In this document: one piece after another, positions 1-64,000 of the stretch | How the letters are laid out: every line of letters begins with the position of its first letter | How positions within the stretch are numbered: the stretch's first letter is position 1 | Assembly (NCBI RefSeq): GCF_052425735.1 | Contig: NC_135758.1 | Span: 12,710,001 to 12,774,000, forward strand | Reading direction: 5' to 3' | DNA: 64,000 nucleotides | Source of the DNA: Oculina patagonica | Lineage: Eukaryota | Translations under genes and position numbers: made by a program | The notes under the pieces: generated by a model | The model's input: only the letters and a program-made list of their open reading frames with translations | What the model was told of the DNA's origin: nothing | Databases searched by the model: none

Positions 1-3000
1 TTGCTCACGAAAATAAACAATATTTTTAATGTTTATATAATGTATTTCAGATTACCAGAGAGAAAAATGAACAGAGTTTCCTTCGCTTTTGTATAACGAT
101 ATTTGTATAGGTTTCATGTGCAGAACTTTCGTTGTTAAGTTGTGTAGAGGATACAATTTAAAACTAAAACGTTAACTTAGTGCGGAAAGGATAGAATCGA
201 AATTTTCTCGTGTCGCCATAGCGACAGAGATACTCACACTATGAGATTAATAAGATGGCACACTTAGTAAATTAGCCGCTTTTATCAATTAATTGCGTTA
301 ATTTGCGCCGCAGAGCCTCGATGGAAGGCAAAGACAGACGTAATAGAACAAGCCCGCCATCTTCTCACTGACTTCTGTGAAAAGAGTTGTCCGCCACGAC
401 GCAAACTGCAAATCACGACTCTGACAACACCGAGTTGACCTTCACCGGACGTTTTTCAAGTGGTTTTAGAATATTTCAAGTCAGCACGGTGTTGAAAGTA
501 AGTACTAAGTATTGGGAACTTTTTCACCTTCAAACGAAAACTCTTAGCACTTGTGCATGTGTTGTATAATGCGTCGACGTTATTACAGCATCGGCTTGTC
601 AAAAAGGAGCTGAACTGAGCTCGCCGGCTCTTTCAGACTGATTGCATGCATATACCGTGGTATCATTGCCTGCAATGGTTAATTTTATCGAGCCAAGTAA
701 ACAGCTGTCCGTCTGTCTTATGGTGGACGGCGGCGAAGAGACAATGTGAACGGCTGCGTACGTGACGCGCCGATGTCACGCGAAAAGCGTCAGTGGAAAT
801 CCACCATTATTCTGTTTAAATTCTGCGCACGTAATCGGTCAAGGTTTCGTTCTGTAATGGACGAATCTACACTAAGATGGTTGCACCCGTATCTCACAGT
901 TGCTTAGAACTTCTGAACGAGTCCTAAACTGTACGGGTGTGCATGTCACGATACAGCTAAAAAAAAGCTTGATTAGCGCAATTTACTATTGATCTGCATT
1001 GTTTTCCATGAATATAAATCAGCAAAAACAAACGAGTACTCTATTGGACTCTGGAGACGGTTCCGCTTGCTTTGTCAAGCATATGGGCCCTTTTCGTTTA
1101 AACGTACCAGAACCTCCTATGCAGAGCTTTAGCACTCATAACTTGCCCACTAGAGCTAAAGTATAGTCAGTGCACGGACACGAGGGGGAACACTGACCGG
1201 ACATGGAAACCGAGAAGGGAGCGCAGCACCCACGGAAGGCGACCAAGGAGGAGCGAGGGGTGGGGCGAGAGATGAGACTCCGAAAACCTGTATAGTGTGA
1301 GCCAAGTGATGGAGGAGTGCGGGCGAACCACCAGGGAAGCCAAGTATAGTTCTAGGCCACGATTCACTTATTACGGATATTCAATTAAGCTCTACATAAC
1401 CTTAAAAAATATGAGAGTTAGAATGATTAAATATAATCGTCCTTAGACTTTCTGGCGGTTGAGCTTAAGACTTTCCATTCATTGACATTCTTCGCATAGT
1501 TTGTCGAGTGTTATATATAGTTTAAGACAAGTGCTTTGTTTTCGATGTGTTTAAAATATCGTTTGAACGAATATTTGCTAATATTACTTGCTCACACTAG
1601 GCCAAGTTGTGTACCACCTGCTATCTCAGTCACACTGCTCACCTTGACAGCGGTGAGCGCCGCGCTGCGCGCCGCCTGGCCCCGTGTGGGGGGCGGCGCG
1701 GGGGGGAGACGCAGGGGGCCGTGGAGCTGCGCGCTTGCGTCGGTCGACAGCACAGCCCCCCCCCCCCACCCGCGAAGACGAGCGCGAAGCCACACTCGCG
1801 CCACGCCAGAGGGGGAGGAGGAGGGGGGCCGGCGTATGTTGTTTGTTTGTTGATTTTGTTTTTCTTTTTTTGTTTGCCGTAAGCTTTGCGAAATGGTGGG
1901 GGGGCCTCCCCGCTGTACGCTAGATATGGGGCGTACTTGGTCACTCGAAGATGTCACAGAGTGGAGCCACAAGGGGTGCGAGCCTGGAAGCAAGTATTTA
2001 TAAGCAGTGGAAGAAGAACGGCATATTTTCACCCATGTATTTCAGTTTTACCTCAATTAGAGACTTAATGAGGAATTCAATAAGAGTCTCAAGTTCGAAA
2101 ATAGCTTGATCTTAAACGACCTTAAGAGTAAAAAAAGAAACTCTTTGCATTAAAATCCCGCCCAAATGAAGTGAAACCCTTATTTCTGTTGACACCGACT
2201 TTGATCTTAACTGTTTTCCGTGGATTCAATAAACGAATTGTTGATGTAAGCAAACTCAGGGGGTAACTTGGCAAAAATGGCAACTGCATTGTTCCTCTCA
2301 GCATGTGTGTTGGCTTTCATTAAATTAGACTTAAGCTTGAAGTTAAATCGCTGTATAAGCTAGTCAACCTACAGCTGGGAGATACAAAGAAAGAGCGAAC
2401 GACGCTAACAAGCTGAAAAAAGCTCAATCAACGCTCTCAGTTAATTGTTGCTGATTGTTTTACAACAGTAGCCGCCGAGTACACTGCCAGAAGACACGGC
2501 TAAAAAGACAAACCAGGTACTGTTTACATCCATAAGCTAATCTTCAATAATTCTTCTGTTCGCTGTTTTATTATCTCTTACTAGGTTCTTAATTAACTTT
2601 CCCAAGAAAGTCTTATCAACAAGAAGCAATTATCAAAAGAGTAAATCAAACAACGATCAACAAAGTTGCCGATTTCTTTTGTGCTTCAATGCAGCGTTTG
2701 CGCTCGCGGTCAAGCTGGACAATGCGAATATTAAAAGTTTACGTCAATTTGCAATGCTTTTCATTCTTTCTTCTCCTTTTAGCAAACATGCTTAAGAACC
2801 GCACGGCATCCCGATTGTTAACCGACAATAAATTTTCCATCAGTGTCAAGTTTGATTTTGTAACCGCGAACGGGATGCATAGTTTGAATTCCAGGAATAG
2901 TTCTTAGTTCCGAACAACAAACAGTGATCGAAACGTACGTCTTTAAGTCAGCTGCTGAATCCAGCTTCCAACGTCTATCTGAATTACTCTCTGTTTCTTC

Positions 3001-6000
3001 TTAACTTCTTAGCTCCAAGCCCTAATCACACATTATTCCGATAATTGTTACTTTTATATCCACAGTGCAACCTATGGTATTCAATGATTGTTGGCGGGCA
3101 AAAGCCGACCCGCGTTAGGCGAGGTCTTTTTTTACTCCATGCCAGCAAAATTATAACCATGTAGATAACCTCTAAAAGTCACTCCCAGCTTTCAATGGAG
3201 ACTCAATTAAAAACTGCGAATGACTTGACCAGTTAAATTGGTCAATAAATAGCATGTACATGTACTAATATCTAGAGTTCGGTATTGATGTGTGCGAGAA
3301 GTTGGGCAATTTTTGAGCAAAAGATAGGTTGAGAGCACATATCAGGCACGTAAATGTCAAGGATTTTATAGAAAACTTTAATTTATAATGCGAATTTCTT
3401 GAATGTTTAGCAATCTTTTAAAACATAACCTGTCACTTGACTAGGTTTTTTTCTAAAAATTTGCCCATATTGCCCATGCGAGCAACTCATTAAAGCTTTT
3501 AATCGTTTATATAAAAATATCAAGAAATTTTGGTAGCAACTTTTTGGATTTTGGAAACCTTTTTGGCATTCCAGTAAGCACCTTTCCAGCATTTTACGAG
3601 TGCAATCGTGACAGGCCTTACAACCTCGTTTAGAAGAAGGCCCGTACAAACCTTATCCCGTTTTTCAATACAAAATCATTTGTACTTGCTCGAAAACCAA
3701 AGTAGCAAATGCCCATTCCTCTTTATCTAAAGTGTTTTTTTCTGCACATAAGTTTTTCAGTATTTTCTTCATGGCATTTCACTTCTATCCAGGATGGCAA
3801 ACGGCATGACAAGAATATTGACAGAAAATATTTCTCTGTTTTTTTCATTATTACTTCTTGATATCACTGTTTGCTCACTCGTAATTCTGATGAGCCAAGT
3901 ACACACAGCTGATAAAACAACATTATTCTCACTAGACATAAACTGAAATTAAGCTGGCTATTCCGTTTAACCTTTTATTTTTGTTTTATCAGCTTGTTTT
4001 TCTTGTGTCAGTGTCGGAGTAAGAACGCCATTGTGACCATTTCTGAAGAACAAAATGGTGGCGACATTTTTGCAAATCCAATCGCTCAAGTGCAAATCGC
4101 TCGAACCGTCAGCATGGTCTAAAATGGCGGTAAATGAACCATATCAACGACAATTTGTAAAAAAAAACTTACAACGATCCTTTCACAACAGTCATCGCTA
4201 TAAAACAGAGGTTCCAGACTCCTGAATCTGGATTAAGTCCTTTTACTCTTTAGACTTGTAAACACGCGGAAAAAGACTAGCGTGGTACACGTGATAAAAG
4301 CAAGTCGGATCTCTTGCGTAAGCTCAGTTCTGACAAGTAGAAACAAATTACAACAACAATTGATTCATCGCTTTTGCCGATAACACTGTGCAGAAAAATG
4401 TCAAGACACGGATCTACGTTATCTTTAAATCTCAATATCTCTCTCGTCTATTTTATATTACCTTAAAAGGCCATTCGAGAATAAATTAAGAAGGAAAATA
4501 TATTGCAGACTTTAGTAGGAGTTTTCAATAGCCAAAGCAATGTTATGTTTCTGCTGGCTAATAGTTTACACACAATTGGCAAAATTGAACAACGTAATAA
4601 TCTCCATGTGGTAGCGTCAAGACAAAGTTTTAGTACAAGTGACACAAAGTATCATTTGACCACCCAAACTTAAAGATTGTTTGATATGTTTTGATCTTTG
4701 AAAGATGAAGTCAGTTCAGCTAGATAACAGGCCAGGCTAAGCCACCTCACAGTATTTGAGACTTTCCTGTTTTGTCCAAAGATTCATAAATTGTCGGAAA
4801 TATATAGTCTGCCCAACCGACCACTGCACGGCTTTTGAAGAGGCTTGGACGTGCTAAGTCACATTCCCCTTCCATGTGATCAGTATCCAGTTTCTCCTTT
4901 TAATATCAATGCAAAATCAAGCATGCAAGTTAAGAGAATATGAGAATAAATCACCAAGGAGAAATGGCCCACGTGGTATACGATAACCGTGACCCCCAAA
5001 AGGAGGTAATCTGGAGGGGACCGGTATTTTGGACCTGAATTGATTCTTGCTCTTTATCCGAGAGAAAGAACAATATATACCTTTTTAGCACAGGCTACAA
5101 ATCCTTTCGCAGGAATAATTTCAGATCAAACACGAAGTAGCTGTATAAATAACACAGCACTTTGCAGTGATCAGCCCATGTCCGCCCCACGTACACAAAG
5201 ATCACTCCGCGTAGCCCCTCTATCAGTAATCGCCATCTTTGCAATTCATTAATACGTAATTCCCTTAAATCTCGCCTCTCGACCATTCTACTGTCACAGT
5301 TGGTGGAATCTAGTACAGGAAATTGCATTCAATCAGTTCTGACCTCGGAGAAAGAGATAAGAACCAACACGCTATCATCTAAATACACGAAGAGACAACT
5401 GGGGCGTTATGTTGCCGTTAAACCACCAATTTTGATACGGATATCATTTTCACAGACAAATCTTCTTTGCGTGTTTTTGGAAGGGAACGAGTTTCCATCG
5501 CGCATGCTTGCTATTTTAGCTACAACGCAACGCTACACACAGGAATTCAGCGTTATCTAGTTTTCTTGTTATTTCTGGAAACTTCTTTGTTATCAATGAT
5601 TTATAATGATTTATTTTTATTAAAATAATTTATATTTTTGCACAAAATGGATACTTGGCAGGTTCGCGTGGAGGAATGACAAACAAAGACAAATTGTGGC
5701 GCTTTCCTAATCGGAACATCAGTGCTAATTTTTAATTAAATAAACTAAGCAATTACCTTTTTCGTGTTTTTTCACATGGTGTTTCAAAAAAGCTAGAGGA
5801 AAAATTTTGTTCAAGTGTGCGAAAACCGCAAGTAACAACCTTTCTAACCTTTCAACGATTTTGCATCCCAGTATTGAAAATCTCATCTAATTTGCTTTGA
5901 AAGAGCTAATTTTAGTAGAGCACCGGACACTGCACTCTCATTTGTTTTACAATTACACAATACTGAATGAGTTTGTACTGATCAGCAAAGACGATATATA

Positions 6001-8693
6001 TTATCAACGTTTAGCCAATACGAAGCTTTCTTCCAATCAATGCACTTGACGTTTGATGTGCACCCGAGACGAAAACAACTGAATATCCGATTTTATCTCA
6101 CGGCTGAGGTTATCGCATGAGCAATTGAGCTACTGCAAATTGGAAATCCGCTTGTGTCAATATCTTTGACATCTTTGTGAGAAACAGTTCTCTTTTTAGA
6201 GAATTTCGAAACATAAGGTAGTTGCTCTTAGATTGCTTAGCGCAGACCATTAGAATTCCTTTGGGAGGTGGAATTTTTGGTGAATATCTTGGACTCTCTC
6301 GCGGCACAGTCAATTATGAACCACTACCGCGCAATTTTAAATTGTTATCAGATACACCTTATGATGAGCCAGTGATAAGAGCTTAATAAAGTTACTACTC
6401 TGAGCTCTGCTGGAATGTCATACTGACGGCTGCTGTCTTGTTAGTTTTGAGATAAGAACTCAGCAAGAGCATCGGCACGTGCAAACAAGGTCTATTTATT
6501 TAGCCGTATTTACCCTTTCACCGGTAAATACGCCATTTACGTGAAGAACAGTCATTAGCAGAAAGCGTTTTGTTGTGTTTGCTGCGTTTGAGGTGTTTTC
6601 GTTGGTACGAACTGCTTAAATGAACACATTTCATCAAGTGTGTGGTCTTGAGAGATGAAAAATGAGCCCAAGTTCCGACACAAAAGAAGTGTTAATTGTC
6701 TTGACATCAGATCTCCGACTGCTGCCAAAGAATTCGTGTGCTAATCACGATTCAGTCATTATATTTTGACTGTGCGCTCATCAAGGCACAAACCTTAGCA
6801 CACCTCTGACACGTATCCACGGTTAACAAGACAGATTCCAAAGCACGAGCCAAACTACAGGTAAGTTGCCGTTTAAATTCGTGCCATTGACTATCCTACT
6901 GTAGCTTCAATCTGGAAAATTAGCAATTCTCTTCAAGGCCCCTCCAAAACCATTTCCCATCGCATCGATCCTCTCTTGAATGGCCAATTTTCTTCACCAA
7001 TATGGCTAATTCTAACATATCCATAGCAATCCTTAACGGGTATAAGACTTGTTCATCCCTTTAATAACCCGTTCAAATCTGATTTATTTGCCAATCCGCG
7101 TAAAAGAGCTTATAACAGAATCGTCTAATAGAGTAGTTAGGTCTTTGAACATTTTGTTTCGATTAATTCAATATTGAAAAGGCCTAACGAAATTTTACAA
7201 GCCCACAGTGAGGTTGAACCGTGTTTCTACGATTAACCTTAAAGGTACTTGTCAAAGACTCCAAGCTGTCTTGTTAGCAGTAACTGGTTAATTGGAAAAC
7301 ACAATACTTCGAACGATTGATAAAATAAAGTATCCGGCGAGGAGTGTCACTGCGCGCTAAGGAGCTGCCAAAAGTTTATTTTAATGCCTCGTTAGCATGC
7401 CTGGCTCCTCACTGTGATGTTTCCCTTCGCATGGTTTTAAAACGCTGAAATATTGTCGTCTGGCGGTGTAATGTGATACGAAGTCGTATTTACCTCAAGA
7501 TCGGATGATAAATGTTTACTTTTAGAGCTGGGCTAATGCATGTGTGAATATTGTTTTATCTCTTCTGCTTTGAAGATAAAATTCTTCCCGACATTGGCAC
7601 CATTGATGCATACACAATTAAGTACATTAATTAAATGATTAGCCAAAGCTAAAACAAACAAACACCAGAAATGCAATCTGCTGCTTCTCATAACAAGATA
7701 AGAAAAATATTAAAGTTATTTGTTTATTTAGACAGCTTTGAGTTGCGATCGGATCCAAGGCCATTACTACAGTATAGTAGTTTAGAAGTTTATTAATCCG
7801 GCTTTGTATTTTGTTGGAGCTAATACCGCTTGAAGAAATGGATAATCTGAATGTCACTATATGACAATAACTTGTCAAAAAGCATTTTAAAACCGGGGTT
7901 AGTTGTCTGAAAGTGTTTTAAATTCGGTGGCACTCTCAAACATTGAAACTGTCGCTATGTAATGTATTCGGAGTTTTAACACATTTTACAGTCTGCATAA
8001 GGGTAATAGATTTAACCGTAAGAGCTTTGGGGCCAAGGTAAAAATCCACAAAGTACTAATGGACACCCTCCCGTCCCCCCCTTTTCAATTTTGAAGCCAT
8101 CAGCGTACCATATGTTTCGTGGCAAGAATACGCCCATCGTGATCATATTATAGTTCTAACAAATTCAGTTATTACTGACCGGAAAGGACTTTCTATAATT
8201 CCAGTATTAAAGATAAAATGATTTTAAGCTCGTTTATGTTTGAGACTCGGAGTTAAGCGCATTTACAATGGTAAGAAAAGAAGAATACGTTCTAACCAAA
8301 GTATAAGCAATATCAGTTAATAGTTTCCAAATGTGTACTTTTGCATAAACCACAAATTCATAAACTCGACAAGAATCAGTAATTAAATGGCTGGCATACT
8401 GAACGTCGCCCACACTCGCCGCCGGTTACAAAGTCCTTATCACAAGTTGCCAATTGGTTTATTGTAAGTAGTTTGTACCGCTGTAACGATGGACTAATTC
8501 CTTTGATTTTAATTTTATGAGGGTCATTACAAAATATATACTAGACGCCTAATACAACTGAATCCGTATTAACTTCCGACCCCAAATACTTTCCTTGTAG
8601 TCTGAAGGCAACAAAGCATCAAAAACAACAACTCGTGGTCTAAGAACTACGCATGCGTTTAACGCTGATGAATTAGATAAACACGAATTTGAT

Positions 8694-8973
8694 CATTCTC
8701 GTCCCCATAGCCCTATCGTTTCTCTTAGCCGGCAGGGCCTTGGCACGAGGAAACGAAGGGCTCTGGAGACACGGGATTTCCAGTCCTAGATTCTAGGACT
8801 TCCGGTCCTCATGTATGCAGTCATGACTTTTCAAAAGAATGTATGAGAGAATCGTTACGTTTTCGACTTCCGTTGAGGAATTCTTTGTTCCAAACAGCCA
8901 ATCAAAAAAAATCGAATTAATTTCTCGTGCCAAGCCGGCTAAGAGAAACGAAAGGGTTATGGGGACGAGAATG
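8694..8973. mobile_element. MITE with 9-bp TSD
   Basis: TIRs CATTCTCGTCCCCATAGCCCT / AGGGTTATGGGGACGAGAATG; TSD GAATTTGAT at 8685-8693 and 8974-8982. Confidence 0.85.
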
Positions 8974-9085
8974 GAATTTGATGGTATACACACCATATAC
9001 CAGCCCCCTTTCTTACATTTGGTGGGACCGCACCCTCTGTAATGGCAACTTATGAAGTACAGAAATTGACGACACGGGTAATATA

Positions 9086-9264
9086 CAGTCAACTCTAGTT
9101 ATAGAGGACACGCTCGGGGCGTCGTTTAGTGTCCATTATAGCGAGAATCCGTTATAGCAGGAGTCATTTCCAGTCAAACCTCTTTCGCCGGGGATCTGGA
9201 TTTTGTCCCTAATAGCGATCGAGTGTCCGCAATAGCGGGGTGTCCGCAAGGCGAGAGTTGACTG
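9086..9264. mobile_element. Tc1/mariner-type MITE
   Basis: TA|CAGTCAACTCT ... AGAGTTGACTG|TA. Confidence 0.75.
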
Positions 9265-12200
9265 TATCTATATTTCACCGGTTTCTTTAAACAAAAGTTT
9301 TCAAAGGCGTTGTTATTGTAAACAAACGTTATCGACGGACAGGAAGTCCATTCCGTAAATGTTTGATTCACCATGATAAGAAAACTGATTGAAACTCGTT
9401 CAAATCCACAATTATGAATTGTTTTGTTCTCGAAATTCTCTTCTTACTCACTTTGTATGGTAATTGATAAACAGAAGCTTCAAAAGAGTTTTGCTATATA
9501 TCTTCATCATTTTAATAAAAGGATCAATACAGATCGGGTATATATGCTGCATAAAACGCGCAAACGAGTTACTGGGCTCTCCAAGCATTTCTAACGTTTT
9601 GATAAGTATAGGCAAAATATTAACTTGGCAGTGGTAAAATATGTTTCCCTCGCAAGATTTTTACACATGCATTTTATATATTATGAAAGAATGTGATGTA
9701 AAACAACAATTAAGGGAAAAAAGAAACATTTGTTAAGGTCACAGTCTGCATGCATGCACGTCCGCCAACCATGTTTTGACGTCGAGAGCAAAGGCTTTCC
9801 GACATAACTTAGAAACCGGTGATTTGGGAGTTAAAGATACCGACTAGATTTTATCAGGGTTATTTAACGATGTTGAACTGAATTTTTGCCAAAGGAAGCC
9901 GCGCATGTCTTCTTCAGAAACTACTCAAGGGGTAAAGAGTACAAAAATACAAATCATTAAAAAACAAGCTTGATGTCCTATTTGGGAAAAAGTGAAAAGT
10001 AGACGAAAGCAGTTGTAAGCGCCGCTCAAAAGGTTTTATTTGTATGGCCACACCCTAGGACTTTAATTAAAGTTAGAACCACCTTGTAGGGTATAATTAG
10101 ATATTTACAGATGAAAGTACTTCTCAATAGCTTGATGAAAACCAATTAAATTATTGACGGTCAAATAAAGGCAATCGTTTATCGTACACTGTCAAAATGC
10201 GTTTCAGTGGGCAGTTCCAATGAAGGAATTCCACCAGAAGTCGACCAGATGTTCCTTGAAGGCTTGCTGTTTAGGAGAAATGTCTTTTTAGGGAGGTGAT
10301 AGGTTAGTTGTTTTGCCATTTGGTCAGAAATTTGATAATCACCGCGTTTATGATACGTTCCACTTTTACGTACACATGGCAATGCAAATTAAATGGCAGA
10401 TGCCTTAAGATAAATTCAAGACACACGAAGTTTCTACTAGATATTCAAATTCAACAAGAAAGGTTCTTTTCATTTTTCTGATGATTTTTTTGTCATCTTA
10501 ACTTCAAAACCGCTTGAAAACCTCGCGCCACTTGCTCAGCCAATCAAAGGTAAAACCAAAGCCAATCATGATTCGCTCACGCACGTTTTCCCGCGCTTCG
10601 TGCCTGAGACTTGTATATACTTCGAGTTTTGATTGGTTCACTGGATTGTCTGTGTCTCTTGTGATTGGCCAGAGTAATTACTTTGGTTTTGGTTTTTCTG
10701 CACTCAATTGAAAACTGCTCAATAAGAAAAGTTAACACAGGCAGTCATTGTGTCTTTTTGCAGGCGCTTTATCCCATTAACAGGCCTGCGCCGGCCAAAA
10801 CCGGCCGCGGCGAGCGTTGGCATTTGTTGCACTTCTGACATCATCACCTTTACGCAATATTAAGCCATCACTTATACTTAATATCTGCAGAAGGAAAAGA
10901 TCTTTCCAATGATACCCAAAGCACTGTGATTGGGTTAATTGAGCTCTAAATTCAAACGGAAATGCTTAGAAATTTGAGTGAAAATTCCCTCTTCCTCCCT
11001 TGGCTGCTCCATGGGAAGGATTTCCCGTCTTGTTGACGCTTTCTCGGGAATCTTTTAACTAAAAGCAGGCCCAGTGGACAACTGCAGCAAAAATATAAGA
11101 CAAGATGAAAAGGAAAAAGCGAAGAAAATTAAAAAATAAAAACGGAAAGTCGAAAGAGGTGGCCCGTGGGTCCTCTCAAAATTGTGATTTGTGCGCATGC
11201 CCGAGCAAGATTGTCACAAAACGCGATGCTAGTAAAAGTAAGGCACGTTTATGATGCCGTTTTGAGAAAAAATGTAAACAATGTCTTAACAATTAGTGCA
11301 AAAAAGAACATCCTGGCGTCAATGGGTTAAGTACAATCTCGTCCCAGGAGGCCGCCATCGTTATAGTCCGAAAGCCCGCCAAAACACGGCCAAATCTGAT
11401 TGGCTGTTAAAAACTTGTTCATTTCATCCATAATTTCCGACGCACGCGCACAATCGCACCAAAAACAGGATTCGTCCAGAGCCGTTGAGTTTCCTGACGG
11501 TGCCTCCTTTGTTAGTGCGCACACGTTCTGCGCATCACGCAACCCATCGATCACACGAGACGCGCATTCATTGCTCACTTGCAAATTGCGCGACCAAAAG
11601 TTATCCTATATTAACATAATGTTTCCGCAACGGTTCAAAAGTCTGAATTTTGAGAAAGAAAAACAAATCACTAATCATTCAATTTAGTATGTGATAAACA
11701 GTATTAAAAATAATTTATATTTCGACCCGCCTTACCGGCAAGACACTTAATGAAACGGTGATGCTACACATTAAAATGCCTAATAAGATTTGAGAAACTA
11801 AATAAACGCCATTCTAATTTCTCGAGAGGTTGAGGGCACACTCGCCCAAGGCTACGCCATGTCGATAACAGAATAACTTGCTGTATGTTCTTCTTGGGGG
11901 TACATAAACCTTTGGGGTACATCAACAGAGTTAGAAAGATAGGACCACAGTTTCGAACATGTTATGTGATTCAGGAATCAAAATGAAAAGATTGGGCGGA
12001 CATGTACATTTGCAACAATTAACAATAGCAGCCAATATATAGGTCCGATATCGTGCAAATAAAACAATAAGTGCAAATGGAAGTGGGTATTTTTAGTTGT
12101 TAAACTTATACCACTTGAAAAGGCGGGCTATCTTTGCTGCGCACGCACGCATCGTAATTTGAGCAATAGAGAAAATTTTTGCGGAGAGCAGTTTTGGCGG

Positions 12201-13645
12201 GAATTATCTTTTGCGGTGTTTTGCGGACGTTGGGATTGGGAACGAAAATTGAACTGGCACAGCATTTCATGTCATGCATCATATATATTACGCACTCGAG
12301 AGAGAATGAGGCACTTTATTAGTAAGCTTCGTGATCAATAAGTAAACGATTGACTTTTGCCAAAGCTTGAAGTTTGGTCAAGGTATGTGTAATTTTTATC
12401 TAGAAAAAACCCTTCGTGATTATGTCATACAATGTTTCCTTTTCTACTTCCGGTGTAGAAACTTCAGTTCAAACAAAAACGTGTCAAGTTTTCATGTCAG
12501 GAAACGTTTTCGTGACTTATTTGACAAATACACCAGCATGTAATAATGGTTGCAGCAACAAAAACTATCGAAAAAAGTAACCAAACGAATATAACTTGTT
12601 TTCTTAGGCGCGCCATGTTGTCTTGTACTGCGACTTCTAATTAATTACTCATCAAATATTTTCCTTTGCTTTTCATCGGAAGCGAAGCCCAGCAGGATTG
12701 CATAAAAATGCCTTAAATAACCACACACCCGCTAAGGACAGCATAAAAACACCTGTTATCCTTTTAAAAATGTGTTAAGTACATTGTTTGATCCAAAAGT
12801 AACAAATTGCAGTTGTATTGAACGTTGGCTTGGGCAAGATAAAAGAAATGTTCAAAAATTATTATTTACAGCTCCAGGCTTTCTTTTCTCAAAGCAGTTC
12901 TAATTTGATTGACACCTCTTGAACACATTGTTAATGCGCTAAATGACTGGAAGATAACTTAAAGTATTTAATGCGCATACGGTCCGTTGTACGATGTCAG
13001 CCTCGTGCGAATCTCACTATATTGACCTGATACTTTTTTTAGAATATTTGAAAATGTTTGAAGTTCCCTCTCAAAAACGTTTAAGGGATTTTGAGTTTAT
13101 CACGCCCCGTGTTAATATATCGCAATTAAAGGCCTGCTAATCAGGCGCAAAGAGCTTGCTGACTTCACGCTTCGCTGCGTTTGTAACAGACAAGCAGTGA
13201 ATATGTATGAAGTTGCTTTACTTAGTCTTTAGTGCGTGTTGTATAACACTTTTCTATTGTCCCCTCGTTCTATTTGAGCGGACCAGCTTAATAATAGAGT
13301 AAGCAATAATTTAGTTGTCAACCAACATTTCCCTGTTAGTATCGCACTGTCAACGGACTTCACAGATCGTAGGCGACATTGTCACACTTGCACAAGGCTT
13401 AAGCTTGTTCACCGGTAACTTGGCATGGGGTTATGGCACCGGAATTTTCATTAGTTTACATTAGCGAGTAAACAGCGGAGAAAGGATACTAACTCGACAT
13501 ATTAATCACCTGCGCTTATTGTAAGAAGAACTCACATAGCGTGAAGCAAAGAGCATGTAAGTTTTGAAGCTGTATTTTATAGAACGTGCGTGTCTGTCTG
13601 TCCACTGCCTGTCACTAATTATGCGTTTTGTGTTTGACAGATACA

Positions 13646-16600
13646 ATGTGGATTGTACTTCTGTGGACAGCTTTACTTGGACTGATTAGTCAGTGTGCCA
13701 CGCAATCGTTCCAGGTTTGTACGAGTTAGTTTTTAAGGTGTTTAGCAGGTTTTTTTCATTACAGAAAGACGTAAAGTTACAAGATGTCATTCATTGCCCA
13801 CGGTGACCAATAAACCGATTAACGTCTTGAGTTCATCTTGTGCTCAATCAGCCCGTACTAGGACACGTCTTAAATACAAATCGACAACAAAATGGCTTAA
13901 ACCACAAAAGTGTTCACAACAAGCCATGGCTTGAACACAGCACGTAGTGGAAGATGCAATCATCTGTGAACAGAGAGGCATTGAAAGAAGTAAACTCTAA
14001 ACACTGCCCCGAGAGTTCAACGCCGTTTTATTTTTAGATGTCTCGCGAACAAAAGTTAAGAACCATCCAAATTTATCTCGATAAGATCTCGAGATCACCA
14101 TAACGTTAGCAATTTACAGCTCATTAATGTGCTAATTTCAACTCACATGGAACGCTCTTTAGATAATACACAAGATATAATAGCTTGCTACTTGGATCGG
14201 ATATTATGTTTTAAACTGTGCATTTTGATATTGGACTGCGACGATTTGAGCATTGTTAACAATTTTGAACTAGTGTGGTTACGATGTGTGTTGCAGCGAT
14301 CGAATAAACAAGTTAAACGGCCAAGTTCTCTTCGAATTTCAGTTTAATGATATGTGCTGGTTTGCCTTCCAGTGCTTTCGTTTCTAACCACAGCCCACCA
14401 CATTTCTCAGAAGTGGGGGCGAGTTGATTAACGTCAAACTAATTTAAACCCAATACGACACCATTAGATGTAAACAGAAATGTCAGAACTGATCTCCTCG
14501 GTGATAAATTAGCCTAACTTCAATTACTCTCTCAGTCTTTTCAATGTAGACGCCAAATCTTGTAATGAAGTTAATTATAGTTATTTGATCAGCACGTTTT
14601 AGCCCCTCTTTTTGCCAAAGACATTTATAAAAAATTGACAAACTTTTCTTAGCGTTCCACTTGGGTAAAGCAAAACAAAAATGTACTGCTCAGAAGCTTC
14701 CATTTGAACGGTCACACTTTAGGTTTTCTTTCACAGAAAACCATATTGTATAACTTAAGCTGTGACAAAGGCGCGCATTTAAAGTTTCAACGTGAAGCTA
14801 ACCGTCAATGTGTTTCAACACGCAATACATTTAGACCTCAAATCATCTTGTGTTCATCCGAATAGCCTTTTCACTTTTGTTACTCTGAACGAATCATAAG
14901 TTGCAATAAATTTTGCAAGAGTTTGGATTTTCGTGTTAGGGGATCTATTTATAACGAGTACTAGCGTCTTAAAACTGATAAACAATTAACGACGTTTATA
15001 TGTGACATCGTAACATCATAATCAAGTTCAAAAGAGATTTAAGGATCACATGAAAACGCCATGCACGGCACTTCTATAAGCGTTTCTTTCACCTTCGTCT
15101 TCACGTTGTACAAGAAACTGCTTTCATAAAATCATTCGACGATGGCAGTTGTGTGAAGCGGCTTTAGTAACATTTGATTATGTTGCCTCTGTAGAAGACA
15201 CTTCTTAGTGAAGAAACAATTTTATGTGGATGTGTTCTAAAAAGAGCATCTTACCAACTTCTCAAAATCATGCGCCATGAATTACTTTAGCCAATTCATT
15301 TTGCAATACGAAATTATTGCCTTAATAAGTACTTGAAAACCGTATATAACTGGTTACTTGACAACCTTAAAAAGGATTTATTTTAAGACAGAACCAATTA
15401 CATGGTCAGCTCGCTTGTAATCATGAAACTGAGAAAACAAAACATGATTTTATGACTAAGGTCTGCTTAGAGCTGCCAGTAATATGTTACCCATTATTTC
15501 TTTGTGAGATTGATTTAAGTGTATAAGCCACTTTTTGTATTAACGATTTCTAGCGATAATTGATTCAAAGACGTGATTGTGCCTCGATTTTCTTTTTTGT
15601 CTCCATATTCATCACCATACACAATCAACAAACATCAAGTAAGGGACCTTTGAAATCGGGCAAAACATTCTTCGAAATAGCTAAACAAAACCCGTGATTT
15701 TGTCATAACAGTTTTACGCGAATAGCTAAATACTATGCAAGGTAGTCTAAGCTGGTAGACCTTCATGCCTGATAAGCGCAGTTAATCTCATTATTTGAAC
15801 AAATAGACTAAGAATTTGAGCGCGGGAGCCCAAATCTAGAAATGAATGCATACAATGTTCCTTACTAATTAACATTCATTTCCTTTAACTATGCGTTAAT
15901 TCGGAGAATTTGTTGAAAAGTCGCCATAATAGTCACGTCGACGATAAACTTCTATATTCTCACCAAATGTCTCCATCACGACACCCCAAAATTGTAGCGA
16001 AAAATTTAATGTACTTAACTATGTATCTTTGCTTCTGGTGGTCTGGGTTACAGGGTGATCGCTGGGGACCCTGGAGTGACTGGACACCCTGTACTCAATC
16101 ATGTGGCGGAGGTACAACATCCAGAACGAGGCAGTGTTTGCCTTTGTCCAGGTTGGTTCTTCATTGAGTTGTTTAAGAACAAATTTAAACCGGTGTGTTT
16201 ATTATCTTAAGATTAGTGGCGCAGCCAGTAAAACTGAGCACTATTATGTGGACTAAGATCCACTCGTTTTCCTGGTACAACAAAAAGCGTTTTAGCGCTA
16301 ATTCGTTTAGAGGCTTCTATCTATCAGGTCGTGTTCTATTGAGATAAACTGTTTTCGGGTTTTGGGCTAGTAAGGGTCTTTAACTTGTTGGTTTAGTTGA
16401 TAATCTCTTTACAACAGGCATCAAGCTTGGAGGAAAGGGTTGATGTGATGAACTCTTCCTTCAAAAGCCTTCCAGAGCGTACTTCCAATCCTTTCAACTG
16501 AACCACCAAAAATGACTCGAAAAGTGTCCTGTTGGGACATTTCAACTAAAACCTGTAGTCATGGTCTGACATGGTTTCAATAAAACAAGACCTAACTGTA

Positions 16601-19600
16601 ACAAAAACAATGCGAAAACATTAATTCAGTGATACCCATCGCCGGCGGTATTGGGGATGTGTCGACTTACAATAAAACGTTTTCATTCGATCCCCAGGAG
16701 TAGCAGCCTACCCAGGTACATACTAAAAGTGTACAAACAATATGGCCACAACAAAGGAAACTGCCATGGAACAGATACTCAATACGACACTTGTAACATG
16801 CAGGTAAGTTCTGTTTGTGACCAGGAGAAGAGAGGAGGGCAGAAGGTGCCAGTGTCTAGTATATCAACTGGGACAAACTTACAGTATTTGAGAACGCGCT
16901 ACAAAACTACCGAGATCTCTCTGTATGTAAAGTTAACACGAGAAATGACGGAGGGTGATTAGATGTCTACAACCTTAGTCAAAAGTAGTTGACACATTGG
17001 CTTCGCCTCGGAGTTTCTATGGCAAATTTACCATTAATTTTTAATTGTCATCGCACTCCGCTAAAATACCCCCTCTACCCCATCCAATTATATGATTGTA
17101 GCAAAGGGCTTCCAAAAACAAACCTCAATATTGATAGGAGGAAGGGGGTGGAAAAAGGGGGGCGAAAGGGTGAAGTTGGACCAAATAACAATAAAGTGAG
17201 GCCTAAAATGACAATGTGCGATGATGTGTCAACACTTTTGTCACTTATTGTGGCTTTTCTGGTTGTAGCTAACATGGGTCAGAATTTTAATCTAAAGTGA
17301 TAAGAACATGACGATTTTTTTCAACAGATGTATACATTTTATCCGTAATTGTAATAAACGGCAAAATCCAGGTATTGAACAAGGAATACTGAACAACTAG
17401 CCTGCGTAGCAGGCGCCGTACGTAACAATGACGAACGTCTGAGAGACTTATTACAGAGGTCGAGAAATTTTGGTGTAGAAACTTTGTTGGTAGCTAAATT
17501 ATAGTAAAATAAGTGTTCTACTCGTTCGCCAACGCAGCAAAAATTTATTTAGAAGAGCTAATCTCGACAATCTCCCATTCCATTTCGTTTCTACGATTAC
17601 CAAACCGAAACACACGAGCAAACTTATTGGGCATCAAGTATCATATGTTGGTTTACTTGAAATTAAATTAATTCTTTAGTGTGTTAAGAAACCAGTTCAA
17701 CTATGTCCGTGGACATCTATTTTAATCAGACTATTTATCACCGTCTCCCCCGTCGCGCCCAGAGGCGGTTAGGGTGGATCCTTAATGGACTGTTGAAGTA
17801 AATATTCAAAGCAAGCACGCTAATTTCGAACCACACACAACTTATGAACTAAACAATCATATAGTTTTAAAAAATTGACGTCGTATAATTGTTCAAGAAA
17901 CCATGCATTCGCAAGCTATGTTGACTTTCTCATGAGTAAGTTCTTCAGCAGCAAGATTGCAGACAGGCACTTTTCTGATATTGTTGAAAAACATTAGCCA
18001 ATGAACGTGAGAGAAATTACATCGTCATTACCGCGAGCGTTTTGATTGGTGAATATTACTGACTTTTTCTAATAAACCACGTGACAATTGAGCCACTTAA
18101 GAAGTTAGAGAACAATCATTGCCTTCTTCCAACATCCCTGACGTGGCTTGAGAGGTCTTTTACTTGAACAAATGCCTCACACGAGTACGAAGAAGAATTA
18201 ATAAACCTAATTGGCAAGGTTACTACTTTAACAGCCAATTTAATCCACGTCTGAAATTCTCGTTACGATAAAAAACCCGACTGGTCAATAACTAATTATC
18301 TTCTTAGCAACATTGACCTCAATAGACTCTTATTGCGGTTTTGCCTTTTAGCGCGTTTTTGTTATTTATCTCCGTGCTTTCTTTTCAGTGGGAGGTCATG
18401 CAGTTTGATTATCGCCTTCGCGCTCCGCCTTCTGGTGCCCTCCTTAGATTTTAAGCTGTGCAGTGAAACAACAATTAATGGCGTCTTTTTAAGTCCGAAA
18501 GCATAACGGATAAGAGCATAATTTTTACCTAAATACGCCTCATTTCATCGCATAACTTTGTGTTCAATTCATCGTGTTGGCCGCCAAGCGTACATGGTGG
18601 CAATTCGCACTCCTTTCATCTCTGGAACAAATATGGTTTGATAATGCTTGGGGTCACAACTCTGTCGAACTTTCTATTTTTGTCGGGCTGGCAAACGCTC
18701 CAACTGGCAGACTGGGTAAACAGCATTGTCATATCTGTACCTGCCACCTTGAAGAGTATTACTGGGGTTACATTAGAATGCAGGCTGTGAGTCTTCAAGC
18801 GTGGACTGCTAAAGGCAATACGCAATCATAGCAATGGCAAATGTAAATCCAGGATTATTAATGATCGTACTGCTGAGTGCAGTTGGGTGCAGAGCGCAAG
18901 ATGTTCAGGAAACCTTACAACTTAGACGGAATTTAAGAAAGCTCATTGAAGCAGAGCTAAATAATCTTGACAGCGATTTAAATTCGTCGTTGGGTGACCA
19001 CTACGTTAAGACATTGCAAGAATTGAACATATCCAACTTCCAAAGGAATCCCTATTCCGTCAACATAACTGCTCAACTTTTCTTTCCTCCTCAATGTGAA
19101 GTAGGTATCAGTTGAACTTTTCAAGTCTTTCACAGTTTCTTTTAAAACTCTTCTTCTACGTGATGTGTGCCTAATTCTGCTAATTGTAAAATTTAGTCGC
19201 CTTTACTAATATCCCTTAAAGGTTAAGTGATAACGATTTGCTCATGCTTACATCTGGCCTTAAAATGAAGTATTTCTTTATAGTTTCTTGAGTCAAAAAT
19301 CGTTGCATTTCAACTGTTTTGTTTACCATAACATGCAAAAAATGCTAACAGAGTTTACATCTAACTTAATTGGTACCTGATTAGAATGTTATGTTATTGA
19401 TGAGGTATGTTCTCGAAAATAATGTCAACAACAAAGGTATATAACGAAGGATGAAAGAGAGTTTGTCTTTATCCACTAAGATGTTAGTCGCTCATTTTAT
19501 TTCCTAAAAAAAGACAGTTTTGTCTACCTTAGCGACATTGGACTGTTCAGAGAATTTCCATCATATCTCATGTATTGGTCTGATTAAACTATTCTAAAGC

Positions 19601-22600
19601 TTGAAATCATTAGGCATCGCAACAGCTTTAGTCAGTTTCCGTCCTCATAAAGCTAGTAATTCATCATTGTTGAATATTATTTTGTTGAAAAAAGGCGGAC
19701 ACTCAATAGTCAGAAAACAAAACATATGAATATTTGTAAAACTACCACTTCAGTGTGATCAGTTGTAGGATAAACATTGATCCATGTTGACGTGGAGAGG
19801 CGAAACTTTCAATGACCGAGTCACGTTCTTTAAACACCCTTTGTTCGATTAAGCTGTTTGCCACGTGACGATTTATACTATCAGTCACAATCATCCTTCA
19901 GTTTCCGATATTTCACTTACCAAAATGATGCCTTTCTTTTTGTTTTACACTTTAAGGAGTCTCCTAGATCGACCTAGAACTTAAACGTTCACAAAAAGCA
20001 TGATCTTACTACGTACCATTTTTCGCGAAACTTTATGTGACATACAGACCCTGAGAGCCTTGTTCAATTCTCCAACTGATACTCAGTTTTAATGCTCGTT
20101 TTGCCATGCATTGCAAACTATGGTCACAAAATTAGTTCTTATCTACAGTCTACCTTCATCACCTTTATCTATCTACCTTCATTAGTTTTGATCAAGATGT
20201 TTTGATCATCTTTCGACATTCTTCCGACAATCATATGTGTCTCAGCTGGATTCTCTTCAGTTTTGTTAAATTAACTTACATTTGACTTATTTCTAAAATG
20301 TCATATGCTTCAAATCAGGTGCCACAATTGACAACGTGCGTAGCGTTTGCTTGTGTCCAATATTCATGGAATTCTCCACGATGGGATTAAATTCCAAGGT
20401 TAAGAACAAACAAAAACGTTTACTCAAAAAGCAGAGACGATTCTCGGTAATATCTTTTTAGTGCTATTGATTCCTTTATCTATCGTGTTTTTTCTCGTTT
20501 ACAGAAATGTTACAAGCCACCCGTGATGACGCGGCAACGTGCTATCGAGGCCAGAGCGGAACAGTGCAGCAAATTTGACAACACATCCTTCAATGGGTAC
20601 TTCTTTACTTGGGTCCCTTACTTGAGAGGTGAGAACAAAACGTCCAACTTTTCTCACTGTTCTCGCAATCTACCTTAAAATGTATGATGAATAGAAATTA
20701 CAATGACTAAAGTTTTCACTTCCTATAAAGGACCAAAATGAAACCATTGGGAATAAAAAATAAAACAGTTCTTTGAATCTTACTTCATTAAGTCAATCAG
20801 AAAAGATGAAGGACGTTTCTCGTCCGAAGCTTGCAAAGAGCTTTCACGGCCTCGATCACCAAGACTTTGTAACACCCTTTAGAACTCTGTGCAGGTTATC
20901 CACTTTCTCGTGTTCTATGATTATTACAGTCTGTAAGTAGGGACGTCTTGACTTCAAATACTTACAGATAGACTAAACGTACTGCCGAACGTTTTTGTGG
21001 TTAGAGTATTGACATAATCAATCCATTTCGGCTTCATAAAGCTACAGAAAAGTTTGCAAAAGAATGAAATGATTATGCTGGGACTTTTTGTTTTCAAATA
21101 TAGTGAAGGATAGCGATGAATGCGAGCTGAACTGTCTGGCTAAAGGACACAAGTTCTTTCTTCGCCTTTCACCTAAAGTAAAAGACGGAACCCCTTGTCT
21201 TAGTGATCTAAAGAAAGTCTGCATCGATGGAACATGCAAGGTATGCATTAACCGGAAACTCGTGTTAATTAAGTACAGTAGATCGGCTAACTAACTAATA
21301 TAAAAAAATAGTGAAGCAGATTTTAAGGGGCGCTTCATTGTACTTACGTTGTCAATCCAAATTTGTTACTGTAATGATGTTGGATACATCGGAAACATGG
21401 GTTTCTGATACAATCAACAACTAACGTTGACACAATAATAAAGGCCTTCTTCAACAAATCCCAGGACGAAAATGGGTGATGACTTGCCAGCCATTTCCAT
21501 GCAATGAGAATCTTGAAACCTCTTTAAAAAACGTCTAGCATAAAGTTTACTGTACAGTACTTAACTGAAATAATATATCAACTTACCCCGTGGTTTTATA
21601 TTTTAGGACCTGCCCTCAGAATGTAAAGATGGCGGCTGTTTTGGTCAGAAGCCTGCGACACCAACGCAAAGGCGGTCTGGTGTTTTCACGTCAAGAGACG
21701 TTTCTAGAGGACATCTGAGTAAGTTTGCTTTCCAGTGATATTTTTTTCCCCCATTAGATCACTTGGTTCCCTTGCGTTTTACACTAACTGGTCCCACGTA
21801 GCTAACCAAAGGCCGGCACCACTCCAATTCTCTCTCGTTGTTCATAAAACACGCATATTTCTACGACATTATTCCTGTTATCACCGTAAGGGGCGACAAT
21901 AATAACTCTACGTCAGTTGTTATAGCAACGAGTAGGCCGGTAGAAGGTTCTGTGAGGGGAGTGTTGTTGGTGATGGTGGTGGTGGAGGGGGGAGAGTGGT
22001 GGAGTGGAGTGGAGTGGTGAGAGTGGTGTGGTGGTGATGGTGATGGAGTTGGAGTGGTAGTGGATAGTGGTGGTGGAGTTGGAGTGATCGGTGGTGGTAG
22101 GGTGGTGTTGGAGGGATCGGACTGGATTATCGTATTAAAAATTGTCAACTCAGGATACTTTTTGCTTTTAGACAACTTTTTCTTGGGTCCTCACAGTAAT
22201 AAAGCGTGTTTTACAGTATATATGTGTAAATATTCATACGTTGTTTTATCAGTCTTAGGGTATAACCCTGTGATCACAATCCCTGCTGGTGCCACTAATA
22301 TTAACGTCACAGAGATCCGCAGAAGCAAGAATTACTTAGGTGAGTTTTCCTGTAGCAAACAAAGCCTTTTCAAAGTTGCTTAATATTTGACCATAAATAA
22401 GACTAATGGAATAAAACTAGTTTAAGAATAGTGTATATTAAATAGATGACTATATGGTCCTATGAGTAGAGTTCCAGCTTCTTTTATTTAGCATTTTTTT
22501 GTTTGTTTCTTTAAAACTGCAAAAAATCTTTGACATCAGTGTAGTGCAACAATGATTCAAAGTTATAGATGGAAAGGAAAAACTAGAAATTAGCGCACTG

Positions 22601-25600
22601 TCGCTCTTACTGATTCTTAGTGGCATGAGCCTTGACTTAATTGAATGTGTCCATTATTTCAACAACAATATTTGACTCTTAGAATATAGAGGTAGAAAAA
22701 GCCACAAACACAGGCGAAATTTCGTAACGCAATGTTAACAATAACGAGACCAACTTTTTCCGGGTTGGCACCAAACTCATCATTAGTTTCGCCTTTTCGT
22801 CTAAAAATACACTTAAAACAGTTGTTGTGTCACAGACGAAATATTTTCACACCAAGAAATAATGAATCTCGGGTAACATTGTTTTCAGCTCTGAAGTCCC
22901 ATGATTCAAACAAGTACTACATCAATGGAAACTGGGTTATCGATTTACCTAAGGGCTATGACGTGGCTGATACGACCGTATATTACACAAGGCCTCGTAG
23001 AAACAAGGGAGAAAATGAGGCTTTTATCGCCGCTGGACCAACTTCTGAAGATCTTGATGTTATGGTGAGAAGAAATAATATTGAAACAAATGTTGCAACT
23101 ACACTTCTTGATGTGACTTTTGGTGACATTACACCAAACAAGAAGACTTAGATTCTTACATTTATTGAAAACAAAATTTGCAACAATTCTTCTGTTCGAT
23201 TTTTGGTGACATTACGCCAAGCAGGAAGACTGAAATTCTAGCAGTTTTATTTTGGAACTCTTTGTTTTTTACAAAAGATATTACGTGGTGCAGGAATGGA
23301 AAAGCTAGAGTGTATAGACAGTTCGAAAGTATTCGTTTGTGCTACAACTCAGTGGAGAGAACTGAGCAGGATTAAATAGCTATAAGCCCTGTTATTATAA
23401 CTTAGTTAAAAGCGTCTATTGGCAAGCCCGCAATATGATGGGCAGGCATCGTCAATGACAGAAGCCAACTTTCGTGAGACAGGCACGTAGAGAAAAAATC
23501 TTGTAGGCGGAAAGAAAGCTGCTTATTAAATTTTTTTTAATGTGTCGATGTAGCTAAACGTCAGTTGAACTGGATAAGTGCAGCTTAGTTAAGAGCGGTG
23601 CTCGTTATCTCTATGGACATTAACATAGTTGACCCGGGGCATCCCTCGATAGCCTACAGAATCCTCAAGTTACTAGTCTAATTGTTAAATTATAAAGTGT
23701 TTATTTCTCTCTTCTGTTTTTACAGTTGCTTTATCAAGACGACGAGCCTAGAATCATGTATTCGTACCTTATTCCGAAAGAGTACCCAATAACACAGAAT
23801 CGAAAAAACAACAGCAGCCAGCAGAGCCTGCCAGCTTTCGTCAGAGAGGCGTCCAGTCACAGCCTACCCCACCACCACCCAACCGAAATTCTTACGCTTG
23901 GAAACTTACAGGGTTTACACAGTGCACCCACTCGTGTGCAGGAGGTACGTACGTTAATAAATGTAATTTACCCCACGAAGAGCCAGGAGCTCGACAGCGG
24001 TACGGCACCAAGATCGAAGGAATGGAGCTGGGTGGAGGGAGGAAAAGGGAGAGAGAAAAACCCGGAGAGGACGAAAACCAACACCAAACTCAACCCACAT
24101 ATGGCACTGGGCGGAACGAGCCCGGGCCACTTGGGGGAGGCGAGCGCGACACCCCTGCTCCCCAAAAAAATGATTTAATTAATTCATACAGACATTTATC
24201 GGTCTCTATTGCGCTAACAAATAATAAAGTTGAAGTAAAAATTAAAAGAGCATTGACTCTTCTCAGTAAATCTACACTGTCAGGTGATTTTCCTAGATAA
24301 CATTTACAAAGTATGACACTTGTTTCTTAACTTTCATCAGCCAAGATTATGTTCTTTACCGTTTCACATTGTGTTGGAATCGGATTTAAAGACTATCTAA
24401 TATATATCCAACAACAAAGAAGGGAGGTTTAGATTTTTTGTGGCGTCTCAGTACTTTTGTCAAAGACTTGATGTCTCTTGGCACTGTTGTGTGAAGATTC
24501 CGTTCTTAAGTCAACCCTTGGCAGTTCTCTTCTGAAAAACTTCAAAATGAGGGACATTAATGCAACAACGAAATTCTTGTTTCCCAACAGGCGTTCAAAA
24601 AACGGTGTATCAGTGTGTTACATCAGCTGACAACTCAGTTGTTGAAGAGGCAATGTGTCAGTGGAACCTTAAACCAGCGCAACGGCAGAGAGTTTGTAAC
24701 CTGCAACCATGCCCACCAAGGTAAACTAAAAATCACATCATTAGATTCAATATTTTATTTTCTATTTGCTAGTGAAGGCTGCTCTTGCTAAGGCAAAGGA
24801 ATTCGCAGATAGGTTTGCAGATAGGAGAAACAGTTATTCGCCAAGAATAGAGTGGAATCTAGGAAACAATCGAGATGACATTCATTTTCAGACTTCTTCT
24901 GGCTTCCTTTACACTGTAGAAACCACGAAAATTGTCATGTAACAATATGCACATCACCCCAAAAATATATCGAACGGTTCTGTTTACTTATTTTAACTGA
25001 ATGTTTGTACGTTTACTCGTTCCCTTGGTTGAATAACAGAAGCCTCGAGCCTTCTTGGTGAAGATTTTTACCATCGTCCGTGCATGGACTGATTTGTTTA
25101 CATTTTCAATACAGGTGGGAGCCAGGACAGTGGGGTCAGTGCTCAAAAACATGTGGAGCTGGTATGCAGATCAGAAGTCTCCTGTGTAAACAGCTTGTTG
25201 ATAATAATGGTGCAAGGCAACAGCAGATGTTACCGATCAGCTACTGTCGACAATGGGAGAGACCTGCACCAAGCCGCAACTGTAACTTGCAGCAATGCCC
25301 TCCTCCAGCAAACTGGACAGTGGGAGAATGGAGCAAGGTACATCAATTGAAAGCGAACCCTAGTTGAGCATTTATTGGAACAAATCGTTATACTAAGAAA
25401 AGCCTCTGATTTATTCCATTAGGTGCCTGCTTTAGCAACTCGTTGACGTTCGATCGTTAGCTCTCTTCGCTAGCACAAAGCCACTTGCCGGCTGACGCAA
25501 CAGAGCAGTTTTTCTTTGAACTTACACCCGATCCATCTAATTTTACTGACGGTTTTTTTGGCTTTTCAGTGCTCCGTTACATGTGAACGAGGAGTCAAGC

Positions 25601-28594
25601 AGAGGGTCATTAGTTGTGTAGACACAAGGAATACCTCAGTTAACGAAAGCTTCTGTAAACACAGAACAAAGCCACCAATGACTGAACCATGTTTTGCTGG
25701 TTCCTGCAAGGCTGACTGGGTTGTAAGCCACAAGTGGTCACAAGTGAGTGTTTGTATTAAAACAAAAAACAAATCGTGAAGTGATTGCTATGCTAAGACG
25801 ACTGCATATCAGCAACCAGACTTAGTCTCGTCACTTTTTCCCCTTATTAAGAGTGCGTTCCTTTGGGATGATCGGATCAGGATCAATGATCCGAGATCAC
25901 TCGGGTAATGGTGCATTCAAAGGTACCGATGGACCGGTGTCAAGAGCAGATTCATTGGTTCCTTTTGTGCATCATGATTTGAGTGATCTTATCGGATCAT
26001 TGATCCTGATCCGGATCATACCAAAGGAACGAACCCCTAGCTCAGTCGAACCTTCTGTAAATTGGCACCCTTGGGTCTTTCCTTTCCGTTTGGCCCACTT
26101 AGTCTATTCTGCCCATTCAGTCCATTAAACTAGTCAACGATACATTGGTTCTGCACATTCTTTTCATCATCCATTCGCATGTGCACATCTTTTGAACCGC
26201 CCATTAACCCGTTGTCAACTCAATCCATTCTTTCCCTTCGTTTTACTTAGTTCAGCCTGCTAACTCCAAATTACTTCTCTTTACACACAGTGTTCAGTGC
26301 CTTGTGGTAGAGGACAACAAAGTCGACAAGTATTCTGTGGAAGAAAAGGAGGTGATGCCCTTCAGTCAGACAAATGTTCCCATGTCAAGAAACCAAGCTC
26401 CACCAGGCCATGTAACAATGGAAAATGTCAGGCAGTCTGGGTAGCATCAGAGTGGAGCAAGGTTAAAACAGTAACCATTGGTTGACAATGATGAACATAT
26501 TATTTTGGTGTTTTTTTTGTTTTTGCTTTACTTATCAGTATCAAACAAGGCAAGTTAATCTGTCGAGAGGTCAGCAATAACGTTATTTTAAAGTATTCAG
26601 ACAGTGAGTGCGCGATGCAGTCGTTGCGTCACATAGCCCACAAATGACCACTGCTCACCACTAGAGTTCTCAGTAGCTCAGTGGTTAGAGCTTCCGACTA
26701 GTGTACGGAAGGTCGTGGGTTCAAATCCCATCTGTTCATATTCTCCACACATCATTCCATAATTATTATTATTAAAGTATTCAATGTTGTATTCAAAAGC
26801 CACTTGGTGAACTTTATCGTTTCTTTCGGTACCGAATCGAAAAAAAGTGTAACTTTTGCAGTTGTGCATGGTGGAACCGGAGGAAACACGTTTTAGTTCA
26901 GTCAATCAAGCTTTTGTACATGACGATGAAACACAAATTTGAACTCCTAAACCAGTGCACACCTTAACGCTGTTTTACATTCACCTTACAGTGTTCAGTT
27001 GAGTGTGGAACAGGGACTCAATTCAGAACGGTGTTCTGTGCAGGGGAGGTTGGTGGCATGTACCAGGAATTTCCAGACGAGTCTTGTCCACGCAACTCTA
27101 AGCCAACAACAGTTCAATCGTGTGGAAACAACTCATGTGCGCCACAGTGGTTCACTACAAAGTGGGGAAAGGTACACTTCAACTGTTTAATCTCTGTGTT
27201 TTCTTTATAAGTGTCCTTTAGTTCTGAATATGTTTGCCAGTTAAAAGCATTTGGCGCACGGCCCCAAACCGAAAAATACACCCTATTCAAGGGAAGGAGA
27301 AGCGTTCCGTGACGACCCAAAAGCGGCAACCGCGCACGGCCAAACACAAATCTTTATAAAATCGTTACTAATACGAACGGGATCAGTTTTAAGATGCCTT
27401 TTTCGTTTATCTGGGCGTTAAAAGCTGAAGAAAAGGACCCATCTAAGGATCACACCAGGAACAAAATGCCAAAAGGACCAAAAATGATACCCTATTTAAG
27501 GACCGAAAACCTCAAAAAACCATACCCTAACGGGCGGCACATACTTATATAGCCCATATATGGGAGTACCCCCCCCCCCCCCCGGGACAATTTCCCATGA
27601 CAAAAAGAAGAGATGCATCTTCAGCTACTACTACCTATCTACAAAATGTACGCGTAACTTCCAAACCCCGCGGCGGAGGAAGAAGCGATTTAGGAAATAA
27701 AAATATTAAGTTGGCAAAGACAAAAATAGAGTAACAATAAATACAAGCGAAAAATGACTAAGCCCAAGCTAAGGAGGAGCAGCGCCTGTCTGCATCACTA
27801 CAGGGCAAGGTAGAGTCCCATTCTGTTACTATGTTTCCGGAAGGTAGACAATTTAAGGCACCGCCGCTGGAAAGGAAGCATTACAAAGTATCATCTCCTT
27901 GCAACTTCTGAGATAAATATAAAGTGTGGAGGTTTCATGTATACATACACATGTACATACTTCGCACCTTCCTGACAAAGCAGTGTGCATAAGTCGTGCT
28001 CGCATCTTTGATATACACTGTGGGAGTACCCCACTAAGGAAGATCCGACATAATCCACGAACAACATCTTCACGGTAATCGGTGTCAAAAGTAATCAGTG
28101 GTGACGTTTCTTTTAGTGTATCATAAAAGTTCTCTTGAAGAGAATTCAAAGATTCTTTTTACAAGTGAAATTTGATTGGCCAAAATGCAAATGTTTTCTT
28201 TTTGGACCGTCATTTCAGCATATTTTACGTGATGGCCAATTACATGTACATGTAGAAGTTTAACGTGCTACAGTACGACATATTTTAAACTTGTACTTCC
28301 ATCCATCTTTTTCAGTGTTCCAGATCATGTGGTGGCGGTACCCAGACACGAGACGTTATGTGCCTGGACCGAAATGGGCAAGTGTCTAAAGAGTGCCACT
28401 CCAAGAACAAACCATATCACTATCAACGCTGTAGTAACACGCCTTGCCCTACATCAACTGCACAAGTAAAAGGACAACAGAACTGTAGAGACTCTTACAG
28501 CGGCAATGTGTGCATGTATGTTATACAAGCCAACTTCTGCCAGTTTTCACATTACCGAAGAATGTGTTGCAACAGTTGTGCAAGAAGGCACTGA
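13646..28594 (+). CDS. ADAMTS-like secreted ECM protein (ADAMTSL4/THSD4-like): signal peptide, TSR1, Cys-rich, spacer, 6 further TSRs, PLAC; ~761 aa after correcting a 1-nt frameshift
   Basis: Hand-spliced GT-AG coding exons: 13646-13714 (MWIVLLWTALLGLISQCATQSFQ signal peptide), 16054-16151 (WGPWSDWTPCTQSCGGG), 16698-16803, 20505-20628, 21104-21240 (CELNC..DGTPC..CIDGTC), 21607-21718, 22253-22339 (IPAGATNINV), 22889-23064 (YYINGNW..AGPTSEDL spacer), 23726-23944 (frameshifted), 24591-24720, 25115-25337, 25570-25743, 26291-26461, 26992-27171, 28316-28594 (PLAC, CCNSC, stop). Intron phases are all consistent except at exon 9. No metalloprotease domain. Confidence 0.92.
18834..19100 (+). CDS. Candidate alternative first coding exon (own signal peptide) of the ADAMTS-like gene
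   Basis: ATG in GCAATGG context, hydrophobic signal-like MANVNPGLLMIVLLSAVGCRA, 89 open codons, then GAA|GTAGGT donor at 19100/19101 in phase 0, matching the phase-0 acceptor at 20505. Confidence 0.55.
24055..24160 (-). mobile_element. Degraded copy of the same SINE family
   Basis: AAAAACCCGGAGA..GGACGAAAACCAACA..AACTCA..CCACA matches 60785-60850. Confidence 0.55.
25851..26037. mobile_element. MITE (PIF/Harbinger-like ends)
   Basis: Inverted arms CGTTCCTTTGGGATGATCGGATCAGGATCAATGATCC / GGATCATTGATCCTGATCCGGATCATACCAAAGGAACG. Confidence 0.7.
26664..26734 (+). mobile_element. tRNA-derived SINE head / tRNA-like sequence
   Basis: TAGCTCAGTGGTTAGAGC (A box/D arm) ... GGTTCAAATCC (B box/T arm); no convincing acceptor stem. 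Confidence 0.55.
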
Positions 28595-29874
28595 AATGGA
28601 CAAAGTGGATTGACTTGTGTCTGCAAAGCATCTACTTGGCATGTACATGTACATTTCAAATGATTGGTTATTTGTACATCTGTGAAGCAGATTGACTATA
28701 GAGAGGAGAATCGATAACAGAGCGATATATACACAGAAGCTTATGAAAGAGAAAAAAGCTCTAAAAGATCATTTGAACATTGTTACCATGAAAAAAAGAA
28801 CTAAACAGTGCTGTCTTTACAGCCGAGACTTCAAGCCATTATATTATCCAGCCACAGCCCAATATACTGCAATAATCAGCCTTCACACAGAAGGGAACAA
28901 CCTATTATATATTCCTACGAAACCAATAGGTCATTGCAAAAGACTTTTAAGCAAGGTCATGAGGAGCCAACCAAGTGAAAGACACTACCATACAACCCGA
29001 TCAAGCTCAGCAAACAAGATATTTATTATTTGGAAGAAAAAAATTTAGCCAAACTCTTTTCTGACTTTATTTTTAAAACAAGTTCTGCAAAATGTAGGCT
29101 TGCTTGCGGTCGTTCTTCCTTTTATGGACTAAATGTTCCATTAATTTGCAGAACACGTTAATCCGTCTTCTCATCGAGGTAAAACAGGTTTTTTTTTTTT
29201 TTTCAACCAAAAACGCTATGTTGCATCCTAAGGTTTGTTAGTTTGTCATTGGTTTGGTTTTCAATGCAAGAGATACATGAACGGCAGTAATAATAACTTG
29301 GTTGGAACTTCCCAATTATAAAAAGTTTCAGCGTCTTGATGAAAGTTGAACGTGGTTTTACCGAGCACCCTGTCCCCACAGACCTCTGCCAAGTAATGAT
29401 TTATAACTTATTAACCACCAACACAACGTATATATCTAGTTCTATGTAAAAATGACAGTGTCCTAAAATGTCTGTGCCTGTTTTCACTTTTAAGGTACAG
29501 TATACACTGAAGACGTACATGTTCTTTGCACCACAGCAGAGCTGTTAAAAAAGCTCTCTCTTGAAATGATTTACAAATAAAATGAAACTCCAGTAAGAAA
29601 TTGTCTCATATAGAATATAAGTTTACATGTAGCGCATACAACCGTCTCTCATCGATGCGATGAGGAGAGGCGCATTTGCATTTGATGAAAACTTTAAAAT
29701 AAAATGCAAAACAAGGACACAAACAGAAACTTCAACAAGATTTTGAGCCCATCCACAGTAAGAAAATGTCTCACAGATGTAGAATGTTAGTTTACATGTA
29801 GAGGCTAGCCAGTGGATACAGCCGCCTGTATTTGCAGGCTATGTAGAGGTTGTCTCCTTAAAACAGCGTATGTA

Positions 29875-30124
29875 TATATGTCTGAATTTATCAAAACCAG
29901 GTCAAGGAAATTTCACCGTTTTAAGCGCAAATCGCTGTAAACGCGTTTCCGCCAGAAACATCTCCAAACCGATGATATAAAAACTAAAGGGAATGTCAGT
30001 CCTCTCTCCCTCTCTCCTACCTTCAGCGTGTTTCTTTTCCCCTCTGTGGCCTAAGCCACGCGGAAACGTACTTGTCAAGAATACTGACGTCACTCTTGAC
30101 CCGGTTGATAAATTCAGACATATA
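29875..30124. mobile_element. TIR element/MITE downstream of the ADAMTS-like stop
   Basis: TATATGTCTGAATTTATCAA...GGTCAAG versus CTTGACCCGGTTGATAAATTCAGACATATA. Confidence 0.7.
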
Positions 30125-30624
30125 TGCAGTTCTATCTATTAAATAGTAAAAAAGAAGAGAAAGAAGTACAGAAACAAAACTGAGCAAGAGATAGTGTACA
30201 TGTACATGTACTGTATACTCAATCAGTTTATTCTTATGGTTTATTTTGAGAAACAGAAAGGGTTTTCAGTTCAATTCTGGTCAGATGTGGAAAATTAACA
30301 ATAGATTCATATTACAATACATGAACTGTAGGTCGTTTTAAGTTCTTTTAAACAAGTTGTAGTCATTATATTAGTTTTATTCCATTAAAGCAATCTGTTT
30401 GAGGGACACTGTACAGTAATGTATATTACATATTATTACCTTTCTTATGAAATAAAAAAATAAATGACACTGAATGCCTCAATAGTGCAGTTTTCTATAA
30501 TTATAATTTTGACAAAATGGTTTGCATACAGTATTTGGGATATAAAATATTAAGGTGTCTTCAGCATGCACTTGTCCTCATCCTCTTGGTAATAAAATGA
30601 GCTGGTTCTGCCATTCTTCTTTGT

Positions 30625-30704
30625 AAATCAAGATATTTTGTACCTCCAACTCTTGACTGTCCCACAATTGGGGTTTTATCAAAAGTCTTCATGATCCTTG
30701 ATTC
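30625..30704 (-). promoter_or_regulatory. SECIS element (type II) in the 3' UTR of the C18orf32-like gene
   Basis: Minus strand: helix I AAUCAAGG (30703-30696) pairs with UCUUGAUU (30633-30626). Core AUGAA (30692-30688) faces GGAG (30647-30644). The 10-bp helix II GACUUUUGAU/GUCAAGAGUU is fully paired with WC and GU pairs. Unpaired AAAA at 30677-30674, then an apical CCC...GGG minihelix. Confidence 0.88.
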
Positions 30705-30767
30705 GCAAAGATTTCCCAGATGGACTTGACAAGTTGATATGCAGGTGCACTTGATTATTACAAGTTC

Positions 30768-30851
30768 CTATTCAGACTTTGCATGGCCATCTACTGTAAC
30801 CTCTTTAGCAGGCGAAACATCCGCTTTTAGATCACCATTGGGTAGTAACTC
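30768..30851 (-). CDS. C18orf32: C18orf32/UPF0729-like protein, exon 2 (terminal)
   Basis: Acceptor tttttctcttactcag|GAG in phase 0; encodes ELLPNGDLKADVSPAKEVTVDGHAKSE then TAG. Total protein 74 aa, close to the ~76 aa I recall for human C18orf32. Confidence 0.78.
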   Translation of the reverse strand, partial: ELLPNGDLKADVSPAKEVTVDGHAKSE

Positions 30852-31462
30852 CTGAGTAAGAGAAAAATTCTTGTAAACAAGTAAAGTATACTCCTGACTA
30901 CTTTTACTTCAGTCAGATTTAGTAGCTTGGTACCTTATTGTGCAAAATATATACAACAACTTAATATTTACAAGTTGGGATCATTTTGTGTAATATTTCC
31001 TTTATAAGATAAGCTACTGTGGTTTTTTTTTTCAAAGCATCATATTTTCACTATTTAAAAAAATAATAATACATGTATACAAAAATTTCTTAACAGATAA
31101 TAATTATTAGTAACAGTGAGTAAAAGTCATCGTAGTCAATACATCAAGTACTCAGGAAAGAAAGGGAGTGAACACATGTAAACTGTTTACAAGGAAAGTA
31201 AAAGAGATCTGAAAATAAAACATAATTTAATTCCATAGACACTACTCTGGAACAAACCCCTTTTGTTCAGGGCATGTTCAGGGTTTTCATTAAGTTTTTA
31301 AGTATGTAGGAGGGGACCAATCGGTGAGTAGCAGGCAGAAAAGATTTTGACTTTAGTTCAGTGAAAGTAAGCAGGTACTACAGCTGTAACTGTTGTGTAC
31401 CCTGGTATTGGTACCCGTGTCCCACCTTCTAATGAGAACTCTGAAAACTGTTGTCTTGGTAT

Positions 31463-31611
31463 TGTGCTGTTCCAGAAAATATCTATACCCCTCCCAAAGA
31501 AGGTTAGGCTCCATACTTTCCTTTAAAAGTTTTGGCTTTTAAGAACCGCCATCCCCTCAGAATTTCCAGTGAACTTCCATGGGCTGGGTATGGATATTTT
31601 TGAAACTGCAC
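31463..31611. mobile_element. Short MITE in the C18orf32-like intron
   Basis: TGTGCTGTTCCAGAAAATATCTATACCC / GGGTATGGATATTTTTGAAACTGCACA imperfect TIRs. Confidence 0.6.
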
Positions 31612-32260
31612 AATCTCAATGAAGAACAAACTCTGACATAATAAATTCTGCTTGCAACGAACACATTTTGTGCTCCCAATGCTAAATTTCTTGCACATTT
31701 TATTGGCCATTACAAACATTGACATTAAAACCAGTAGAGTGTTCTTACATTGTATGCATTGCTGGGTGCATATAACTATATATAAAGATGACCAACTAGT
31801 TGGCATTAATTTTGGCAAGCAGCCTGATAAAACCTGATTTATGCTGTATTGTTGCATGTGTTAAAACAGCCAGACACCTCCACTATAACGAACATTTTGT
31901 TAACAACACCACTTAGCAGATGTTCGCTATATCTGAATCATGACACAACGAACATGGGATAAAAACACTGTCCCTCATTAGACAGTATCACCATGTATTT
32001 TTACATGTATGTACCTCTGTCTCAATCTATAGGTACATGGGAGGTGTGCACACATGGCAACTATATAACTTGCTTGACCAAATAACTAACCAAACAAAAA
32101 TACTGCTTTTTTGTACTCGTCTGAGTAAAGTTGAAAAAAAAAATTATATATAAATTAAAAACAAATAATTATTATTTGGTCGGATTTCGTAGAGGGGCAC
32201 TATACAGTGTATCCCTACATTACTCTCAGTAAGTACTGCAATGAATTTGTAAAGAACAGG

Positions 32261-35158
32261 CAGTGCTCGACACTAACTTTTTTGGATACTAGGCAATTGG
32301 CTAGTAAGTACAAATAATCACTAACCCCGATCAAACCGGTTACATCAAAAACCGGTATATTGGTGAAAATGTTCGTTTAATTTCTGACATCATGAATTAC
32401 ACAGACGAGAACAACATTCCTGGAATCGCCCTTTTTATAGACTTCAAGAAAGCTTTCGATACCATTGAATGGGAATTTATTAACAGCTGCCTTAAAAAAT
32501 TCAATTTCGGACCTGACATTCAAAATTGGGTCAAAATTTTTTATAACAATGTTTCAAGCTGCATTCTCAATAATGGATTCGCATCAGAATTTTTCACCGT
32601 AGAAAGAGGTGTAAGACAAGGTTGTCCCTTGTCCGGACTATTGTTCGTAATTGGCATAGAAATACTCGCGAGAGCAATTAAAAACGATACCACCATAAAA
32701 GGCATCAATGTAGGTGAGAAAGAAATTAAAGTTTCTCTATATGCAGATGATACCACTGTTTTTGTATGTGACCTGGATTCTGTTGACCACCTGCTAACTC
32801 TACTTGATAAGTTCAAAAACCTCTCCGGCTTAGAAATTAACACCACAAAGTCTGAAGGAATGTGGCTTGGTCAATGGAAAAATAATGCCGAAACTCCTTT
32901 TGGCTTCCGCTGGCCCCAATAAAAGCTCTTGGTATTTTCTTTTCTTATGACACAAATAAAACTAACGAGTTAAACTTTGCAGAGAAAATCCGAAACTTAG
33001 AAAAGACGCTTAACAGTTGGAAAAGAAGAAATTTAACACTTTACGGGAAAATAAACATTGTTAAAACTTTTGGACTTTCTAAATTAATCTATAACGCCTC
33101 TGTTCTTGTCATCCCAGAAAAATTTATCAAAGAGATCGAGAAATTAATATTCAACTTTATTTGGGATGGAAAACCCGCAAAGATAAAAAAATCAACTATC
33201 ATCGGTGAGAAAAAACATGGCGGACTCAAGATGACTGATTTTGACATAATGAATAAAGCTTTAAAAGTCGCTTGGATACCACGTTTGCAAACCAGAACTG
33301 ACGCATCCTGGAAGATTATCCCCGAGATTGCGTTGGAAAATTATGGAGGACTGTCTTTTCTGACACACTGCAATTATGATATCAATTCCCTGCAACTTAA
33401 CCGCCTCCCAAGTTTCTATCACGAAGTCTTAAAACATTGGCAAAGCACAAAACAACCTTTTCAAAACGTTACATCTCCACACAATGAAATAATTTGGAAT
33501 AACCGCAACATAAAAATCGAAGGCAAAACACCTTTTTATAAAAACTGGTTCGAAAAAAATATTCTACGTATTAAAGACCTTCTTCAAGACGACGGTAATT
33601 TCCTTTCTTTTAATCAATTCTCCGAAAAATTTCATCTTGAAACACCTTTCACTTTATATTTCGGATTGATAAATTGCATTCCGTCGAATTGGAAATTAGC
33701 AATAAAAAGAAATCCCCGGCAAATGCCGGAAAATGAAAATACAACTAATCAAATCTCTACCAAAACCGTCTACTCCGTTATGATAAAAAACGCCTTTTTA
33801 CCCCCCACCGCTGAAGGCAAAATCTTAAGGTATGGTTTTAATCCAGCAAACATAAACAGAGTTTATGAATTACCTTTCCAGATAAAAAATGACATTAAGA
33901 TATCAATGTTTCAATTCAAGATTATTCATAATATTCTTCCAACAAAGGTTAGCCTTTTTAAGGCCAAAATATCGGATAATGACATATGCCCTCAATGTCT
34001 CACTGACAGACATTCTTTAGATCACATGTTTTTGCACTGTCCTTCAACTTTAGCTTTTTGGAAGTTATTTCAAAATTGGTGGTCCAGCAAAACTAAAGAA
34101 AATATTACCTTATTAAACTCTATGATTTTATATGGAATTTTTGACAACAAGATTCACATGTACGATTTAAACTACACGCTTCTTATTGCTAAGTACACCA
34201 TATACTGTAAAAGCTTACACGAAGAAAAATTATGTTTCAACAGCTTTCTCGCACTCTTAATGGACAAACTTAATATACAAAGAGAAATTGCCATACAAAA
34301 TAACAGTCTTAATAAGTTCAATCAAACATACGGAAATCTCTTGTAATTTTTTTTTTTCTTTTATATTTTTTCCTTTTTTTTTTTTTCTCTGTGCATTATT
34401 CTTTTTTTTTAAAAAAAAAAAAAAACTAAATTCTTTTGTCGTAACTTGTTTTTTTTTCATTGTAACTAAATATGATAGTTATATGCATTGTTCAGAAAAA
34501 ATTATAATCTCAAGTAGCTGATCTCAATATCCTGTAAAACGCTTCTGTTATATGTACGCTGTATGGTCTATTGTAACTTAATCTTGTAAATACTATCAAC
34601 ACTAATAAAAAATAAAAAAATAAAAAAATAATAATCACTAGCCCACAAGGACAAATCACTAGCCCCACCTCCACCCCTTTAAAAGAAAATTTAAAAAAAA
34701 CGAGTTTGAATCAGCTAATCTCTTAGCGCTATATTTGTTTGAGTCCACACAAGTACAACTTTTCTTCACTGAGTCGCAGCAACGATGCTATCTTCCAACT
34801 CAGTTGAGAATTTCTTGACTGTGGATTTTGTCCCAGGTCCCTTTTGAGTGTCATGGAAGTGAGGACAGAGGGTCTTTTCCAAGATGGCGTCAGGTTTGCG
34901 AGTTGATCGTACGATATAAACCCGTATGCGATGTAGGTCGCAAGCCCTCTTAGTTATCTGGTTTAAATTACTTAAGCTATGGAAACTAGATCCTGATGAA
35001 GGTTTCTAGAGAATAACTTCCCAAGTTATAGAGTTTTAGTTAATTTATTTTTCCACGAATCTCACTAGTCTATGGGCTAGTAGGATCGTACTTTTACTAG
35101 CCAAGCATGAAATTTTATTAGTCCTGGGCTAGTGTACTAGCGTTAGTGTCGAGCACTG
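32261..35158. mobile_element. Non-autonomous TIR DNA transposon with 5-bp TSD (hAT5-like), interrupted by a LINE
   Basis: Perfect 17-bp TIRs CAGTGCTCGACACTAAC (32261-32277) / GTTAGTGTCGAGCACTG (35142-35158); flanking ACAGG at 32256-32260 and 35159-35163. Confidence 0.85.
32324..34629 (+). mobile_element. 5'-truncated L1/Tx1-clade non-LTR retrotransposon (ORF2 RT and C-terminal zinc finger), frameshifted
   Basis: PDQTGY..DFKKAFD..GVRQGCPLS..YADD; frameshift near 32918; CPQC..H...HC motif; A-rich tail 34604-34629; 11-bp TSD AATAATCACTA at 32313-32323 and 34630-34640. Confidence 0.93.
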
Positions 35159-35822
35159 ACAGGGATGATTTGTATGCTGATATCAGGGTTACAATGCATG
35201 TAAAAATAGTGTAGGGTTTATCAAACATTAATAATTATTGAATCAATCTGCAATTAAATTTGTCCTCTTGGAAATGTGCCATAAATGTAAAATATTTGGG
35301 GGTTTTCCTGAAAGACTATGCGACATTTCAGAGCATGAAATGAGAGCAGGACCTGAACGTGTACATGCATGTGATCACAGAATAATACAAATTTTATGGT
35401 GTTAAAACGTACATGTATGTTTATCTGCAATTATTATCAACTATTAAAACTGCTTATTTCATGCATTTGTGGGCACTAAAACGTTTTGAAAAGGATATAA
35501 AAAAGTTCATTAACAGATTTGATTTTAAAGAATTCAACAATCATTCCAAAGGCCAATATAAATAATATCTACCACATCATTGCCATAATTAAGTTTAACT
35601 TTAACCACGTATGATGAAATTTATTAAACTTGTCGCTACGTGTAGTTCAATCACGCATGATTTTCAGTATAAGCATTGTTGTTTGCACACAAGAATTAGT
35701 TAATCGTAGTCAGAATTCAGTGTAAATTCTAAAAAAGAAATAAGCACAGTTATAAGCCTTTCTGCCAAGATTAAAGCTTTTTACAAAGCCAATATATCTT
35801 CAGTGAACGTGACGAATCTTAC

Positions 35823-35963
35823 CTTTTCGTCTGATTTTAGTTTATCATCTGTTTTGCCACTTTCGAGTTTCGGTTTTCCATACCATCTGTCGATCAGCGG
35901 CTGAATGAACTTGTGCCAGATAAACAGAAATACTGGCACAAGTATACACGATATTCATACCAT
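35823..35963 (-). CDS. C18orf32: C18orf32/UPF0729-like small membrane protein, exon 1, with in-frame TGA (putative Sec) at codon 3
   Basis: Minus strand reads cttcaaaATG GTA TGA ATA TCG TGT ATA CTT GTG CCA..., i.e. MV(U)ISCILVPVFLFIWHKFIQPLIDRWYGKPKLESGKTDDKLKSDEK, then an AAG|GTAAGA donor. This matches the family N-terminus as I recall it (human [22 protein letters not shown]). Confidence 0.88.
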
Positions 35964-36099
35964 TTTGAAGAAAGAAAAACGCTTTTTCCCTCTCAACGAA
36001 AAAACTTCACAACGTTTCCTGTATCTCTGCTTCTTTTGACTGAAAACAGGCGACAACGCATGCTCTTTACTCGACGCCGAAATCAACGCGGGCTCAGTA
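35964..36099. promoter_or_regulatory. Bidirectional promoter / 5' UTR region between head-to-head genes
   Basis: Only 136 bp separate the minus-strand ATG (35963) from the plus-strand ATG (36100); the region is locally CpG-enriched. Confidence 0.7.
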
Positions 36100-39000
36100 A
36101 TGGAGGCTGCATTGGTAAGTTTTTCGTCTTTACGATGTCAGTTAATTTTAAGCTTTTTTGGATGTTTCAGCATTGTTAAGAGTTTTTATATTTTTGTGTT
36201 ATTTTAGGAGGCCTTGAGATCGGTCTCCGAAACAGATCAGGCCAAAAATGCTCTTTCTTTGATGCAAGTTTATGTCAACAACATAGTGAAAGATCCAGCG
36301 AATCCCAAATACAGAAAAATTCGAATAAGTAAGTTAAGTTAATGCTTAGCCTCAATGACCGGTCTTCAATTACCGGTACACGTAGGACTGGGAGTGGTTA
36401 TTAAGAAAAAGGTCTGTCTCTTGCAATATATGGATATAGCTATAATTACATGATGTATTTGTTTGAGACCTTGTTGCATGAGTAATAACCCGGGTAATAA
36501 TCAGCTGAGAACAAAGTGCTCAAGCTACAGTGTATTGGAAGAGGGGGTGGCTGGGTATGGAAGTGAAGAGGTGAACATGATGTTTCTCTTATTAGGAGGT
36601 GGGTGCAAATTTCTTTTGGCCCTTCAGTCCTATATAATTTTTCAACAAAAGGGCAGTAGCAGGTCTTGACAAAGTGCACCAGCAAGTCATGTGAGCAATT
36701 CTGGTTAGCCTAAATAACAGATTTGTTAGCCTAAATAGTACTCTGGTTAGCCTAAAGTTAGCTTACAATAGGGAGCTTGCAGTTAGCCTGGCATAAGGGA
36801 TTTCTGACTCGCCGCATGGCTTGTGAGTCATGCAAATGGTCAGTGTAAAACATAAAACACAGACTGGGGTATAAATGGCAGACTCAAACTGCGGACTAGG
36901 TATAAAATACGGACTACAGTATAAAATGCGGACTAAGCATGCAAACTGCTTGCAAACGTGACCTGATGGTAAAAATAACCATAAGCATGACTGTAAGCAT
37001 AAAAAAGTTGACTCACCTCGACCAAATTAGCCTTTTTCCTGCAGAAAGCCTGCTCGTAGGTTACGGCAAAGTACTGTCAAAACACCTTAAAATTCCCTCC
37101 AATTGTGCCGGAGGAGCTTAAAATTTGTTTTTGTTTCATTCGCTTTAGTCTTCAATTCTTGGATCGGAGTTGCAGTGGAGACTCGACAGATAACTTAAAC
37201 CTCCTGCTAAACTCGAACTTTTCCGATTCCCCTCCAGGTGTTTTTTTTTTTTACTTATATTACCCTCGCTAACTCGAACTCCTGATATCTTGAACCTTTT
37301 TCGATCTCCCTTGAAGGTTCGAGTTATCGGGATTCAACTGTATATCTGGCCAGCCTCAAGCGGCAGTCATGTGAGAATTTGACAAACAACCTTACTTTGC
37401 ATGACAAAAAAACTGGGTCAGACGTTTTTTCCCCGCATGTTTTTCTTCTGCCAATAGAATTTTTTAGCCTCTTCAGTACTCGAAATTTCGTGCCTCTTTT
37501 TTGGTATTACGGGAGTGTTGAAATAAGCGAATGGCGAAACGTGAAAAAAACTGTGTGTTAGTGTAGCGAAAATAAGCAAATTCGTACCTATCTGTTGCGT
37601 GAAGCCAGACGATAATACACTCAACATTTGAGTTTGGAACCGGAGTTTTGAATCGCGATATTGAGCTGCCATTTAACAAGGAATAATTCATTTCGAGGAT
37701 GGGATGTTGAAGAAAAAATAAAATAAAATTTCTAAACCAAATAATTTACTCTTGAGAAAAACCCTTTTGTTGTTTTGACTGTAAGGGGTACCATAAGGTA
37801 GCTTGTTTTTACTGTATTAAGGTACTTTGCTGAGGAAGATCATAATTGTTCGTTGTGAATCCCTACGAGGTTCAACGGACGACGAAACATTAAACTTTGA
37901 ACAGGAATTATTCACTCTCTTCGGTAACAAACATCAACGCAATACGAGCAGACAACGATTACAAAGGTCACATGAAGCCGTTGCGCTACATGGGGTCATG
38001 CGCACAGTTTTGGCGCGAACAATAATAATTTTATGCTCACGTATACATCCTTGATGGGATCTCATTATTTCTAGCTGTGGTTCGCTTTTAAACGCATTTT
38101 ATATGCTTAGTACGCATTTTATACTGTAGTCCGTGTTTTATACCTAGTCCGCTGTTTGAGTCCGCATTTTATACCTCAGTCCGTGTTTTATACCCAGTCC
38201 GTAGTCCGTAGTCCGCAGTCCATGTTTTAAACTGACCGGTCATGCAACAACCTCGTTCCCAGGGTCTCTCTCTCACCGCCCCCAAGAGCGAGAGGGGCTC
38301 TTGGGGGCGGTGAGAGAGAGACCCTGGGAACGAGGTTGGTCATGCAAATCATGCGAACCATTCTGGTTAGCCTATAAATAGTACATTGGTTGGCCCAATT
38401 AGCACTTGGGTTAACCTAAATGGCACTCTGGTTAGCCTACAGTTAGCTACGGTTAGCCTTTTATTGCTTCCGTTAGTTCTTCCCCCTGGTGGGGAATAAG
38501 GCCAGAGCCTTTTATAGGGTTTTGGGATATGTAAATACTATGTAATTGTCGTGTCTTTCGTGCTTAAATGCACGTGGGCGCGATTGGCAACGTAACTCTG
38601 AATAATTCCGTGTTTTGCATGCACGTGACATTTTTTGATTTTGGGAACGAGTATTTTTGACTTTGTAATTAGATTGGGAGCGGTTAGTTAGTTCGCGAAG
38701 TTCGCGAAGAAAGTTACGAATTTTCAGAGAGTTTCGAAGCGAAACGTAGGACGAAATGTAGGGCTGCGTAGACACGCATGGCTTAGAGATGTACGTTAGC
38801 TAAAAAACTATGATACGGACTGGACTGGCCATGAAATTCACATTCTTCGAAACTCTGTGGATTCGTCGAGATTCTACCGATGAATATTTAATTTCTGCGA
38901 AATGGAGTCGCACATTTTGGCCGAAGATGATCATATGCGGGAACAAATGGAGCCCCCAGAAAGAATTACGGCTTGGAAAAGATCGAAAGCTGGTCATCAC

Positions 39001-42000
39001 GGTGAGACGACGAAGATTTGTAGCCGTCTGGACGAAGTGCTCAAGGATTATCGCCATGCTGGCGAAGTAATGGAGCTTAGTCGTCGATTGAAGGATCAAT
39101 GGTCAAAGTATTGTTTTGTACACGAGCAACTTATGAAGCATTTGCCTGGTGAGAGAGAAAAGGCGGATGAAAGCGATCGTTTTGATGATCGAGCTCGAGC
39201 TTATGAAAGATACAGTTTTCTGATCGAACAATTCATGACTCGTACTAACTTTACGAATGGAGGAACGGAAACAGTTGTTACTAAAGACCGTTCTAATCGT
39301 GTGGAAGATGCACGGAGTTCTGTTTCGGGCGGTTCTCGGAAATCCAGGCGTTCAAGTCGTAGTTCAAGTTCAAGGTTACGTGAAAACGCTGCAATTGAAA
39401 GCGTAATGGCCGAAGTGAGATTGGCGCAATTAAGGAGAGCAAAAGAGAGAAGATTGGAACAGCAAATGTTGCAGTTGGAGAATGAAATAGCTGACGCTGA
39501 AGACGAGGCCAAGTTAGCCCGAGTAAAAACCCGATTTTATGAGCAATTGGATTCAGAAACGTCGAGCATCGATGATCCACTCGCTGAGCTTGAGGTAGAG
39601 AAGGGAAGGCAGCATCTCGATCAAAGAAAGGATATGCCTGAGCCTTAGCCACGCGTCTTTGCCCCAAAACCAATACCCCCTGAAAAGATCTCAAGTTCGA
39701 CTAAGGATCCCAATGTCCGCCCTCTTGCTCAGCCTAAAAGGGAGTATGGTGGATCGTCTGAGAAAGTTACAAACACTGACAGTATTCTTCAGAGTGTTGT
39801 CACCAATATGAACTTGATTGCGACCGGGGCGACCTTGCCCCCACTGGAGGTAGTTAAGTTTTCCGGAGATCCAAGCGAGTTCTTCAAATTCAAGGCACGT
39901 TTCCATCAAATGGTGGACTCTCAGAATCTGTCTGATTCGCAAAAGATGTCTCGTTTATTGCAGTTCCTCGAAGGCAAAGCGAGAAAAGCAGTGGAAGGGT
40001 TTGAAGGCATGCCCGGTGGAGTTAGGAAAGCCGTGCGATTACTTGAGGTACGTTTTGGCCAGCCTCACATGATAGTGAAAGCATGCGTTGATGGTTTAAT
40101 TGAAGGACCAAACATTTCGAACAGTGACAAAGAAGGCTTAAGAGAGTTTGCGGATCGTAGCAGGACCTTGTATGAGACTTTGGTTGCAATGAATGCTTTG
40201 TCTGAGATGAATCTCACCAATCTGGGAAAAATGGCGGGAAAGCTTCCTACTGCGCATCAAGCTAAATGGAGGGACGAGGCTCAGCGGATCCGTGAGCGAG
40301 GGACACTACCAAGTTTCAAAGACCTGTTGGAGTTCATTGAGAAACGCGCAGATGCTATAAACGATCCAATCTTTGGTCGAATTGGAGAAACAAGCAGAGC
40401 TCCGATCAAACCTGGCAGGAAAAATCCCAAAGTGCCTAGCGCGCCTGGAGCCGAAGGTAAAGTGACAACGCTAGCAACGCAGCTCACATCTGGTTCACCT
40501 CAGCAGAAGGATCCACGCAATACAGGCCGATCAGCAAAGTGTATGAACTGCCAGGAATCCCACTACTTGGAGGATTGCGGTAAATTTAAGAAACTAACTC
40601 TGAGACAAAGAAAGATTTTCGTTCGAGGAAGAGGGCTTTGTTTGAATTGCCTGAGGAAAGGACATTTGGTTACTCAATGTGTTTTCAAATCGAAGTGTAA
40701 CCTGTGCTCACAGAAACATCATGTCCTCTTACACAACGCTGCGTCGGATTGTGTTGATTCCCCTTGCCAAAGCCAGGAACAAGTATCTGCCAGCGTAATG
40801 ACGGGCGATGGTAGAACCTCAGGTTCTCCTAGTCAAAACCATGATCAAGTTAAAGTGTCTGCGAACGTAATGACAGCTGAAAGTGGTACATCCAGTGTCC
40901 CCACCTTTGACCAAGCTGCCAGCGGCATCGCAACGGTCAGCGTGGTGAACTTTGCTAAGTCTGCATCTTACAAAGCATGCAGCCAGACAGCCTTTAAGTC
41001 GCATAAAGTTGCCCTGCAAGTGGTACCTGTGAGACTGGAGGGGGAGAATGGGCAAACGGTGAACACATGGGCGTTGCTCGACACGGGAAGCGAGGATTCC
41101 TTTATTGCCAAACCTACCGCTGACCAGCTAAGTTTGAGAATAAAGAGTTTCGAGTCGTTGGCGGTGTGTACCTTGACTGGCGAGACAACTGTGCGTGTAG
41201 GCAAAGTGGACCTAGTAGTCTTACCAATAGAAGATTCAGAAGGCCACCGAATTCAGATTCACGACGTCAAGGTTGTTGAGAATCTCAATGTGAGCTCGTC
41301 CAGACCGCAGGACTTGTCGAAATGGGAACACCTAAATGGGATAGCAATGCCAGAGATTGACGAGGAAGAAGTTACCTTGCTTATAGGAGCAAACGTCCCT
41401 GAAGTTCAGATACACGAAGAAGTTCGCGTTGGAAGAGCCGGAGAACCGTATGCTGTCCGGACCCTTTTGGGGTGGTCCATTCTGGGACCGCTTAACAGCA
41501 GCATTGGAATAACATCTGACAAAGTAAACGTGAACTTTCTAAAGTATGGTAGCCAGATGTTGGACCAACAGATGAATCAGTTTCTTGGATTTGAGAACAC
41601 TGAATGCATTAGTAGCAGTAAGAAGGGGATGTCAGTCGAAGATCGAGAATCTTTACACAAGCTGAACAGTTCTGTTCGCCTAGTAGACGGCCGTTATGAG
41701 GTCGGAATGCTCTGGAAGTACGAAAATCCGTGGTTGCCAAACAACAAAATGACCGCCGAAGCTAGACTTCGCTCTCTGAAAAGAAAGTTGTGCAGAGAGG
41801 AGCAGTTGCTATGCAAATACCGGGACTTTATGGACGACCTTTTGGTAAAAGGCTATGCTAGAAAGCTGACCGAGGTGGAGGCGGAGGCTCGAAGTCCCAG
41901 GACGTGGTATCTACCGCACCACGGTGTCTTTCACCCGCAAAAACCGGGGAAAATTCGAGTAGTATTCGATGCAGCAGCAAATCATGATGGAGTCTCCCTC

Positions 42001-45000
42001 AACAGCCAGTTGAATCGAGGGCCTGATTTAACGAACAGTCTGTTTGGTGTGTTGCTGAGATTCAGACAGGAACGCATCGCTCTTGTTGCAGACATACAAT
42101 CCATGTTTCTTCAAGTGAAAGTACCTGCTGAAGACGCTGACGCTCTCCGTTTCTTGTGGTGGGAGGAAGGCGATCTAAATAGACCTCCTGGGGAGTACCA
42201 GATGGTCCGTCACATCTTTGGCACTAAAGATTCTCCGAGCTGTGTAAACTTTTGCCTGAAAAGAACCGCTGAAGATAACAAGAACGACTTTAGTGAAGAA
42301 GTCGTTAGGGCTGTCCAAGAAGATTTCTACGTTGACGATTTGCTGAAGGCTGTGGAGACGACCAGTAAGGCAATTTCACTGGCGCACGAATTGATGTCTC
42401 TTCTCGAGAGGGGCGGATTTCGTCTGACTAAATGGACAAGTAATTCTCGTGAGGTGTTAGCCAACATACCTGAAGATAAACGAGCACAGCCAACTCTCAA
42501 CCTGGATTTGGATCAGCTGCCGATCGAGAGAGCGTTGGGAGTCCTGTGGAATATCGAAACAGTCTTAAAGCCAGACAAACCAGCTACGAAACGAGGTATC
42601 CTGTCGACTATTAGTTCCCTTTACGATCCTGTGGGTTTCGTTTGTCCAGTGGTGCTAGAAGCAAAGAAGATTATGCAGCGGCTGTGGAAACTGCAGTTGG
42701 ATTGGGACGATCCTGTCCCAGAATTTGAGCTGGCCCACTGGGAACTTTGGAAGTCTGAATTATCAGCTTTATCGCAAGTTCAAATACCAAGATGCTATCT
42801 CCAGCTACAAGGAGAAGTAAAGGAAATCTCTCTCCACCAGTACTCAGACGCGTCAGACGAGGGTTACGGCATGTGCTCCTATCTGCGGTTCGTTTATGAA
42901 GATGGGTCCATTCAGTGCTCGTTTCTGGTTGGTAAATCAAAGACGATGCCAGTGAGAGCTATTTCAATCCCAAGGCTCGAGTTACAAGCTGCAACGTTAT
43001 CTGCCAAGATTTATCAAGTTTGCAGGGATGAGTTAACCTATCCAACTACCTTGCAGTACATCAAGAACAAGAACTTCAAGTAGTTTATAACCGGGCGGTT
43101 AATGTTGGACCACTTCTTTCAGCGTTTTGGCTAGAAAGGCACGGCGCCGCTTTGTAAAAAAAAAAACTTTAGAAAAGCAGTCACTTGAGAAACACACAAG
43201 CCGTGTTTGCGTCAGTCACGGAGTGTGCGTGACATGAATTTTCTTTATCACGTCATCTCCTGTTTTAAACCACATGCCTGGCCGGATAAATTTCTGCTTA
43301 CGCATGCAGTATTTATTTTGTTCCGGATGTTGAATAAAATAAACCCAAACCAGTTGAATGACATTAAAGAGAAGTCCATTTCACGCCAAAATAAAGACTA
43401 GACTAAGGCCATCCCGTTGTATTTCTTCGTTTAGCGTCGTCTGACGACTTAAGTCCGCGGTTTGCAAGAGTCACGGGGTTTGCGTGAACTGTAGCAGTGA
43501 GCGAAAATTCTCTTACTCACGTCATCCCTTTCTTTAATAAACTTGCATCAACAAATTCCTGCCTGTGCTTGCAAATTTTTATATTGTTCCGAATCTCAAA
43601 CAAACTACACTCAAACCACTTGAATGGCATAAATTGATTTCGGTTAAAATTAAAGAAGCTTTAAAATCAAGTTCTTGAAGTTTAACTGCTATTTCCCCCA
43701 AAAAAAAACAGCTTTCAGAAGCATTTGGGAAGTCGCGTGATTCGAAGCACGTAATTCTAACTGGGAGATTCGCTAGGTAATTCCCCTTTTCGTGATGACG
43801 TGTGTCCTGTGCTTTGACAAATTTTTGCTGGGTTTGCAATTTTCGTTTCGATTCCAAAAATAAACTCAAAAACACTTGCAAAACACACGAAAAATAATTC
43901 ATATTTTCATTTAAAACTAGTTTGGACATGTCAAATCGCAACGCGAATGTTCAAGCCCTGAGCCAAACGCTTGAATATCAATTTAATGAACAATCGCCAG
44001 AAACATCAAAATTTGCGTGACCGTGACCTCCTTCTGGAACGATTTACCGACAAAAAAACGACAAAAACAAAACCCCAGGCAGATTATGAACCGGGCCCAG
44101 GCCCCGCCCGGTTAATGAAACAAGGCGTTTCAACACCTACGTAGCTAACAGAATTGCTGAAATTCGTGAGATTACCAGGCCGGACCAATGGAGACACTGT
44201 CCTGGAAGGTTGAACCCAGCCGACGACGCCTCGCGTGGCTTAAAGCCTAAAAGGTTATCAAGTCAGCATCGCTGGTGGAAAGGACCAGAGTACTTGTGGC
44301 AATCGGAGAACAACTGGCCCAAAACTGAGATTGGCGAAGTTCCACATGACGATCCTGAAGTTCGAAATGAAGCACAAATTCATTCAATCAGGACTGTAAA
44401 CCCTTACGTTAGAGTTCACTCAGATGCTCGATGCGCGAGCAAACCGACCGTTTACGAGATGATATCGCACTACAGCTCTTGGTTTAAGTTGCAACGTTAC
44501 GTTGCTTGGCTAGTGCGATTCTGCTACTGGCTAAGGTCCCGGGAAGTCTCCCCAACGACACGAACACTAACCACGGAAGAGTTAGAAGAGGCAACACTGT
44601 TTCTCATGCGGTTGGTTCAGGCTGAAAGCTTTGCAGAAGAACTGAGAGACCTCAAGGCCGGCAGGGAAGTGAAGACGTCGTCCAACTTGTAAAGTTGAAA
44701 CCGGTACTGACGGAAGGAATTCTTCGTGTCGGAGGTCGCTTAGAGGAGGCAGTAGTGCTGTCGTATAACGAAAGACATCCCGTAATACTTCCAAGGAACC
44801 ATCACATCAGTCAGCTGATCGTCCGTCATTGCCACGAAAGTTTAGCCCATGCCGGCAAGGAGCAGACCCTGGCTCAAACAAGGAAAATGTTCTGGATTCT
44901 CGGAGGCAGAGGTTTAGCAAAGAGCACCATTAGAAATTGTGTGAAGTGTCGCAGATTGAACGAGAGGCCTATGAAGCAGATTATGGCTCCCCTTCCTAGA

Positions 45001-48000
45001 GAGAGATTAGAACCATACAATCCGCCCTTCACGTTCTCTGGTGTCGACTTTTTCGGTCCACTAATGGTTAAGTGGGGCCGCGGTTTAGCAAAGCGCTGGG
45101 GATGCATTTTCACTTGTCTGTCCACGCGAGCTGTCTTCCTCGAACTTGTGCCCTCACTGGAAACTGACGATTTCATCATGGCCTTGCGACAGTTCATTAG
45201 CCGAAGGGGTCCTCCCAAGGAAATTAGATCAGATAGAGGCACTAACTTTGTTGGCGCGGAGCGCGAACTCAACGAAGCCATCGATAGGTGGAACCACGCA
45301 AAAATTTGCCAAGAATTGCAACAAAAAGAAGTCAAGTGGACCCTTCATCCCCCAGCAGCACCTCACATGTCCGGGGTCTGGGAGCGACTAGTGCAGACTA
45401 CCAAAAAGCATCTGAAGGCTGTCGCAGGAGATAGATTGCTCGGTGAATTTGCGTTGCGAACACTGCTAACTGAAGTGGAATCCATTATGAATAATCGTCC
45501 AATCGTAGCAGCATCAGATGACCCTGCCGATTTGGAAGCATTGACCCCCAATCACTTCTTGCTGCAAAGGAAGGTGTCTGGGTTGCCACCAGGGCTTTTC
45601 GTCATGGAAGACCATTTGGGCAGGAAACAGTGGAGAAAGGTCCAATACCTAGCCGACGTCTTCTGGAAGAGGTGGATTAATGAATATCTACCGAGTCTGA
45701 CTGAAAGAGGAAAGTGGTTAAGAGACCAAAGGAAGGTTAGAGTGGGCGACCTGGTTCTCGTTTTGGAAGAGAATGTCCCTCGCAACAAGTGGACTGTGAG
45801 GGAAGAGATTCAAAGGTGCGATCCGCTAAGGTGAAGACTTCAAGCAAGGAGTTGCTTCGTCCAATCGTGAAGCTGTGCCTATTAGATGGACAGGAATGAA
45901 AGACACTTACGAGGATTAACAAACGCTTAAACTTTGACGTTTGTGGGGCCGCTGTCGTGTCTTTCGTGCTTAAATGCACGTGGGCGCGATTGGCAACGTA
46001 ACTCTGAATAATTCCGTGTTTTGCATGCACGTGACATTTTTTGATTTTGGGAACGAGTATTTTTGACTTTGTAATTAGAATGGGAGCGGTTAGTTAGTTC
46101 GCGAAGTTCGCGAAGAAAGTTACGAATTTTTAAAAGAGTTTCGAAGCGAAACGTAGGACGAAATGTAGGGCTGCGTAGACACGCATGGCTTAGAGATGTA
46201 CGTTAGCTAAGAAACTCTGATACGGACTGGACTGGCCGTGAAATTCACAGTAATTCTGGTTCATGTGGCTAGCATGCCTCACTGGCTCGCCTATTGTACA
46301 CACTTGGCAGTGGCCCCCTTGACCAACCACTGTATACCTGTATATCTAAAATACACATTTAAAAAAAAGAATTTTAGCAGTCGGAGTTTCTATTTAAATA
46401 CATGTACCGGTACATTAATTTTGATTGTTGTCAATACTCACTGATCAATGTTCTGCCTTACTATAACTAGGTAATCCAAAGTTCAATACAGCCATCTGGC
46501 AGCTGGAACAAGCAAGGACATTTTTGTTGTTTTCAGGATTTGAACAGGTGCAATATTTGAAAATACATGTACCCCGGTATTTGATTTTAATTTTCATGTA
46601 GATTGTTGTTGTTGTTGCAGGACAGTCAACTTTCCATCTGGTGTCCATAAAATAGGGGTTTTAGTATATGAGGTTGATATAGGCACGCAGTGACGTACAT
46701 AAATGTAGTAATTTGATTTTCATGTACTTCTCTTTGGTCTTATTCCAGGAAGGGGACTTTTTAGTTCTTCCTTCTTCTATAAAACTAGATGGAGCCAAAC
46801 TTTTGATTGATGAAGCTCTTGGCATTTCACCGTCAAACCAAACAAGCCATGCCAGTACCAGTGCTCCTTCAAATACAAGTCAACCTAGCAGCATGCTCAA
46901 GCTTAATGCAGCAAAAGGTGGGAATATTGATCAGCATGTTAATAAATGCTGCTTCTCTTTTTGACCATTTAAATTACCTCATTTTCCATTTGCATTTAAT
47001 TACTTGCTCTAAATGCCAAACAGTCACTATCCTCTGTTAAGGGGCATCTCCCATTTAGCAGTCAACTCATTTTTATAGTGGACACAAAATACTATACAAA
47101 ACAATAAAATTATAACATTTGATGTCATGTATATGAAATGATTGACAAGTGATAAAAGTGATAAAGTGATAAATGATCATCACAGCGAATTTCCAATTTT
47201 AACATTTTAACACATCTATTGTCATTTTGACTTGATAATGACGTTAGCCTAACGTTGAAACGTCGTCGTTTTTAACAAACTTTTTAGCTTTCTTAATATG
47301 CTTCGAAATATTTTATCGCATTTTTTTATAGTTAAAAATAACTGCAAAGTCAATTACCAGAGAGGTCCGCTTTTAGGCTTGGCTAAATCTATTTAATGAA
47401 ATGATAATAAAATGATGTTACTTAATTATTGTTATTGATTTTTCATCAGACTGTAGCTTGTTTGATCAAGATGTGAAGGCAGATCTTACATTGCTTTCCT
47501 ACATGAAAGAAATGGGTATGCTTTAAAACACTCTCCTGAAAGCCTTATTTTGATAAATAATAACTAAGTTTTATAAATTCTCTCCCCTTTCTCCTTGCAA
47601 TATCAAACATGAATGCAGTGTTACAGCAAGGAGGTTGTGTCAGAACTCTATTTTAATAAAAGGTGATGTGCGTTGGCTTGATTCAATGCCTTGTTCTTAG
47701 AAGTAGTTTTGAAATCACTTCATAGCGATCAGTAAAGAAATTAATATAAAATTATCCTTTAGCTGAAGTTTGAATGGTTTAAACTACATTTACTTTTAAG
47801 TACATATTAATTAAAAAAAACAGTTTGAATCATTTCAAGACAGCATTATTTCATGATAATTTTATTGTACTTCATTGTCCCAACTGCCCCATGTAATGGG
47901 CAAAATTAATACTTGCAAGGCATTTGTTGATGCAGATTTGTTACACAAAATTGTATGGTGTAAAGGGCCTTAATGTTGTTTTACTTGAAGGTTACGATGT

Positions 48001-51000
48001 TGCTGTGGCAGAGAATGCTTTAATCGCTACTAAAAACAAAGGGATTCAGCCTGCTATAGATTGGTAAGAGTTTTGAATTAGTGCTTTACAAAATCTTCTT
48101 GTGAATACCTATTTCGAAAGAGTGACATTTATTTACATGTAGTACATACAGTGGGCATTACTCAGCATTTATGAAGCACACCTGGTGGCACCAGTGTGCT
48201 TCACCAAGACCCATTGCCACCCTTCAATCCCAACACACTATCCTGTCAAAGGGCCATTTCCAGTCGAAGGGCCACTGATAGAAGCAGATTGAATGCCTTG
48301 CCAAGGACAGAGGGGATTGCAGGATCTTTGTCAGTGGCCTATGCTCCAAAATGGAGTTGGCAGGCTTCAGGTCAGATCAGTATTGCTGCTTCCTCTGGAT
48401 GGGGTGTAATATTTACATCACAGGATGAACCCCTTCTAACCCCCCCCCCCCCCCCCAAAAAAAAATAAATAAATAAATAAATAAAAAACTTCATCATTTT
48501 GTCAATTCACTGGGAGTGTACCTATTTATTTTTTCTGGGTAGAGAGAAACACTTCTAATATGAGTTGCATGAGTATCCTTCTCAAGAACACAGTGCAGTG
48601 TCCATGGCCAGCCCTCAAACCTAGACCACTCAATCCACAGTGAAATGCTGTAACCATTACAGTACACAACTGCACCGGCTACCTGAGTGCCATTAACAAT
48701 CATGTTAATTTTTAGCTTTTATTTACCTTGCAAGGATAAACCAGAATCCTGATAAAGCAAGAGAGAAGTTACAACAATCGGGAACTAATGTTGCATCGGA
48801 TGTACTGCATGGCAACACACAGGGTATCAGTCAACAGTCGCTTGCTAGCAGCTCTTCACCTTCAGTAAGTCCATCATACCGACGGTGTATTACCTTACCA
48901 AATTTTGCAATTTTATTTGGACAATCAGAATCCTTGTGTACTGCCCTGATTTCCTACAACATTAAGTCTTGAACCTGATATCACCAGATTTCTGGCCAAA
49001 TTTGGGTATGGTTAATACACAATTGCACCTTTTTGGTACATTTTGGTGGTATATTGGGCCCATTGGTATTTTGGCTTGACTGCATCTCACAAAAACATGA
49101 ACCATGGCTTCACCAAATTGTCTCAGTTATGCTGCCGAAGCATACCAAAAAGGTATGATTGCAAATAAAAACCATCCCAGCCAGTAATAAGGGTTAAATT
49201 AATTGTGTAGAACAGTACGTGACAAAATTATGGATTCCAAATTGTATTAAAGTAATTGTGAATATCAGTGGTGAGGATATGAAGGGATTTCTGCATGCTG
49301 ACTGATACTGGAATAAAATGGAACAATATTAATTACATGTAATACTTTGAATGATATATTTCAAGCCTTATAGTTTCATTTTATTCAGAGTGAAGATTTT
49401 GGCAGGTATTTAAGTCCATTTATAATTAGCTGTAATGGCATTTTGATATACTAGGTTCCATGTCCTCAATGCTTTTTCTGCATTCATGTTTAAAAGAGTT
49501 GAATAGCCTAAAATTGTGTGTAAAGTGCATGTATAATATGGCTCAAAACTCAAGGTAATAGGTACTCATAACTCTGTTTGCTTCCAATCACCCAACTAAA
49601 GTATGGCTTTGTTGTGGTTTGAATTTCTCTTTGGTTTAAAATTTTTCTAACCAGGTTGATTTTTATTTTTCATTGTCTCAAAATCATTATCATAATCTTA
49701 AACAAACTAAGGAAATAAAAATCAAACTGGTTTGAAAAATTTTAAACCAAGAAAAAAATTGAGCCACAACAGCTTTATTTGTAACTTACCATCAACTGCA
49801 ACCTTTCCCTGGCTCATAATTAAGCATATTAGCTGGGTTGGTCAACATGCATTACCGAACTTACAGACTTACAATGTTACATTATACATATATACAGACT
49901 AGACAGGTTTTTGGAGAACTGTGGAACTGTGGTTTATGAATACATGTGGAAAAGTACTGATTTAAACTGATAAATCTATTACAAAAGCATTAAATATTTC
50001 ATCCTTCACAGCCTGCACCAGTACAGTCTAGATACCAAAAGACATTAGATGAAAGGCACAAGTTTCAGGAAAGACTCAGACTGGAAGCAATTGAGGAGGC
50101 AAAGTATGAAAACAGTACATGTGATGGTGTTAATTATTTATATGTCCAGGTTGCAGGCACAAACCTTAACTGTATGTCCCACTGCTCCTCTTAACCTAGT
50201 TTAGTGGTGCTTTCTGTATCGTCACGTGACTCCTGTCAGCCCTTATTTATTACTTTATTGCACTACTCTTCTTAATAACTTGTATGTGTGTGTGAGTGTT
50301 AAGGTGCCTCCATTTTCTGTAGGTTGGAAAAGCAAAGAAAGAAACTACATAAGGAAAATTTATTGAAAGATATGAAGGATGAGAAAGATGAAAAATTAGA
50401 AAAGGTATGAACCAGGCATTGAGCTTACTAGTTCTGTGTATAAACTTAATAATGACTTTAATAGATCCTGATGCATTCTTGTAAGCATAAAAAATGGACT
50501 ACGTAGTGTTACGTACATGTATTATGAGGCAAAGGTAACAGGTCTGATTTCATTTATAAACACATGGCATCCCATAATCTTTTACCAGGCAAAACAGGCA
50601 AAACTTGCAGAGGATGCAGCTGAGCCTTCAAACAAAGCCATCACTGATCAGCAGTGTGGTGATGGTGAATCACCAATGGTGGACTTGAGAATAAGAATGC
50701 CAGATGGTCAGGTACTTCATTGGTCGATAATTTGCCATTAGAAAGTTCTTTACTTTATATTTATATGTGACAAATCATCTAGTGGAGGAAAAAACGCAAA
50801 ATGCTTATGCCCTGTTAATGAAATGATAAAAAATTATTTAAACATTGTTTTGAGATATACTGCAACATACATGTATCTGTTCGCTTAGAATTCTTAAAAT
50901 TATTCAAGAACTTGTCAACAGTGTTTCAAATGTATCTGCGTTTGACTGGCTGACAATTTTTGCGTTCTTTTTCTAATCTCTGTTCTTCAGGTCTTATCTC

Positions 51001-54000
51001 TTAGTCTTTCCAGCAACTCAACAATTCAAACATTATATCAGTGAGTAACTTGCATTTTGTTTTAAAAACTAATACCAGTATTATTAGTAACTAGAAGTTC
51101 TATACAATGATCAAGTAAATCCTACAGGTTTTACTTCAATGCAAGTATGTAAATAAAATATACGATTTCTCACACAATCATTGCTGATTTTCGTCGTGGT
51201 GAAGTGCAGGACCTACCTATACTTGCTTGTGTGGACCTGTGCAAGCAAGTATAGATTTGAAGACTTTCTTCAAATCCTTGCTTGCTTGGTCATGTTAGGT
51301 TTTTGCGTCTGTCTTATTCAGGAGTTCCATTTTCTCAATTCTGTAGCCTTTATTTCATGGATCGACAGCTACTTTGACAATGCTTTGATACAATTGACCA
51401 TCAACGAGAGAATTGATCAGATGCGTAAAAAAACTGACATCAATGGTTTATTTGTTGGTTTTAGGGAAGTTAAAAATCAATTGCCTTCGAATGACAGCCA
51501 AAGCTTGGATGACTTTGTCCTCATGACATCGTTTCCGCAAAGAAGAATCTCTGACATGGAAAGCACCTTAGAAGCAGCAGGTAAATTCATAGAGTACAGG
51601 GCGCGTGGCAAAAATAGGAACCCTTTTTGCCTCGCTCCCTCCTCCGGGGGAGGGTGTAAGTAGATGATTTGCTATGTGCTTGTTAAATGTGTGATTTTGT
51701 CACCCATGTAGGTTTGGCCCCACGTGCAGCACTTGTGGTACAGAGGACAGATCAGCAGGGTGTGCTAACCCAGGGGGAGGGGCCAGGTAAAATTTGTCTC
51801 TTTTTTATGTTACAGTCAAAGCCTGTAGGGTAGCAGAGTTGTAGTTTTTTTTTTAAGCTGATCGTGCGCTTAGCAAACAAAACACACAGGCGCTTCGTTC
51901 TCACTTCGAGCTCGGTGGAGAACCGCACATGTTCCGTCAGCCGTAGCTTTAAAGCTCGGACGCACAAATCTACATTGAGCGCAATGAATTTCCACCCAAA
52001 GTATCAGTCATTTTCCGACTTCGAATTCGGTCAATCCGATGTCACATCCCAATACACCAATTTTTTTTTCGACTTTTCTCCCCTGGAAGCAAAAATTGGA
52101 AAAGTTCCGATTTATCTTTTCAGCTGCTATATCCAGCTACCATCACCAACTTTGGTACGTGTTCGTAAACATCAGCCAACTTGCTTGCCGCTTCAACAAT
52201 GATACGCGAAGTACTGCAGTGTGTGATTCCGTCAGCTAAGATCGTTGCCTGCAAATTTGCGTTGTGTGTCCCGGTAACACGGTATGAAATGGATTCTATC
52301 TCGCTATATCCGGTAATTCTGTTCCCTTCAAACTGGTTTAAAATGGAATGAAACCTCAAAATAATAACTAAAAAGAGATTCTAAGAAGACAAAATGTCAT
52401 GGAGTGCAGATGATCCAAACTGGATTAAAAGGAGAGGTATCAAACTGAACTTTACTATTGTGGTAATCGAGAGACGTTTAGGCTTGTAAATAGGTCTGCT
52501 AGGAAGTCATTTTTGTCCGTTTCTCATCTGAGAGGCCCAGATTTCTCCGGTAAATTTAAAGTTTTTGATTCGATTTTAAGATTATATTGCAGACTGCAAA
52601 AGATAACTCGACCAATCATTTATTTATACGTGATAAAACATCTACAGATACAAATAGTTTGACTTGCAAAAGTGTCTATCCACCAGCATTATAGATGTTT
52701 CTCGGACTGCATAACTGTCACTCGACGCTTCAGTTTTTTTTTTCTGGTGTGAAATTTAACTCCACTGTTTTTGGTTGTTCGCTAATTTTATCTTGACTGG
52801 GACCTAAGAATAACCCGAAAGAACAAAACACAGATTGGCGAGCAGCCCGTAATTGCGCTATTCTGAAGTGGTTTCCATTATGTGCGTCTCACAACGTTTC
52901 CATACAGCAACCACTTGAAAGTTCCGAAGGTATTGGTACCGGCCCTCTAGTAACTCCCGAAGATAGCGAACCCCTCGCCAAACGAAAACAACGACCTCTT
53001 ACGGTAAAAATCCCCTTATGAATGCCCCTGTAGGAGTATAAAAAGCAGTAATTTGAACAGGGCCGGTCTCAGTGCACAACATTTGAACAAAAATTATTAT
53101 TTGTTTGAGTGTGAAAAATTGTTTTTTGTCACAAATAAAAAAAATACAGTTAGATTTAGTAGAAAAAAACGCTAAAAGAGAAGTCGCCCGAACTTTGACG
53201 TCATAAGTCGTCATACCTTTGTAACAGTCAAGTTCTGTCTGCATGTAGTAAGTTTGTCCGCAAGATCTGCTACAGACTCTAATTGATGTTAGGATCTCCC
53301 TGCTTGAATGTAAATTTTAAATGTAAAATTACCTCGCTTGTTATTTCCGCCGTTGTCCTCGTTCAGTCTGTGTAAACAAAAAATTTTATTCTATATAGGT
53401 TATACTTTTAATTTTTATTGGTTAAATATTGTCGCTGAAAAAACGTTTGTTAACTTTATAGCGGCTTAATTATCGGGGGTTGTGGTTTTATTTCAGTATA
53501 TAGCGTAAGAAATGTCACGAAAATGGACAATTGGCAGGAATTATTGAGTGAGCAAGACAAACTTATTGTTGTTCAGTTTTACGCTCCTTGGTGAGTTCAA
53601 ATAATTTGCTTTAGTCTATGTTATTACTGTTCTTTGCATTCCTTATTAACAAACACTGAAAAAGCCTTTGATGGATGTTTTCCAACTACAAAACGTTACA
53701 AATTTCTAGAATCTGCTTTTTTGTTGCTGTTGTTGTTTTTAATTTTCGTTACGACTGCTCAGTAAACTTCGTCGTTTTCAGGTGTTCGTTGTGCCGGTCC
53801 GTGTCAGACTCATACGATTCCCTGAATGCCAGTTATGGAATGAACGGGCAAGTTTTGTTTGCACGTGTGAATGTCGACGAGTTGAAGGTTGGTGACGCTC
53901 TCAAATATTTTTTTTCCTCGAACAGTGATGTTGCTTTATCAGTTTGTGTAAAGAGCTTTATTGTGCGTTTACTAGCGATAACACCAACGCCACGAAGCCC

Positions 54001-57000
54001 ATGAGTCGGTCCACACTCCCACTCATTGGAAGCGATGAAGGACTCCGTGCTGACCTATGGGACGGCATTATTGAAAACGTTTCAAAAACGCCTGTTTGCA
54101 GGTTGTAAATCGTTTGTAACTGTCTGTCTTTGTCTTCTGTTTTCCCTCTGTTTAACAATTCTTTGCCTTTTCTTTTAGTTAACAATTAGACTACGCGCCC
54201 AAGTTTTCTAAGAGTGAATAGCCGACGAGGTACGGTCGAGTTCACTTTCGCTCATAGAAAGCGAGGGCGTGTAGTATAATTGCTGTAGTTGAGTCTCCAA
54301 AGGAATACAGTCCAAAACCTACAAAAATCGTGATTAATTTTCCCTTAGCATTTAGAAGTTTATTAGAGTTTGCTTGCCTTGTGATAACTTTATAGGTTGC
54401 TTTTACTTTAAAGCAAGGGCTTGGGGGTGGTGCTCGTTTTGTTAATTGAATCCCTGTGATTAACGTCTTTCAATTTGGTGAACTGGGTTGTAGCGTTTAA
54501 GCTCGGAGAAAATTAAGTCATGTCTATCCTTACTTCCTTCCCTAACCTTCTATTTATTAACATGCTATTTTATTTAAAAGGTGTTAAAGTACCAACAAAG
54601 AGTCACTTCACTGCCCACATTTAAACTCTTTTGGAATGAAAAGGTATTCGATATTTGTTAGTTATGATCTCTCTATATTAAAACGAACTTGTTAAATTTG
54701 CGAATTGCACATTCCCGATCGATATGGAAAGGCACTGAGCTCCCACTTTTATGTCAATAGCCACCCTGGGAAATTATTACATGTGAGTGGCCGTTAATGC
54801 GAAGTAGCCGTTGGTGTCCATTGTACTTATGTAGAGAGGTGGTCGTTGGGACGTTTCAGTAGAGTATGTCTATGGATTTGCGCGGTCGTTTAGTCGACCA
54901 CACGATCGAATGTCTTCTGTATAGTTTTTGTAGTTCTGGTTTATGTATGGGTTTTGTATGGTTTGTGTATGGATTTTATATGATTTGTGTATGGTTTGTG
55001 TATGGATTTTATATGGTTTGTGTATGGTTTTTATATGGATTTTATATGGTTTATGTATGTTTTTTATATGGGTTTTGTATGGTTTGTGTATGGATTTTAT
55101 ATGGTTTGTGTATGGATTTTATATGGTTTATGTATGGTTTTTATATGGATTTTGTATGGTTTGTGTATGGATTTTATATGGTTTGTGTGTGGTTTTTATA
55201 TGGGTTTTGTATGGTTTATGTATGGTTTTTATATGGGTTTTCTGTATGGATTTTATATGGTTTCCCTCGCGGCTTGCTCCAAATTCCTCGCGACTCCGCG
55301 GTTCCCTCTCTTTGCCGTTCGCCGGCCCGTCTCAAAGCAAGCACTCGCACTCGAATCCCGCCAGCTACGCAGGCTAGGTTTATGTATGGTTTTTATATGG
55401 GTTTTGTATGGATTTTGTATGGTTTGTGTATGGATTTTATATGATTTGTGTATGGTTTGTGTATGGATTTTATATGGTTTGTGTATGGTTTTTATATGGA
55501 TTTTATATGGTTTATGTATGTTTTTTATATGGGTTTTGTATGGTTTGTGTATGGATTTTATATGGTTTGTGTATGGATTTTATATGGTTTATGTATGGTT
55601 TTTATATGGATTTTGTATGGTTTGTGTATGGATTTTATATGGTTTGTGTGTGGTTTTTATATGGGTTTTGTATGGTTTATGTATGGTTTTTATATGGGTT
55701 TTCTGTATGGATTTTATATGGATTTTATATGGTTTGTGTATGGTTTTTATATGGTTTATGTATAGTTTTTATATGGGTTTTGTATGGTTTTTATATGGGT
55801 TTTGTATGGTTTGTGTATGGATTTTATTTAACAAAATAATTAATAAAGAAGCCTAAGCCATGTTTTATACTGTCATAAAACACGACGGGCAATTGAGAAC
55901 ACGAGGGAAATGTAGAAAACATGAGCCGCAGGCGAATGTTTTCTACATTTCTCGAGTGTTCTTCAAATGCCCGGAGTGTTTTATGACAGAATAAAACATG
56001 GCTTAGGCTTCTTTATTTGCTTTATGATATAGATTTTAGACACCGCGAGTGAAAAGTTTAATTAAAAATATGTACAACAAGAGCGAGTAAACGAAGACGA
56101 AAAGCAGAAAATAATTTACGGGAAGACCACAAAACTGACACAATTTCATTCAGTGTTCGACGTAAAATAAGGCTAAGCATTTCAGATAAGTTTGTTACCT
56201 TTCAATCTCGATCTTGTCTTTTTGAACTTCAATAAACTTCACCGACTCTGAGTGCAATTTCGTCTCAGCATAATTTAGTAGTCTCGATGACATCCGTCCC
56301 TTGCTTCGTTCGACTTAAAAACGCGTATAATTTCCAGAAAAGCTATTGCTTCGGATCTTCCCGTAAACCTTAATTGCTGTCACAATCAAGTTCCAGTATG
56401 AAAAGACGATTTAAGACGAGATTGTCGAAGAAAATCTTCGAAAGAAAACTCTCTCGCTCGCTTTCCTCAGCTTTCCTTGCGAGTTTCATTCAACTCAAGC
56501 GGTGAACACCGCGCCACAATTTTTCCCGCCTCACTTCGTTTACATCAAAATGAAATGTCCAGTGGATTTATACTTAAAAAAGGAATTTAAAAAAACAATT
56601 ATTCCATTCGCCCTTGCTGGATACGAGTGGTTATAGCCAACGAAAAGTCAAAGACGCGCGAAGCACTCGAGGAAAGCTGACGAAAAACAATAAAACATGA
56701 TTTTTCTATGTTTTATACTCTGATAAAACATAGGTTTTTAGCCAATCAGAGCGCGCGTAGACTCCTATCTATATTATAAATGGATTAAATATGGTTTGTG
56801 TATGGATTTTATATGGATTTTGTATGGTTTGTGTATGGATTTTATATGGATTTTATATGGTTTGTGTATGGATTTTATATGGATTTTATATGGTTTCTGT
56901 ATGGTTTTTATATGGTTTATGTATAGTTTTTATATGGGTTTTGTATGGTTTTTATATGGGTTTTGTATGGTTTGTGTATGGATTTTATATGGATTTAATA

Positions 57001-58039
57001 TGGTTTGTGTATGGATTTTATATGGATTTTGTATGGTTTGTGTATGGATTTTATATGGATTTTATATGGTTTGTGTATGGATTTTATATGGATTTTATAT
57101 GGTTTGTGTATGGTTTTTATATGGTTTATGTATAGTTTTTATATGGGTTTTGTATGGTTTTTATATGGGTTTTGTATGGTTTGTGTATGGATTTTATATG
57201 GATTTAATATGGTTTGTGTATGGTTTTTATATGGGTTTTGTATGGTTTTTATATGGATTTTGTATGGTTTGTGTATGGATTTTATATGGTTTGTGTGTGG
57301 TTTTTATATGGGTTTTGTATGGTTTATGTATGGTTTTTATATGGGTTTTGTATGGTTTTTATATGGATTTTGTATGGTTTGTGTATGGATTTTATATGGA
57401 TTTTATATGGTTTGTGTATGGATTTTATATGGTTAATGTATATGGGTTTTGTATGGTTTGTCAAGTTTGTGAATGGTTGTTATATGGGTTTTGTACGGTT
57501 TGGTATGGTTTTGATATGGGTTTTGTATGGTTTGTGTATGGTTTTTATATGGGTTTTGTATGGTTTGTATATGTGGTTTTGTATGGTTTGTGTATGGTTT
57601 TTATATGGGTTTTGTATGGTTTGTATATGTGGTTTTGTATGGTTTGTGCATGGTTTTTATATGGTTTTTGTATGGCTTTTGTATAGTTTTCGTATGTTTC
57701 TGTATGAGTTTTGTATGTTTTTGTGTGGGTTTTGACAGTATGGGTTTTGTGAAGGGTTTTGTATCGTTTTTGTATGGTATTTTCTCATCATAGCCTAAAT
57801 CGCTTGGAGTAGTTGTACATCTGCCTTAAAAATTGCAACAACGAATTTTATCTATGGTGACAATATCAATTTTAAATTGAAGTGTTATCGCTCTTTTGTG
57901 TTACTAGGTGATAGCTGACGTAGAAGGAACTGACATGGAGGGTTTGAAGCAACAAATTGAGGCGAACGTAAATGGACCAACAGACGTGGACCAGCCGGAT
58001 GAGTCGTCAATGGATGAAATGTTCCATGACCCGAGATAA
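36100..58039 (+). CDS. PUB-UBA-coiled coil-UBX-thioredoxin domain protein (putative p97/VCP cofactor), ~527 aa, 17 exons
   Basis: Phase-consistent exons: 36100-36114, 36208-36328 (PUB: VYVNNIVKDPANPKYRKIRI), 46471-46547 (SNPKF..FLLFSGF), 46749-46917, 47450-47515 and 47991-48063 (UBA: MKEMGY..AENALIATKNKGIQPAIDW), 48735-48864, 50012-50103, 50323-50404 (charged coil), 50589-50711, 50991-51040, 51465-51580, 51712-51786 (UBX: LRIRMPDG..TSFPQR..TLEAAGLAPRAALVV), 53497-53590, 53782-53887 (Trx: VVQFYAPWCSLC..FARVNVDE), 54581-54643 (SLPTFKLF), 57908-58039 (stop). Total 1584 nt, open throughout. Confidence 0.88.
36837..38238. mobile_element. Non-autonomous TIR element (Mutator-like, ~10-bp TSD) with repetitive subterminal arrays
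   Basis: Ends (T)GGTCAGTGTAAAACAT / ATGTTTTAAACTGACCG, mirrored TATAAAA..CGGACT subterminal repeats, target GTCATGCAAA duplicated. Confidence 0.7.
38248..38338. mobile_element. Palindromic MITE with 9-bp TSD
   Basis: CAACCTCGTTCCCAGGGTCTCTCTCTCACCGCCCCCAAGAGC ... GCTCTTGGGGGCGGTGAGAGAGAGACCCTGGGAACGAGGTTG forms a near-perfect hairpin; GTCATGCAA on both sides. Confidence 0.88.
38902..45834 (+). pseudogene. BEL/Pao gag-pol polyprotein, disrupted
   Basis: In-frame TAG at 39646-39648 (same frame continues), HINE insertion at 43068-44115, frameshift near 44692, and apparent small internal deletions. Confidence 0.9.
43068..44115 (-). mobile_element. Helentron-associated non-autonomous element (HINE/DINE-1-like) inserted in BEL pol
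   Basis: Subterminal inverted repeats TAACCGGGCGG (43088-43098) / CCGCCCGGTTA (44104-44114), a nearby partial inverted copy (AACCGGGC, ~44089), and a short ACTTcAAGT hairpin at the other end. No TSD; removal restores YIKN|ETRRFNTYVANRIAEI. Confidence 0.72.
49610..49770. mobile_element. AT-rich fold-back MITE
   Basis: GTTGTGGTTTGAATTT..TTGGTTTAAAATTTTTC mirrored by GAAAAATTTTAAACCAAG..TTGAGCCACAAC. Confidence 0.6.
54938..57779 (+). repeat. 11-bp-unit minisatellite (TATGGTTTGTG / TATGGATTTTA / TATGGGTTTTG variants) in intron 16 of the PUB-UBX-Trx gene, interrupted at ~55264-55376 and ~55827-56789
   Basis: Well over a hundred degenerate 11-mers; the source of the low-complexity MVCVWILYG ORFs. 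Confidence 0.95.
55827..56789. mobile_element. Interspersed repeat inserted into the minisatellite, with a ~175-bp hairpin at 55842-56017
   Basis: AATAAAGAAGCCTAAGCCATGTTTTAT ... ATAAAACATGGCTTAGGCTTCTTTATT inverted arms; non-satellite sequence. Confidence 0.6.
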
Positions 58040-60627
58040 TTTGGACCTGTTCTTGAAGCAATCAAGGACCGTATTACTACCCGAGAACTGAGTGAGCTTT
58101 GGGCATGTTAACATAGCTCGGTTATGCGCGAGGCACTTTTCTCCGTGTTAAGACGCCGAGGTTGGTATTTGCTTCGAGCCTTATACCGTGGAGAGTAGGA
58201 CAATGCGTCCCTTGTCGTTTAAGAAGTAACTCCTTAGTGGAAGAAGAAATTGAACAGTAGAAAACAGAGAACAATGTTAAATTAATCAAAACATTGATTA
58301 CTACACATAGTGTTGTAAAAAAAAGCAGGCTACCTGACTGCAACATTTAGGGAAACGAGGCATTTGTTTTCCCGTCGGCACATTAGGCCAGGCCATTCCC
58401 AAGATACCTTTGGCTGCTGTTTTAAATCGAGTCCTTCTCTAAAACCTTTTAAATGAGCTTAAGTAGATACAAATAAACTCTTTTAAAATAGGGAAAGGCA
58501 ACTCGGCCGGAATAGTGTATTATTCGTAACCCATATAATGGCCGAGAGTTTTCGCTTAATTTTTAATCGATAAACGGTCCAAATGCACGAACTTTCTTTA
58601 TACTAGATATATTAATACAGCGTAACCTAGATCGTACATAAGAATAAACCATTCTAAACGCTTTCTGACTAAAATGTTTTACAAACACGGAGCTTAGATT
58701 GCTTGTCATTCATTCATTTTTTACCCTTTGAATATTGCAGGCTAACAATCTAAAATTCAGTGTATTAAAACTTTTAGTCAGAGAACGTTTTCGTATATTT
58801 TTCGCCATGTTGCTTGATTTTGGCCGTAGTGTTGATGCTAGACTTTTTTTCGCATTTTTTGCCTTGTCATTTTTAAAACATAAATTTTAAGTTATATTAA
58901 TCAAAATGTGTTCTTGTTATTAAAAGCAGATCAACATAACTTGTTGTCATTAATTTGCATATTTAACGGCGCCCATGTTGCTGTAAAAACAATCGCTTTC
59001 AATTCTTTCTTGCAACATTTTTTTTTGTTTCTGTACACCAATATGGCCGTCGTGGAAAACACCAATACAAAGTGAAGAAAATAACAGATTTTTTTCATAA
59101 CTTTTCATTAATTTGGCTACAATTTTATCCTCGCAACGCAATTTCCCAATAAGAGACTTAATTTTGCGTTTTGGCTTTTCCCTAAACAAACACTGTTTTT
59201 CGCACCATTTGCAGACTTTTGTTGAATCGGCCTATAAAAGACTATACCAGCCTGTCTTGTCCTCTTGGTTGCAGCGGGATGCGTGTGGCGTTATGGGTCT
59301 GTTGCACTCCGCGTTTCGCCGCCTAACCATAAAACCCTGCTTCCTGTTTCCCGCCTTTAACCGACGACACCTGACGTCGCCTGGGGACGAGGCGGTTTCT
59401 GGCAACCGAAAGCACACTTGGGTGTTGTCCTGGTTTAAGAACTAACACTTAGGATTGTCCAACTCTAGGCTAATGTCAAAGGAGCTCATCTCAAGGATCT
59501 GAGAATACGCAAATTGATCTTTATAGTAGCTGTTTCGTCATCATAGCAAGCCAGATGCCCATTGACCTGAAATCTTTAGTCCACGTGTTAACATATACAG
59601 TAGACCTCCGCCTAGTGCCACCTCACTTATACGGTCATCTCGTAATTACGGCCTTTTCTTTATTCCGGCGAAAACGTCCATACATTTTGTTATAACAACC
59701 GCCCAATTTCGTCACCCTGTTTATGCCGCCAGCGGCCGCATTGTGATCCCAACGTGTATGTTCTTTTATAAAGTACCCCGTTCATAAAGCCACTTTAACC
59801 AAATGTGCAGTCCAAAGGAAAGACAAGTGACAAAAAAGGGCCAAGTAAAAGAATAAATAAATATAAAAAATTCTCTCTTCACAATAATAAACCAAGTACA
59901 ACTGGTTTGTTCGCCAAAGGACAAAATTTATTCATTGCTTCACTTAAAAGAGCTTAGACATGAAATCTGATTGACCTTCCAAATGTTAATACGGCCACCA
60001 ACGTTGGCCGTATTAAGTACGAAGTTTTGCTGTAGGTCTTTGTTGGTCGTGCTCATTGATGAACATATGAATCAAGAGCCATGTAACCCGTCTATGCCAA
60101 TGCTGCTTATTCACTTCATGTGCTGAGATTCTACATACTTTATGAAGTGTCCACCAGGTTATGGCACTTCTTTCCTTCAAATGGATCATTTACTGGTCAT
60201 GACACTGCTTTTTGCTAACTCTATCTGGTGGCACTTTTTGAAGTGTCGTCCAGGTACTGGTACTGATTTCTCGTTTTTAGATGGGTCAAACGCTGCTATC
60301 GGCTTACCCTCGTATCATTCTATGGAGTATCTTCCAGGTTATGGCTTTTCCTGCCCTCAAAGGTAGCCACAGGTTCTTGACCCTGCCTCTTGCCCCGGTC
60401 GTTGGTGATTCCATCTGCTGAGCCTTTTGACGTGTCTTTCAGGAGTTGGCATTCCTTACCTTCAGGTTGGGTCGTCTAGATGGGTTAGTTACTATTCCAG
60501 GGGCCTTCTTCTTGGCGATGACATCTGCTCGGTGAACCTCGTGACATAAGAGTGTCTTTCAGGTTATGGCATTTCTCACCTTTAAATTGGTCAAACTCTG
60601 TGATAAATGTCTCTTACAAACAACCCA

Positions 60628-60628
60628 C

Positions 60629-60661
<33 letters not shown>

Positions 60662-60923
60662 AATGTGGATGATGATGACTTTGCTGTGGCATTTCCACAG
60701 AGTGTTCTTCGTTCACTGTTACCTGATTGAATTGGAATTTAGAAGTGTTGTTTTTTGTAGGGAGGGGGGGGGGGGTTGAAAACGGAAAACCCGGAGAAAA
60801 ACTCTCGGAGTAAGGACGAAAACCAACAACCAACTCATTCCACAAATGACACCGGCTCCGGGAGTCGAACCTAGGTCACATTGGTGGGAGGCAAGCGCTC
60901 TCACCACTGCGCCACCCCTTGCT
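60628..60923 (-). mobile_element. tRNA-derived SINE with (CAT)n tail
   Basis: Minus-strand A box GGCGCAGTGG and B box GGTTCGACTCC; body shared with a degraded copy at ~24055-24160; ends in an (ATG)n microsatellite at 60628-60678. Confidence 0.75.
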
Positions 60924-61571
60924 AAAATCGTGTTTTCGTGTTAGCTTCAAATTCAAACATTTTTATTTATCAAGGCCCCTTAGCATGGCATTAGTTTAGT
61001 GACTCGTTTAAGAAACCAAATAAACTCCAAAGGGGAACCGGGGAATATGTAAAACCGTTGGAAATTAAAATGCTTGCCGATGGTCATTGATGCAAACCGT
61101 CTTGGTACGTCTAGGATATGAACGGAATGCCTGCAAAGCGGGAATCTGTTACCATTTTAAAATTTACGAAAAGCATCCCAGGGCAGATAAAGGATCCTTT
61201 GCTTGCTAGTTCCAAAGCTTAACTTATTATGGGTTAATTAGTTTTCTCTGGCTTCGTTTCCTCTGTCGTGGCGGTAGGAAAAGCCAGTGAAGTATTTAGA
61301 AGTGCAGACGAGGATTGGCATCGCGTTCGTTTCTCTTGAAGTTGACCCCGGCCATTAAATCCGTACAAAATACCATTGATGAGCACGTTATCTGTAAATC
61401 ATTAGCTTTTCAATGCGCTTGTGATATGATTGGAACTTGCTATATTGCAGCTGGGACTTGACAGCCCTCCTGGATCGTCGCTATCAAATACATGATAACA
61501 ACGACATGTGTAAATAAGCCCGGCTAATTGCTTTACAAAGTCTTGCACGCTAGCTACGTTCCACAACCATC

Positions 61572-62096
61572 ATGGCACAAAATGGTCTCGCCCAAATCGG
61601 ATTTGGCGGTCTTGCAGAGCATGGAAACAGATTATCTGCATTTAAACCCGTCATTGCAAGAAAACCAAGAAAACAGGCATGCCCCCGATTTTTACCTGAA
61701 TACAATATCCAGGACAATCCTCTTGCCGCCTTAGAGGATTTTGTGACCAATTACTTCAGTGAAGAGTCATCTTTAGAGCTAGATCGAGTACCCTTGAAGA
61801 AGCACCGATCATTTAATCGTAAGCCTCTACCAGAAACAATATCGAAATCGACCAAAAAGAGTGTTTTTTCGGAGGTGCAAGTTCAGACGCTAGAGGACAG
61901 TTTCCAGTTTAAACAACATTTGTCACCCAATTCTAGAGAGTGGCTGGCGAAACTTATTGGCTTATCAAAGCGTCAGGTGATCACATGGTTCCAAAATCGA
62001 CGCGCCAGAGAGCGTAAAAGAGCTGGAATTAAAATGCCGAGACATGGCAAAAAGTGCGTGGTAATGGATTTCACAATTTCAGACTTGAGGGTATAA
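61572..62096 (+). CDS. Intronless divergent ANTP-class (NK-like/Lbx-like) homeobox protein, 174 aa
   Basis: Homeodomain KKSVFSEVQVQTLEDSFQFKQHLSPNSREWLAKLIGLSKRQVITWFQNRRARERK with the WFQNRR signature (Q50); ATG in ACCATCATGG context. Confidence 0.88.
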   Translation: MAQNGLAQIGFGGLAEHGNRLSAFKPVIARKPRKQACPRFLPEYNIQDNPLAALEDFVTNYFSEESSLELDRVPLKKHRSFNRKPLPETISKSTKKSVFSEVQVQTLEDSFQFKQHLSPNSREWLAKLIGLSKRQVITWFQNRRARERKRAGIKMPRHGKKCVVMDFTISDLRV

Positions 62097-63426
62097 AGTA
62101 TGCGGAGAATTTTGCTGGGAAGATCGCAAGAAGTTTCATTGATACGGTGGTACACACTAAGACAATGTCGTGTCCATACCTTTGGAGCTAAGTATCTGGA
62201 GAAATCGTTTTAATGCAGCCTTCGTGGCCGCATTTGTAGCACAAATTGCACTTTCATTTTCGTTGTGGTTTGACAACAAGATGTTCTCGCTGTTCAGCTG
62301 ACAGTTTTGCAACGCAATCTCTTGAACCTAAGTCTAGTACACTCGTATAGGGGTGAACATTTTAGCCGCTTTACGAGCTCACGATGAACGTTATATAATG
62401 TTTTCTTAGCAAACACGTTTAATCGTCCATATAGAGTATATGTAGTGAATTTCGATTAGGTCCTAAAAAGTTGTTTTTGTTACAAATTTACTCGTTAGGA
62501 GATTAGAGTGCATTTTAGCATGACCCGTGACGTCACATCTGATTTGCAAAGTCAGACAAATCCCATCGAAACGAGAGAAATGCGATCGTTGATTGTTTTT
62601 TCGAGAGCTATTTTAGGGCCACCCATGCTCGTTAACAATTTAAACTCCTATACGTTTGTGTGGAGTTTTTCTTCAAGGACAGCTATCGACTTTAAATGCA
62701 ATTAATTCTCCATATTCTTATTTTCCTGACTCGAGGTTTTGCTTGTGTTACGGTCGCCGTCAACAGGCGATATCTCGGTAAGATTATGTGAGAAATGTTT
62801 ATTTAAACATAAAAGAAGTATGTAAACCAAGGCGGCAGACAGCAAAATAACCGCAGGATTTCATCTCCTCACAACTATTGTAAATATCCGGATCATGTTC
62901 TTGTCTTTGAGGGCTAAGTTGATTATCTTAAGCAGTTTAAGTCACGGTAATTACATGGACCGCCTTTTGTTTGTTATTCTTTCATCAAGCTAGTCTTGAT
63001 AAAATCTTTAAAGACGAGTTAAAAGGTTTATTATCGCTTGCATTGTTATCGAGGGTGGGTTTTTAGATGACTGTGAAGAAGAGTTGAAAAATGGCTGTAA
63101 AAGGATTGTTTCAGTTGAGGTAACTGTCCGGGACGTGTCCCATAACGATTTGATTTGAAAGCTTTGAGCATGTATGAAAGGTGTCACGTTTAGTTCTGGT
63201 TCAAAATAAAACTGTAAACAAGGTTAAATGTTGGTTTAAAGTTCATTTGAGACACCAGAGAAAGCTTTGTGTGATGATAACCTCACCATTTTTTCTTTTT
63301 TCTTTTTTTCAATGGAAACAGTATACGAGAAACCTCATTTGGAAAACAACACGACAAAACACTTGCACACAAAAGAACGTTTTTATTAATATCAATTTCA
63401 ACGTCAAACATTGCTTCGTTTATCAA

Positions 63427-64000
63427 AACAACGAATTTTATCTATGGTGACAATATCAATTTTAAATTGAAGTGTTATCGCTCTTTTGTGTTACTAGGTG
63501 ATAGCTGACGTAGAAGGAACTGACATGGAGGGTTTGAAGCAACAAATTGAGGCGAACGTAAATGGACCAACAGACGTGGACCAGCCGGATGAGTCGTCAA
63601 TGGATGAAATGTTCCATGACCCGAGATAATTTGGACCTGTTCTTGAAGCAATCAAGGACCGTATTACTACCCGAGAACTGAGTGAGCTTTGGGCATGTTA
63701 ACATAGCTCGGTTATGCGCGAGGCACTTTTCTCCGTGTTAAGACGCCGAGGTTGGTATTTGCTTCGAGCCTTATACCGTGGAGAGTAGGACAATGCGTCC
63801 CTTGTCGTTTAAGAAGTAACTCCTTAGTGGAAGAAGAAATTGAACAGTAGAAAACAGAGAACAATGTTAAATTAATCAAAACATTGATTACTACACATAG
63901 TGTTGTAAAAAAAAGCAGGCTACCTGACTGCAACATTTAGGGAAACGAGGCATTTGTTTTCCCGTCGGCACATTAGGCCAGGCCATTCCCAAGATACCTT
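63427..64000 (+). repeat. Second copy of 57837-58410, including a duplicate of the terminal exon of the PUB-UBX-Trx gene (63498-63629) and its 3' UTR
   Basis: The sequence reads identically by eye at an offset of 5590 bp and runs off the window end; the ORF track shows the same 74-aa antisense ORF twice (58122-58346 and 63712-63936). Confidence 0.95.

Follow-up and report, generated by a model that had tools for sequence, protein, structure and literature searches.

In eukaryotes, UGA is recoded as selenocysteine (Sec) by a route in which SECIS-binding protein 2 (SBP2) acts at the AUGA/GA core of a SECIS element together with eEFSec and Sec-tRNA(Sec). The thioredoxin-like CxxU selenoproteins of the ER, such as SELENOT, are small, membrane-associated proteins with a Sec-x-x-Cys-type redox pair, and an exchange of Sec and Cys classically marks a redox cysteine as catalytic. 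The consensus of the SECIS core is UGAN/KGAW, and SECISearch3 searches for the element with its own models at a threshold of 10 (PMC3753652). Human C18orf32 (UPF0729) is a 76-aa protein of the ER and lipid droplets (PMC12797721, PMC5800811) whose molecular function was unreported in 2018; a single haploid screen on GPI-inositol deacylation picked up both it and SELT, independently (PMC5800811). A 2025 functional study of C18ORF32 mentions neither cysteine nor selenium (PMC12797721), and PMC5800811 is likewise silent on selenium and on N-terminal cysteines. The C18orf32/UPF0729 family is not listed in a 2012 survey of metazoan selenoproteomes, and few new families have emerged (PMC3473315). Our literature search returned no paper linking C18orf32, UPF0729 or DUF4512 to selenocysteine beyond the co-occurrence of SELT in that screen; other journals or supplements may hold one.

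We analyzed a 64,000-nt stretch of the Oculina patagonica genome (the window), in which the first-pass annotation had proposed a canonical type II SECIS hairpin on the minus strand at 30625-30704. Very probably, this hairpin is a genuine signal for selenocysteine insertion, located in the 3'UTR of a coral gene for a small membrane protein. Its parts, all on the minus strand, are as follows; counts of invariant bases refer to 13 aligned elements from three lineages, and R1 is a covariance model of our own, both described below.

30619-30710, minus strand: whole SECIS element with extended lower stem (RNAalifold consensus of 12 orthologues; R1 score; conserved island)
30710-30705 with 30624-30619, minus strand: lower-stem extension of six pairs, CUUUGC with ACAAAG
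30696-30703, minus strand: 5' strand of helix I, AAUCAAGG, pairing with 30633-30626 (MFE fold, RNAalifold)
30689-30692, minus strand: 5' core AUGA, invariant in 13/13 aligned elements and placed in the AUGA columns of SECIS_1
30678-30687, minus strand: 5' strand of helix II, GACUUUUGAU, 10 bp with 30657-30648 (MFE, RNAalifold, covariation)
30674-30677, minus strand: unpaired AAAA, the conserved apical A motif, beginning 11 nt past AUGA
30661-30672, minus strand: mini-stem (helix III), CCCA-AUUG-UGGG, with CCCA/UGGG pairing 30672-30669 to 30664-30661 (MFE, RNAalifold)
30648-30657, minus strand: 3' strand of helix II, GUCAAGAGUU (MFE, RNAalifold, covariation)
30644-30647, minus strand: 3' core G-GA-G, its GA (30646-30645) invariant in 13/13 elements
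30643-30634, minus strand: variable linker of 10 nt, in which the RNA-run variants at 30635, 30636 and 30642 fall
30626-30633, minus strand: 3' strand of helix I, UCUUGAUU (MFE, RNAalifold)

The first-pass parse, with all its parts and spacings, agrees exactly with the minus-strand letters, and its span leaves one spare base at each end. The minimum free energy fold of the 101-nt RNA has the SECIS architecture at -27.3 kcal/mol, compared with a shuffle mean of -16.4 (z = -3.47; 2/200 shuffles as good), and helix I comprises 8 bp plus the 6-bp extension in both the MFE and the RNAalifold folds. The presence of the CCCA/UGGG mini-stem assigns the element to form 2 (type II). The AAA is invariant in all 13 elements and matches the AAA columns of SECIS_1 without indels. 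The hairpin was also found by a rule-based scanner that looks for ATGA, followed after a single base by a helix of 9-12 bp (no more than one mismatch), then AA, an apical portion and N-GA; its background is 0.1 hairpins per shuffled 64-kb window, counting both strands. An AT-rich hairpin at 47396-47439 (plus strand) passes this crude scanner as well; it is reported by neither SECIS_1 nor R1 and is probably a product of chance.

The comparison with Rfam gave a match in register at a low score. The gathering-threshold scan of the 64-kb window contained no SECIS match, and a permissive scan of 701 nt placed SECIS_1 at 30695-30640 with 17.9 bits and E = 1.7, short of the gathering score of 35, which is the curated threshold of one model and not a biological feature. 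AUGA, the 10-bp helix, AAA, mini-stem and GA are aligned in register, with no indels in the core. Because the E-value of 1.7 spans 4227 families, the expectation for SECIS_1 alone is about 4e-4 in 701 nt. Such a score, below threshold and in register, thus neither confirms the element by Rfam's curated standard nor favors chance. At E<=10 a permissive scan of 13 loci (20.5 kb) yielded no orthologous element reported by SECIS_1, since E-values grow with the length searched and with the number of families, 4227. At the K-GA-W positions of the consensus, K is G, but the W position holds G in the window copy and its nearest relatives, and A or U in 7/13 aligned elements (L005, L006, L011, L012, L013, L014 and L017), and the bases around the 3' GA read GGAG, UGAG, GGAU, GGAA, UGAU or UGAA. 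The form-2 architecture of the earlier description therefore stands, while "canonical" slightly overstates the case for an element with a GGAG 3' core and a sub-threshold Rfam score; the Infernal check against SECIS_1 that it had named bore out the register and fell short on the score, at 17.9 bits versus 35.

The hairpin lies in the 3'UTR of a gene with the following minus-strand layout.

35823-35963, minus strand: first coding exon, M-V-TGA-ISCILVPVFLFIWHKFIQPLIDRWYGKPK...SDEK, matching Pfam DUF4512, with its GT donor at 35822
35955-35957, minus strand: in-frame TGA at codon 3, after ATG (35963-35961) and GTA, reading ATG GTA TGA ATA TCG TGT
30852-35822, minus strand: GT..AG intron, with the joint 30850|35822 seen in RNA; it holds an opposite-strand retroelement fragment
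30768-30851, minus strand: last coding segment, ELLPNGDLKADVSPAKEVTVDGHAKSE, of 27 residues, with the TAG stop (30770-30768); it matches the C-termini of proteins P0001-P0010
30376-30381, minus strand: poly(A) signal AATAAA, lying some 245 nt 3' of the hairpin; conservation peaks locally here at 0.64

Pfam DUF4512 (PF14975, C18orf32/UPF0729) matches the 44 residues that follow the TGA with 34.1 bits (cutoff 27; profile positions 3-27), and the coding sequence downstream of the TGA contains no methionine and no in-frame AUG. The SECIS lies 76 nt after the TAG stop. From the U of the UGA to the A of the AUGA the spliced mRNA measures 294 nt, close to the distance of about 290 nt first estimated, and the minus-strand AATAAA sits 3' of the hairpin at 30381-30376, where it had been placed.

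RNA runs carrying the same species label (X1, X3 and X21) place both the TGA and the hairpin in a spliced, polyadenylated mRNA. One X1 contig and one X21 read cross the splice joint 30850|35822 (GT..AG, minus strand), and contigs from X1 and X3 cover 35823-35991, at depths of 32 and 704, and agree with the genome at the TGA. Further RNA contigs, tiling 30250-30733, span the hairpin, and poly(A)-library reads fall almost entirely within 30250-30641, 3' of it. Polyadenylation upstream of 30704, which the first-pass annotation had named as an outcome that would speak against the hairpin, is thus not what the RNA displays.

A protein search with the sequence past the TGA gave 13 close homologues, mostly on Logan assemblies of RNA runs. 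In all 13 the gene call starts internally, at a GTG or ATG shortly past the TGA position. ATG-GTA-TGA-ATA-TCG-TGY is present in 12/12 close orthologues whose contigs extend to this point (in L003 an adapter interrupts the contig at the TGA). Counting three more distant relatives (L014-L016), ATG-GTA-TGA is kept in 15/15 relatives' contigs in which the start region can be seen. The ISCIL codons past the TGA vary only at synonymous third positions, and the 5'UTRs upstream of the ATG diverge.

An exhaustive search of representative proteins returned three kinds of entry: some with the TGA read as Trp, more distant truncated forms, and forms with Cys. The Cys-forms, P0022-P0027, include one that groups with a protein of Daphnia pulex. 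They begin MVC-I(S/P)C; their residue 4 aligns with the first residue past the window's TGA, and their Cys3 with the TGA itself. The in-frame UGA has the pattern of a Sec/Cys pair: homologues have Cys opposite it, and the sequence is conserved to either side. The gene calls P0014, P0015 and P0019 read the TGA as Trp (MVW-ISC, MVW-VTC), apparently because a genetic code with TGA as Trp was applied; in P0019 a true TGA stop is also read as W. All database entries found for TGA-type genes are either truncated at the TGA or have Trp there, so coral annotations of this DUF4512 gene need correcting. The earlier view that the hairpin is independent evidence for a genuine TGA holds up: RNA contigs of two runs contain the codon, as do 15/15 relatives' contigs, and it corresponds to Cys in distant homologues.

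The hairpin itself occurs 55-82 nt past the stop in each close orthologous UTR. Across 10 orthologous coral 3'UTRs, identity to the window is 0.81 for the element and 0.85 from AUGA to GA, compared with 0.54 in the flank before the element and 0.42-0.52 after it. RNAalifold on 12 orthologues returns the SECIS architecture, with lower-stem bases that change in pairs, and helix I changes across the coral clade from U-A to A-U, between GC and GU, and from CUUUG/CAAAG to CUCUG/CAGAG. U.U mismatches occur in helix II of two orthologues, three adjacent in L002 and two non-adjacent in L003. A second ATGAAGACTTTTG word occurs in L001 and L008; the L008 copy was rejected as a further element, since nothing but the word itself matches there.

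Taken together, we put at roughly 0.9 the probability that the hairpin is a functional form-2 SECIS element of a coral C18orf32/UPF0729 orthologue that recodes the UGA at codon 3 as Sec, with SBP2 binding and Sec insertion deduced from its features. If the hairpin is a real SECIS element, the TGA at codon 3 is most likely Sec. The best-surviving alternative is that the conserved 3'UTR structure has another role, in stability or localization or as a kink-turn for another L7Ae-family protein, and that ATG-GTA-TGA is a two-codon uORF followed by a non-AUG start, for example at the GTG. All database gene calls beginning at GTG or ATG past the TGA would fit such an arrangement, as would the sub-threshold Rfam score and the indirect nature of the case for Sec insertion. 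We nevertheless regard it as improbable. MVC-I(S/P)C in the Cys-forms is exactly co-linear with ATG-GTA-TGA-ATA-TCG-TGY; the five codons from the TGA to the GTG vary only synonymously, whereas the 5'UTR above the ATG diverges; a downstream in-frame AUG is lacking; and the hairpin's invariant bases, spaced as in a SECIS, are exactly AUGA, AAA and GA.

The surroundings of the gene in the window contain several mobile or repeated sequences. The host intron contains a fragment of a non-LTR retroelement, antisense to the gene: two ORFs at 32392-34346 (plus strand) that match RVT_1 (91.5 bits) and zf-RVT and are partly covered by RNA contigs. A 1091-aa ORF at 39808-43083 (plus strand) points to an LTR retrotransposon of Pao/BEL type, since it has DUF1759, aspartyl protease and Peptidase_A17 domains; a neighboring 248-aa ORF (38902-39648) has no Pfam match. 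Between the DUF4512 gene and this retrotransposon, 36680-38470 looks like a foldback or TE-like structure: it contains an inverted repeat whose 42-nt arms match perfectly across a 7-nt spacer (38248-38338) and a 127-nt inverted repeat pair of 82% identity (36852-36978 and 38065-38191), with GGTTAGCCTAAAT-like direct repeats on both sides. Coding-like sequence on the plus strand lies at about 36060-36330, upstream of the DUF4512 gene. An Rfam tRNA match of 45.8 bits at 26671-26734 (plus strand) covers model positions 5-66 only and may represent a shortened tRNA or a repeat derived from one; ARAGORN reports no tRNA in the whole window. From 54001 to 58000 the GC skew is +0.30 to +0.38 and the AT skew -0.26 to -0.30, a strand bias that suggests a strand-asymmetric repeat.

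SECIS elements occur in some Penelope-like retroelements (PMC8557442), and a locus rich in retroelements, with the intronic RVT_1 fragment and the Pao/BEL element at 39.8-43.1 kb, invites the idea that the hairpin arrived on a mobile element and landed in the UTR by chance. This is very unlikely: R1 finds one sense copy in the 64-kb window, the element occupies the orthologous place in every species sampled, and no repeat was found across 30250-36100.

Two divergent relatives extend the comparison beyond the close orthologues. In L014-L016, which are 57% identical, the gene begins ATG GTA TGA GTA ACG TGT, and an element about 427 nt past the stop contains AUCAAG...CUUGA, AUGA, GAAAA, a GCUG/CAGC mini-stem and UGAU; its helix II, GCGUUAUAAA/UUUGUAAAGC, differs from that of the window, and helix I is also present in the L014 element. 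In L017, whose contig begins past the TGA position, an element 31 nt past the stop reads AUGA-C-AGUUUGUGGA-UAAAG-...-UUUACAAACU-UGAA, with a CC/GG mini-stem. L014 and L017 therefore keep AUGA, AAA and GA with their spacing on entirely different helix II sequences. The L017 source is a 309-nt contig (GCA_046553695.1, JBHLFW010000672.1), and UniRef labels its protein 'Salmonella sp. s54925'; as the contig encodes a eukaryotic DUF4512 protein and carries a SECIS-like hairpin, the bacterial assembly is contaminated or mislabelled.

SECIS_1 matches the L017 element with 15.7 bits and gives no match in L014 780-1500, where the element came from the rule-based scanner and from R1 with filters off. 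R1 was trained on the close clade only. It gives the window copy 108.9 bits, a score on a row that is itself training data, and it picks the L017 element with 18.1 bits (E about 0.1); with filters off, the L014 element ranks top in a 1.7-kb UTR with 15.4 bits (E about 0.01). Both tools that located the L014 element reward pairing, and a chance match in 1.7 kb is expected about 1e-3 times.

We measured covariation in a MAFFT alignment (A4) of 13 elements from three lineages, over the 13 pairs of helix II and the mini-stem. An alignment made with R1 (A3) had been dropped in favor of A4, as it contained antisense echoes of the near-palindromic lower stem and two stray matches. In A4, standard pairs occupy 94.7% of cells, compared with 33-59% when partners are slid by 1-3 columns. 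Seven of the 13 pairs change on both sides, the compensatory changes coming mainly from the two divergent sequences (L014 and L017), and 0/500 shuffles reach any of five measures. Helix II alone is paired in 95.4% of cells, with 5/10 pairs changed on both sides across the three lineages, and the mini-stem in 92.3%. Single-sequence folds are insignificant on their own for L017 (z = -0.70) and L014 (z = -1.02), so that support from these two rests on register and covariation and not on folding energy. Conservation of core and helices in orthologous UTRs, with compensatory changes that include helix II, is what the first-pass annotation had proposed to look for. Short AU-rich ATGA/GA hairpins do occur, as the one at 47396-47439 that passes the crude scanner illustrates, but a functionless look-alike arising by chance is effectively refuted by conservation and covariation, given a conserved island amid a poorly conserved UTR, pairing that beats both shuffle and slide controls, the same architecture in two divergent relatives and the small single-family expectation in 701 nt, and we hold it to be exceedingly improbable.

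For the SECIS element that we favor, a mechanism can be proposed along the established eukaryotic route. The UGA of the AUGA core and the 3' GA would form a sheared G.A/A.G tandem, and the resulting AUGA/GA kink-turn core would be bound by SBP2. SBP2 would then recruit eEFSec and Sec-tRNA(Sec) to ribosomes at the UGA of codon 3, 294 nt upstream. The predicted product would begin Met-Val-Sec-Ile-Ser-Cys, a UxxC motif, before a hydrophobic helix.

To our knowledge, a UGA at codon 3 lies far nearer the start than in known selenoproteins, and we have no precedent to cite. The hairpin is the evidence that makes this odd TGA a credible selenocysteine. If the assignment is true, SECIS-directed recoding works at the third codon, with the ribosome barely past initiation, and the gene offers a natural test case of how near the start codon Sec recoding can operate. 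C18orf32/UPF0729 would also join the short list of animal selenoprotein families. On balance we lean, by a little, toward the broader view that C18orf32/UPF0729 is an unrecognised animal selenoprotein family, in which stony corals and at least one distant relative encode Met-Val-Sec-x-x-Cys, marking the human N-terminal CxxC as redox-active; the Sec/Cys swap would then be a functional clue for human C18orf32.

As an RNA element, the hairpin is of an ordinary kind, and the novelty lies in its host gene. With form 2 of Rfam RF00031 (SECIS_1; PMC3753652) it shares helix I, the internal loop of 5' AUGA and 3' GA, a 10-bp helix II, A's at 11 nt and a mini-stem, and with eukaryotic SECIS elements in general a position in the 3'UTR and an in-frame UGA, here 294 nt away. 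Unlike the RF00031 standard, the Oculina element lies below the gathering threshold and has G at the W position (GGAG). The coral product resembles human C18orf32 in its DUF4512 match, its N-terminal hydrophobic or amphipathic helix and its disordered acidic/basic tail, and the coral gene has TGA where DUF4512 Cys-forms have Cys3, a comparison made with P0022-P0027 and not with the human sequence. The predicted coral protein is also like the SELENOT-type proteins, with no homology claimed, in being a small membrane-associated ER protein with a Sec-x-x-Cys-type pair. In contrast to them, it is a helix-plus-tail of about 70 residues for which no thioredoxin fold is expected, and its pair would stand in UxxC order at the extreme N-terminus.

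Follow-up and report, generated by a model that had tools for sequence, protein, structure and literature searches.

A PUB-UBA-UBX-thioredoxin protein conserved in anthozoans, a putative redox-active adaptor of p97

Introduction

A 64,000-nucleotide stretch of the Oculina patagonica genome (contig NC_135758.1, positions 12,710,001 to 12,774,000; the window) contains, at positions 36100-58039, a succession of exons in which PUB, UBA and UBX domains are followed by a classical thioredoxin domain. This arrangement raises the question of whether the locus encodes a single four-domain protein or two neighbouring genes, and of what role such a protein might have in relation to the AAA+ unfoldase p97/VCP.

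Results

Gene structure

The 17 exons rebuilt from the sequence (Table 1) are separated by introns with GT/AG borders in every case, and the resulting coding sequence of 1584 nt is translated in one frame, from the ATG at 36100 to the TAA at 58037-58039, into a protein of 527 amino acids. This protein is identical, letter for letter, to the RefSeq entry "uncharacterized protein LOC144657354 [Oculina patagonica]", in full agreement with the original prediction of seventeen phase-compatible exons in one open frame. The gene is already annotated in RefSeq, only as "uncharacterized protein".

Table 1. Exons of the four-domain gene (positions are those of the window)
Exon	Position	Strand	Encoded region and support
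1	36100..36114	+	Start codon, residues 1-5 (MEAAL); donor TTG|GTAAGT; N-terminus fits orthologues (ME[AD]AL)
2	36208..36328	+	First half of PUB, NPKYRKIRI motif; donor A|GTAAGT
3	46471..46547	+	Middle of PUB, SNPKFNTAIWQLEQARTFLLFSGFEQ; located via Acropora orthologues
4	46749..46917	+	End of PUB and Ser/Thr-rich disordered linker
5	47450..47515	+	First UBA helix, DLTLLSYMKEM; phase 1 to 1, GT/AG
6	47991..48063	+	Remainder of UBA, GYDVAVAENALIATKNKGIQPAIDW
7	48735..48864	+	Disordered linker
8	50012..50103	+	Start of long charged helix; joint 50103>50323 GT..AG, 4 runs
9	50323..50404	+	Charged helix; joints 50103>50323 and 50402(+2)>50587, 4 runs
10	50589..50711	+	Linker and first UBX strand; joint 50707(+4)>50987, 4 runs
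11	50991..51040	+	UBX; joint 51040>51465, 4 runs
12	51465..51580	+	UBX including SFPQRR loop; exon by itself scores UBX 0.015
13	51712..51786	+	Last UBX strand and short linker; donor CAG|GTAAAA
14	53497..53590	+	Thioredoxin strand 1, helix 1, strand 2, Trp of WCSLC; thioredoxin profile 4-28
15	53782..53887	+	CSLC active site, helix 2, strand 3; thioredoxin profile 30-61
16	54581..54643	+	cis-Pro loop SLPTFKLF; joint 53884(+3)>54578 in 3 runs
17	57908..58039	+	Last thioredoxin helix, acidic tail ...HDPR, stop codon

Some exons could be recognized individually. Exon 2 by itself was scored as PUB (1.3e-08, 35.1 bits against a cut-off of 34.3) and exon 6 as UBA_7 (0.015) and UBA (0.11). Exon 3 lies directly beyond an LTR retroelement, and an Acropora mRNA aligns to it at 46468-46548 with 81% identity. 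An open and phase-compatible pseudo-exon at 37149-37237 was also considered as exon 3, and was ruled out by the Acropora orthologues and by the identity with the RefSeq protein. In two runs (X1 and X9), RNA contigs show, directly ahead of position 50012, 30 letters that correspond to 48835-48864, the end of exon 7. At the 3′ end of the gene, RNA contigs continue past 54644 into sequence matching 57908 onward with two substitutions, corresponding to exon 17. A neighbouring gene on the minus strand is located 137 bp from exon 1.

The UBX-to-thioredoxin junction

The donor after exon 13 and the acceptor before exon 14 (TTTCAG|TA) are both in phase 1, and the original prediction took this continuity between 51786 and 53497 as a sign of a real fusion, proposing junction reads as a check. 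Each of the four runs contained RNA-like contigs with a GT..AG joint (51783>53494, cut +3), at depths of 101, 49, 130 and 28 that were equal to those of the neighbouring exon-exon joints. A single contig of 2158 nt (run X4) spans 50012 through 53884 and carries the helix, UBX and thioredoxin exons together, which contradicts a UBX gene ending before 53497 next to a separate thioredoxin gene. In other corals, contigs of 2015, 2008 and 2540 nt each contain the entire four-domain frame of 500-537 amino acids; at this size nothing but spliced mRNA can account for them. Annotated gene models with the fusion also exist for five genera besides Oculina.

A merging of two neighbouring genes, one for a UBX adaptor and one for a small thioredoxin, by phase coincidence or chimeric prediction could draw on the one-in-three chance of a phase match, on an in-frame ATG at 53521-53523 within exon 14, and on a minor contig (51763-52017, run X1) that reads through the donor, a read-through that would yield a UBX-only product like that of Acropora; however, the depth of this contig is 8.5 against 101 for the spliced joint, the first thioredoxin strand (VRNV) is encoded upstream of that ATG, so that the ATG is not the start of a separate thioredoxin, and with the joint at full depth in every run we regard the two-gene explanation as highly improbable. 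The PUB-UBA-UBX-thioredoxin fusion is a real, expressed gene.

Domains and predicted structure

Analysis of the whole 527-aa protein with Pfam placed all four predicted domains above their curated cut-offs. PUB (PF09409) was detected at residues 15-80 (1.2e-18, 67.2 bits against a cut-off of 34.3), UBA_7 at 141-181 (2.5e-08, together with UBA at 1.7e-05, both exceeding the cut-off), UBX (PF00789) at 303-382 (8.6e-15, 55.2 bits against 21), and Thioredoxin (PF00085) at 404-502 (1.2e-19), the latter covering profile positions 5-102 of 103. The region previously described as a coiled coil corresponds to one predicted helix of 57 residues (225-281) between UBA and UBX, 56% of them charged. The N-terminus enters PUB directly with no hydrophobic leader, and no hydrophobic segment was found in the whole protein (maximum 19-residue Kyte-Doolittle score of 0.95).

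The PUB domain carries an NPxxxKYRxIRxxN core in which K39, R41, I43, R44 and N47 do not vary among the 12 cnidarian sequences aligned. Among solved chains, it matches the PNGase PUB (2hpj/2hpl, 4.6e-08, with the motif conserved) and the UBXD1 PUB (1.6e-03). It is followed by a linker region encoded in exon 4 with pLDDT values below 50 (residues 98-134). The UBA domain forms three helices at 140-177 in the AlphaFold2 model, its helix 1 motif TLLSY is invariant across the 12 cnidarian sequences aligned, and its closest solved chain is 1whc ("UBA/UBX 33.3 kDa protein"), which we take to be mouse UBXN1. The solved relatives of the UBX domain are those of UBXN7, the closest, and p47. The Phe-Pro-Arg loop of UBX domains inserts into the p97 N domain. 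When compared with the UBXN7 loop (TNFPRRK, in the aligned stretch TNFPRRKLS), the coral loop (TSFPQRR) keeps Phe-Pro and has Gln in place of Arg, followed by an Arg. Nematostella (SYPQME) and Hydra (PYPHKV) have a more degenerate loop.

After a disordered linker at 387-397, AlphaFold2 predicts a complete thioredoxin topology (strand-helix-strand-helix-strand-helix-strand-strand-helix) with pLDDT of about 85-90. The domain aligns over 100 residues to the solved thioredoxin 2yoi (4.9e-19) and also to PDI catalytic domains. Among other thioredoxin-like Pfam families, only Thioredoxin_7 was found, below threshold and in Nematostella alone.

Thioredoxin active site

The active site WCSLC occupies residues 428-432 (Cys429/Cys432), its codons straddling the boundary between exons 14 and 15 (TG|G TGT TCG TTG TGC), and the cis-Pro loop SLPTF is located at 477-481. 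Only two cysteines are present in the whole protein beyond the CxxC pair. None of the eight hexacoral sequences aligned (Oculina, Montipora, Porites, Pocillopora, Nematostella and three further contigs; WC[S/A]xC in 8/8) has lost either cysteine, the Trp ahead of them or the cis-Pro, and the same holds for fragments from Desmophyllum and Orbicella. These results, together with the end-to-end PF00085 match, bear out the predicted classical thioredoxin with an intact, atypical WCSLC site. In place of the canonical GP, the site has an inner dipeptide that varies among relatives (SL, SS, AL, AD), indicating that the redox potential is not fixed. At the position of the buried acidic residue ahead of the active site (Asp26 of E. 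coli thioredoxin), stony corals have Gln (VVQFY), and Nematostella has Glu (VVEFY). Glu is also present in the aligned PDI domains, which read VEFYAPWC, so that an Asp at this position is not obligatory for activity.

In exon 15, all seven listed differences in RNA contigs of relatives are synonymous. The identity of the thioredoxin domain to its orthologues (64-78% in stony corals and 56% in Nematostella) equals that of UBX.

Distribution and losses in cnidarians

The same four domains were found in Montipora, Porites, Pocillopora and Nematostella. PUB is N-terminal in all cnidarian members, whereas the C-terminal thioredoxin is found in anthozoans and is absent from the Hydra orthologue. The distribution in stony corals and a sea anemone, which the original prediction had left to be checked, identifies the protein as a conserved anthozoan family and no oddity of the Oculina genome. 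The octocoral and the stony corals share a conserved DPR at the C-terminus. In NCBI, the orthologues of Hydra and Acropora bear the name "UBX domain-containing protein 1(-like)".

Two departures from this pattern were observed. In Acropora, the mRNA ends after UBX, while its relative Montipora keeps the thioredoxin domain, and the absence reads as a secondary loss. In the octocoral Dendronephthya, the thioredoxin domain (pairwise E of 6e-18), the cis-Pro and the ...FDPR tail are kept, and a 4-residue deletion has removed both cysteines; redox chemistry is thus not required for the fold to persist. Both cases together indicate that the redox function is dispensable in some lineages.

Discussion

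Likeness to known systems

The central layout of UBA, coiled coil and UBX is that of UBXN1/SAKS1, a likeness of layout that is matched by the NCBI names of orthologues and by the closest solved UBA chain; the coral protein differs by the additional N-terminal PUB and C-terminal thioredoxin, and by FPQ in place of FPR in the UBX loop. UBXN6/UBXD1 likewise combines PUB and UBX in one adaptor, implying contact with both p97 ends, but the coral PUB is nearer to that of PNGase by the values given above, and the coral protein also has UBA and thioredoxin domains. UBXD1 has helical N-terminal motifs. FAF1, FAF2 and UBXN7 are also UBA-UBX adaptors with a thioredoxin-fold domain, and UBXN7 provides the closest solved UBX. 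In these proteins the domain, UAS, lies ahead of UBX and has no CxxC. A UAS-type adaptor was ruled out because the coral thioredoxin follows UBX, keeps WCxxC and matches PF00085 end to end.

Thioredoxins have been joined to p97- or Cdc48-related modules elsewhere. The sPUB protein of the diatom SELMA system consists of thioredoxin and PUB (PMC3101018, PMC12412216), and thus also fuses a thioredoxin to a Cdc48/p97-binding PUB. It contains a YbbN-like thioredoxin, is targeted to the periplastidal compartment and has been reported only in stramenopiles and chromerids (PMC12412216). In contrast to sPUB, described as thioredoxin plus PUB only, the coral protein occurs in an animal, has no hydrophobic leader, and has a thioredoxin nearest to the classical and PDI types and not YbbN-like; these features rule out an sPUB-type identity, and the two proteins are independent inventions. 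The C. elegans peptide:N-glycanase PNG-1 is another cytosolic quality-control protein with a thioredoxin domain, for which disulfide-reductase activity has been reported (cited in PMC6429583). In PNG-1 the thioredoxin replaces PUB, whereas the coral protein has both, and the partner domain is a glycanase instead of UBA and UBX. The best functional analogy is provided by TXNL1 (thioredoxin plus PITH), whose redox-active thioredoxin is anchored by PITH, a domain dedicated to docking, to the 26S proteasome (PMC12700817, PMC12700798, PMC10570131), an AAA+ machine for unfolding and degradation. Both PITH and the machine differ from those of the coral protein, and homology is limited to the thioredoxin fold. 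In addition, ESM Atlas clusters suggest proteins with thioredoxin plus UBX and thioredoxin plus PUB in algae, oomycetes and rotifers.

A full-text literature search retrieved no paper on a PUB-UBA-UBX-thioredoxin protein, and no described p97 cofactor with thiol-disulfide chemistry was found. The original prediction likewise knew of no characterised protein with all four domains. The tethering of a thioredoxin to Cdc48/p97-binding modules, on the other hand, is not unique in principle, given sPUB, PNG-1 and the ESM Atlas clusters.

A putative reductase arm on p97

We consider it somewhat more likely than not that the protein is a UBXN1-like adaptor holding a disulfide reductase on p97, by analogy with TXNL1 on the proteasome. 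It would be a soluble, cytosolic-type adaptor with a UBXN1/SAKS1-like core of UBA, long charged helix and UBX, to which cnidarians would have added the N-terminal PUB, and anthozoans the C-terminal classical thioredoxin. Docking would take place at two points, UBX on the p97 N domain and PUB on the p97 C-terminal tail, with the ubiquitin chain of the client held by UBA. The thioredoxin domain, about 15 disordered residues behind UBX, would break disulfides of oxidised or cross-linked clients by means of Cys429 and Cys432, allowing p97 to unfold and thread them; the protein would be to p97 what TXNL1 is to the 26S proteasome. Binding of p97 and of ubiquitin by the Oculina adaptor is expected from family knowledge, and we infer the reductase activity of its thioredoxin domain, the target, and the coupling of reduction to p97 extraction suggested in the original prediction.

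That target might instead be p97 itself, the domain, positioned by UBX beside the N domain, keeping or resetting redox-sensitive p97 cysteines and the adaptor acting as a redox regulator of p97. In yeast Cdc48, the redox switch Cys115 forms part of the UBX-binding interface of the N domain, and its reversible oxidation alters cofactor binding (PMC12137173). The short disordered spacer between UBX and thioredoxin would suit such a target, and redox regulation of this kind, acting through Cdc48, was put forward by the authors of the sPUB work (PMC3101018). However, the ubiquitin-binding UBA argues for client engagement, and we consider p97 itself an unlikely target.

It also seems rather doubtful that the thioredoxin fold is mainly a non-catalytic binding or scaffold module, like the UAS of FAF1, FAF2 and UBXN7, with a minor role for CxxC. 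The octocoral domain without cysteines, the replacement of the buried acid by Gln in stony corals and the variable inner dipeptide are consistent with such a role. On the contrary, the Trp and the two cysteines persist in every hexacoral sequence, stony corals and sea anemone included, which would hardly be expected unless redox chemistry were under selection; furthermore, the domain matches the catalytic Thioredoxin family throughout, and its position C-terminal to UBX differs from that of UAS, which precedes UBX according to the original prediction.

Returning to the tethered reductase, we advance more tentatively a broader version, in which anthozoans would have met the difficulty of passing disulfide-bonded or oxidatively cross-linked proteins into p97 by building a reductase into the adaptor, UBX and PUB would keep it on the hexamer, its CxxC may act on the client or on the switch cysteine of the p97 N domain, and the thioredoxin-UBX and thioredoxin-PUB fusions found elsewhere may represent a general redox arm of p97/Cdc48. 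The recurrence of such fusions in unrelated eukaryotes suggests that the link is general and not a coral curiosity.

Among described p97 cofactors, we found none with thiol-disulfide chemistry, which bears on the question of how p97/VCP would handle disulfide-bonded or oxidised cytosolic clients. The proteasome has such a cofactor in TXNL1, and the conserved CxxC adaptor offers a direct and testable handle on this question for p97. Nematostella, which has the four-domain gene, is genetically tractable. In coral biology, this protein is a candidate for connecting oxidative stress to protein quality control. Acropora without the domain versus Montipora with it, and the octocoral lacking only the cysteines, provide natural contrasts; if a reductase was indeed built into the adaptor, Acropora would be a natural loss-of-function lineage.

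Structure of the gene and reality of the UBX-thioredoxin fusion

The PUB-UBA-UBX-thioredoxin gene was assembled on the forward strand at positions 36100-58039, with AG acceptors and GT donors throughout. The seventeen phase-compatible exons in one open frame announced by the original prediction could be rebuilt as a 1584-nt coding sequence of 527 codons plus the stop, and their spliced translation was identical to P0028, the RefSeq entry 'uncharacterized protein LOC144657354 [Oculina patagonica]'. The NCBI annotation and our model, each reached separately, agree; the gene is thus already annotated in RefSeq, but without a name. A segment at 37149-37237, which is open, flanked by an AG acceptor and a GT donor, compatible in phase with exon 2 and faintly PUB-like, was rejected as exon 3, because Acropora orthologues place the PUB exon at 46471-46547 and because only the model with the latter exon equals the RefSeq protein. 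This pseudo-exon is a trap for ab initio gene models. The start codon of the gene lies 137 bp from the start of a neighbour on the minus strand (35963-36100), with which it probably shares a bidirectional promoter.

Exons of the PUB-UBA-UBX-thioredoxin gene (window positions) and domains of the encoded protein (residues)
Feature	Position	Strand	Remark
Exon 1	36100-36114	+	
Exon 2	36208-36328	+	
Exon 3	46471-46547	+	found via Acropora proteins
Exon 4	46749-46917	+	
Exon 5	47450-47515	+	
Exon 6	47991-48063	+	
Exon 7	48735-48864	+	
Exon 8	50012-50103	+	
Exon 9	50323-50404	+	
Exon 10	50589-50711	+	
Exon 11	50991-51040	+	
Exon 12	51465-51580	+	
Exon 13	51712-51786	+	
Exon 14	53497-53590	+	
Exon 15	53782-53887	+	
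Exon 16	54581-54643	+	
Exon 17	57908-58039	+	
PUB	residues 15-80		Pfam 1.2e-18
UBA_7	residues 141-181		Pfam 2.5e-08
UBX	residues 303-382		Pfam 8.6e-15
Thioredoxin	residues 404-502		Pfam 1.2e-19, profile positions 5-102 of 103

Contigs from four public sequencing runs (four studies, three organism labels) were compared with window positions 49950-54900. The runs contain approximately 0.09-0.15 of the sampled words of this stretch, near its exonic share, and the contigs cover exons and skip introns, indicating that the runs behave as RNA (a reading taken from coverage; the run records are silent). Every internal junction of the model within the stretch was seen in contigs as a GT..AG joint. The original prediction had named a UBX gene ending before 53497 as the outcome contrary to a fusion; instead, the joint 51783>53494 (51786/53497 when the cut is moved by +3) was present in all four runs at full depth (101, 49, 130 and 28), equal to that of neighbouring joints. 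In addition, a 2158-nt contig from run X4 spans 50012 and the UBX exons and continues into the thioredoxin exons, and contigs pass from 54644 into sequence matching 57908 onward. The ATG inside exon 14 (53521) was rejected as the start of a separate thioredoxin gene, since the first thioredoxin strand (VRNV) is encoded upstream of it and the RNA contigs splice into 53497. The gene fusion read by the original prediction is confirmed.

A low-depth contig in run X1 (51763-52017, depth 8.5 vs 101) runs across the exon 13 donor and may stem either from RNA that had not been spliced or from a minor isoform with UBX only. If translated, the read-through sequence (51787-52017) would stop the protein 15 residues on, giving a UBX-only product that resembles the normal product of Acropora.

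Domain composition and predicted structure

Pfam profiles were run on the whole 527-aa protein, and single exons were also scanned separately. All four domains expected in one protein, namely PUB, UBA, UBX and thioredoxin, exceeded the curated thresholds. The nearest solved structures were the PNGase PUB domain 2hpj/2hpl for PUB (4.6e-08, with the NP..KYR.IR..N core kept), chain 1whc ('UBA/UBX 33.3 kDa protein') for UBA and UBXN7 for UBX. For the thioredoxin domain they were thioredoxin 2yoi (4.9e-19, 100 residues aligned) and catalytic domains from protein disulfide isomerase (PDI).

An AlphaFold2 monomer predicted from a 12-sequence alignment showed four confident folded units and one 57-residue helix (225-281, 56% charged), a predicted counterpart of the coiled coil anticipated between UBA and UBX. 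Linkers 98-134, 187-226, 284-302 and 387-397 were predicted to be disordered, as was the tail (511-525). The protein has four cysteines, the CxxC pair Cys429/Cys432 and the linker residues Cys129 and Cys298. No hydrophobic segment was found in the 527 residues, and the sequence therefore gives no hint of a signal peptide or membrane anchor.

The acidic C-terminal tail (57980-58036, residues 509-527) ends in DPR in all the proteins compared (P0027-P0033 and P0036), usually after an aromatic pair: DEMYFDPR in several corals, DDTYVDPR, EEYFDPR, and DEMFHDPR in Oculina. This ending is kept even in an octocoral without the thioredoxin cysteines. The tail resembles the acidic-aromatic motifs bound by PUB domains, so that binding to its own or another PUB domain is conceivable. 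Folding back of the tail on its own PUB received no support from the AlphaFold2 monomer, in which residues 511-525 had a pLDDT of about 42.

Distribution among cnidarians and conservation of the active site

An Acropora orthologue seeded the first homology searches and a 12-sequence profile the later ones; PUB exon 2 by itself (41 aa), searched against a representative library, matched mostly fragments and served only to lead to the Acropora cluster. Phylogenetic distribution, suggested beforehand as a check on the architecture, bore it out: the same four Pfam domains were found in Montipora foliosa (522 aa), Porites lutea (534 aa), Pocillopora verrucosa (525 aa) and Nematostella vectensis (502 aa). 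Three contigs of 2015, 2008 and 2540 nt each carry a whole four-domain frame of 500-537 aa; at this length (about 2.0-2.5 kb) they must be spliced mRNA. Desmophyllum and Orbicella also yielded fragments, for which automatic annotation gave the names 'Thioredoxin-like protein 1' and 'thioredoxin Y, chloroplastic-like'.

Stony corals share 64-78% identity with the Oculina thioredoxin domain, and Nematostella shares 56%; UBX shows the same level. The active site reads WCSLC, WCSSC, WCALC or WCADC in the hexacoral sequences with the domain, and the Trp, both Cys and the cis-Pro are invariant in them. In RNA contigs of close relatives, the seven differences listed for the active-site exon were all synonymous, and four of the five in the first thioredoxin exon alter residues in the first helix and beside it.

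In the octocoral Dendronephthya the domain is still recognisable as homologous (pairwise E 6e-18) and the C-terminal ...FDPR is kept, but both cysteines are lost through a four-residue deletion. Only PUB, UBA and UBX are present in Hydra and in a 409-aa relative. Acropora proteins from four species stop directly after UBX, ending in ...LTQGGGTESDSNNGKD, as do Acropora-like transcript contigs in the same 90% cluster, and no thioredoxin was found in the 1.4-kb 3′ part of one such mRNA contig, L001 from Logan (2778 nt). Montipora, which belongs to the same family as Acropora, retains the domain, unlike Acropora. Word-indexed homology searches returned no non-cnidarian protein with the sequence of this family, which is weak evidence for absence because the index requires shared 5-residue words; with UBX and thioredoxin together (residues 300-527), such a search reached only coral fragments. 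The simplest history would be that PUB was joined to a UBXN1-like core in early cnidarians, that thioredoxin was gained before the octocoral/hexacoral split, and that the cysteines were later lost in at least one octocoral and the whole domain in Acropora.

Proposed function and precedents

In the families concerned, UBX domains attach to the N domain of p97, PUB domains to its C-terminal tail and UBA domains to ubiquitin. On this basis, the protein is most readily interpreted as an adaptor that would dock on p97 at two points and act as a ubiquitin receptor. What sets it apart is a thioredoxin domain placed about 15 flexible residues behind UBX, which looks catalytically competent. We favour a model, with the function wholly inferred, of adaptor-borne disulfide reduction for p97: the thioredoxin would reduce disulfides of oxidised or cross-linked ubiquitylated clients, and p97 would then be able to unfold them. 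The nearest functional parallel is TXNL1, whose redox-active thioredoxin is docked on the 26S proteasome while substrates are processed (PMC12700817, PMC12700798, PMC10570131). A second precedent in the same pathway is C. elegans PNG-1 with its thioredoxin domain (PMC6429583).

The target of the thioredoxin may also be p97 itself, given that Cys115 of yeast Cdc48, on the UBX-binding face of the N domain, is a reversible redox switch (PMC12137173). Alternatively, the thioredoxin fold may serve mainly for binding, as the cysteine-free UAS domain does, a reading suggested by the Dendronephthya protein, which retains the domain without cysteines. The position of the buried Asp26 of E. coli thioredoxin is occupied by Gln in stony corals, and by Glu in Nematostella and the aligned PDI domains; the inner CxxC dipeptide varies among relatives, and the UBX loop reads FPQ here vs FPR in the aligned UBX of UBXN7. 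The Gln, the variable dipeptide and the FPQ loop caution against assuming a standard thioredoxin.

The original prediction knew of no characterised protein with all four domains, and full-text literature searches likewise found no paper on a PUB, UBA, UBX and thioredoxin protein, nor on any UBX-thioredoxin fusion. The architecture has partial precedents. There is one case in print of a thioredoxin fused to a Cdc48-binding module: sPUB, a thioredoxin plus PUB protein of the diatom periplastidal ERAD-like machinery, reported only from stramenopiles and chromerids and proposed to act in redox regulation via Cdc48 (PMC3101018, PMC12412216). Judged by automatic and unordered Pfam content, ESM Atlas clusters from red algae combine thioredoxin with UBX and UBA_7, those from green algae, rotifers and unrecorded taxa combine it with UBX, and those from diatoms and oomycetes with PUB and UBA; the clusters are candidate precedents and serve as leads only. 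Altogether, the cnidarian protein is best regarded as a UBA-UBX adaptor of p97 whose domain set is unusual, conserved and apparently undescribed, and the data suggest that it is one among several independent unions of thioredoxin with p97-binding modules.

Repeats and other features of the introns

Intron 2 contains a BEL/Pao-type LTR retrotransposon (38547-46249) on the same strand as the gene. The element is bounded by direct terminal repeats, each about 300 nt long (38547-38842 and 45953-46249), whose identity of 96-99% suggests a young insertion. A first long frame (39649-43080) encodes DUF1759, aspartyl protease and Pao peptidase domains, and a separate frame (44626-45831) encodes integrase domains, with about 1 kb lacking a long frame in between.

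In intron 13, segment 52274-52439 was covered in runs X2 and X4 at depths of 67-91, with no coverage in the other two runs, and may be a dispersed repeat or a strain-specific transcript. Segment 54172-54230 in intron 15 showed a very high summed contig depth (370-1480) in all four runs; its flanks in the contigs are unrelated on both sides, which identifies it as a dispersed repeat, present in many other transcripts, and not an exon of this gene. An Rfam scan of 51700-54900, this segment included, gave nothing above threshold. Much of the last intron is occupied by two satellite arrays (54937-55827 and 56790-57782) built on the 11-nt unit TATGGTTTTTG, with higher orders of 22, 33 and 55 nt and about 75% matches, which produce a strong skew of G over C and T over A and long spurious frames in all three forward frames.
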